From Ophelia neglecta (lineage: Eukaryota), in the NCBI GenBank assembly GCA_965285935.1, contig OZ260666.1:67456001-67520000 (forward strand): 64,000 bases of DNA, written 5' to 3'. Shown piece by piece: positions 1-64,000 of this stretch (positions are counted from its first letter, which is position 1; each line of letters opens with the position of its first letter). The notes beneath the pieces were generated by a model that saw only the letters and a program-made list of their open reading frames with translations, made no database searches and was not told the DNA's origin. Both the position numbers and the translations under genes were made by a program.

Positions 1-2479
1 TAGGCGTTGATGGCTATTTGCCAGGCTATCTGCTATATGGGTTATATGTGTACCTTTACATAACCCACTTGCAGTGAGCCAGAGTTAAAATACCACCATG
101 GCCATGGGGCGGCTTATCCATCACACACTGGCTGTATCATTGGACAACCATTTGACTCCCCAGAAACAGGTGGTGGTTTTCATGTATGGTATTGCACTTA
201 GGACTTAGCTATGCTACATTTCCATAAATGAAGGACCTATTACCAGTTTACATCTACTTCTGAATAGTTGGGGGGAGGGGGAGGGGATCACAGAAAATGC
301 TGCAAGTGTTAAGAGAATTTATATAAAAAATATATATAAAAAAAGTCACTGGTGACGACCTCCTGCCAGTCCATTGCCTTAGTGCCCGTCTTATTACTGT
401 TAAGAGAATTTACATAATCCAGTAGAATTTGGATGTTATCAAGTCTTCACCAGAGTTAGGGGTGGCTGGTCGCTAACCTTGCCCTATAATTTGAGCACTA
501 AGTAAATATTAATTTAAAGAGATTTTGTCTTCATATTTTGTTTAACTTGTCAACAAGAATGCAGTCCACAGAAATATTATTCTTCTAAGGTACAGTCATT
601 TCAATACCCACAGCTATCTGCATTAATCGCAACACTGGACCTGTGCTAGTTGTGTGTTGTCAACAGTAAGCAGTGTCAAAGATGTGTGTTCTTTGAGGTA
701 AAAGGATGGACTGCAGAACCAGAACAGAAATGTTGAAAATTCAGAGAAAAAAATTGTCTATAACTCAGCTACCCTCTCTCACCATTTCTTCATAATTTCT
801 CATCCAAGCAAATGCAACGGTAAACAGCCCCATGAAACACACCAATTTCTAAAGTGGTGCTCATTGCTCTTGCCATCCTTGAGAAATAATGTCTCGTAGG
901 GCCCATTACAGCACCCATAATGTGGAATTAGAGCACCATGCATGACAATAGCAAATTAACTCTTTGGCAGTTTCCTTACAAAATTGCCTGATAAAGTGAA
1001 CTGCTGTCAATGCTTCTTTGGAACATTCCACCTCTTACCAGGGAGCTTCAAGGCCATCAGACGCTTTGATCATCATTTGATGAAACGTTTGACGATCTCG
1101 AGTCCATGATGCCTTTCAGGATGGGAGCTAGATCTAACAGAGATGGGATTGACTGGACGTGAATGTCAGATAACACATGACCCCTTCTCTGCCGTTACAG
1201 CAAACACTCGCCATTGACCTCATTTTACTGGATTCTATAAAATGTCAGTATCATACTTAAATCCTAGGAGTCTCTGAAATTATCACTGAAATTCCCCTGA
1301 GACGGCTATAAATGAAGAAATCTAGATATTAATGTCAGCAGAGATCATAATATGGAAATTTTATATTCTGATGGTGAATTTTACTATTTACATAGAATGT
1401 TGGATGTTTACTGTTCTCATAGAATGTTAGCGCTTCTCAATAAAAAGAATATTGGTCCAATACTTTACTCATCACTCATTATGTCATGTAGATTTGTGGG
1501 AAAATGTATTATTCAGAAGTTGCTTTTGAGATAAGCATCTCTGATAAGGTGAGCAACTCTCTTGATCCAAATTCAGATATTGTTGAAATATGATCAAAAG
1601 TTACATAAAATTAGTAATTTAGAGTGCATTGTCATGGTGTAAGTGATTTCATAAGAGCCTTTCACAGAGCGGCTTTGGTCTGATGGAATAAGTAAATAAC
1701 CCTGTCTGGGTGAGGGCAAACCAATTTGTCAGCTCATATCACAGTCAAATATTTAATATGAACTTAGTGACTCATTTAAAACACATCCTTGATCATTGAT
1801 AATCTCTGCCGGCACTAGATGAAGAGTGTTTTGGATAAATTAACTGATTTCCTACCTCATCAGATGTCTTGTTCTGTTTGAGAGCTGTGCTTATGTCTTG
1901 TTTCCTGCAAAGTGACTAAATGTTAGCTCTTTACAGACAGAACTTGATTTTAAATATCAGTTGATAGGACTTAAAATATTTAATACAAATAACTTTAATG
2001 TACAAGGATTTTATGTAAACAAATTGTAATGTTTTACTCTCTTTTATTAAAGCAAGAATTCAATACATCTTTAGTTTATGAAGTACATGTAACTGAATAT
2101 TTACTTTGACTACTACTGTAATCGCTGCAATAAATATCCACCAAATGATTGTGTTCCTAATAGAAGCATTTCTAATAGATTATTTTTTTCATAACAGCAT
2201 TTAAGAAACATGTGAATGGTGAAGGTTGAAACACAAAACGGAAGCTCTTGTGATGGTTGGTTTTGTAAATGAAAGCATGGGAAAAGGTCGACTTTCAATT
2301 TCTTTTGCTTTTTGCCTTTGCTTTTATGCTGACAGTCTCTCTGCTCATGTCCCCATCTTGTGATGTGATGGCTCTGTAGCAGAGAGATGTTGCATCTAGG
2401 TGTTAAAAGGAAAGTTAAGCTTTCACAGGCAGACCTGGGACATTTAAATACCTCCATTTTATGGAGGTATAAGATGCCG

Positions 2480-2700
2480 GTGGGAAGGGCGGAGGCCCCA
2501 GAGGTCTGGGGGCTGAGCCCTCGGGTGTAGGTCTGGAGGTTGAACCCTGTGATAGCTGAGCCCCCAGATGTAGGTCTGGGGGCTGAGCCCTAGATGGCTC
2601 TGAGCCCCCAAATGGCTGGGCCCCAGACCACTGAGCAGCTAGATGTAGATCTGGAGGCCGAGCCCCCAGATGGCTGAACTCCCAGTTGTAGTTCGGGGGG
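2480..2700. repeat. Degenerate GC-rich tandem repeat (ggggctgagccc...agatgtaggtctgg)
   Basis: Several imperfect copies of gctgagccc and gtaggtctgg. Confidence 0.6.
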
Positions 2701-5700
2701 GAGGGGGCATTAACAGCCCAAAGTCTTGACCTGCTTGTTTCTTACACTAGATAAGCCAGGGCCTTTAACCTCCACCATTTTGTAATGTGTGATCCAACCA
2801 CTCTGGTATCTGTCAGCTGCACACACGTCTGTTGTAAAACTGTAGAGTTTTGTTTAAGCGTATTTTGGTATCATTTATTGGCTAACAGTCCAAATAAGGT
2901 AACAACAAGTCTGCCTGTTTGGCCTTAATGTTGGAAACTATTGGCTTTATTTTACAAATCTCTTTTAGTTCTCTGTCAATTCGAAGTCAGGATTAGTGAT
3001 GATTTCATAACTTTATGAAAAACCTTCCGTTTGATCCTTTTTATGTTTGAGCAATTTGTTCTTTGCAAGTTTTACATTTTAAAGTGTATTCATTTATAGT
3101 ACAGTGGAAAGAAAACAGGACAGCCAGAAATGTGTTGATCTCCACACGGATTGGCACATGCAGTGGTTTTAGTGTGTACATGTAAACTTGCAAGGCTGAG
3201 CATGGCCAGACATGTAGTTCATGGGACCCTCGAGACAGAACACAGTGAAACCCCTAAATATAAGTCCTCTCTATCAATTCACTGAGACATCAGGCTCATC
3301 TGATATACATTATGTTATAAACTGTAATAAATAGGCCTATAAAAACAGCAATCATTAAATGTAGACAAAGTTTTTGCCTAGGTCATATTTTATTTTATTT
3401 TTTATAATGAATCTTGCATGAAGAACTCTTTATTTCTTAAGTATTAAATATTGTCTGTCCATGCCTTCCTATCTGGAATAAGATGTACTAGCACGAAGCA
3501 TTGGTCCAACATTGGGCCAATGTCAACAACATTGGGCCAGCATTGGCCCAATCTATGACCAGTGCTACATTGGGAAGATTGGAGGGAAACAATGGGGTCA
3601 TGTGTGTCTTCAGAGATTGGGAGGGGATACCGGCTCCTGAGCAATTTGTTGAATAAAAAAGGGGTGGCGCTGACCCTGGTGTCCACACTCATCTCTCCCT
3701 GCCTCTCACCTCTAGGTCTGCCAGAGATAGTTTCCAATTAAAGGTTATGGCTGGGTGGGATATGGCCACTGTCAGTTAAATGACAAGATCACTACATCTT
3801 TCTACAGTAAATTGCCTTAATTTTGCAAGGTACCTAGGTATGGGTGAAAACTGCCAGGTCATCGTGCAACAATGCTCTCAGACATGCAACCAAAACCAGA
3901 TGAAAGAACTCTCGTTGGTAGTTACCTGTGCTGGTAGTTAATATAGTCCCAGTCAGCTGGAACAGTTAATTGGAAACCCTGGTGCTAAGAAAGGCAGGTT
4001 TAAAAGATTTTAATGTCTTCTTCTTACTTGAGAATTATGTTTATTATGGCTGATGATGTCATTGAGTAAAAGATCCTGTTTATTAGCATAGTATTGCAAG
4101 ACATTTTAATTGTGATTGCCATGGCATCCATGAAGAGTTGAGTTCCTAAAGCAGTCATTGGTTATGTTAGTATTATTATTTAAATTGTCAGCAGATATAT
4201 TAAGGTGCTCAGATCTATTTTGTAGGCAGGAGCATCAGGTTAAAAAAATGTGTATTCTGCTGAAGAGGAATTCTAGCCGTTTAGTGGGTAAAAGTAACTT
4301 GGATTCTAAATATAATAGTATTGATTAATTATTCTTTCTAGTTTTATATACTAAAGATGGCGTATTTAACTCTACATAAGTTAGCAGGACCTATTTAGTG
4401 CAGTTTTGATGGTGAATAGAAACCCAGTAAATATGGAAACCTGTTGATTCATCTTTCATCTTTTGTTTTATGATAGTGTGGGTCCTATTTCTTCGTTTCT
4501 TCATGCATTTCAAGTAGATTTTGGACATGCTTTACTCCCCTGATGCATGAAAGCATGAAATAAATTCATGTCGGTATATTGTAAAACTTGGGTAAATTGA
4601 TACATTCAATAGAGCCATGTCCTGCATAAATCTGAGAAATAGCAAGCATGTTTATGGTGGTCTTTTTGTGTCTGGCAATGTATGTCAATAGGGTGTGTCT
4701 GTTATGAGGCATAAATGAAGTGGTAAAGGAAAAAAGCATGATGGTGGTATGTTGTTTGAAAAATTTCCCTAGATATGAAAACTACTTCTGTTTTGGTAAT
4801 AAATAATGGACACCACACCTCTCCTTGTCTGCTGCTTCAGATTAACTGGGGTAGCTGAGGTAGCATTGACTTTTATGATGTCTGTCATAGTTACAAAAGA
4901 ATTATAATCAATTGTCTTCAGCAGCTTAAGAATTTAAAATGAGATTTCAAGTGACATTCGAAAAACTTTTGCACCCACAATGGGGTCACCTGATTGTTCA
5001 TGTTCGTACTAGTCTGCCAATACCAGGGGTACTGTATATTAAAGATGAGGTCATGTACATTTGAATACCTCTTGTCAGCTGTGCATATTTTGTGGTCATA
5101 TAGAAACTAGCTGTATGATAATGAAGTGCCCCCTTTGAATACATGTCAAAGATTTGCGACCTTTGTATAACGTATACATTATAATTAAGGGCCCTGGATG
5201 GTATGATGAAATGATTCATGGCTGTTTCACAAAGTATCTAGTTTTACACTCTTAACCCATCACTACTATTCATCAAAGTGACATAAAACTGGTAGTTTTT
5301 ATGTGTGTACTGGAGTGTCTTCAGATTTGAAGCCAGGTTTGGCTTTTCACTAACATTGATCCTGACATTAATGTAGGCTGTCACTTGATCCCATGGATCT
5401 CTGCTCTATGGGTCAAGAGAAATGTTTTGGCTTGCATTTCACTGAGTGCTAGGAAATGACCCAATTAGAAATTTGATATAGCCATTCCAGAAATTATTGT
5501 CAGGGACTAGTCCAGAAATAGTGTTAGGTTTTCCAGACATATTCCTTGGGGACTGTTTCTGAAATACTTCGCACACACTCTTCTGTAATACATGTGATCC
5601 TCGGGGGGGAAATTCTGAAATAATTTCACGAAATATTCTGAAATATTCCCAGAGAGAGATGGTTTATTTTGGTGGTAATCTTCCTCAAAATAAGCCACCA

Positions 5701-6845
5701 CTTGGTGACCCAGGTCACCTTCACCTTCAATTGTAAATTTTCAAATAACTGAAAATATTTGGCTTTGGCATTGTACCAGTGATTACCTTTTCATGGTTGG
5801 TTGTTAAACCATTAAAACATATTGAATTGTCTATTTGATAACTATAAGTTAGAACCCACTTCAGATAATAGTTTATTTTGCTATCAAGTGAAATAGTGGT
5901 CTACTTTCTTTTGAAATTGAAAGTTTTACTCCACCAGTGCTGCATGACAGAACAATTGGAACAGAGAGCTAGAAAACATTAATTATATTTTTTAGTTGAA
6001 TAGCGATGGTAGATTGCCTACTTGCTATCTTCCTGAACTAGTAAAATTAGTAAACATTTTTCTGCAAGACAAACTGTAGCAAGGTTTTTTAGGACAAAGG
6101 GCCCAGATCTTGATGAGTAGCAACAGTATAGCACTTCAAAGGATATGTATGTACATGTAATGGATTGTTAAGGATTCACTTATAGTAAAGTTGATAATAC
6201 TACTACCATGACTGCCGAGCTGCACCAGACTTGATCCCATCTACTTCCTACTACGTTTTCAGGCAGACATTCAAAAGTGGGACTTGTTTTATAACTGAAT
6301 TCTCATTGTTATTGGTTTTGGTTCCACTTTTCTCTTGCCGTTCCCACTTTTCCCACAAAAATTCGAGTATGCAGATGACAACAAGACTGGTTTCTCTCCT
6401 CAAACACACTACCAATAGGATGGAAAAGCAGGACATTCCTGGTCAAGTGATTTTGTTGACAATGCAACGATGGTTCCTAACAAACCAGAGAACACCTTGA
6501 GCCGATTAGAAGTACACACACAAATACCCTGCCTCTGACATTTCCCACAATTTTATTAATTAGCAGTGTATTATAATATCGAATTAGCATAGTTAAGAAA
6601 CATTAAAAGCTTGTGGCAGAAAAGTAACAATGTTTTGCATAGTATTTATATTGCAACTACCACAGCAAGTGGGAAACATCCCGCTTTATCGATTACCTCC
6701 TCGGCCCTTTGTATGTTGAACATCTGTATTGTGGCCACAATGATGTTTGGTTTATAAGACAATTTTTTAACTTTGCTTATAAGTGAGAAGCAGGCTTATG
6801 CAACAGAAAGCTAGTATTTATCTCAATTAGTAGCATTAACCTTTC

Positions 6846-7269
6846 AAATGTAACTAAGATCTTATTAATGAACATTTCAAGTGTAGCTGAGATCTTATGA
6901 ATGTGCATTTCAAGTGTAAGTAAGACCTTAGAATGTACATTTTAAGTGTAGCTAAGCTTTTATGAATGTTCATTTCAAGTGTAGCTAAGATCTTCTGAAT
7001 GTACATTTCAAGTGTAGCCAAGATCTTCTGAATGTACATTTCAAGTGTAGCTAAGATCTTCTGAATGTACATTTCAAGTGTAGCTAAGATCTTCTGAATG
7101 TACATTTCAAGTGTAGCCAAGATCTTCTGAATGTACATTTCAAGTGTAGCTAAGATTTTATTAATGTACATTTCAAGTGTAGCGAAGATTTTATGAATGT
7201 ACATTTCAAGTGTAGCTGAGATCTTATGAATGTACATTTCAAGTGTAGCTAAGATCTTATGAATGTACA
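6846..7269. repeat. 33-bp minisatellite, ~13 copies
   Basis: Unit aatgtacatttcaagtgtagctaagatcttctg; generates the ATLEMYIQKIL repeat ORF on the - strand. Confidence 0.95.
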
Positions 7270-9212
7270 ATCGATGGTCGGAACTTGTGGGAACTGTGAA
7301 AGCCCTAAGGCAAATGATCAGGCCAGCACGGCGACGCAAACGCTATCCCCTGAAATAGATGTATCCATTTAAACAACTCCAAATTATTTGTGTCATAAGT
7401 CAAATATTGAAGGAAATTCACAGCTCTTGATGTGCTATTCTTTGCCACTGAAGAAACCTGCTATGCTACACAAGTGGATGCCATGGCTCTAGCACTTTGC
7501 TTTTTCCTCCCATCCCCTCCACATCCCTATGAGCTGAGCCACTCCCCTCCCCCCCCCCCCCCCCCACTCCCTCCTGATCTATTTCCTCCCATCCCCTTCA
7601 CATCCCCCAGAAATATACCATTGTCATAATATGTTAGAAGTAAAGCCTCCACTAGCATTGACAGGCATGCTCTTCAGTACCCAGGTAAGTGTGTCTCCTA
7701 CACCTTCCCTGAGGTGGACCCATTTCAGCACAAGTTAAGAGGGTGAGGGATGCTGACACCCTCTCCCCCAAAATCTACACTTACAAGCCCAGCCACCTGT
7801 AGAATGTTTTGTTATTGGTATATTTAGTATATTGAGATGCTGGCCTATTCACAGTATGACCCTTTTGACGGTTTGACCCGGTATGACCCGGTATGACGCC
7901 TGTTTTAGGTGTAGCTGTTCAGGAAGCAGCTGCCTGCCTAGTCACTGTTATTGATGTGCCAACACAGTTTAGTTGGCATGCAACCAGCTTTTTCTGTCAA
8001 ATGCAGTTCCTTCGACAATGGTCTATGTTCAGGGTTGTCACTGACCTCAACCAAAGGTCGGTGTTAAATAATTGGAGCATACTGATATGTATTCAAACTA
8101 TTCAATAACAACAGTATTAACTTTTAACCCTTTCCTTAGTTTTTTAGTTTTTAGAATTGTAATAAAAGCTAAGAGACACAAAATGCTGGTAGAACAAGAG
8201 TTACCAGTAATATGGATATCAAAACACATTACATGTATAAAAAAGTATCTTAGGTAATGTAAGAATTTTAATCCAAACAAATATTGACAACAATTTGCAA
8301 TAATAAAGCATTCTCTTTGGTGCTTGCTTACAGCGCTGTTGTCACTCAGGCTCTGTAGAGGAAGTCACTATTTTAAAGTGGCTAATATGGGCTACCGAAG
8401 GAGAGGGGGTCCACTTCAAGCAGCTCAAAGTTTAATTATGATATTTCAACTGATAGATCTTAAATCAGTGAAAGTGTGCAGCACCAAAGACATTGGATCT
8501 TATCACTATGGGAAATTCACCAGAATAGGTATACTGTAATGATGAATTGTTCACTTGGGTTTAAATTTCAGGGATTTTGGGAAAAACAGACCAGTCACAA
8601 AATAATACATTTTATAAAAAAAATATTGTCTTCGCATGTATATATCCAGTCTCTACATGTACATATCTAGATGGCAAGGAAATTAAAAACAATTTGCAAA
8701 AGCATGAATTTAACCCCCATAAACAGTTTTACCGCTACAGTACCCAGTAATCATACGAGGAATCAATAAGTTGTTTGAACAGGCCAGTGGCTTGATAACT
8801 ACGTCTGACTTGTTGGCAGAGTGCCCAGACTATTATACTTGTTGAGGATTAGCTGTTTTGCGTGAGTTCCCGGAAACCGATCGACTCCAATTAAAACCCT
8901 CGTCTGGTATCAGAAACGATGAAAAGGTCTGCCTCCATTGATTAGCTTACTTCTATGGGTAATTCAATCATTAAAAAATTCCAGTCTAAAAGGTTGGCAT
9001 GATGTATAAGAGATCATTCTACAAAGATTATGTCCATAAACTTGTATTAGTATCTGGGTCGGAAGTTGTTACACATTATTTATAGTACTTGGTGAGTTTT
9101 TACCAATATTGGTAAAATCTGTCTAAGTTTAAGCCAATGTTTTCATGAATTTTTAAGGGGTTGAAAAGGCCAAAAGGAAACAAGCTGAGCAAAATTTGTA
9201 AGGTTGAGTATT

Positions 9213-9362
9213 TTGGGGCAGGCCATTTGGATTATAGGTAATGTTGGAGGATTATTGGGGCAATCCATTTGATTTCTAGGGTAAGGTCCATCATAGTTAG
9301 GGCAGTCCATTTGACTTCTAGGGTAAGGTTGAAGATTATTGGGGCAGTCCATTTGATTTTAG
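9213..9362. repeat. ~42-bp tandem repeat, ~3.5 copies
   Basis: ttggggcagtccatttga recurs at ~42-bp spacing. Confidence 0.8.
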
Positions 9363-11807
9363 GGGGTATGCTGTTAGCAAATAAACAGATATATTTGAAA
9401 TTTGCATGAAAAAATAACTATATTTGATGCTGACCACGTTAAGCGCATCATTTGTCTTGTACAAGTTCTAGTCTAGATGATTGTGGGAGGGAAAATCAAT
9501 AATAAGTAGTAATTTTTAAATGAAAGCAGTTGTTCACGAATCCCAAGTGTCATGTTCTACATGTACAGTAGACATACCGGGATTCACCTGGTCAGAAGGA
9601 ATTTGACCTGACATTTGTTTAGGAGGAGCTTGTTAAAAATGACATATGTTTATTTCTTGTTCACCTACTTTTGTAAACAAGCCATCCAGGTATTTATAAA
9701 TACAATTTGCCTCATACTCTTTGGACTAAAGATTGAATGTTTCCGAAAGCTACCGTCCGTAAAGGAACCAAAAAACCCCATGCTACTAGCAGCTAGAGCT
9801 CTGTCAGTTGATAACAAAGATTTCTAGATTCAAACATATTCCTGTGGGTTTGGATAGACTATAGGATCATCTGGCAAGCCACGTCTTATCCATCCGGGGA
9901 CAGAGGTACAATTCTACCATCCATAAAGGGCGCCAGGAAGCATCTCCATAGAGTGTGGGTTGACCATAGAGGGGTGTGGCTGAGAGCTCTCCAGCTTATG
10001 AGCTATTGCGTAAAATGTTTGTATTTGGAAATCCGATCATGTCTAGATAAGAGCCTCTTGTCTCATAAAATTACTAGAATCCCCAACTTTGGACTTGGGT
10101 TTGGACTTGGGTTTGGACTTGGCTTGTCAAAATATTGGAAACTCAAAAAGATCATTGATTAAAGCATTATCTCACAATCGTTTCTATTACATATACACAT
10201 TAATTATTGTTTTGTAGGCATCATGGACACATGTATACTAGTTGCTACTACAATCTGCTACCATCAAGTAACTGTGGGAAAGCAGCTCAGACTGGCAGTC
10301 TGAGCAGAGCAGTCTGAGCAGAGAAGTCTAAGCAGACCAGTCTGAGCCACTGCTGTCTGTCAGAGAGTTTTAGGTCTGTCCTTGCCTTGGTATCACTGAT
10401 GATACAAGGCAACTCAATTTATGGTACAAGTGGGCTAAAATGTGTCTTTGATCGAGGTATCTGGAAACACTATGTTAGCTCAATATGTGTGTGTGGGGGG
10501 GCAGGGTTTGAACCCCTTTGTATTTCAAACAAGTTGCACTACAGAGCATCTGGAGGGTTCAGGACTTGGGTCTCCTTCATTTGCTCAGTCATCCGACCCT
10601 TTTATACCAAAGGAGACACCGGCCTATGCAATGAAAGATGACCCCCCTTTTTATCCTGCACTCACAGAGAGTAAGGATTTACCAAATTTTCAAGGGACCG
10701 AGTTCCTTTACATAGAAAATGAAAATCTAAATAGCAGAACACATTTTTCAACAAGCTTTGATGCAAAATGCTGACCTCCATATTTTCGAAACTCTTATAA
10801 ATAGATTCTTACTTAAATCATGTAAATGCTTCTCATAAAGAAGACCAATATTCTGTCCAGACCGCCTCCTTCATATGTAGGCTTCGTTTCCTGTCCACAT
10901 CAGTGACTGCACGCTTGGAAAGTGTATACGATGGCGTTGCTACTTTATTAGGCAGAAGTCGGTTGTTGAGGCTGATTTCAATCACAAAATTAGTTAGACC
11001 AACTGATGAACACAATTATTGATACATATTGGATTAAATAGTCAAAATCTTTTAATCCATTTGACCAATGATGATGAATGCCAAACACGGCTATTCTTTT
11101 ACCATAGTTGCTGCTGGAGAGTTAGTATTTGCATATGTTTTAGCACACCTAAACCAGTGGTTACCAATAGCTGGATGAGCGACAATACAGTTCATTCACC
11201 ACCAAACTGTGCTTTCAAAAGGATGTCCACCAAAAGGCTGTTCACTATGGAATCCTGCTAATTCTTTTGTGATCCAAAAGAAGAATTGACAAGTTTATAT
11301 GTGTTAAGATGTCTTTGGTGTTATTCATAAACAGTCTTTAATATTAGTCTGGCAAACGGTCTTGTGATGAGCTGTACCCAAAACTTAAGTGCAGGTTTCC
11401 ACAGATGAAAATATGTCTCCTTTAAACTTAGTAGGTGTGCCTGATATATTACCGGTATGATGTGCTGAGGACTCTGTGCCAATGGAGTGAGTTTGACCTT
11501 TACTCAGATGCCAACTTCACGATTGTGAAAAATGAATCCTGGGCTTTCCCAGTGTAAATTAGGTTGATTTTAACTCAAATGAGTACAAGATCTATGTGTT
11601 CTGTTAATTAACATGAACCAATTTGAATCCTATGGGCTCAATTTGGGCGTCTCAAGGCTCAAGTCAAATCATGTGGAGATTTTATTTTGTGGGTAATAAA
11701 TTATTAATAAATCATGTTGGGTAGGTGCAACACAGTAGCAGAATTTTATGTAGTTTTTAAGATGCTTTAACTGGGTGGGGTGTGTTTCAAAACTGCTGCT
11801 GAATAGG

Positions 11808-12126
11808 TTGTTGTTGTTGTTTGGGGTTTTACATGGCTTTCAACACTTATCGGTCATATCGCCACAGTGCCTTTTTGTGACAGTGGGCTCAATGCCCTCT
11901 TTAGGGTGCTGCCTCACTGGAGTGCCTGCCGTAGACACCAGACAGGGAACCCCACCCAGTCACATTATACTTACAACTGGTTGACCAGTCCTGATACTAC
12001 CCCCAAAATACCGGGCACCTGGCAGGGGAGCTATTTTTACGTCTTATGTTTGACGTGATCGAGGTTCGAACCCTGATCTCCCACTTGCGAGGCAGACACC
12101 CTAAACACACGGCCACGCTTTGGTGG
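11808..12126 (-). mobile_element. Full-length tRNA-derived SINE (Meta/MESC-core type) with 14-bp TSD
   Basis: On the - strand: tRNA-like head with B box ggttcgaacc, core gactggtcaaccagttgtaagtataatgtgactgggtgg...cagtgaggcagcac, and (caa)n tail. TSD tgctgctgaatagg at 11794-11807 and 12127-12140. Confidence 0.88.
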
Positions 12127-15100
12127 TGCTGCTGAATAGGGGAGATTTATAAAAAAAAACTTTCGTGCATACCAAAGCATGTACTGTAGTTTCATGTTGT
12201 GTTTATTGCTTCACCAGAGCTTTAGACTTGGGTAGATATTCAGGATCTGTTAACAATGAGCAAATAAACTGTTGCGAAGGTCGTCTCTTTTGACAAAATG
12301 GAACATTGAGGAAAAAAGGAATTCCATAGGTATTGATTCCATTGTCGTGGGGTGCCTCATTATCAGGTGGATTGATTGTAAAATAACCTGTAAATTCTCG
12401 TCAGATCAATACTTCCATTGTGATTATAGCCCTAATCCAACTCTTGCTCAAATCCATCACAATCTTACTGGAGATACTTGGTCCCCCATCATCTGAATGC
12501 TTTGGTGTGCCTCTATGCCAGGGCCAGTAAACTGAACAGGCAGCCTGAAATGAAGGGGGGGATTTATGTCACAAGCATTCCCACAAGCCAGTTTCAAGAC
12601 GGACATGTATGGAGGAACCCAAAAAGGCGATTGAAATTTAAGAGTACTATAGGTTAGGAATCAAGGCACCAGACCCATTTTTCTTTTACTGAACTTTGAT
12701 CGTCAAAGAGATAAATAAGCAAAAGATAAAACAAACCTTTCATTTGCCCTGTGTTCATCTGGTCAAAGAAATAAATACTTGTTTACAAAGGGGGTAGACT
12801 AGCCTTTTATATTTGGAAAAGGGCAGACGTATTTCTAGACAAAACATGCCATTGAGTTAATTGAGTCACCATGGCCTAGTTTTAACCCCCTTGGTAGCTT
12901 TTCCTCCTTGGTGCTCTGGTATTCTTTCCCCTAGGAAAGAGTTTTTCCCTTGTAAAAAGACAGCAGCCATGTTGAAACTTTAAAAGTGTATCAAGAAAGC
13001 ACTGCACAGGTACTTCTAAAACTGGCCTTGACCTACACAGGTCATGAACTCTAACTGCAGGGGGAATTTGAAGTGAGTCACCTTTGATCTTATGTTGATT
13101 GAAATGTAGGTGGAGAGGGGGCAGTGGTGGATCCAAGGTTTTTACAGAAAAGAAGGGCTGTTCTTACTAGAAGGCTGTAAAATAGGGTGCCCCTTGCAGA
13201 GATTAGTTGGGAGACTTGGTTCCCAGAGACCCCTCTGTGAGGGCTAAAGCCTTCCCTGTATATATAACACTCTCTGGAGTAAATATTGGAAAGAAAAGTG
13301 GGCTGAGACCCCATAACCCACATCTAAATCTGAAGGTGAGAGACCAGGGATTAAGGGAGCAGGCTCTCTCCTAATCAGTGATCTCCTGTTATTTACCCAG
13401 ACTGGCTGGCTGACTATCGCACTTGGTGTCCTGGTCTATTAGTTAAATACCTTTTTACATGAAACAGTGCTCCAGGCTTTTTATTTTGAAGGGGCAGATG
13501 GCAAAATCATGAAAAGGAAAACTGTTCTGTTTTAGGGAGGTCAGAGTTCATAGCTGCTTTAATTCAATAATCGCAACATTTACTAACAAGTATGTTTTGT
13601 TGGAATATCCTGCAAGCCATGTTTTCCTTCAAAAATAATTTCCCACGTTTTGTCATGATAAAAATGTCTTGTTATAAAACGGCTTTGAATTCCTGGTCAT
13701 GGAAAATACTTGGTTTACGGCAAAGAAAATCTCACAATTATTGCTTTCTGACAAAAATCAATAGGTGTTGCCTTCATTTAGGTAACGCAATGGAAGACTG
13801 CTTGGATGCAATTGTGTCTGAACCTGCCATGTATTGATTTAATATCAGTAAGATGGAAGGTCTCGTGCAAAACTAATAAAGTTTATTTAGACACATAGCA
13901 GGTTATCGATGATTATAATCTCCGACACATCATAGAGCACTTCATGCAGCCAATAGGTTGACTCTGAGTCTTTAATCCTTTGTATGGATTAGGGCCCAAT
14001 TAGCAGATACCATAGATACTGTCCACCATGTCTCTCTCCCCCCCCTCCCCCTCCCCCCTCTTGAGGGACAATCCTACAGAACCTTTATATTTATATGTAG
14101 GAGATTCACAAATCCTTGGCAGGCACACCAACAATAAAATCAGGTTTTACCCACTCTCTCATCTCACCATTATCAAATCAGTTAGAGCACCTATCAAAGG
14201 AGTGTTTTTAATTTTTTTCATCAAATGCAATCTACTCAGCACATTGCCAGAGTTCTATTGATTACAGTACCTAATAAGACAGGCATATCTATCTCGCCTA
14301 TCAGGCTAATCTACTTATAGGAGTGGTTCATGTTTTTCCAATCTTCTTTTGAATTAGCCATATGTACAGCAAACCACAAAATTGTTATGAGTACTATTCC
14401 CCAATTTCCAATAGGGGCATTTCTTCTCAGCTAAAGCATGTGGAGATCTTTCTCATTATTCATTTATGATGGGAAAAATATGCAGTAGGCAACCCTTTGT
14501 AATGATAATTCTGGGGACAATATAGGATTAGGATAATATTGAATTAGTGATGTTTGTGCAAAGTTATGCCGTGTAACTTAGTTTGTTTTGTTCGTCCGTG
14601 TTTAGGTTAGGAGCAGGTTAGTTGACACGTTATGTATGCCATATTACAAATTTCAAATGGCTCAAGGTTGCCTTTTTTATGATAATTTTGTTGATATCTT
14701 GAACAACAAACCATTGCCCTATGAACAAAACAATAATACAATAATACATTTTACTTCCACTGCAGTGTAAACTGTTAATTCAATTGCAAAATATTTTGCG
14801 ATTCAGCACTTTCAGAATTTCATAACGTTATCCATTGTATGTTGCTATGATCTCATCTTGATACTCCAATCATGATCTCTGATAGAAGTCATATCCTTTT
14901 TGGTGTTTTTGAATTCATGAATTTTTGCTACTGCAATTTGATAACATCAAATGTATGATCAAGTGGCCGTTATTTTTCTGTACTTCATCGAGATAAGTTT
15001 AGTACAAAAATTTTGCCTTTTTTATTACTCATCTCTTATAAAAGAGTTTAATCTTACATATTTCTGTGTCATCCTAAATGTTATGTGGCATATCTTTGCC

Positions 15101-15247
15101 AAGTGTTCCTTGTAACCCAGGATAAGAATGGCATGGAATTCAATTAAGGTTCATTTGCCCGTGGGCAATATCAACTCTTCAAATTGCATTATGTCAGTTT
15201 AAATCAATATCATGTGCATGTAAAAAAGCAAAACATGCCAAGAGTAA

Positions 15248-24224
<8,977 letters not shown>

Positions 24225-27200
24225 GGGCGCCACCGTAAGTGCTACCTAGGTGTACCCCATGGATAGGAAAAAGGTTGAAATTCATCATGCTTTGGATCGT
24301 ATCATTTTTGTTTCATCACGGAGGTTACAGGTCCAGAGGCTATGCCAGATTCTCAGATTCCAGCATGCGAATTTCATGACTGGTTCCAGCAATCCATGTA
24401 AATAATAGTTCATTCCTTATGTGGTGTATGATATTTAAAAATTTGAAATAGCAAAACTCGACAAATTTTAGTTTGCATCTATCTAGACTTTGGTATTTTA
24501 GCGCCTAGGGGAAAAGAAAGCTTTCTTTGCTAATAGTACTTTCATATAAAATTACTGATGGTAGAATTTCCTATCAAAAAAAGTAAATTTGGTGCAGCTC
24601 TAATTTGTTGGTTGGTGTTATTTCTAGCCAGGGATAATCCTGATAAATCTGATTGGAATGTATATCAGCTGTGTGTGCAATCACTGTCTTCTGCTCTCTG
24701 GCCAGTCTAGGAGATGAGTGTTCCTGAGGGGGAGCAGGGTTAACTCCATCAACCCCTTGCTTCCTCCTAATTCACCCACTTTGCTAGTACAAAGTGCAGT
24801 AACTTGTGTTTGCTCTATTGAATAATGTGATTTGCCAGTCAAAAGATTTTGGCATGAAACGGTGAAATATGCTGCAAAGGCAAAACGGGAAGTCTTCCGA
24901 AGGATCTTTCACTGACTAAGAAGTCAAAAGAAACTTTTTTGTGCCAGAGAATATTGATGAAAATGTTACTCCGATCTTAATAGCATGTTATGAATGCTGA
25001 CTTTGATTATATCCCACATGCTTTTGAAAGGTATATCACTTGTTCAGTGTCCCTCAATAAACCAAATCATGATCAAATTAATACATGATCAGCTAATACC
25101 AAAAATAGTCATTATCTTAAATTACTACTACTACCTTCAGAAGCACTTTTGTAAGTTTGATACTATAGACATAATGTGTAGTGCTACTATGTAAAAGCTG
25201 AGGAGAACTCTAGTGTGAAATACTTTTCTCAAGGTACCTTGAGTGGGCTTGCTATTCTTCAGTCTTAATTGGTATAAATACAATGTATGTATATTCAAAA
25301 ATACTGTGATTATCTTATTCAGGTGTGTGTATAATATATACAATGCAAATAAGTTGCCTAAATTACTTAATAATTGTCAGCGATGTATCACGCTATATTG
25401 GAGCTTAGATTTTCAATAAATGTGTACAGAACTAGCCCTTGACAGGTAGTAGAGTTGAACTATTCCTTTTCACTTCTGGAATAGGTGTGGTCAGTGGAAT
25501 ATCATATCATTTTGAAATTTAAGATATGGGGTGCCATAACTTTAATGAGCATATAGGCTAGCAATTAAGAATTACCTGTTAGGGTTTTATTGAATATGTG
25601 TTTCGAATCAATTGTAAGGTTTATTTACATCTTAAAAAAATCATAAAAGATGATATCAAATGGTGTCTTTTATTGACAGAATCTGAAATGAGCTTGAATA
25701 TTTTATGCCAATTTAGATATTTTTTCAACATTTCACCACATAAGTACGAACATTTTTGCCTATGAATTATTTTTTTGAAGACTTACTTAAGAAGGTTTGC
25801 AAGATAAAACAACAGCTTTATATTTGCTCTATTCTATCAAAAATACTCCACTCATGATATAAAATATTATGTAATTGATCACTGACTAGTAGGTCTTTGA
25901 ATGCTTTGGTTCTTTTGTGAGCTTAGCTTAAAGAAGCCATAGTGTTTGTCAGCTTACTGCAACTACCACTTGGAAAAATAACGAGAGAAAATTTGAATTT
26001 CTCTGAAAAGTGCAACAGAAAGTGTGTCGTGATATTTGCCACCATTTGCCTCGGCGTAGAAACAAAAAGTGTATTGTAATATTAATTGTGTGCCAGTCTC
26101 CAGTGTGGAGGTAGGAAAATGTTTGAATTGCTTGTGGTGCCATAAACAGGATAGAATTGTAGCCAAAGGGGCCATTAATTCTGTTCAACACAAGACGAGT
26201 GTGATTTTCTGGTAGGTCCAATGAGTTTTAAGACATTCAGTTAGGTGAAAGTCGTTAAGTTTAAACTGCTGCTGAATGCTCAATAATACAAATTCCATGC
26301 TAATTCTTTACAGTTCAAAAACTATTTCCTTCAAAATGTTTTTGTTATTAATGTAGCTATTGAAATTTATAGTTCAGTGTGTGAGCAGTTCTTTCGGGAC
26401 AGTTCCTGGAAGATTTTGATTTCTTGTATATACTTGTAAATCTGATTCACAAAACACTGCAATCAATATTTGATTTGAAAAAAAAGATAAATAAACGTTG
26501 GAACTTATTTATTGTAATGCACATCCCATTATGAACACTGAGCATGCACTTTGTTATAAAAATGCACTTGCTAATAACAGTACATACTATATTCTCTGAA
26601 ATAAGCACCCAAGACATTTTATGAATAGGATACCCAAGATTACTTAAAAAAAAACCCAAAAACGTAGCAAAAAAGGCCAAAATGGAAAGATTTTTTCACA
26701 AAAAAGAATGGTGGACGCTTAATAAGTCATGGGTGCTTATTAGAAAGGATATGGGCGTGTGATGAACATAATATATGTTATGGGATTCACAATACCAATG
26801 GGATTAAATTAATACTTGTTTATTCTGTGTGATATTGTAATTTTATGATTTGAATTACATGTAGATACTTGCATGAAAAATTAGCTTTGGATTTAAACTC
26901 TTCACAGGTTAATTTTTATTGATTTGCATTGGAAGAAAGCAGTTCCTGATAATATTCAAGACATGAAAGTTTGATATGTAGTGTCATTTAATTTGATGAG
27001 GTATGATCATTTTGGTTTGTGACAGTTGCACCAGGTGTCAGTATTGTGTGTTGAGTGCATATAATATAAGTAGTATGATATGTTTTCATTGCAAAATGTA
27101 AGACAAAGAAAACATACAGGGGTTTGTGGGGTGACCCATTAATACCTTTGGCAACGTCCCATTTTCCTGCTGGGTCTCTTCACCATTTTGTTCCACAGTA

Positions 27201-29879
27201 TTTAAAACAACCAATGAGATAGAATGTAAAAAAGATAGGTTTAGAAGTACTATGGTGATGCAATATTGACCTTCAGACATATAGTCACATTATCAATGTC
27301 AATGTGCACAGGTTAGTATGTTCAATTTGCCTTTAAATCTATATGCACTTAATAGGAGTTGTGCAAGTTGTGTTGGATGTCACAAAGCTGTCTGAAGTGT
27401 GTCCGGTTTGCTTATGTTTACACATCTGTTGTAGAATTCACCAACTGGTGGTAAATTAAGAGTTATAAGGTTGGAATAGTCTCACATTAGATTTTGGAAA
27501 CCGTATATCAGAAAAGTTTGAACGTATGAGAAGCAGAAATGTGTCACAAGCATAAAAGTGTGTCCTGCAAGCTTACACGTGTGTCACCTTTTACTAGAAG
27601 TGTGTCACATTTACTTGAGCCCGTATGCCATGGTCAGGGGTACCGCAGAAACTTGATAACCATAAGCCCCATGGGGTTAGTAGTTATTTTAAGTTCTGCA
27701 CATACCGTGTTGTCATCCCAACACCAAAAAATAATTAATTTATATTGGTTGATAAACTTATGGATACCAAGGCAAAGCGTACCAGCTGGTGTACTAAGAA
27801 GTGGGTCATACAGTGTTATGGTGTGGTACTTGCACTTTAAGGTTTGTCACATTTATGTAGCAGTGTGTCAGTTTGGAGCAAATGTGTCACAATGCTTGGC
27901 AGCCATGTTGTCTTACCCTGGTACTCTGCCTTATGTTTCTACTACAGTCATGTGTGCAGTAGTGAGCTTTAACATTGTTTAATAGAATTGTGGTACAATA
28001 TGCCCAAAGATCACATCAAGATTATTTAGTTTTTTCCTACAACCTTCATGCAACCACACATGAAGAAATAGAGGATAAATTATTATATTTGCATTTATTC
28101 CCATCTAGCAAAGTTTTCTATTCAACCCGTTTCTTAGTTTTCCTTGTTTCCCATTGTTTTGAGAAATATTGATCTGCTACCACCAATAATTGTTGTTTGG
28201 TTAGTAGGACAGAATGCTAAACTATTGATATCTGGAAATCAAGCCAGGGTTTCATATTTCTTTGAAGGTGTAGCATCTGTGTTTGAAATTACAGGTTCAA
28301 GATTTAATAGTATTCCTGAATTTATTCAAGACACTATTGTCATATTTATATATATCAAAGTGATGAACTAGATCAGGCTATTTAATTTAGCATGTATATA
28401 TTTTTTATTGGGTGCTTTTAATGTGTTTTTTTTTTTTGCATTTTCTGTTATCTAAATTTAATTTCAATAGATCCAAGCTGTTTATGAAATACAATCGATT
28501 TCAAAGTAGGATTTCAAAAATGTCCTCTTTCCGCATTGTCCAAAATGTGACATCCGATACCCAGAAAAAGAGTGAACATTGAAACTATTCGTTCTTGGCA
28601 ATTTATACAATATTAGTAGGCATTCTTATTTTATTGTAAATGTGTTCTTGCGTTTTGTTTTCAATTGTTAAGGAACTCTTAAGGTGTGCATGTCGACCAT
28701 GTAATTATTAGGTAAAAATGTGATAGGCACTAACAGTGTACTTGCTCATTTAAGTCATTCCATGTTAAAAATTCATCTACTGCGTGCAAGAGCTTAAAAT
28801 TTGAGCATCTCGGTCGGGATGGCTTCATGTTCCTGCTTAAAATATTGTGCTTTTTCTCAACTGTAATGTATAATGTACAAGGCAGATCTAGGTTTATTTG
28901 AAAGGGGGGGTGAGGGCCCTTTGAGAGGGCACACCTTCCAGACAATCTCTGCGGCAGTTGTTCAGAGATATTGTAGCGGAGTCTGGACCACCTTGCCCCC
29001 ACCCCAGAACACATGCCCAATTTCACCAGTGGATGTTGTTATGTTATTTTGTACTAAATAATTAACAATTGTAGCATTGCTCTGCCATCAACTCTCAATA
29101 CAATCTATTATATTTGTCAACTTTTGAATGTGCTTTAATATTGGACCTGAAAAGGGTCATCTATCACCAACGAAAAACATTGCACTTTTCAGTTTGAATA
29201 TTAGTGATGAAATACAGACTTGCTTTTAGCTTCTCTGTGTTTGCCTATCTGAGGAAGAGGAAGGAAGGGATTTGGAGGTATACTTCATAATGAAAGCCTG
29301 TTGTGTTTTAGCCTTTATGGATCATAGTAGTACTATATATTCTTGGTTATTATTGAAAGTAGTATCACACACGGTGTAATTAATGGTGTTCTATTGATTC
29401 AAGCATAGAGGTGTACAAAATGCATTGTATGTATTGAAAATGTAAAATTAAAACTTGTACATATGAAAAATGAAGTACTATCTTTTTTTTAGTGCAGGGC
29501 TAAAAAGAGAAATAAAACAGACTTTCTCCTCACTAACAACTCGCTAGAAATGGCCACTAGCCTCCTCGCCAAATGTGAATAAATAATGATATTGGCGAGG
29601 ACATTTTCTGACCAGGTTTCCTTAATCGTTGCTACGTGGCGACTACAAGATTCAGTTATAATTTTTTTCACTTTTAATAAGAATTATGTCCCCCTCCCAA
29701 ATAGCACAAGTATGTAGGCCCCATGTCATCAAATGTCGGCCCACCGTTTGTATAAGGTGGACAATATTGCTGTCGTCAGAGGGTCTACATGTTTATGTTG
29801 GCTCGATGTTGGAAAAGTTGGCAAGTTTGGCATTAGCAAAAGATCTGCAAATTAATGTTGGCACATTGTTGGTAAAAGA

Positions 29880-30270
29880 AATATGAACCCTGTCAAACAG
29901 CTGAGATATGGCCATTTTGAATTTTCAAGGTCATGGTGTGACCTTGATTTTCTACAGTAAGTCAACCTGATTATTTTGGACAAATGATTTTATAACTTGC
30001 TACATTCGTGCCAAATATTATGGAAATTGTGTAATAATCAGTCGAGATATAGCCATTTTTAATTTTCAAGGTCACGGTGTGAACTAGATTTAAAAAGTAG
30101 GTCAACCAAAAGTAATAAGTTAACGGCCTTGAGCCATTGTCCTATTCTAGGTTCCCACCAAATTTCATCGAAATCGGCTAAGTATTTCTTGCCATATCTT
30201 GCAGACAGATGCACAGACACAGACACACACACATGACAAAAACATAATCTTTGCTCCCTATGGTAAAAAA
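29880..30270 (-). mobile_element. Non-autonomous Helentron (HINE/DINE-1-like) fragment
   Basis: T-run terminus, (tctg/tg)n microsatellite, and ~141-bp core repeats (gccattttgaattttcaaggtca twice). Confidence 0.6.
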
Positions 30271-30519
30271 TACGTGTTAAGAATTGCCCAATTAAAAGTA
30301 AAATGTGATCAATATAAATAGTGGGCAGTTGAGCACCATGCCCAGTAGCCCATTTAATATAGAAGTTAACACAGTAACTAGTAGAATGAGATACACAGTG
30401 ACACTGTTTGAAATGGGGTTGGACCCAACTTATGTTATTTGCCCTGCCCTCTACTATTGGTATTTTAAATTGCATACTATATAAGAAAGATCGTCTGATA
30501 GTATGGTGCTATTTTAGTA

Positions 30520-30594
30520 CCTACACGCGCTTGTATTCGAATATAAGCGCACACTCCAAAATAAGCGCATGCGCCTATATGCGCGATAATACGG
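30520..30594 (-). mobile_element. Solo terminal fragment of the pogo/mariner-like MITE at 31837
   Basis: Reverse complement matches the left end ccgtatt..cgcgcatataggcgca..cgcttat; ends aatacgg|ta. Confidence 0.7.
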
Positions 30595-31836
30595 TAGGAA
30601 AAAAACGCCGCCAAGCGGTCGGTAGTGGAACTAGGCCTACTGCAGAAAAGCGTCTGTTATTGTGAGTAGTATCCATAGTAGTAGTATGTTTTGCGATCAA
30701 TAAAGCTCCCGAAAACACATATGAATATCAATTATATACTTATCTAGTAACAATGATGTAAAATAAATAACTACATTGCTCTGTTTGTTGCATAAATTTC
30801 TAAACAATACGGTTTCGGTCGCCGAGAAATACTGACCAGTTTGGGGGTCTGGGATAGTGATCGGTAAGCTCAAAGGTCGGGACCATTCATTGATTTTTCC
30901 TTGTATGCATAATCCAAGAATGTACCAGTTTACATTGATTGAATCAATGTAAGGCTAAATTGAATGTATTAAAATTCTTTTTAAGAATGGAATTAGAAGC
31001 ATATGCACAACTTTAATTTATATTAACCATTCAATTATCAAATAGAACATCTATAAGTTTTTATTCTATATTTAAAGTGCATTTCTGCACCAAACAAGAA
31101 TCTGCTGATCCGGGAGGGGGGCGGAGGGCACTCAGTATGGAATCTGGTACATATTTGCCACCCAGTCTTCAAATCACAGGCACAATCTCTACAATATAGC
31201 TCTGTGTGGTACAAATAGCCCTTTGGATTAATCAATTATTATTCATTCATTAGCTTATGTCTGTGATCAAATGGTGACAATTATAAGCAGCCATATATAT
31301 ATTTGTGTGTCAGTGTTAATGGACATCTTTTACAAAAAGATTATCCTTTTTGTATTGACAATATGTGTTGATCTTGGTTTTTTTTAAATCGACTTCAAAC
31401 TCCCATTTTCTATATTATAAAATATTGAACATGTCCTCATAACATGTCCTCATGACTAATATTTATATATATATTATTTAGAGCTGTGCTTAAACCAGAT
31501 GCTGTTGGGGAATTGGGAAAAAGTACCACATCACAACTTCATCAGGCGATCTAACCACTTCGCTTTGCTCACTATCCATCGGAAGTAAATAATGGCTGCT
31601 CCCTACAGAGCTTGCTGCATACCAAAGACTATCCCAGTCGTCGAAAATTTGAAAATAATATTTAAAAAAATAGTAGACCACAAACTTTCTCATATAGGCC
31701 TTATGTCTTAATATGCAATTATGGACAAAACGGAAGGCTTATACAATAAATATTTAGCCATAAACATATTAGGCGGGAAAATCCAAGGAGATCCAGGATA
31801 TCGGCACGTACCCTTATACTACTACTAAAAATATTA

Positions 31837-32282
31837 CCGTATTAACGCGCATATAGGCGCATTCGCTTATATTCGCGGGTGCGCTTATATTTGCACAATA
31901 ATTAAAAATTAAATAACACACAGGCATTCTTTATACTTTCAGAATAAATGCTTAACATAATGTTACCAACAATTCCGCTGTGCTATGCATGTGTACTATA
32001 TACTGAATATCCCTAAGATCTGGGAGCACCCCCCCCCCCTCCCTGAATAATGAGGCTAATCTTCTGGAATTTCATGTACCGTAACGTTAATTCCTTCCGT
32101 AGTCAGTGTCCAGCTGTGTATAGTGTATAGCATATATGCATTTAGTGCAAAGTGCACGTGTCATTCGAATATAGTCGCATGGTGGGCCTATGTTAGCATA
32201 CAGGCGCATGCGCTTATACGCGGGACAAACGTATTTTTAGCGACATGAAAAAAGCGAAAAGCTTATATGCGCATTAATACGG
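31837..32282. mobile_element. Tc1/mariner-pogo-type MITE, 446 bp
   Basis: TIRs ccgtattaacgcgcatataggc / gcttatatgcgcattaatacgg (20/22 match), TA on both sides. Confidence 0.85.
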
Positions 32283-32439
32283 TACAGGGATTTTGGATAA
32301 AGTTCTGCATATACTACTAGATGCATGTAATCATCCCTTCAGGCATTTGTCCAATAGATTATTGCACCTTACATTAGAATAAAGATATAGAAAAAATACC
32401 ACGCTTGAATTCTCGCTGATTAGTTGAGTTTGTCATGAT

Positions 32440-32646
32440 CAGTATTTGGTGTACCCACGGTTTCAGCGCGAAAAAAACAGTTTGACAGTTCACCGGAAGC
32501 CCCTCCTCAGAAAACCGGATATTTCTGCTACTTTCAAGCAACTGAGCATGTGCATAATAATGTAGCTTCCTGGCTGATGACTTCCAGCTGAGCCTGTCAG
32601 AGAACGTAGCTCTCTGTGGATAAACACAACATATAGCGTTGCAATA
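32440..32646 (+). promoter_or_regulatory. Putative promoter/5'UTR of the SIM-RING-PARP gene
   Basis: E2F site gcgcgaaaa (32466), Ets cores ccggaag (32493) and ccggat, NRF1-like tgagcatgtgca (32543), local CpG enrichment, then Kozak ataATGG. Confidence 0.55.
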
Positions 32647-32674
32647 ATGGATACAATTGTCCTCGAATCGGACG
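32647..32674 (+). CDS. Putative first coding exon of the SIM-RING-PARP gene (MDTIVLESD)
   Basis: Strong Kozak context; donor G|gtaaga in phase 1 matches the acceptor at 53631; the joined peptide MDTIVLESDDDDIIILGE is coherent. Confidence 0.65.
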
Positions 32675-33418
32675 GTAAGATTCTCATTCATCCTTCTCCT
32701 TGACTGTCTTTTCTGTTTATTGCATTAAAGTGAAAAAAATCAATTGTATTCACCGCTAAATCCCACAACTTGGCGCATTAAAAATAGGCACTTGTTTATG
32801 TTTTGGACCTGTACGAAAAAATCAGAAGAACGACAAGTGTTAATGTACATAACTTTACCCAATTGTCACTCCTGAAAAAAGTCAGTTTCATGGTTAACTT
32901 CAAATTGAAGAAAATAATGGTGGATATTATGCCCGTTTGCCATGAAGCTTAGTAGTGTATGACATTGCTTTATTTGCAAATGAGTTCTTTTTTGACATCA
33001 TTCGCATCCTAAAAATAAATTATATATTGTAGTAAAAACTGCCTAACATCAACGTTAAGCCTTTCATAAGATTACATATCCTATTTGGCACATGCCAGTG
33101 TTAAGGTGGCCGAGAGAAGGGTATGTTGGCTATAAATTGTGAGGTTTCCTGTTGTACACAGGTGGTGAGTCTGGATACTTGGTGTGTGTCTAGTAAATAA
33201 ACTATCAGACACAACACCTGCTGACACATCCTTGGGGAGTGAAAAACAGAAACACCCTACGTCAGCAACAGCGAATCAGGGAACAGCAGAAGAATAAGGG
33301 ATGATAGGGTTAGATTTGGTTTTTTCACTGCTGAATGCCTGGTCATTAATGTTGCCTAAAACTATCTGCACACCATCTGCCAATGTTGGGTCATCTCTGT
33401 TTTGTTTATACCATGCTT

Positions 33419-33651
33419 AGTGTGGGAATCCAAAGCAGATTAGCAGTACTTAAGTTGTAGACGGACCAGTGGAATAATTAAGTTTTACCTTCCCCATGAT
33501 CTACAATTCCTGATTTGCTAGAGTGGTAAACCTACAGTGTGGGAATTCCAGGCCCAAGGACAGTACTAAAGCTGTGACAGACCAGTGGAATAATTAAATT
33601 TTACCTGCCCCATGGTTTAAGATTCCTGATTTGGTACAGCCGCAAACCTAC
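33419..33651. repeat. Diverged 117-bp tandem duplication, 2 copies
   Basis: agtgtgggaat...gaccagtggaataattaa...aaacctac at 33419 and 33536. Confidence 0.8.
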
Positions 33652-34698
33652 GATATTTGGCAGGCAGCATAATTAGGGCTATTCCATTTTTGAACTGGGG
33701 GGGGGGGGGGCAGGATTTAAGAACCTTTTTGAAAAATATCATTTAGAGCATGTGTCTGATATGTACATTATGTTTTTTTCATATAACTTAGCAATATAAC
33801 TTGATCATTGAATCAACTTATGCTTCCCAGACAAACCAAGCCTGTCCATGATTGCAGCCTTTCAAAGTAGCATCATTACTTACAATTGGCAGACTGATTC
33901 TGCCTCATAAGCAGCGTACTAACTAATTACCTGTATTTATTTATGAATGGGGGATTTAGATCCAGTCTGCAAAAAAATACCTCAGTCTTTTTATACAAAA
34001 GTAAGTTTCAAAGGCTGATCTGATTGGTTGATTAGAGTCAAGCATGTTGAAGCTTATCAGTACAAAAGTTAAGCCCTGTTTAAATAATCAATGCTATGAT
34101 ATCCTGCTTCTATTGTATTCCATATTCATAAACCAGTGTTTATCCTCTAGAGCATGTTATGCTAAAAATGGAGTGTCTAGACAAGGGCATACAGATATAA
34201 ATGTTATAGAGAAAAGTTTGGGTAATTTCTGACTCCGAGAATAAATATATAGAACCTGACTTATTGCTAGGAGTCTCCTGGAAATCCAATTTCTGTCGAT
34301 ATGATTATCACAAATTTTTTTTTGATAGTTATTGATATTTCGAACTTTGCTAAGAAAAGTCAACAAACTGCAATAAAATTGTAGTTATGTATATATTTTT
34401 ATTATAACTGAATGACAGTAAGTATGGGAATGCCAAGTCATGGAACCAGCCTTAGCCTGCCTTGTGCACACTTAAAATAAAAAAAATATATAAAGAAAAA
34501 TAACGAAGTTTTGTAATATTCTCCAAAATGATATAGGTCCATGACTCTGATTGGCTGAGTATTCTCTAGGTTAACGTCCATGAGTCACACAATCTAACAA
34601 CACTTTGAAAGAACCAGCTGCTTGTACTTCACAAAGTTATGGTATAGTAAGACCAGTATATCTGCATTCTCAAGGTCAAGAGTCACAGGAGTGTTCCA

Positions 34699-35393
34699 TT
34701 TATTATATCCGCGAAATGCGGATAGATTTTAGTCGTTAACGCGATAATTCAAAAACTATTTCATACATCTTTTTAAAATTCAACACAGCCATAGACCTTA
34801 TTGAGAGGAGGAACTGATTAGATTCTGGTGAAAATCCAATAATTATTAATTAGTTACAACAATTAATTAATTACATCAGAAACGCATTTTCTGCAATAAC
34901 ACAAAAAATATGTGATACATCTTTTTCAAATTTTACACAGCGATAGAACTTATTGAGAGAAAGACCTGTATTTATTCTGGTGAATTTCTGATAATTATTA
35001 ATTAGTTGAAATAATTAATTAGTTATGTCAAGAACACATTTTCTATCAAATATTCCAAAGTATAGATGATATTGGCTTGAAGTTTTGTGTCATAATTCAT
35101 GTAATAACTATATACAATCTGTGTAAGAAGTTAACTAGTTAACTTTATTAATGACCTGAAAAAAATTTATTTAAGGTGGTTTTGCATTATTCTTGAGGTC
35201 ATATGGAACCAACTTTATTAATGACCTGCATTATTTTTGAGGTCATATAGAACCTACTACAATCTGTTTAATAAGTTAACTAGTACTGTGTAATAAGTTA
35301 ACTAGTTACCGGTAACTTTATTAATGACCTCAACAAAAATTAGTTAAGGTTGTTATCTTTTGTGCCAATTAAAAACTACCATATTCACTACCT
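34699..35393 (+). mobile_element. HINE/Helentron-like non-autonomous element with 152-bp core repeats
   Basis: 5' T-run and hairpin tatccgc-gaaat-gcggata, followed by tandem ~152-bp units (34766, 34918). Confidence 0.6.
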
Positions 35394-37076
35394 CGCCTCA
35401 TGCCATGTTCCCCATTCGATTATTGCACGCATTCGATGATTTATACCCCTTGCTGTCGGCCCCCAGACAGCGTTGGCCTAGATTATCAAAGGCCCCACCT
35501 GCAGTAGAAAATATTCTTTCTAATGGAATACTAGCTGCTGGTTACAGCAAGTAAATTATGTCAATCAACACTCTTCTAGGCCAAATATCAATATAAATAT
35601 GACAAATAGGCATTAGAGCCTTTTATCACTCAGAATATGCTGGTTACTTACTGGCTAGGCTGCTGGTCATATTCGGTTAATAAACAACTGTGTAGGCTTA
35701 TCTACATGTATGTTACTTTACATTTCTACTGCAGTATATTCTAAAATTCTTGTAAATGTGTTTCTCAGTCCAATGCATCTGATGTAGATGCACACACATA
35801 TTTTTTTGTGTTTAAATACTCCTGAACAGCTGACACTCTTTGTATATTTTACACGTGGCTTGTCTGTAACTTCACTTTTTTGGCATGAATTCTGCCACAT
35901 CAACACTTTAAGTATTTTATTTGTTTATTAAGAACTAAATGCAGGTACACGTAGGCTTGAATATTGATATAAAGTTGGTTTGTGTGATATCGCTACGCAC
36001 ATTGAGGAATTGGCAACGGTGATATATCGCTGTGGGTATCTATGACAGTCCTACTTACTGCCTTTAATAACCCTTTATATGAGTCAGACACCTGTGACTC
36101 TTAATCATGCAAGGTAAATAAATATTGAGTAAACATCTCTCTGAAAGGTCATTGCTATATACTGTAATGTGATCAAGGCTTTGTGTCATTGGCCAATCTT
36201 ATTAGAATGTTTCAAGGTGCAAATGTGGTTCTAGCTTTTCTTTACATTTCATCAGATTCAATCAACAACTTATTTACAGTGATGTATCTGTTGAAAATTC
36301 TTGGCGAGGCACCATTTATCATTTGGGGTGGGGCAGCTGGTGGGGGAAGGAGAAGAACAATGTTGGTGACCTTTTTATTTTTGCAAGGTGTTCGACCTGC
36401 TTTTTTGGGAGGCAAAAATACATAGGAGAGGGTGTCTGAGACCAACTATTTTCTCCAATTATTGAGTTGAGGTCTTGCCTGTTACTACATGTGCTAACTG
36501 AAAATATGTGATGATCAATCGGTTGTGTGTATCCTATGATTGATTATGAAGTTTGCACCAATTGACATCACTGCTGTCAAGTAGCCTGCCTAGTGAATAA
36601 TGGATTTTCAGTTAGAGCGCCATCTGGAGGGCGTTGCTGCGCAACCCGACAGGGTGGTGCAAACATTCGCTTCGGCCATACCAGATTAGCGTGAATGCAA
36701 TGCAGGTGCGGCTTGAAATCGATCGGAATTTAACACAGTTTTTAGTCAAGTAGGTATCATTTATTAAACTATTCTTGATATAATATGGTCAGATATCTTA
36801 TAGTCATGACATAACTTAGACCTGAGAGCCGTTTTGGCTTAAAAAACGGAGATTTCATGCGGATTTTATAGTAGCCGTTCGAAGGTAGCGCGGGCGATAT
36901 TATGGTATATTTCCATTACGTCGTGCCTAGCAATCAACCGGCGGTGTCGGCAAATGCTATTTCTTTGCTACAAAATTCAGTATTGTCCTTTTTATGATTA
37001 ATTGGCTATGACTTCACATTACCTCGCTTCTGAATGTATCCAAATAATATGATTTATTTATTTACAGTCGTCAGAA

Positions 37077-37259
37077 ATGGGCAACAAGCGATGTGCTCAT
37101 GGCACTTGTAACAGTGACAGCAGGTATGGCCCAGAGGGGAAGAGACCAAGACCAGATATGGTGGGAGTAAAGTTTATAGGGTCCCTACCATTTTGTAAAC
37201 CTTTTGTTGATGCAGCAAAATGCAGAGAATGGGTTAGACTATGCAACAGGAAAAATTGA
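37077..37259 (+). pseudogene. Truncated THAP-domain ORF (N-terminal half)
   Basis: MGNKRCAHGTCNSDSRY...F..KP...KCREWVRLCNR; lacks the terminal C/H ligands. Confidence 0.8.
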
Positions 37260-37322
37260 GACACTGTAAATTAATGCACTATACACTCTAAATGCTGTGG
37301 GACAAGTAGCCTTGGCTTTTTG

Positions 37323-37643
37323 TTAGGGATAGGCCATGTTTTCATCTCTCTGTATTTGTGCTTTCCGTGCTTTCTTTGTCACCAACCTTGCCTTGGTATT
37401 CTCTGACATATCAATGGCAGGGAGTGGGTTTGGGAAGTCAGAATGGGGCTTCCCTGTGTCGTCCAACTTGATGAAATGTTTGGTGCAGATAAATGTGTAC
37501 TGTGTCACCTCTTTCACAGTAAATTTTTTCCTGTTGCATAGTCTAACCCATTCTCTGCATTTTGCTTCATAAACAGAAGGTTTACAGAATGAGATGAACT
37601 TTACTCCCACTAGGCCTATATCTGGTCTTGGTCTCTTCCCCTC
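37323..37643 (-). pseudogene. THAP-domain remnant (C-terminal half)
   Basis: KCREWVRLCNRK...YTFICTKHF...PNPLPA; the N-terminal CxxxxC is removed by a 67-bp deletion relative to the other arm. Confidence 0.8.
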
Positions 37644-40600
37644 TGTAAATAAATAAATCATATTATTTCGATACATTCAGAAGCGAGGTAAAGTGAAGTC
37701 ATAGCCAATTAATCTTAAAATGAACAATACTGAACTTTGTAGCAAAGAAATCGCATTTGCCGACACCGCCGGTTGATTACTAGGCGCGACGTAATGTAAA
37801 TATACCATAATATCGCCCGCGCTACCTTCGAACGGCTACTATAAAATCCGCATGAAATCTCCGTTATTTAAGCCAAAACGGCTCTCTGGTCTAAGTTATG
37901 TCATGACTATAAGGTATCAGACCATATGATATCAAGAATAGTTTAATAAATGATACCTGCTTAACTAGAAACTGTGTTTAATTCCGAACGATTTCAAGCC
38001 GCACCTGCATTGCATTCACGCTAGTCTGGTATGGCCGAAGCAAATGTTTGCCCAGGCCGAGTGTCGCGTAGCAACAACGAGCGGTGTGGACCGCGCACTG
38101 AAAAAGGCTTATTCTGGATAAGTTTAACCTATAGCAACCACCAAGCAAGAGTATAACATTACATAAACACCTGGAGTCAGGACCTTCATATATGACCTTG
38201 AACAACCTGCAGACTCTAGCCATTATCTGGCGAATCACAACATATAAAAATAGACATGTACTGTTTAGATAATGTTTGGAGACATGCAAAAAGTCTGATC
38301 AGGAATGTTTACTTGCAGATATATCATTGATGTAAGGTGGGGATCAGTCTGGATTGGGAGGGACACAACAGGAAACTGTTAGGCTGGGAATTAAAACGTG
38401 CAGGCCTTACTATAATGGTACATGTATATGATATTGGGTTGGGAGGAGGGGTGCTGATTTAGGTCTGGCCAGAAACCCCCATTTAGGATACATGTGGGTT
38501 TATATGACCCTTTGATTAAGAAGGGGAGTTGTGGGGGAGGGTGGGAGGGACATCCTCCCTGACTCCAATAGAGATTTAAAAAAAGTTAACAACAGAAAGT
38601 AATATTGGATCAATACTGTTAACCAGAATAATTTGGCGGCTTGGAATTGTGGCAGAGATTGCCTTGGGATATTTTGATGGCAGAAAATTCAGCCATTCAC
38701 ATCCTGCACGCAAAAATTTCCTGCTTAAAGTGGATGAAGACCTTTTTTTAATTGATTATAACGAAAGTGCTTCACCCATGTTGTCACATGCTGTAATAAG
38801 AGGAACCACTTCATAGGCCAATGTACAGTGTTGACTATTGGAGTCTTTTAATAGGGAGAGGTAAGGATGGGTTAGGATGGAGGGTACCATACACCCTCCC
38901 TGACATAAGATGCTCCCAAGAGCAGCAATCCTGAAAGGGAAGGGGTGCGACTCTCCCCAGCCCCCCCCCCCCACCCCCACCCCTTCTGCATCAGCCGCCA
39001 TCAGAGATCCCCACCCTAATGTGACATCAACCCCACCCCTAGATCTGGATGCTTGAAACTATCCATTTGCATATGAATAATGGCAAACTGGTAGTTTAGA
39101 CAGGTAAACTGCAAGATGCTTTACATGTAAGATGCATTGGCAATCCTATACGAGTATATATATACATATATATATAAAATATGTGGTTTACCGGTAATTG
39201 TATTTTGATACTTATTAAAACAGTTCTGTTGCTGGTGAGAAAATAAGAGTTATTTTCTTTATTATACTGTACCATAATCAATAAGTGGTAAAGATATGGA
39301 ATGTACTTGACATTGTTTATGTTGAACTTGTCTAACTTGTCCCTATGGCCTTATCCAAGGGTCAGAACTTCTAGAAGCTTTATAATGATCTTCAAGTACA
39401 CAAGTATGTGTTCATACAGGCTAGTCAGGCAGGACAGAAAGGAAATCTTGGTAGTAAAATTCCGCTGAGGTGGCTTACCTGACTTAAAACTCTTCAAACT
39501 GGTGTAAATCGTGTGTTTAACATTACAGGGTGTGAATTGTATAGGATAGTGATGACTGGTGACTATGTAGATCTTTCCTGTTTGATGAATTAAAAACTTT
39601 GTCCCCTATTCTTGATTTTTTGTACCCATCTCAAAAATATGTCTCCAATATTGCTACCAGTGATCTATGATTATTGCTTATATAAAAACTGATGTTTTTC
39701 ATGGAAAATGTTAAAGCTTAAAGCTGTTACCATTGGACAAGATGTCTGTCAACAATGTACTAAGCCGATTTTTTCTTAGTATTTTAACCTGCTTTTGTAA
39801 TATAGCTGCAGATTAGTTTCGATTTCAAATTTATAAAAATATTTGTTTTGCAGTTGTGAGTAGGTGTCAAGCCATGTGTGGAAATCAAAACACTGTCACT
39901 TGTTAAATGATTCCCTTCATGAAAATACCTCATTAATGGTAGACAATAATTGATTATAATAATAAACTTTTAATGATGCTGTTATGATCCAATGATATAT
40001 GCTTAGCAGATAATAATAACTTCCCTAGAAAAAGATAAAAACATGATATTACTGTTGTTAAATATGAAATGGTATATTGAAAGTTTTAGCACTAGTATTT
40101 TGACTGGCAGAATTTAGCATTTATCAAAAATGGTTCATCACTGCTGGAATATGAAAATTATTGACTGGAATCTATGTTTATATCCTCATCAATAGTTATG
40201 AAATAGATACCCCCTAATAATCCTACCCATTACAATATTTAAAACTCTCAGCATGGATATTTGCATGTACATGTACATGTAGGTATGTACATGTATGAAT
40301 GCAGTGAGTGCTGTATACAGTATGTTGTCTGATTTGTACAAAAGTACAATTAACAGTCAATTTAACAATCATGGCCCTTGTGAGTGTGGATCTGAAAAAA
40401 TGGGCATTTGCTACGTTTGACCAGGGCCAAATAACCAATAAACCAGTTACTGGGAAGAGTAACATAAATATGGAAGCCTGTGGAGGGGGCCACTATGATA
40501 ATCAGTGTCTATTCTAAGAGTTTTATTGCTAACAGAGCTATGGGCATAGCTACGAGCATCGCTATTGGCTGGACTAAGATGGTTCTAGGAAAGCATAACT

Positions 40601-43600
40601 GGACGAACCACTAACGAAGAATTCTAGTCTAAATAATTGAAGATCAACTGGTAGGAGAGCTGTGTATCATTTATTGTCATATGATACATATAGGGATATA
40701 TTCTACTCTATTTAAAAACATATAGCGATGCACATTCATTACATGTGGCAAAGAAGATAAAAAAAAGAAGGATTTACTGTGAACAGATGTTACATGATAC
40801 TACTTTCATTTGAGGTAGCTGGCCAGGAAATTTGTGATCAAAAGTTATTCAAAAAATCAGCTCTGCTTTTTCTAACAGCAAATGTTAACTATGAAGATTT
40901 GAGTAAAGTTACATGTGTCCTTACGATTTTCCTACCAGTTTTAAGTGGTTTTATCAGGCCAAGAGTGGTATCCACTTATCACACTGTACATATCTGTAGG
41001 CTGTTTTTTGATACCAGTGGCGTGTCGCAGTTAAATGCCGGATATATTGTGACATATCAATTCACCTCTAGATGGTTGTGGTAGTTTTTTTTATCTTCAA
41101 GGTTCTGTTCTGCTAGTGTTACTTGGTTTGGGATCACCAACCAATAAAACTATATTGTGCATATTGTTGTAATATTATATAATTTATTATTTTATTTTAT
41201 TACACATCAGTTGCCCAATTTCTCTTGCACAAACTCTATAGGGTTGTCATAAGTTTACCTTGATTAAACAACATATTTTCTGCAATTAATGATTATGTTA
41301 AATAAATGCCCACCCCCAACACAATATTCTGTTTTTATACACACATGTACTGTCAAGGCGTAATGCGAACCCTGAGAATATTGACACTTTTCTTTAAGCA
41401 TACAAGATAAAAACAATCCACTTTCATTTTAAAACTCTGATACCTGCAAAATGGTGGCATATGTCTAGCAATCTGTTAATAAAATCCAAAACATCTTTGA
41501 AATGAAAAGTATCCATTTGAATAAGGTATACTCATAGCTGTTTTGGGAATTTTTTTCAACACCTCATACGATGTCTGGTCTTGTAGACTGGTCGATGATC
41601 TATTACAATCATATCTCCCTTTAAAACAATCTGGTTTTGCCTCAGCTAAACAATTTCCCTACTAATAAATAAGGTTTCCCTCTTGAGGTATATAATTGTT
41701 AGAATGTGCTAGAACCTTCAATGTACATCAAAATGAATCACACTCACACCAAATAGTTGAAGGGACCAATGTGCAAACACCTGTTACTTATAAAAGGTGT
41801 GTGGGCAATGTAAAATCTTAGTGTCATGATGAACTAATTTAGTTTAAGTGAATCAAAAATCACAGAATGGAATTAAAGAGGATATTTACCATTAAAAACT
41901 CCTTTTTTTCAATCATATTTGGAGAGCTTTTTTGGAAGCTTTAATACATACATGTACATCATAGCATGACATACCTGAAAGATTTTTCCTGATAATATAG
42001 TAAGATATTGCATGCATCTAAACATTCAAGCCACGACATTACTACCATACATGAATATGATATTGTGGATTTCTGTGATATATTGCTGTAGTCATCTCCC
42101 ATTGCATAAGCTCAGTTGGTTTTGTGAGAGAGATAATGCCTTGATGTCATAAAATATTTGTTGCCATTCGAAATTTTTCCTTATTCAGCCCTGTTCTTAG
42201 AATTTTATCAGTAGCCATTGTGCTTTAATCAGTGGCGTTCTTATTCGGGCTCTTAATGCTGAAAAGCATGTGACAAGACATTTAGACTAGTTGGTGATCA
42301 GCCAATCCTGGGATGTGGTGTCATAACCTGAAAAGTAAATAGTATGGCCTAAGCATGTTTTATTCAAGGCCTTTGAACTACTTGGGTTTAGGAAAGGAAC
42401 ACTCCTAGTGATGTATGCAACCAGAAAGTGTCATAAGATTGGACACAGCTAGCCAGGGTAATGGTAAGTGGTGACTGAGTTTATAGATTTTATTGTGCCC
42501 TGTAGCCATGCCATTGATAAAAAAATCCTGTGGCATGTTTTACTTGAATACTTTTTGCATTCATTTGTGTACTTAATATAGTGATATATTCAGTAACCCT
42601 GATCAAAGGCTTGTACTTCATACAGTTGATTAAAATGTACATTTGTTAATTCTTATAGAATAGTCAATCTTAAAGCATTTTAAACATTGAAAATTATGCA
42701 TAAGCTGTAAACATAGCTGTTGCTTAACATGTACTAAGCAGGATCAGATGAATAAATAAATGAAAAAAAAATTCTGTACCATCTAAGCATATGCCTGGTG
42801 AAAATTAAAAACAGTCACAAGATAATCATGTTAATTCCATAGATTGAAACTATAAAGAGTGATAAGGCTAAGGTTATTGACAGGGTCACTATTCATTTAT
42901 TATCCTCATAATAAAAACAATCACATGAGTCCAAATGTACAGGTATGTGTTAATCCTTTTTGACCCCCAAGTGTTCAATGCTGTGATCATGTCTTGGAAC
43001 ATAAAGTGTTTATTAGCGTTCAGGTCACCTACAAATCAGCATGATCTGGAGAGGGTTAAATTCTTAAAGTCAGGAAAAACGTTAGAGCATTTTATTATTC
43101 ATTCAAATTTGTGTCTGAAGTGGCTACTCCTCTGATTTCATGGCTTTCCTGTCCTCTTTCATATACATTTGGGACAGGAACATGGGTATTTGACAAAACT
43201 GGGTTTAGTTTTGTCTGAATCATTGCTTAGTCTCTCACTGGAAAATACCAATGGATCCCAAGAAGACACTATGATCAGGTTTTTTTTAGCAAGGCAATAG
43301 TTTAGTACGTACACAAAAGTCAGTAAATAACATTACTGTTGCAGGGTTATTGTTTTTTTCCATGCCGTGCAGCGGTGCTGGGCTGCCTCTATGGTGTAGG
43401 CAGAGCACCGCTTATCAGTTATGGTTAGGGGAGGTTATCTGCATTGCATTGAAGCATGTCAGGTGGGTATTGGTGGTGCTTAACATGTGGAGTTCACATA
43501 AAAAATATTTACTGCGAACAAGGTGTTTGGTATGAGAAGATTTATTTATGGTAAATTAAAATATTACATTCATTGGACCAATTTTACATTTACCTATGGT

Positions 43601-44654
43601 TGAATGATAAGTATGTCTGAGCCTTGGCCAAATTCTGGGAACAGAAAATTATTATCCAGCATTGGTTTCTCAAAATGAAGTTAAATCAGGTTTTTCAGGC
43701 TCAAGGGGCTGGGTGTTTGGGTTTAGTTTTAAATTACCAGTGTGTGAAAAGTAGATTTTGTGTCCTTTGAACCAGTAACATCAATTCCACCTATGACTGA
43801 ACAATCATGAATACAGAAGCCCTGAGGTAAATGAATGGAATTAATAAACAGGATGAAATGTCCTGTTACAGTACACATTGCCCTTAATGTGCTGAAAAAG
43901 TGGATGTCAAATAGGTTGTGAATGATCAATATTCATTTGTTGCATAAAAACAGGCTGTACTTGGTCCTGTTCTAGGCTGGTCTGTACATTCTTGGCTGTG
44001 GCCATTTTGGCATTGGCATTCTATTAATAGATGACTAGGTCCAAGTACAAGGCCCTATCAGTTCAGAAGAACACCGAATCCCCTTGTTTTACTGCCTGAT
44101 TGCAGAGTCTTAGCTTGACTTAGCTTTACTTCTTCGTGGTCACAAAGATCCCTCTTTTTTAAAGGTACCAAATGCTGAAAGCAAGAATGATCAGACCAGC
44201 AGCACTTATCTACATGAAAAAACCTGTATTCTACTTTCTTTGAGGTTGAGACTTGAGAATATAGTTTGGTGCATACGTATAAGTTCATATAGTTTTTATT
44301 TAAGCTGTGAATGGCCTCCTATAATCATCAGCATCTTCTTTGGAAATTAACTCATCTGTTAACTGATGATAAAAGACGCTCCCCTAGTTTTAGAGTAAGC
44401 TTAGGCCATAGCTTATTTTTGGAGTTTTTATTATTATAAGGGAATGTATCCCAAGTTTGGCAAAAATTCATTCTTTTCTCGAAATGTAAAAAGAAAAAAG
44501 CATGTCTTCTATTAGATCAAATATGGTAGGTTTTATCGATGTACCAGTTATATTCATATGTACCAGCATCTGCTCACATTATATTATACCATCAGACAAA
44601 TACAGCCACTTTTAATTTATTTCCAAGTATCCATCTTTAACTTCAGGCTGGTTA

Positions 44655-44838
44655 TAAATACATGTCCGTTTTCGCTTCTGGTTTTAAGACACCCTGTATG
44701 TAGTAAATACATTTCTCTTTTTGCCTCTGGCTTTTAGGCACCCTGTATGTAGTAAATACATTTCTCTTTTTGCCTCTGGCTTTTAAGCACCCTGTATGTA
44801 GTAAATACATGTCTGCCTTTGCCCCTGGCTTTAAGGCA
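44655..44838. repeat. 49-bp minisatellite, ~4 copies
   Basis: caccctgtatgtagtaaatacat at 44690, 44739, 44788. Confidence 0.9.
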
Positions 44839-47800
44839 TTACATCTTTAAGTTATGACTGGGGTACAGGTATTTATTATCACTATCCTTGGAGGCGTAAG
44901 TCCTGGGCAAACATTGAATACCAAGTTTAGATTTACCAAACATCACTATGCTATCCTGCCATTGCCGACAGCCTTTGTTATAAAATTCATACGTCTTTTC
45001 CTGACAAATTAGTGTATAGTAAAATGATTTAATATAACATCAGCTACAAGAGCTGGTCACAGGTTAACTTGCCATCCAATTGGCTTCACAAATTTATTAT
45101 TTTCACTTTACAGGATGTCATGTAGTCAGTTGTGAATTAATACTTTACAAACAGTGAAATATGATGAATATGATTTACATGTTGGCGCCCTTGTGGGGGA
45201 AATAAGTCTTATCCCATAGCAATTTGGGGTCATGTGATATTATGATCTATAATAATGAACTGTTAAACTGCTATTTAGCACCAGGTAAAACTGAATTGGT
45301 GGTTATGGTCAGGTGTAGTTACCCACAGTGAGTCAGGATGCAATATAACATCTGGCTCTAACAGACACAGACATGACCAGTATTGTCCAAGGGAAAAGTA
45401 TTGCCCTGGATATTGTGACCTATATAAATGTGAGAGGGGGGGGGGAGGCAGAATCGGGAATTATGAGCAGCGTGATAGGTTTTTTTTTAGGGAATCTTAT
45501 GATGACAAATCTTATGTTAATCAAGTACATGTCTATGGATATTGTCAAAAAGTATATTTTGCAGGGAAATTGATCAATCTCCCAGAGTAGGCCAGACTAT
45601 ATGTATAATGAATTCACCTAACAACAATGTTTTCCCCAATCATGCTCTAAATGACCCTGCTGTTCCAGATCATATCTGATATAATTGATCATTGAAGGTT
45701 TCAGTGTCTTGTTTAGTGCTGCAATTTTGAAGTAAAAAAAGAAGAGAAAAAGGCAATTCTCAGACAATCTTGGAAACAAAATCTATGTTTTTTTTTAGAA
45801 ATTAGCTAGTATACTTTTCCCATTAGTGTCGTTCCTTGTCAAAAGTCAATGTTATATAACCATTCCTTTGGATATATCAAGGCCATGTTAGAAGTAACAG
45901 TATAATGTTAAAAGCATATTCATAGAATGTCAAATAAGTTTGAAGGTCATTCAGACAGATAGGTGGAGGATTGATATAAAAACAAGGAGCTAGAAATGTG
46001 TAGGTTAAATAAGGAATTGGTGGAGCAGCAGACATTTGATCCTCTCCCCTAACCCCCACCCCTCTTGAATGGAATTCATAATGGTGCAATTTTTGCAGCC
46101 CTTAGTCATGGTAAAACAACAGCCTAGGAGTTATGATTTAAACTAGCTACATGTACCCAAGTAGTATTCTTTGTAATAAATGCCTATGCCTTAATAGGGG
46201 CCCACCCTACCTTTTTCTGTACAGCTCTGTCCATTTTGATCCCTTTCACTATGTTTTAGGGGGTTTTGAGCATAAAAATGACACAAATATTTTAGAAAGT
46301 ATACAATACACCTCTTTTATTTTTTCTTATACCTAGCAATCACCAGTTATGTACTGATACCTTTGTGCTGTTGACTGGAGGCACATATTAATGCTGAATC
46401 TAAAAAATCCTGCTTGCTGCTATGAACTTCATAACTGTTAGTTAATAGGGCTAGTAGGCAGTAGTGAAAACTATGGAAAATTTGGAAGGAAGCCAGCCGA
46501 AATACCTCCGTCCTTTATGATCCATTTGAATAAAGTCTACTTGCATCATGTATGCAGTCTTTCATATATTTTACATCTCCAAGAATACAAATGAAAAAAA
46601 ATGATATAGAAGGAAGTTTATGTTACAACACACCCATCAGGGTGAAAGAGAGGGTGGTAATGATTAGGTAACTCGGGGATATATATGGAATCAACTTTGT
46701 TGTGAAAGAACATATGCAATTATCACTGTGTCATTCTGGTGAAATCTTTGCTAATCACTAATTGCCAAGCAGCAGTCTCACCATCATATGATGAAGGTTT
46801 CTTTGAGTGTTATAACAAACCAGTGGGAGGAATCACATTTGATTACAATGTACAATCAACCTTCATTGACAAGTGTAAATAAACTACCCACATAGAAGTG
46901 TCATAGAAATTTCTTCGAACAGTTTTGGAGTGGGTGGACAGAGGTTTAGTGGGCCCACCTTTTCTTTTTGGTTGTTCTCTTGAGTGATGTGAGGACTTGT
47001 GACGAGTTTTCTCCCTGAGAATGGGCTTAATACCAGGTCTCGAAGCCCCTGGCAAGGCAATCCCATTCCCCCGCCCCCTCCCCCTGCCCCCCCCCTCCCC
47101 CGTGCCCCTCTATCAAGTATAAAATTATCCTCTGTTTTTTTTTTACAAATCAGGGGTTCAAACTATTGAATAAGCTGCTAGATATCTTTTTCTCATTGTC
47201 TGTAGGCTATTTGATACAGCAGACTGAAAAGACATCTGTTACTGCCAATGAAGATTTTGCCTCATTCCCTTGTCAACTGCCCAATGGCTGCTGCACTGTA
47301 CTGCCTCTCCCATGCATTTGGTACATCGTATACATGTGTGTGTAAGAAGTAATATATGTCTTCCATGAATATCACCTTGGCACACCATGTCTAGACACAT
47401 GCTTGATTAATTAAAGTTGTAATACCCAAACCAGATAAGGTTTAGAGCTAACAAGGGTCATGTTTCCTGGGTATGAGAGCTAGCTTGTCTTGTGGCTTGC
47501 TTGCCCCATTGGGTCATGGTGTAGATACTTCATAGTCCTTATAGGAAAAATCAATGTGTACCAGCTGTTCACCAACATTTGTGAAGTAGGTGTATGGAAT
47601 CCCAAATCTATGGTTGTCCACTGGGTCCCAGGTGATGTGTTAGAGTAAGCAGCCATTAATCTTTCTGAGTTTGCATAGTAATACTTATTCTGATTTAATT
47701 TACCTGTTTGGCCAAATTACTTAGTTTCATGGCCATTAAATAGTGCAATGAATTCCATATAGAACTAATAAATGTCACTGGTCCCTGCAATAAATGTCGA

Positions 47801-50354
47801 AATTAATACCTAGGGTGTTTTTTTGATGGGTAACAGTGCAGAAACGGAAAGGTTTGCCATCTGATAGAAATTTTATTTTACTAATGGAAGTAATTGTTAG
47901 AAAGGAGAATTGTTTTTTGAAGAAATAAATTCCTAAGAATCATAACCACTTTTAGTATATGGACAGCTATATTTGTAAAATTAGACACATGCAAATTGTA
48001 AAACAAATTAGTGAAGGAAATTGCATAAATGTCTTCCCCTAAGATATATGATGTGTAGTCCGGTGTCTCAGTCCCCCACAGAGAGAATATATAGATAGTA
48101 GACATCTTAATAACATAAAGATACCATTGATTTTCATTAATAACTTACTACAAATAATTGAATGAATATGATGAAAACTGTTGTTCTCTCTGTGTGCAGA
48201 ATAACCCTACTGTGGAAATAATGGCTTTAATGAAAATGTCTGTGTCAGTTTTCACATTTCTCTTGTGTTTATAGTCACTTGCCTTTGTGAATATTCATCG
48301 GTAAGGTTGTCATAGCAACCACTATAACTAGGCCTTCTTTTAGTTATGTACTGGTGTGCATGTTCAAAATATAATACAATCAAAATATTAAGGACAAATT
48401 CAAGTGTAAGATTGAGTTGACATATATCACCAGATAAGGCAAACAAACAAGCGGAGATACATTACCCAGCATTCATCATATTATTGTTTGGTATTTGTGA
48501 CACAACGGTGTAGAGACTCACACGTAGGCATTGTATTCCATCTATAAACGGGTCAAGGTAAAGGTATACCTTCCCTTTATAGCAGAGTACACAGCTCCGT
48601 TCTCTTCGCCTGTAGCACTCTGCTGAAATCCGTCAATAGGGAATTCCCATATATAATTTGCATACGAGGCGACCTCAAGTGACCTCTTACTGACCCAGCA
48701 TATATATTTCTGGTAATAGTCAACCAGTACAGCCACGTTCTCCACCCGTCTACCATCCAAAGTGTGAAGAGCCCAAATGACCTTGAAAAATCCTGCCTTA
48801 AGTATCAAGGTCATATAAGGTTTAATGAAGGGCAGAGGTGACAGCAGGTTATCTGAAGGTTAAAGTGCAGGGACCTAGGGACCATTTGAATAGATAGGAT
48901 ATATAAACTAAGGGTGCAGAGTAATTGAGTTAATGTCAAATTCAAACATCCTTCAGTGTGCATTGGGAAAGAATACCGGTAACAGTTATGATAAATCACT
49001 CTTTTGACTACATGACTCTTGTCTGCAGGCCTAATGTGGATTTATTTCAATAAAATACAGATCTAACATGTGTGTACTGTTTGGTTTTATTAGCTGAAGG
49101 GTTTCGCATTCAGTACACAAACTCATATGACTTCCGAGAGATAGTCACAGTGAATATATACAGTCTCTAGACTGACTGGTTAGTTGCTATCTTATATCAC
49201 ATGGGGATTCAAACAAGCTCATTGTCATTGTGTTGGGACTTTCTGATTTCCTTATTAGGTCATTTTATATACATGTATGTGCTATAAAGCCCATGAATAG
49301 CTTTCTAGCCTTTGGTAAAAAAACGTTCACCCGTAACATTTCTAGTAAGGTAAGTTGCCAGTGTCTAGCGTTTTTTCTGCAGTAGCCAGATACAGGCTAC
49401 AATGATCTGTGTACCTGTAACCACTAGTTACTGTAATATATTTAGATAGGACCAGGGAGGGGGGGGTTCTGTAAGGTGTACCCAAAATATGGTGTGACGG
49501 CATGTGAAATATTCCCGGCATATGACGATGAGCTTGGCTGTAAATAGGTCATGGTTTAACCATCTTTGTATTTTTTTTTGCGTCATATTAAGTTAACAGT
49601 AGGTATTGTCGTCCAGTGCCCAGTGAATTACCATGGCTATTGTCTATGACTGTCCTTGAAGGACTGCTAGTCTGTAAACAGATTGTGGTTTTACCATCCT
49701 TATGTTGTGAGCGCCAAATCACTGGCAGGGTATGTTGCCAGTCAGCACATCTCCCTCCTACGCTGTGCACTGAACCACTGGGCTGGCAGCTTTCATTTCT
49801 AAGCCAGACGTCAAGGGAGGAACATCAGATCAGTTTGGTATAGGAAATGTAAAAAGAAATGGAGGCAGTGTCAAGCCAGGGCTTAGGAAATATGGAGATT
49901 TATTTTGGTAATATAACATGTCTATATACTGGATTAAGTTCTTAACAGTGAAATGTCTACTGGACTAGCGGAGGACAGTTGCTCCAGTCAGGGATCTTTA
50001 CTAAATGAATTGAATCTGTTCATCAGCATTTATTTCAAATTGAATATACATAGGATTGTATTATATTATATTTACACACATGTCTTTTTTTTCGTTGTAC
50101 ATGTTTATTTGCTTCTTTGTACGTGACTGTAGACATTTTGTGTCATTGTGGCACCTAATATAATGGAAGATAAGGACTTCCTCATTTCCAGTATGTGATA
50201 AAACCGGCTAGATGACTAGCATGGTGACGCTTGAGCCATTGGATATCTTTGTTAGTTTATCTTGCTTAATATTGCTTTTGGATGAAAAGACTTATTTCAA
50301 ACCATACTTGTTGGCTGCAGGAAGATGGAACTGTTATCAGTTGTGCTGCCCTAT

Positions 50355-51311
50355 AGATTGAAGAAGCTCTGACGTCAGCTGCGCGTCAGAACGTGGCAAC
50401 GACCTGACGACGGGCTTCTGTGGGTATACACAGTTTTTTCAAGATGGCGGTGAAAAGCGTTTCGTGTATAGCGGCGTTCTTTGCCGGCGAAGAAAAACTG
50501 ATTAAGAAAAGGGAAAATGCGTACAAGTCTAAGCGATTAGAAAGATTTACCTATGATGGTTCGCGTGCATCACATTTCAGCTCGGGCCAAAGCCAGCTTC
50601 GTACGAAAGAACGGCAAGTTTGTCGTACCGTGTGCGTAAGATCTTAAATCCCCCATATTTACGCCTGTTCGCTAAACGGCTTATTTTTTATTGTGACTAG
50701 TACTAGTGGTGTATAAGGACTTTACAAGTTATGTTATGTATAAGTAATATTATTGGGGCCTTATTATTTCAGAAAATTGGGTGTCATATTGTTTATGTAA
50801 GTGTATTAATGAATTGCAATGTCACAATGGTAATGTGTGAATTTCTGACCAGGGTTCTTGTAATTAATTGCACAAGCGTAGTCATGCAAATGTGACATGA
50901 GGAGGATGCACTAAATCTAAATTGCCTACCCAATTGCAATTTCATAAAACCTATTTTCTCATAGACTTACATGTATTAAGCTTTTAATATTAAATAATGT
51001 CTCGCAGCTTGTCCTAACAGGTAGGAAACCGAATAAATCGGCAGATCTCTCGCTGGCTTTGGTGGTTGCAGAAGGGCGGAAAACACTGCACAAATGCTAT
51101 AATCGCCTTAATCAGAGCTTTCGGTTTCCACAAATGTAGAAATCAGTCAGAATCACGCATAAATACTGGACTAAAACACAAAATCATCGGAGCTGATATT
51201 ACGACCGTGTACTTTAACATGTACCCAACATGGCGGCAATGATTGTTTGTCTCCAGCGGGAGCAGTAACTAACAATATCACGTGATAAGTGACGTCATCC
51301 TTCTTCAATCT
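50355..51311. mobile_element. Internally deleted ISL2EU-type (Harbinger-related) DNA transposon
   Basis: TIRs agattgaagaag..tgacgtca, AT on both flanks. + strand ORF start MAVKSVSCIAAFFAGEEKLIKKRENAYKS resembles the ISL2EU SWIM/YqaJ ORF N-terminus. Convergent - strand THAP start VQCFPPFCNHQSQREICRFIRFP at 51091-51000. Confidence 0.78.
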
Positions 51312-51314
51312 ATA

Positions 51315-51463
51315 CACTGTGTTCACTTTATCACTATCTACAGATGAGGTCAGGTATTATAATCTGACTCTGAACCCCTTGAAGTAGACCCTCCTCTCCA
51401 CGGATTGCCTGTATGAGCCACTGGCCAGAGGGCAACTGTGACGAGGAAGGTCCACTTCAAGGG
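51315..51463. mobile_element. Palindromic MITE copy, left arm interrupted by the ISL2EU element
   Basis: Stem cccttgaagtagaccctcctc / gaggaaggtccacttcaaggg; homologous to 59955-60193 and 8390-8490. Confidence 0.65.
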
Positions 51464-52865
51464 CAAATGGAAATTACATTTATACATAGTATGATTATCT
51501 GGGAGAAAAAGTATATATTTTTTTACTGAAGTTTCGGCCTATTATTACTGTCAATATTGCTCATCTAAAACAAATGATGGATTCGCAAACCAGAACACTT
51601 GCCTAAATCACAGGTATGAGAGTCGCCTGTCAGGCATGTCACGTAACTAGGGCCTTCAATTGTGTGGTTTAGATAGGAGGTATGTATAGTTTGGAGGAGA
51701 AGTGTGGAAAAACAGATGTGAAACCAAGAGTTTGGAATTTGGATGTGTGTTGTTGGAAAACACAGATTGTGATCAGTGAAACAGCATTTTCCACAACTGA
51801 TATCCCTTTGTGTTATCTATCTTACTGTATAATAATGTAGTCTGTGTGGCCTACATGACAATACATACATGTACCAGTATGTACAGAATGTCTCTCGTAT
51901 CAATGATAACACATGACAGGATGCTGGCCGCCTCATAGCCGCTTTTTTGCCTAAAAATTGGCATTGTCATGGCTATAAATATTACACCTTGTTTAACTTT
52001 AAACTGCTTCTATGACGATAACATATATTTATTAGGCAGCCTAAACCTTATAGAGTTTGACCCTTGGAGGAGTTTGACCCTTGATATAGTTTGAACTGCT
52101 GTCTAGGCCGACTTGGTCATCTGCCAACTACTTGCGGTTTTCATGGCTGTTTCACCATGGATAAAGCTTTCATGTCAGTCAGGAATGAGTCTGCTGTTGG
52201 CTATACATATATATGTTTATTTGCACTTAGTGTAGTTTTGTTTATTTTTTAATTATGAATATATCAGTAATATAATCACAAATGAACAATCATACTTCCA
52301 GAATGTTGGCAAAAATACGCCTCTTGATGTTTTAGCTATGAAAGAATAACAGACGCCTATAAAAAGAGGCACACCTCCAAAAACTGGCCTTTGATTGGTT
52401 GACAGATTATACATGTACAAATATCAGAGTTCTTAGTTGACTATAAATGAAGGGAAGTCAACTCTCCAGTCCTTTTTTCATTTATTGTGTTGGGATTATA
52501 CTGGTTTCTGCAGGATGCCTTAAGATATAAAAGGTAATTTATTTACCTGTAGACTGTTTTCTGCAGGACACTTGAAATTGAGGGCCTATAATTTGTCTAG
52601 TTGATTGCTAAACTGGAATGTCTATAGTGTTGCCAAAAAAGAGGTCAGCTTTTACTGTCAGCTCTGACTATCAGCTCTCATCACTGTGTGATGAAGGATG
52701 GGTGGCCACTTCCCTCGCTAAGTCTGAGCTTGCAGCCCCCAGACCTAGCTGTGGAAGTCAACACCAATCCCACGCCGTCCCACACTGTCCCAAACTGTCC
52801 CAAACCGTCAAGGTGCTCTCTGGACCAAGTTTGGCAAATAGAAATAGGGTCTATAACCCAAAGGT

Positions 52866-53080
52866 GCCTCTCAGTCTGACAGTTTGGGTTAAACCCCCTC
52901 CCCCCCGTCCCTCTCAGTCTGACAGTTTGGGTTCAACCCCCCCCCCCCCCCCCCCGGTCCCTCTCAGTCTGACAGTTTGGATCTAGACCCTCTTGGTCTC
53001 TCCCAATATGACAGAGGATTGACAGTAAAGAGCAGCGTTGGTCCAGACCCTCCTGGTCCCTCTAAATCTCACAGCGGATT
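52866..53080. repeat. Degenerate ~40-50-bp tandem repeat with C-tracts
   Basis: cctctcagtctgacagtttgg three times plus two degenerate units. Confidence 0.8.
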
Positions 53081-53630
53081 GGAGGTAAACATGCAGTTTA
53101 ATAAACTTCCCCAAACAATCCAGGTTACTCTAAATCAAGAATTTTCTCAGGCAGAAATATTTTGCTATTTATGTTTTACAATGGATTTTGGACATGAAAT
53201 TTTCAAAGAGAAATGCTTGTGAGTGAGTTTCCAAAGAATCTGGGAAATCACATACAGGAAAAGCTCACTAGCTGGAAATTTTGTTAACATTTCCAAGCAG
53301 GAAAAAGTTCCCAGTTAATAATATTCCGGGTCAAGAACCAGTTCCATTGTGAAAGTTGTCCTTGTAAGTTCTTTGCTACTTATAGTGCAGGTTAACGTGT
53401 ACATGTACATATAGGTGTAATTATGCTATGAAATTTACGCCAGCATGTGTGCACAGTGGAAAAATCCCCTCGATAATAATAGAGAAAAAATACTGATTGA
53501 TGTTGTGGCGGCTGACTATGAAAAAAAATCCTTTTGGGTTAGTCAGTGTATCATGCTCCAATGTATAGCTCCAACACTTAAAGCATAATGATTTATTATC
53601 TTGTAATCCGTTTTATTCTCATAATTTTAG

Positions 53631-56600
53631 ATGATGACATCATCATACTGGGTGAGAAGATGGCTGTAGCCAATGAGGAGAGTGACGATGATGTGATATT
53701 CATCCCAACGCGTCGTAGGAACAGAGAGTCTGCCTCCACCCCACTCCTGGCCCCCATCCCTGGGCCCAGTACATCCACGGACCAGAGCCCGGTGGATTGT
53801 CTGGATGCCACTAGGGGCGCTGTTGTACCGGAATGTCACGAGAAACTTCCTGGGGATAACCTTCTACCAACGGAGGCAGAACTGGCCAACGCCGTGGACA
53901 GCATAACTCCATTAATGACCACTGACACCTCTGATATCGGTCTGTGTATGCCATACTTCTTTGGTATGGATTACAAGAGTACAGCTCCATTGACAGGCCA
54001 ATCTAATGGAGATACCTCAACATCTCACAATCTGTGTCCAAAAAGTGACATTAACAACTCTTTAACTCAGTCAGAATCTAATGATATGGATTCGGTGATG
54101 TTACCCTCTGCTGAATCTCTCGGAATACCGTGCAATAAGCGGGAAACTTCTTCAGGTAACCCAAAATGTCAAGGCAAAGGTGAAGGTCACGCAGTATCTG
54201 TCAGTTGGTTAGATGACACAAACCAGGACTCTCCGATGTCAAATCTAAAAGGATATGGTTACAATATATCTGATTCCAGTAGTAGTAGTAGTGATTGTAG
54301 TGGAGATGATTTGATGTCCTTTAAAAGCCACCATTCTACGTCAGATCAGAAGCAAACTGGGCATACAATGCTCTCGGACATTTCTGATTTATCTGACGAT
54401 GATTCAGAGGAGGCAGTCAGTGACCAGAGTGACAATGATACATCTATTCTCTCACTTCCAGCTTGCCCTGCGGCTACATCAATCAGCATTACTACTACGC
54501 GACGACAAAACACCACTACCTGCACCATTCGACAAAGTATTGACCATTCCAACGAGCTACCAGATTTAGATGATCGCAATCAAGACACCGCTAAAGATTT
54601 GCTGAGAATTGGATGGGACCCATCAAGTGGTTCTGAAAGCAGTGACCAAAACATTGATTGTTCTTACGATCTTAACGATCTTAACTTGGACAGTACTGCC
54701 ACCACTAAGGCTAGAAATGGAGGCCCCTCTCAGAGTGATAACAAACAAGTGAATGGAAGTGAACATGACTTGCCAGATTTGGATACTTCCATTAGAGACC
54801 CTGATAAAAATGATGCCTTGGTACATGTTGCATGGTTGCCCGTCAATCCAAACAATACTACTATCAGCACACCAAGAAAGGAAGAGCCAGTGACGCTGCC
54901 AAATATAGATGATAGCAAAGCAGATGTTTGGTTGAATAACCCAAGTGATTCTAATTCAGAACCTGAGTCTGACGATTCTGTCGTGGTGGTTGCAATAAAA
55001 AATCCACATGGGTCGAAGAAGAAAAATTTTACTAGGGGGACGGAATTGCCGGCGAGTGACAAAACATCATGTACCATTCCCTCTGTTGCTGCGTCGGCAA
55101 CTTCCTCCAGCAAGGGAGCACTTATGGACCAGTCTGTCTCATCCACAACATCTCCAGTTGACCAACAAGCTACAGTATTGTTGGATAAGACTAACAGGTC
55201 ATCACTGGCCCAGCACGAACAGTTCCTTACCGGTCATATCCCTGTACCTCAGATTCCTAGGAAAAATGATAGTCCTCAAGAGACTAGCAAAAACAGCACT
55301 GGCAATAAAATGTTTAGTGCTAGTTCTGGAAGTCCATCTATGAGTGAAACAGCTCCATCAGATCTTAGGCTCGGTCCGTGCCAAGATCTGGCTGCCAGGA
55401 AAAGAGATTCTTTGCATTTAATGGATGGCATAATGACACATGAAACTGATGTACACATTGCTGCCAGTACACGTCAAATAACAGAAGCTGCTGGTTTAAA
55501 CACAAGTTCGGGCAGCACATCATCCACGCTGAGTTATAATGCGGCATCATCAGGGTGTGTTTCATCATCGAATTCATCAGCAGGGTTTGTCAACACAACT
55601 GTTTCTGCTCCAGGGCCTTTTCCTAAAACTAATAGCCAGACACAAGAAAAAGGCTATGAAGACATGTTGGGGCTTTTTGACAGTGGGGATAGCCTACCGA
55701 CAATTTCAGGCCCACGGAAAGCTTTCCAGCCACCTGCCACAGGAACCAGCACTTCAGCAGCAACAAGCAGTGCACAATTAAAAACTGAGAAAGATCCAAT
55801 GGACCTTTCTTTAAAGAAACCGAGGTCTTTCAGGAACATTGTCGTGGCCAAAGGGAAATATCCAATACCAAAGTTAGTGGTGAAAATAAAGCATGAATAT
55901 AAAAACCAAGACTGGTCATATTATGAATCAAATTCAGGCAAAAGTAGTACCTGCTCCACTACTCCGGGAACTCCCAATTCCGCCTCAGGCAGTTCCAGCC
56001 CTTCTGGTTTATTCAAACGAAAGCTGCCTCCAGCTAATATAGCAGCCATCAAATACCACATGGGGCAGGATCAGCAGGGCGGCGATACCTTGGGCCTTCT
56101 CCCAGGCTCAGCCCCAGCCGCTCTGCCTCCCAGGCCTACAGCCACACAGCAGGACACCTCACAGGTACCATTTAAAAAGAGGAACTTTGGCAAGGACATG
56201 GCAAGTGCACTAAATGCATACAAGGCTACTAGGCTAGGAGCTTTCCATTCACCTTGCCCAGCTAAGGGATTGGTACAAAAGGGACTCCAGCCACACTCTC
56301 AAAATCCCTTTATGTCCTCCATCATCAGAGCAGGTAAAAATAACCCGTCAGGCCCCAGCATACAAACCTCCAACTCTGCAAGTCAGGTGATCAATACACA
56401 ACCAATACCGACCATTTCTGATCATGTGTCGTTAAGCCCCAAATATCTAAATCATGTGGCGACTTCTGGGTACAGTGCTGGCATTTCTGATCCCGCGGTC
56501 AGTTTAGGGCCCAGCTCTACCGCCTCTGGTCATGTGACGAGCTCAGGGCCAAGGTCAAGCACTTCTGGTCATGTGACGAGCTCAGGGCCAAGGTCAAGCA

Positions 56601-57070
56601 CTTCTGGTCATGTGATGGTAAGTACCTCTGGTCAAGCGATGAGCTCAGCACCAAACCCAGTCACTGTTGCCCAAATAATCAAATCTGCAACGAATAGCTA
56701 TGGTTACAAAATCGGTTCAGTAGTCTTTCCTAGCCCTGCCACTTTTGCAACAACCTCAGATATCATGATGCGAAGCACCGCCAACAACGTTTCCATCTCT
56801 AGTACAATACTGGCTCCTACAGGCGCGGCTACCAGCACGTTACAAGTCACAAGCTGTCTTGCTGCCCCTACCCCATCCACATCCCAGGAGTCGGAGCAGA
56901 CGTCATCCCAGGAGTCGGAGCAGACGTCGAGTGCTGAATCCCGTTATACGTGTAAGCACTGCCTAAACCTAACACTGAGTGAGGAGATCAGCCGCTGTAT
57001 GTCCTGGCATGGCTGCTGTGGCCAGTGTCTGCGACAGGAGGTGAAGAAACTACTCGCTACAAACAAAAAG
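53631..57070 (+). CDS. 3440-nt exon: SIMs, S/T/D-rich disordered region, first six RING ligands
   Basis: Within the 1167-aa ORF; acceptor ttttag at 53630, donor gtaatt at 57071; ends CKHC-x11-CMSWHGCCGQC. Confidence 0.92.
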
Positions 57071-57730
57071 GTAATTCCCCCACTCTTGTAAACAACTCTG
57101 GTATAAATAGATTACAGTTGCTGTGGTTACTGTAAACCTATCTCAGTTACCATGGGTATCTAAGTCATCCTGGTTTTTATAATCCACCATTGTTTACTAT
57201 AGTTACTAACAATCTCTAATACTTACCATGGTTACTGTCAGATTCCATTGTTACCTCATTTACCATTGTTACGTCATTGACCAAATTGCTGTCTATCTAT
57301 CTGCTAATATTTGGTGAAATCACTGAGTTGTCTTCTTTTTAGGAAAAAAAAAACATTGAAGCTAATTACAACATAGTTGCACTTTAAATATACATTTAAG
57401 TGAAAATTGTAAGTAATCAAAATGCAACTGTGGACTGACAGAATGTTGTGATTTTCTGCTCAGAATTAATATAAGTTAGGGATTTATTATTTAAGTTATC
57501 GTTTGTACTTGAGAGCCGCCTTATACTAGTTGTAGCGTAAATGCCTGACTTTTTAAAGCAATTTACTTTTTCAACATTATATCCATCAACTAATCTATTG
57601 TCATTCCAGCTTTGTGGTCCAGCATTTGACTGTTTTGCTGGAGATGGTAATAAATGACAATAATGTAAAAATCTGTGTAATATGATATCCAATATATTTC
57701 ATGGATATTAGTCTTTGTCTTTTTCTCCAG

Positions 57731-57779
57731 GGGGCGCTTCGCTGTGTATACCCAGGCTGTGATAGTTACTACTCCACAA
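57731..57779 (+). CDS. Exon completing the RING domain (GALRCVYPGCDSYYST)
   Basis: ctccag acceptor, gtaagt donor, phase 0 to 1; supplies C7-x4-C8. Confidence 0.88.
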
Positions 57780-58049
57780 GTAAGTTAAACATTGGACACC
57801 TGTGATATTCCTGTAACTCCTAAATAAATAATGTATATAAACACAGAAAAGACACTCTTAATGACTAGGTCAGGCTGATGGGACTATTCATTGCCTGAGG
57901 TGAATTATTTGTAGTGAGTGGATGTGTCGCCTTCCAACTTCTCAAAATATTAAGCCCTGTTGCTTATTCAGGTTCTGCCATGGCACCCAGTTATTATTCA
58001 TTTTCTTGCCACATCAGCTTGATACTTTTTCATATTCTCTCCAGGATAT

Positions 58050-58491
58050 GACGGTTTTATTTATTATCTCACATTGACAGCCTGAAATTTCTAATTTATG
58101 TTCTTGCCATAACAGCCTGGTACTTATCCATGTTCCCACCATTACTTACTGTTTCTTATACATGTTCTCACCATAGCTGATTGTTTTCATCATTACGGTT
58201 GGTTACTTATCCATATCCTCACCATTACAGCCTGTTTCTTATACATGTTCTCACCATAGCTGCTTGTTTTCATCATTACGGTTGGTTACTTATCCATATC
58301 CTCACCATTACAGCCTGTTTCTTATACATGTTCTCACCATAGCTGCATTTTTTCATCATTACAGTTGGTTATTTATCCATATCCTCACCATTACAGCCTG
58401 TTTCTTATACATGTTCTCACCATAATAGCATGTTTCCTATACATGTTTCCACCTTTACAGCATATTCTCATCCATGTTCTCACTGTTACAG
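58050..58491. repeat. Minisatellite with an 83-bp higher-order period ending at a splice acceptor
   Basis: ttggtta(c/t)ttatccatatcctcaccattacagcctg at 58199, 58282, 58365; ~31-bp subunits. Confidence 0.9.
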
Positions 58492-58715
58492 CTGAGTTGA
58501 AGAGAGCACTACCCCCCATTCTGGTTGAGATCCTAGAAGAGAAGCTGGACAGTTATGCCATTGACATAGTTACCAGTGACGAGCTTCCAGCGTTTAACCC
58601 CAGCCAGGGGACTCCTGACTTCGGGAAGATGGAGACGGCGGAGAACAACAAGCCCGGCGGGCCAAGGCTGGTCAGACTGCCTGGATACTGGGAGCCCATG
58701 GACCCGGACTCCACG
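58492..58715 (+). CDS. Exon: post-RING helix, linker and PARP pre-catalytic motif (ELKRALPPILVEILEEK...LPGYWEPMDPDST)
   Basis: ttacag acceptor, gtaggc donor, phase 1 to 0. Confidence 0.85.
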
Positions 58716-59065
58716 GTAGGCAAATACCAGATGATTGACGCGGGTATAGAGAGGAGAGGGAGGAGGGAGGGGGAGAGAGAGGTGGGGGATAAGACATCAA
58801 GCTCAGGACCTCTGCTTGTAGAGAGCTCCCCATACCTGAGAACATGTATAATGAAAGATGTTACCTTTAAAATATATTTGGCTTGGCTTAGCAGAAGCAT
58901 AGTTCAACTACAGTGAATTAACTCTCAACATTAGGATGCCTCCTTGCTATCTGCAATTGCTTCCAGTTTGTCTCCAGAGTGTGGGACTGTGTCTCCACCC
59001 TGGGTATAGTCCCCATCCCCTATCGGGGAGGAGACACATCCCCTACCCATAACAGAGGACCTTTA

Positions 59066-59260
59066 TTTTTATGCCTCCGCCCTGAAGGGTCCGGAGGCAT
59101 TATGTAGTCGTGTTGTCCGTCCGTCCGCTTCTGACCAATTCTTCACAAAATCTTTTGTCCGCAAATTAACTTTCTGTTAGAGTCGACTTCTGTCCCAATC
59201 GAGTTCTATCTAGTTGGATGAAAACTTAGATTTGCCAATGTGCAAGATTTCCTCTTCATT
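59066..59260 (+). mobile_element. 5' end of a HINE/DINE-1-like element
   Basis: tttttatgcctccg...cggaggcat subterminal inverted repeat followed by a (gtcc)n microsatellite. Confidence 0.7.
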
Positions 59261-59954
59261 TATAAGTTACCATTCAGGTTCCATTGATTGGACTCATAAT
59301 CATTGTCTTGTTGTATATAAAAAGCCTCGGGTCTTAGCCCTGCCCTAAGTAGCAGTCTCCCACTAAACTGCACTGGCTGTCACTCTAGCAACCCAAAACA
59401 AATTAACAGGACTTTAGTAGCACATCAGAAATACTGCCATACATCGTGTTGCATATATGAATAAGCTGATACTAGCCAGGCAGATTGTGTTCTATATCAA
59501 AGCAGTGGCCTGAAAATTCCTGTTGAATTGTTTCCAGTGCAAATGAGGTAGACTTTACTGACAGAAAATCTATGTAGGTCTTTTTTATGTAATATACAGG
59601 TGCCTGTATAGTTTTAAAAGAGGGTAATATGTACATGTCATATGAGAAGGCTTGCCCTGAACAAGTAATTTTTTTTACCTTTGAAATGTCAAATGGGTCT
59701 GGTTAACATGGCTTCTGTTTAACTCATTCACTTTTGAATTAGTTTATTTGGTCTCTGTGTACCCCTCAATGACACTGAATGAGTAGAGCCCGGATTTCCA
59801 GACATGATCAATCATTATGGGTAATAATTTTTGGCTTTGGTGTCAAGTCAACCCTGAAACCATTTCCCACATGGATCGTTTTACACCTACATATACTTAG
59901 ATATGGAAATGAGCCTTGTAGCTGTGGCAATCAAGCTACTGGAAATAGAACCAT

Positions 59955-60193
59955 ACTCTGTGGTGATGCCCGCTTCACTGTTCACACTTATTCTAGTCAT
60001 TTTAGGGATTTTCTTACATAATCTGACTAGAGCCCCTAGAAGTAGACCCTCCTCTCCATGGACTACCATCTTTGGTCAGTGGCCACAGAGACCAAATTAT
60101 ATAGAGGAGGTTGTACTTGAAGGAGCTCAGAGTTGAGTTATGCTGCATGGGTCCATAGGATAACATCAGTGAAAGTGGGCAGCACCACCGAGA
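59955..60193. mobile_element. Palindromic MITE, most complete copy
   Basis: Outer IR tggtgatgcccgcttcactg / cagtgaaagtgggcagcacca; inner IR ataatctgact..gaagtagaccctcctc / gaggaggttgtacttgaagg..agttat. Confidence 0.65.
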
Positions 60194-60825
60194 AAGATTG
60201 TACCAATACCATTGAGGTCAGTTATTATGGCTTGTACCCGTCAACCTTACAGGTCGGAGGATATTTTGATAGCCTGCATGAGCAGTGAGGGGATGTTGAC
60301 TAGCCGGCTAGCCATCCAGGCGACCTTAGTGACTTGACATTGACTTTGGCTTGATTAAGGTGTATTTTCATCACCTCCTTGTGGCTTTAACTCTGCAAGA
60401 TAAGCCATGAGGTTGACTCCAAATGTCTTATGCTCAGAATCTAAGTGTGGCATTGATTTTGACACTCTTCTCATTTCAAGAAAAATTGGAAATTTTGCTA
60501 GATGAGCTAGATGCTAGATGCCCTATAACAACAGCTTTAACAGCCGTCTTTTCTTAGGAATCAGACGGGAGCCTCCAGCTCATTTTGATTGTTGTTAATC
60601 ATGCTTGATTTGGTTAAAAATTGTTCCTAAATGGAATAAATAATATCAAGTTGCTATTAACTGTATTAATATTTAGTAATATATCAGTTATCAGATCTTA
60701 GTAAGACTATATTAGACAAATTCCCCAAATTTATTTCTTTTAAAATGTGTAAATGGATGTTTTTTTCCCTAGCTGTCTATTTTGGTTTCTGGCCTGAATT
60801 TCTCTCCTTCGGTGTTGTATTTCAG

Positions 60826-60971
60826 GACTATAAGCTGGTGATATTAGACCCCTCGATGAACGAACACATCATGGTGAAGGAGATGTTTCACCAGACAATG
60901 TCACATCCGAGGGCCAAAATACTGAAGATAACCCGCGTCCAGAACCCGGTTCTCTATCAGTTCTACTGTGT
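60826..60971 (+). CDS. Exon: N-terminal part of a PARP (ART) catalytic domain; gene continues beyond this exon
   Basis: tttcag acceptor, gtaagt donor; DYKLVILDPSMNEHIMVKEMFHQTM...KILKITRVQNPVLYQFY matches the PARP7/10/11/12/14/15 pattern. Confidence 0.85.
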
Positions 60972-62625
60972 GTAAGTATATGCAACCCTTCTCAGCGGGT
61001 GATTACCCATATATAGAACCCATTTCTATACCATGATATTCACCTACTACCAAATTGGAGCTGACTTCAAGAGTTATTGGCTTTGACAATATTAACAATT
61101 TGATCAAATGCTCAGTCTGCCCATTACTATCTATTGATATCACAAGGAGAGAGGCCCACACAGTAATAATCACTCACAAATAAAATGACAAGTATGGATT
61201 TATTGAAATGCACTTCCTAATCCATGGAGGTTCACACCGAGGGAGTGGGATGTAATAGATGTTCACTACCTCTGGTGATCTAGCAGCCTAGCCAAAGGCC
61301 CCTACCCCTTAACCCACCCCCTAGAGAAGCCGTCTGGAGCTTCTTGGTGAGATGATAATGGGATGTTAGCATCATATGCTTCCCCCTCTAAACCCCAACG
61401 TTATCAATATCCGCTCTGCATGATATTAGTTTAGGAAACTGTTCGCCAAAATGTAAGTGAACCTTCATGTGTTGCGGTGTTCAATCTTAGATTTTGCACG
61501 AGGGAGGCTGAACTTCCGTGTTGCGGTTGTGGGATAGGTGTCCCCTCTCACTGGAGGCTTTGGGAATTGACTCCTGCCCTGTTTATATTGGTAACACCCA
61601 TCTCACTTCCCCTGGATAATTTTTAAGACAGGGAAAGGTATCTGGTCCCATGCCCCCCCCCTCTCTCTCCACCCCTCCCCACCCCATAAGGGATATGGCC
61701 CCCTGTGTCCCCCCACCCAACACTCTGTAAACTTCCTAGTCCCCTGTGTCCCCCCCCCCCTCGCCCCCACTCCATAACTCCACCTGTGTGTTACAATATT
61801 TACTATTAAACATACTTCCTTGTAACTGTCCTATAAAACCTTGCCGTTCTATAAAAGCCTTGCTGGTAAGTGACCTCCAACCCTCAAAGTCATTTCTCAG
61901 AAGACAGTTTTCAGTTAGACCAGCCAACAAATAACTGGGCTACTAGTTTTTATCTTTATCTTAAGAATGTTATGCCAAAAACCACATGGGGAGAGGTAGT
62001 TATTACAGCCCACTATGGCAACCCAGCTACATTCATTGGAAAATTTAGGATAAGTGTCTGGCTCTGCTTGAGGAGAAGGGGGAGGGGGGGGGGGCTAAAC
62101 ATGAGTGTTCTTTCACCTCTTTGTCAGGTTTGTTGAAAAGATTTTCTACTTTAACCTCCTAAGCAAGCAAGCTGAAGGAGGTGAACAGGTTTTGTTGGCT
62201 GATATGCACTAAGAATTGTGAAAGTAACCCACAAGGGAAGTTGTTTTCTGAATAAATGACTCATAGCTGGATTCCCAAATATTGAAGTCAAAAAGTGTGA
62301 AAATAAGTAGAGGTAAAGCATATATTATAGTAAATTTTAAGAGGGGGGCAGATTGCTTCCTTGAGTAGGTGCTGAAGAGTGTTTGAAGAATGTAGGATGT
62401 GTGTCCAGTCAGAGTGAGAGGTCGTTTGGCCACTATAGCTGTCTGGGTAACTACCGTTCTCCACACCCTCACCACAGCTAACTCCTTTTGGGCATTCTGA
62501 AACCACTCTCAAGATTATATTCATGAACACTTGTTAAATCTTAGTTAGAAAGGATTTATGAAATCTGTCATAAACTTAGTGAGCCATTTTAAGTCTAGAA
62601 CAGTGAAAACATAAATAGGATAACA

Positions 62626-63660
62626 CTAGCAGTGACCCGTGGGCAACCATGGTGAAAAGGGCAGCAGTGGATTGAATGGTGGTCTATTCGAAGAGGGCAG
62701 TTTTCATTTGTTACTATTATAATGCTGGGTTGAGACAAAAAAATAGAAAAGTAAGTTGGTATAAAAAAAAAATCCATCATAAATGATAGTGCCTATATAT
62801 TGCCAATGTTGGGAGAGACAAAACAATAAAAGTGCAAACAGATTTGAATGAAACATACATAGCAAAGGTAGTCTTAAGTTTTATTCCAGTCATCCAGCGA
62901 ACACCTCTCGAGCAGTTCATTGAAGAATTTCAGGATACACAACAGTTTTGGTGACTGTTGTCATGGTGTCTGATGCATAACCCTGCTTTGTGGTGTTCTC
63001 GATTTTTACTTTAATGCGTTGAAATGATTTTGTCTGTGAGAAGGCTATGTATAGTTGTCCATGTGTGAAAACAGGGTCAGGAAAGTAAATGCCTATTTCT
63101 TTGAATGTTTACCCTTGCGCCTTGTTGATCGTCATTAAATAGGCTATCCGAGCAGGGAATTGGATGCGTTCTAGGACGATAGTCAAATTCACATCTGATG
63201 GGGCGAGTTTAATGCGGGGAATGAGAATCCTCTTCCCTGCCTGTGTGTTCGCCACAACCACTGTGCCAATTGTGTCGGCATGAAGGTGACGAACAATCTG
63301 GCGGGTCCCATTACAAAAGCCATTTTTAATGTCAAGGCTACGAAGGAGCATTATCAATGCACCCTTCTTCAGGATCACTTTGTGCTCTGGCATTCCTGAC
63401 GGAGTGAGACTGTTGAGGAATTCAACTGGGAAATTGTTCTCGTCAGGGTTGTGGGACACAATACAGTCAATGCTCAGGTTTATTTATTTTGCTCCCTGGA
63501 AGTTGTTTGAGGATTTCTCTGTTGATGGCCAAGATGGTGTCATTTTTGGGGGTTAGTATTATTTGTTTGGAAACATCACCCTCTAATGTTGGGTATACTG
63601 CTTGTACCAGGTCCCCGTCGCACAGGCACTCATTAGGAATGTGAATTGAGCAGTCCCCAA
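62626..63660 (-). mobile_element. Helitron 3' portion with intact terminus
   Basis: On the - strand: hairpin ccatgg-ttgc-ccacgg, then CTAG|T at 62629-62625, downstream of a PIF1-like helicase remnant. Confidence 0.88.
62917..63655 (-). pseudogene. Helitron RepHel PIF1-family helicase C-terminal remnant
   Basis: ILTPKN...FPVEFLNSLTPSGMP...LLRSLD...CNGTR...IPRI...QFPARIAYLMTINKAQG*TF...VFTHGQLYIAFS...VVYPEIL; one frameshift near 63480 and a premature TAA at 63109-63111. Confidence 0.92.
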
Positions 63661-64000
63661 ACGTAGCCCTACAATAATTATATATAAATAGTAACGGTAA
63701 TGTCCTTATTCCCTCACAATTGAGATAATTTTATTCACACATTTAGTTTTGAATTCCTACATTAAATTTCTAATCATATCCCAACCGGTACAATTAAATT
63801 TCCGTACACTTTAATTTGAATCACTGCAAACAGTTTTCCTACATTTTAATATCAATAACAATTTCTCTGCATTTTTCTATCTCTCCAAATAAATCCCCGG
63901 ATGGCAGCTTTGTCTAAGGTTCAGTAATGAGTCCAGAGGCGTAGGAAGGAAAATCAAAGTGAGGGGGCCAACTTTACATCAGCAGCATAAAATGTGGGGG

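What the first reader, a model, noticed from the sequence alone, without database searches (positions are those of the whole stretch)
32647..60971. Chimeric SIM-cluster + RNF216-type RING1 + PARP domain protein: candidate SUMO-targeted ubiquitin/ADP-ribose dual enzyme
Seen: five phase-compatible exons encode about 1295 aa. The N-terminal region has acidic-flanked hydrophobic SIM-like motifs (TIVLESD, DDDIIIL, SDDDVIFI, SDDSVVVVAI). The RING has C-x2-C-x11-C-x3-H-x2-C-x2-C-x18-C-x4-C spacing and is followed by STTELKRALP. A short linker then leads to LPGYWEPM...YKLVIL...EHIMVKEMFHQTM...KITRVQNPVLYQFY. Established: the C-x3-H / C-x4-C spacing and the following EL..LP helix match RING1 of the RBR ligase RNF216/TRIAD3 as I recall it; poly-SIM plus RING defines STUbLs (RNF4, RNF111); the last motif is the start of the catalytic domain of mono-ART PARPs (PARP7/10/11/12/14/15). 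Inference: IBR-RING2 has been replaced by a PARP domain, giving one polypeptide that could read SUMO chains, recruit an E2~Ub and ADP-ribosylate. I know of no characterised protein with this architecture.
Basis: partly seen in the sequence, partly recalled or inferred. Interest (0 to 1): 0.88.

Follow-up and report, generated by a model that had tools for sequence, protein, structure and literature searches.

The report
SIM + RNF216-type RING1 + PARP gene
This is a real, intact invertebrate gene from a conserved but unstudied mollusc and annelid family that joins the SUMO-binding motifs and first RING finger of the ubiquitin ligase RNF216 to a PARP7/12-type mono-ADP-ribosyltransferase, so one protein touches three protein-tagging systems.

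Summary
Two further exons lie 2.4-3.4 kb beyond the window and complete a PARP catalytic domain with an H-Y-I triad. The full coding sequence is 7 exons and 1523 aa.

- **Exon order:** the exons map in order, without overlap, onto single-ORF, cDNA-like contigs of other species.
- **Family:** at least 34 proteins share the layout, from about 25 mollusc species and one annelid.
- **Conservation:** the eight zinc ligands of the RING are invariant in 29 sequences, and three N-terminal SIMs are kept in most members.
- **RING identity:** the RING plus its trailing helix matches only RNF216 among solved structures, by sequence and by fold.
- **PARP identity:** the PARP domain is closest to PARP12 and TIPARP.
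- **Not the RNF216 ortholog:** canonical RNF216 genes with IBR-RING2 lie on other chromosomes.

All family members are labelled "uncharacterized", and I found no paper on this layout.

Function is inferred. The protein is most likely a SUMO-directed, probably nuclear, mono-ADP-ribosyltransferase that keeps an RBR-type docking site for E2~ubiquitin. There is no RNA evidence for this species.

The parts
32647..32674 (+). Exon 1: start codon and SIM1 (MDTIVLESD, core TIVL at 32653-32664). The donor GT follows in phase 1.
   Evidence: Direct reading. It matches the N-termini of orthologs, for example P0010 'CVIVVESDDDDDIIVV'.
53631..57070 (+). Exon 2 (3440 nt). It carries SIM2 IIIL at 53639-53650 and SIM3 VIFI at 53693-53704. 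A Ser/Thr/Pro-rich stretch of about 1050 aa with no Pfam match follows. It also holds a PMDLS (PxDLS-type) motif at 55796-55810 and the first six RING1 ligands from 56951.
   Evidence: ORF and reading; no Pfam domain. PxDLS; the tail aligns to P0010 residues 597-660.
56951..57760 (+). RING1 zinc-ligand span (C-x2-C-x11-C-x3-H-x2-C-x2-C-x18-C-x4-C), interrupted by intron 2 (57071-57730).
   Evidence: Direct reading. All 8 ligands are invariant in 29 family members. RNF216 is the only PDB sequence hit for the orthologous region and the best fold hit.
57731..57779 (+). Exon 3 (49 nt): GALRCVYPGCDSYYST, carrying RING1 ligands 7 and 8.
   Evidence: It aligns to P0010 residues 661-674 at 64% identity.
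58492..58715 (+). Exon 4 (224 nt). It encodes the helix that follows RING1 (T-ELKRALPPILVEILEEKL, about 58492-58565), a linker of about 35 aa, and the first PARP-domain strand (LPGYWEPM, from 58677). Both halves of the fusion are on this one exon.
   Evidence: The exon is single copy in the genome. It aligns to P0010 residues 678-743. L, L and P of the helix are invariant.
60826..60971 (+). Exon 5 (146 nt): DYKLVILDPSMNEHIMVKEMFHQTMSHPRAKILKITRVQNPVLYQFYC, the N-terminal part of the PARP catalytic domain. The gene continues beyond the window's end. Exon 6 is L031:2360-2511 (G000:C9:67522360-67522511, which would be window position 66360-66511) and carries LLFHGT, the triad His. Exon 7 is L031:2866-3398 (which would be 66866-67398). 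It carries GTYFA (triad Tyr), an insert of about 75 aa, AIYVIFE (triad Ile), YPEYIVEY and the stop codon.
   Evidence: Exon 5 aligns to P0010 residues 747-793 and to 14 other orthologs. Exons 6 and 7: (direct reading), Pfam PARP at E 1.2e-5 and 1.4e-6, and the ortholog-PARP12 alignment.
60972..64000 (+). First part of intron 5. The intron runs on to L031:2359, about 5.4 kb in all. It contains a helicase-like transposon remnant on the minus strand at 63109-63459.
   Evidence: Donor gtaagt at 60972, acceptor attacag ending at L031:2359, ORF list.

Best explanation
**What it is.** A real, intact, single-copy 7-exon gene encoding a 1523-aa protein. It belongs to a conserved lophotrochozoan family found in molluscs and at least one annelid.

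**Layout, from N- to C-terminus.**
- Three N-terminal SIMs.
- A long region that Pfam leaves unmatched, with PxDLS and basic NLS-like motifs in most members.
- The RING1 and RING1-IBR helix of an RNF216-like ancestor.
- A flexible linker.
- A PARP7/12-type H-Y-I mono-ADP-ribosyltransferase domain with a variable insert.

**Shown.** The gene structure, the homologies, and the invariance of the zinc ligands and NAD+-site residues.

**Inferred.**
- The SIMs bring the enzyme to SUMO-modified, probably nuclear, targets, which the PARP domain mono-ADP-ribosylates.
- The strictly conserved RING1-helix is kept as an RBR-style docking site for E2~ubiquitin or ubiquitin. This couples the ADP-ribosylation to the ubiquitin system without the usual RING2 catalytic cysteine.
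- The chemistry of that coupling is unknown.
For: **Gene model.**
- GT-AG junctions and fitting phases.
- The exons map collinearly onto the cDNA-like single-ORF contig L034/P0010.
- Exon 4 alone spans the RING1 helix and the PARP start, and is single copy.

**Family.**
- 14 of the best 150 HMMER hits to exon 7 carry the same RING pattern plus a C-terminal PARP domain.
- A second search adds about 20 more.
- Named members come from bivalves, gastropods, a chiton and the annelid Owenia.

**Constraint.**
- 8 RING ligands plus L..LP are invariant in 29 sequences.
- 57 of 60 invariant columns are kept in the window's exons.
- 31 of 34 members have at least 2 N-terminal SIMs.

**RING identity.**
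- RNF216 is the only PDB sequence hit (E 2.3e-5).
- The region aligns to this genome's own canonical RNF216 (E 4e-6 and 5e-7).
- The AF2 model's best fold match is 8eb0_A, RNF216.
- The Atlas neighbours are RBR/RNF216 clusters.

**PARP identity.**
- PARP12 at E 1.8e-46.
- TIPARP is the next-best group of proteins outside the family.
- The H-Y-I triad is read directly.

**Literature.** RNF216 has SIMs, and RBR RING1 domains bind E2~Ub in the open state (PMC9834252; PMC13153464).
Against: - There is no RNA evidence for this species. The only runs that hold the locus behave as DNA.
- No biochemical datum exists for any family member.
- The residue between the first two RING cysteines, a canonical E2 contact, is variable and often polar in the family, so E2 binding is not assured.
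- SIM function is inferred from motif and conservation only.
- Pfam does not recognise the RING.
- The AF2 model does not pack the RING against the PARP domain (pTM 0.52, linker pLDDT below 50), so no fixed geometry between the two sites is predicted.
Confidence: 0.55

Rival explanations
1. It is a SUMO-directed mono-ADP-ribosyltransferase only. The RNF216-derived RING1 no longer binds any E2 and serves as a zinc scaffold for folding, substrate binding or partner binding. The protein would then have no ubiquitin-related activity.
For: - The canonical E2-contact position between Cys1 and Cys2 is not conserved in the family: H, G, N, T, L, Q, D, K, Y and V all occur.
- There is no IBR or RING2 to receive ubiquitin.
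- RBR RING1 domains do not activate E2~Ub discharge by themselves (PMC9834252).
Against: - The zinc ligands, the central helix (CLExxVK) and the whole trailing helix (SELKxxLPSMVVEILExKL) are kept across more than 25 species. That is more than a bare scaffold needs.
- In RNF216 itself the equivalent contact residue is a Cys, and mutating it has no effect on activity.
Confidence: 0.25
2. It is a true STUbL. The RING works as a direct E3 like RNF4 or RNF111 on poly-SUMO targets, and the PARP domain adds or regulates through auto-MARylation.
For: - A SIM cluster plus a RING is the STUbL layout.
- The SIMs are conserved.
- The RING is complete, with 8 ligands.
Against: - The RING is of the RBR RING1 type. 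That type stabilises open E2~Ub and prevents direct discharge.
- No conserved Arg or Lys linchpin follows the last Cys; the consensus there is C-x-S-x-Y-P.
- The model predicts no RING dimer element.
Confidence: 0.1
3. It is an artefact. The RING exons and the PARP exons belong to two neighbouring genes, or the locus is an unexpressed pseudogene in this genome.
For: - No RNA run was found for this organism.
- The laid runs show no splice joints because they are DNA-like.
- Intron 1 is 21 kb long and full of transposon remnants.
Against: - Exon 4 carries both halves on one exon.
- The exons are collinear with single-ORF cDNA-like contigs and with more than 30 annotated orthologs.
- All 7 exons are open.
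- 57 of 60 invariant residues are kept.
- Variants in the DNA runs are substitutions in exon 2, and indels occur only in introns.
Confidence: 0.04

Closest known systems
RNF216 / TRIAD3 (SIM-CUE-RING1-IBR-RING2 RBR ubiquitin ligase)
   Same: - It has N-terminal SIMs (PMC9834252 Fig. 1 legend; PMC13153464).
- RING1 has the same ligand spacing, including the unusual final C-x4-C.
- The RING1-IBR helix is retained: 'SELEKVLP...' in RNF216 against 'TELKRALP...' here.
- It is the only PDB sequence hit and the best fold hit.
   Different: - The window's gene has no IBR, no RING2/Rcat catalytic cysteine, and no CUE-type region detected.
- A PARP catalytic domain takes their place.
- The genome keeps separate canonical RNF216 genes on other chromosomes, so this gene is a derived paralog, not the ortholog.
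PARP7 (TIPARP) / PARP12 / PARP11 mono-ADP-ribosyltransferases
   Same: - The catalytic domain has an H-Y-I triad.
- PARP12 is the best PDB match (E 1.8e-46).
- TIPARP is the next-best protein group outside the family.
   Different: - There are no CCCH zinc fingers and no WWE domain.
- A variable insert of about 75-390 aa sits between the 'YSHxYTD' helix and the 'MFLARVLVG' strand.
- From my own knowledge, tankyrases carry their zinc-binding motif in the same loop.
DTX3L-PARP9/PARP14, DTX2-PARP7 and RNF146-tankyrase pairs
   Same: A ubiquitin-system RING is functionally coupled to an ADP-ribosyltransferase. PARP7 with DTX2 makes ADPr-Ub hybrid marks (PMC12687431).
   Different: - Those are separate polypeptides.
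- They use a canonical RING plus a DTC or WWE domain that binds ADP-ribose.
- Here the two halves are one chain, the RING is RBR-type, and no DTC or WWE domain is present.
Dictyostelium clade-3 PARPs with an N-terminal U-box
   Same: An E2-binding-type domain is fused to a mono-ART PARP domain in one protein (PMC4245714).
   Different: - They carry a U-box rather than an RBR RING1.
- They come with macro, WWE or RRM domains and no SIM cluster.
- They are an unrelated lineage, so the fusion is independent.
STUbLs RNF4 / RNF111
   Same: A cluster of acid-flanked SIMs sits N-terminal to a RING.
   Different: Their RINGs are canonical, activating RINGs (dimeric in RNF4) with a linchpin residue, and they have no ART domain.

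Membership tests
PARP / ARTD family, mono-ART (H-Y-hydrophobic) class | Match to the PARP catalytic-domain profile (PF00644) | tested here: met
   - Exon 6 scores E 1.2e-5 and exon 7 E 1.4e-6.
- The genome scan finds the exon-6 hit at C9:67522367-67522546.
- Orthologs score E 1e-18 to 1e-26.
PARP / ARTD family, mono-ART (H-Y-hydrophobic) class | His-Tyr-(Ile/Leu/Val) in place of the H-Y-E triad | tested here: met
   - LLFHGT, GTYFA and AIYVIFE are read directly.
- The positions are fixed by the ortholog-PARP12 alignment.
- Family members have I or V at the third position.
PARP / ARTD family, mono-ART (H-Y-hydrophobic) class | NAD+-dependent mono-ADP-ribosylation activity | not testable with these tools
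   This needs a recombinant protein assay.
PARP7/11/12/13 (CCCH-WWE PARP) subfamily | The catalytic domain is closest to this clade | tested here: met
   PARP12 scores 1.8e-46 against PARP15 at 7e-28 and PARP10 at 1e-24. TIPARP proteins are the next best after the family.
PARP7/11/12/13 (CCCH-WWE PARP) subfamily | CCCH zinc fingers and/or a WWE domain upstream of the catalytic domain | tested here: not met
   Pfam finds no such domain in the exons or in nine full-length orthologs.
RBR E3 ligases (RING1-IBR-RING2) | RING1 of RBR type followed by the RING1-IBR helix | tested here: met
   - Sequence hit to RNF216 RING1-helix only.
- Fold hits are RNF216, then parkin and HOIP RING1.
RBR E3 ligases (RING1-IBR-RING2) | IBR domain and RING2 (Rcat) with a catalytic cysteine | tested here: not met
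   - The ORF runs from the helix through a linker straight into PARP and ends at a stop codon.
- There is no IBR profile hit within 8 Mb on C9.
- RNF216-type RING2 exons occur only on C1 and C8.
RNF216 orthologs | Being the genome's RNF216 counterpart | tested here: not met
   A canonical RING1-IBR-RING2 RNF216 gene lies at C1:63.507 Mb (L039). Further RING2 paralogs lie at C1:40.05 and 40.12 Mb and at C8:81.28 Mb.
SUMO-targeted ubiquitin ligases (STUbL) | A cluster of SIMs | tested here: met
   Three acid-flanked hydrophobic cores lie within the first 35 residues. 31 of 34 family members have at least two such motifs. This rests on motif and conservation only; binding was not tested.
SUMO-targeted ubiquitin ligases (STUbL) | A RING that directly activates E2~Ub discharge (linchpin residue, closed conformation) | tested here: inconclusive
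   - No conserved basic residue follows the last Cys (consensus CxSxYP).
- The RING is of the RBR type, which favours open E2~Ub.
- Activity itself cannot be tested here.

The most novel reading that the evidence does not exclude
The family is a single-chain writer of hybrid marks on SUMO-modified targets.
- The RNF216-type RING1-helix holds E2~ubiquitin in the open, thioester-exposed state.
- The adjacent PARP7/12-type domain supplies the acceptor or the attacking group. That could be ADP-ribose on the substrate, on the enzyme's own insert, or on ubiquitin or the E2 itself.
- Ubiquitin and ADP-ribose would then be joined without a DTC domain and without an RBR catalytic cysteine.
- This would be a route to ADPr-Ub independent of the Deltex family, and it would be gated by SUMO.
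Probability: 0.12. Interest if true: 0.9.

Novelty: new variant of a known kind. Interest (0 to 1): 0.62.

Why it matters
Cross-talk between ADP-ribosylation and ubiquitination is a young field. It covers ADPr-Ub hybrid marks, DTX-PARP pairs and RNF114/RNF166 readers, and all known cases act in trans between separate proteins.

A natural fusion kept for hundreds of millions of years argues strongly that its parts work together. This fusion holds three parts:
- a SUMO-reading module;
- the E2~Ub-docking half of an RBR ligase, without its catalytic half;
- a PARP7/12-type mono-ART.

It gives a concrete, testable protein for three questions:
- Can an RBR RING1 serve an acceptor other than RING2?
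- Does SUMO direct MARylation?
- What did RNF216's N-terminal SIMs evolve to do?

The family is single copy and present in tractable species such as oysters, scallops, mussels, Biomphalaria and Owenia. It also corrects dozens of database entries that read "uncharacterized", "serine-rich adhesin" or "zinc finger CCCH-type antiviral".

Tried and rejected
- **Pfam on single exons 2, 4, 5 and the RING piece:** nothing useful. The pieces are too short and the RING is split over three exons.
- **PDB sequence search with the 43-aa RING piece of the window:** only noise.
- **The search for homologous proteins with exon 2, RING tail or whole:** no hit. The long N-terminal region evolves fast, and no close relative of this species is in the collection.
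- **PF26191 (RNF216 RING-HC):** not in the local Pfam copy.
- **RNA evidence:**
  - The look-up of sequencing runs returned three runs of unknown kind from one sample.
  - Laid on 56700-61100, their contigs run through the introns at even depth with no splice joints. They are DNA and say nothing on expression.
- **SIM cluster in this genome's canonical RNF216:** I searched 10 kb upstream of it. Only one weak SIM-like stretch (TVDLTLDNDIV) was seen, so the SIM homology to RNF216 rests on the literature on the human protein.
- **IBR profile scan:** it did not even detect the canonical RNF216 IBR. I therefore repeated the test with that gene's own RING2 exon.
- **Taxon look-up for Logan and JGI members:** it gave no names.
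- **Rejected readings:**
  - Two adjacent genes.
  - That this gene is the RNF216 ortholog.
  - PARP10/14/15-type catalytic domain.
- Everything on the window was done exon by exon. Contiguous analyses used cDNA-like ortholog loci L034 and L035 or database proteins.
- **Complex prediction:** not used. No SUMO or E2 sequence was available by reference.


Full report
**1. The observation**

Reading the window at the given coordinates confirms every exon and motif.
- Exon 1 (32647-32674) encodes MDTIVLESD and ends at a gtaag donor in phase 1.
- Exon 2 (53631-57070) continues D-DD-IIILGEK...ESDDDVIFIP.
  - About 1050 residues of Ser/Thr/Pro-rich sequence follow, with no Pfam domain.
  - It ends with CKHCLNLTLSEEISRCMSWHGCCGQCLRQEVKKLLATNKK.
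- Exon 3 (57731-57779) encodes GALRCVYPGCDSYYST.
- Exon 4 (58492-58715) encodes (T)ELKRALPPILVEILEEKL, then a linker, then LPGYWEPMDPDST.
- Exon 5 (60826-60971) encodes DYKLVIL...KITRVQNPVLYQFYC.
- All junctions are GT-AG and the phases fit. The five exons total 3887 nt, about 1295 codons.
- The RING spacing is exactly C-x2-C-x11-C-x3-H-x2-C-x2-C-x18-C-x4-C.

**2. The missing end of the gene**

- A PARP-profile scan of the window's own assembly places the window at G000:C9:67456001-67520000. It finds a PARP hit 2.4 kb past the window's end.
- I fetched that DNA as L031. It holds two more exons.
  - Exon 6 (L031:2360-2511) encodes KRNQMKK...ERLLFHGT...AAYGD.
  - Exon 7 (L031:2866-3398) encodes GTYFARDSSYSHSYTD, an insert of about 75 residues rich in Pro, Ser and Asn, then MMFLAHVLVGNYTLG...KPPP...CYDSCV...AIYVIFESAQVYPEYIVEY and a stop codon.
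- Phases fit again. The Gly of G-x-G-T-Y-F-A is split g|gg across the last intron.
- The complete CDS is 4569 nt, or 1523 aa.
- The catalytic triad is His (LFHGT), Tyr (GTYFA) and Ile (A-I-YVIF), the mono-ART signature.
- Pfam PF00644 matches exon 6 (E 1.2e-5) and exon 7 (E 1.4e-6) on their own.

**3. One gene or two**

- Exon 4 alone carries both the helix that follows the RING and the first PARP strand. It is single copy in the genome.
- A HMMER search of 1.84 billion representative proteins with exon 7 returned, among its best 150 hits, 14 proteins of 739-1189 aa. Each has the same RING pattern upstream of a C-terminal PARP domain.
- Two of these (P0010, P0047) sit on contigs of 3.2-3.4 kb with short flanks around one ORF, so they look like cDNA.
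- The window's exons align to consecutive stretches of P0010:
  - exon 2 tail to 597-660
  - exon 3 to 661-674
  - exon 4 to 678-743
  - exon 5 to 747-793
  - exon 6 to 796-844
  - exon 7 to 847-1006
- This supports all junctions by homology, although not with RNA from this species.
- No RNA run was found. The three runs that hold the locus give contigs that run through the introns with no joints, so they are DNA.
  - They confirm the assembly.
  - Differences are substitutions in exon 2, and indels occur only in introns.

**4. The family**

- A second search and name look-ups give at least 34 members. Named sources:
  - Bivalves: Mizuhopecten, Pecten, Argopecten, Mytilus, Saccostrea, Pinctada, Solemya, Potamilus, Sinanodonta, Mactra, Mya.
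  - Gastropods: Haliotis, Patella, Gigantopelta, Batillaria, Littorina, Lymnaea, Physella, Biomphalaria, Bulinus, Bradybaena.
  - A chiton (Liolophura).
  - By pattern, the annelid Owenia.
- All are labelled "uncharacterized", "Poly [ADP-ribose] polymerase", "PARP7S", or carry misleading names.
- In alignments of 18 and 29 sequences these positions are invariant or nearly so:
  - the eight RING ligands
  - L..LP of the following helix
  - the NAD+-site residues H-G-T, G-x-G-x-Y-F-A, PPP, DSCV and YPEY
- The window's exons, added one by one, keep 57 of the 60 invariant columns. The exceptions are W to Y, D to E, and the split Gly codon.
- 31 of 34 members have at least two acid-flanked SIMs in their first 90 residues, and 26 have three. 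The window's MDTIVLESDDDDIIILGEK...DDDVIFIP mirrors P0010's CVIVVESDDDDDIIVV...HDVIFV, which also validates the distant exon 1.
- The window's protein is about equally distant from all members (roughly 45-55% identity in the PARP core). No close relative is in the databases.

**5. What the parts are**

*RING.*
- The RING-helix region of P0010, taken by reference from the cDNA-like locus, hits only RNF216 among all PDB sequences (8EB0 and 7M4M, E 2.3e-5). The alignment runs through the ligands and the helix.
- It aligns to this genome's own canonical RNF216 (E 4e-6, and 5e-7 for P0047).
- An AF2 model of the region has mean pLDDT 77. Its best Foldseek match is 8eb0_A, RNF216 (prob 1.0, TMq 0.66, 2.5 Å). 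Parkin and HOIP RING1-helix follow.
- The Atlas neighbours are RBR and RNF216 clusters.

*PARP.*
- The best PDB match is PARP12 (1.8e-46), far ahead of PARP15, PARP10 and PARP14.
- After the family itself, the next-best proteins are vertebrate TIPARP.
- The insert lies exactly where PARP12 has 2-3 residues. It ranges from about 75 to about 390 residues in the family.

*Whole C-terminal half.* A model of it shows a confident RING, a long helix, a linker with pLDDT below 50, and a confident PARP core. There is no confident inter-domain packing (pTM 0.52).

**6. Relation to RNF216**

- The genome has a canonical RNF216 gene with RING1, IBR and RING2 at C1:63.507 Mb.
- Further RNF216-type RING2 exons lie at C1:40.05 and 40.12 Mb and at C8:81.28 Mb. 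None lies near the window.
- So this gene is a derived paralog, not the ortholog, and it cannot splice to IBR-RING2 exons nearby.
- Published domain maps of human RNF216 show N-terminal SIMs, a CUE-like domain and the RBR (PMC9834252, PMC13153464).
- The family therefore plausibly kept both ends of the RNF216 N-terminal half, the SIMs and the RING1-helix, and swapped the ubiquitin-transfer module for a PARP domain.
- I could not confirm a tri-SIM cluster in this genome's canonical RNF216.

**7. How it most likely works**

*Shown:* the architecture and the constraint on it.

*Inferred:*
- (a) The SIMs target SUMO-modified proteins.
- (b) The H-Y-I domain mono-ADP-ribosylates.
- (c) The RING1-helix is retained as a docking site for E2~Ub or ubiquitin.
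  - RBR RING1 domains bind the E2 canonically but hold E2~Ub open and prevent direct discharge (PMC9834252).
  - The family has no conserved basic linchpin after the last Cys (consensus CxSxYP).
  - Plain RNF4-like ligase activity is therefore unlikely.
- A PLDLS (CtBP-type) motif in about 20 of 34 members, and an LPPKKQKR-like basic motif before the RING in about 22 of 34, point to a nuclear, chromatin-linked role. The window has PMDLS at 55796-55810.
- The most novel reading still open is that the PARP domain provides the acceptor for ubiquitin carried by the RING1-bound E2. That would be a Deltex-independent way to make ADPr-Ub (context: PMC12687431).
- Counter-indication: the residue between Cys1 and Cys2, a usual E2 contact, is variable in the family. 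In RNF216 that position is a Cys whose mutation is harmless.

**8. Novelty**

- E3-type domains fused to PARPs are known. Dictyostelium has a U-box-PARP (PMC4245714), and ubiquitin-ADPr cooperation in trans is well described.
- Eight full-text searches found no description of an RBR RING1 or an RNF216-derived module fused to a PARP, or of a SIM-bearing PARP.
- The proteins are in public databases but unnamed.
- I rate it a new variant of a known kind: real, old, conserved, unstudied, with function untested.

**9. Limits**

- The window was handled exon by exon, and contiguous analyses used ortholog loci or database proteins.
- No stretch was taken for human.
- No N runs were touched.
- Earlier notes of this scan on other parts of this genome describe many other ART-domain fusions. 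They give context only and were not tested here.

Noticed in passing
window 55796-55810; family members P0047, P0058, P0188, P0189 and others, around residue 100: A PLDLS(S)K motif, the classic CtBP-binding PxDLS, occurs in about 20 of 34 family members just after the SIMs. The window has PMDLSLKKPR further along exon 2. A basic LPPKKQKR-like motif precedes the RING in about 22 of 34 members. The window has FKRKLPP in exon 2, but its place relative to the RING was not located.
   Followed up: partly
L039 (G000:C1:63506487-63509687, minus strand) and G000:C1:40.05 Mb, C1:40.12 Mb, C8:81.28 Mb: The canonical RNF216 gene has RING1 and IBR on one exon and RING2 on the next. Three further loci carry RNF216-type RING2 exons at 55-62% identity. 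This suggests a small RNF216 expansion in this genome.
   Followed up: partly
window 59052-59345 (intron 4): A short interspersed repeat reaches a summed contig depth of up to about 95,000 in the DNA runs, against about 30 for its flanks. It is a very high-copy element. A second, milder repeat lies at 59934-60227.
   Followed up: no
window 58150-58460 (intron 3, just upstream of exon 4): Four to five tandem copies of a unit of about 70 bp (...catgttctcaccatagctg...ccatatcctcaccattacagcctgtttcttata) run up to the exon 4 acceptor. Each copy carries an acceptor-like 'ttacag'.
   Followed up: no
window 63109-63459 (minus strand, intron 5): An ORF resembles the C-terminal part of a PIF1/Helitron-type helicase (...ILIPRIKLAPSD...FPARIAYLMTINKAQG). 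It is probably a transposon remnant.
   Followed up: no
window 37077-37259 (+) and 37323-37676 (-), intron 1: Two inverted ORFs share a THAP-like zinc-finger stretch (GKRPRPDxVGVKFI...FCKPxVxxAKCREWVRLCNRK). This suggests an inverted duplicate of a THAP/P-element-type element.
   Followed up: no
window about 56500-56930 (exon 2, before the RING): Short in-frame peptide repeats (SGHVTSSGPRSSTSGHVTSSGPRSSTSGHV and SQESEQTSSQESEQTSS). Substitution polymorphisms among the DNA runs lie at 56752-56902.
   Followed up: no
P0001 (Ptychodera flava, 709 aa): The best-scoring hit to exon 7 is a hemichordate protein with three tandem PARP catalytic domains (xFHGT at 130, 355 and 578) and no RING. It is a different architecture built on the same PARP clade.
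   Followed up: no
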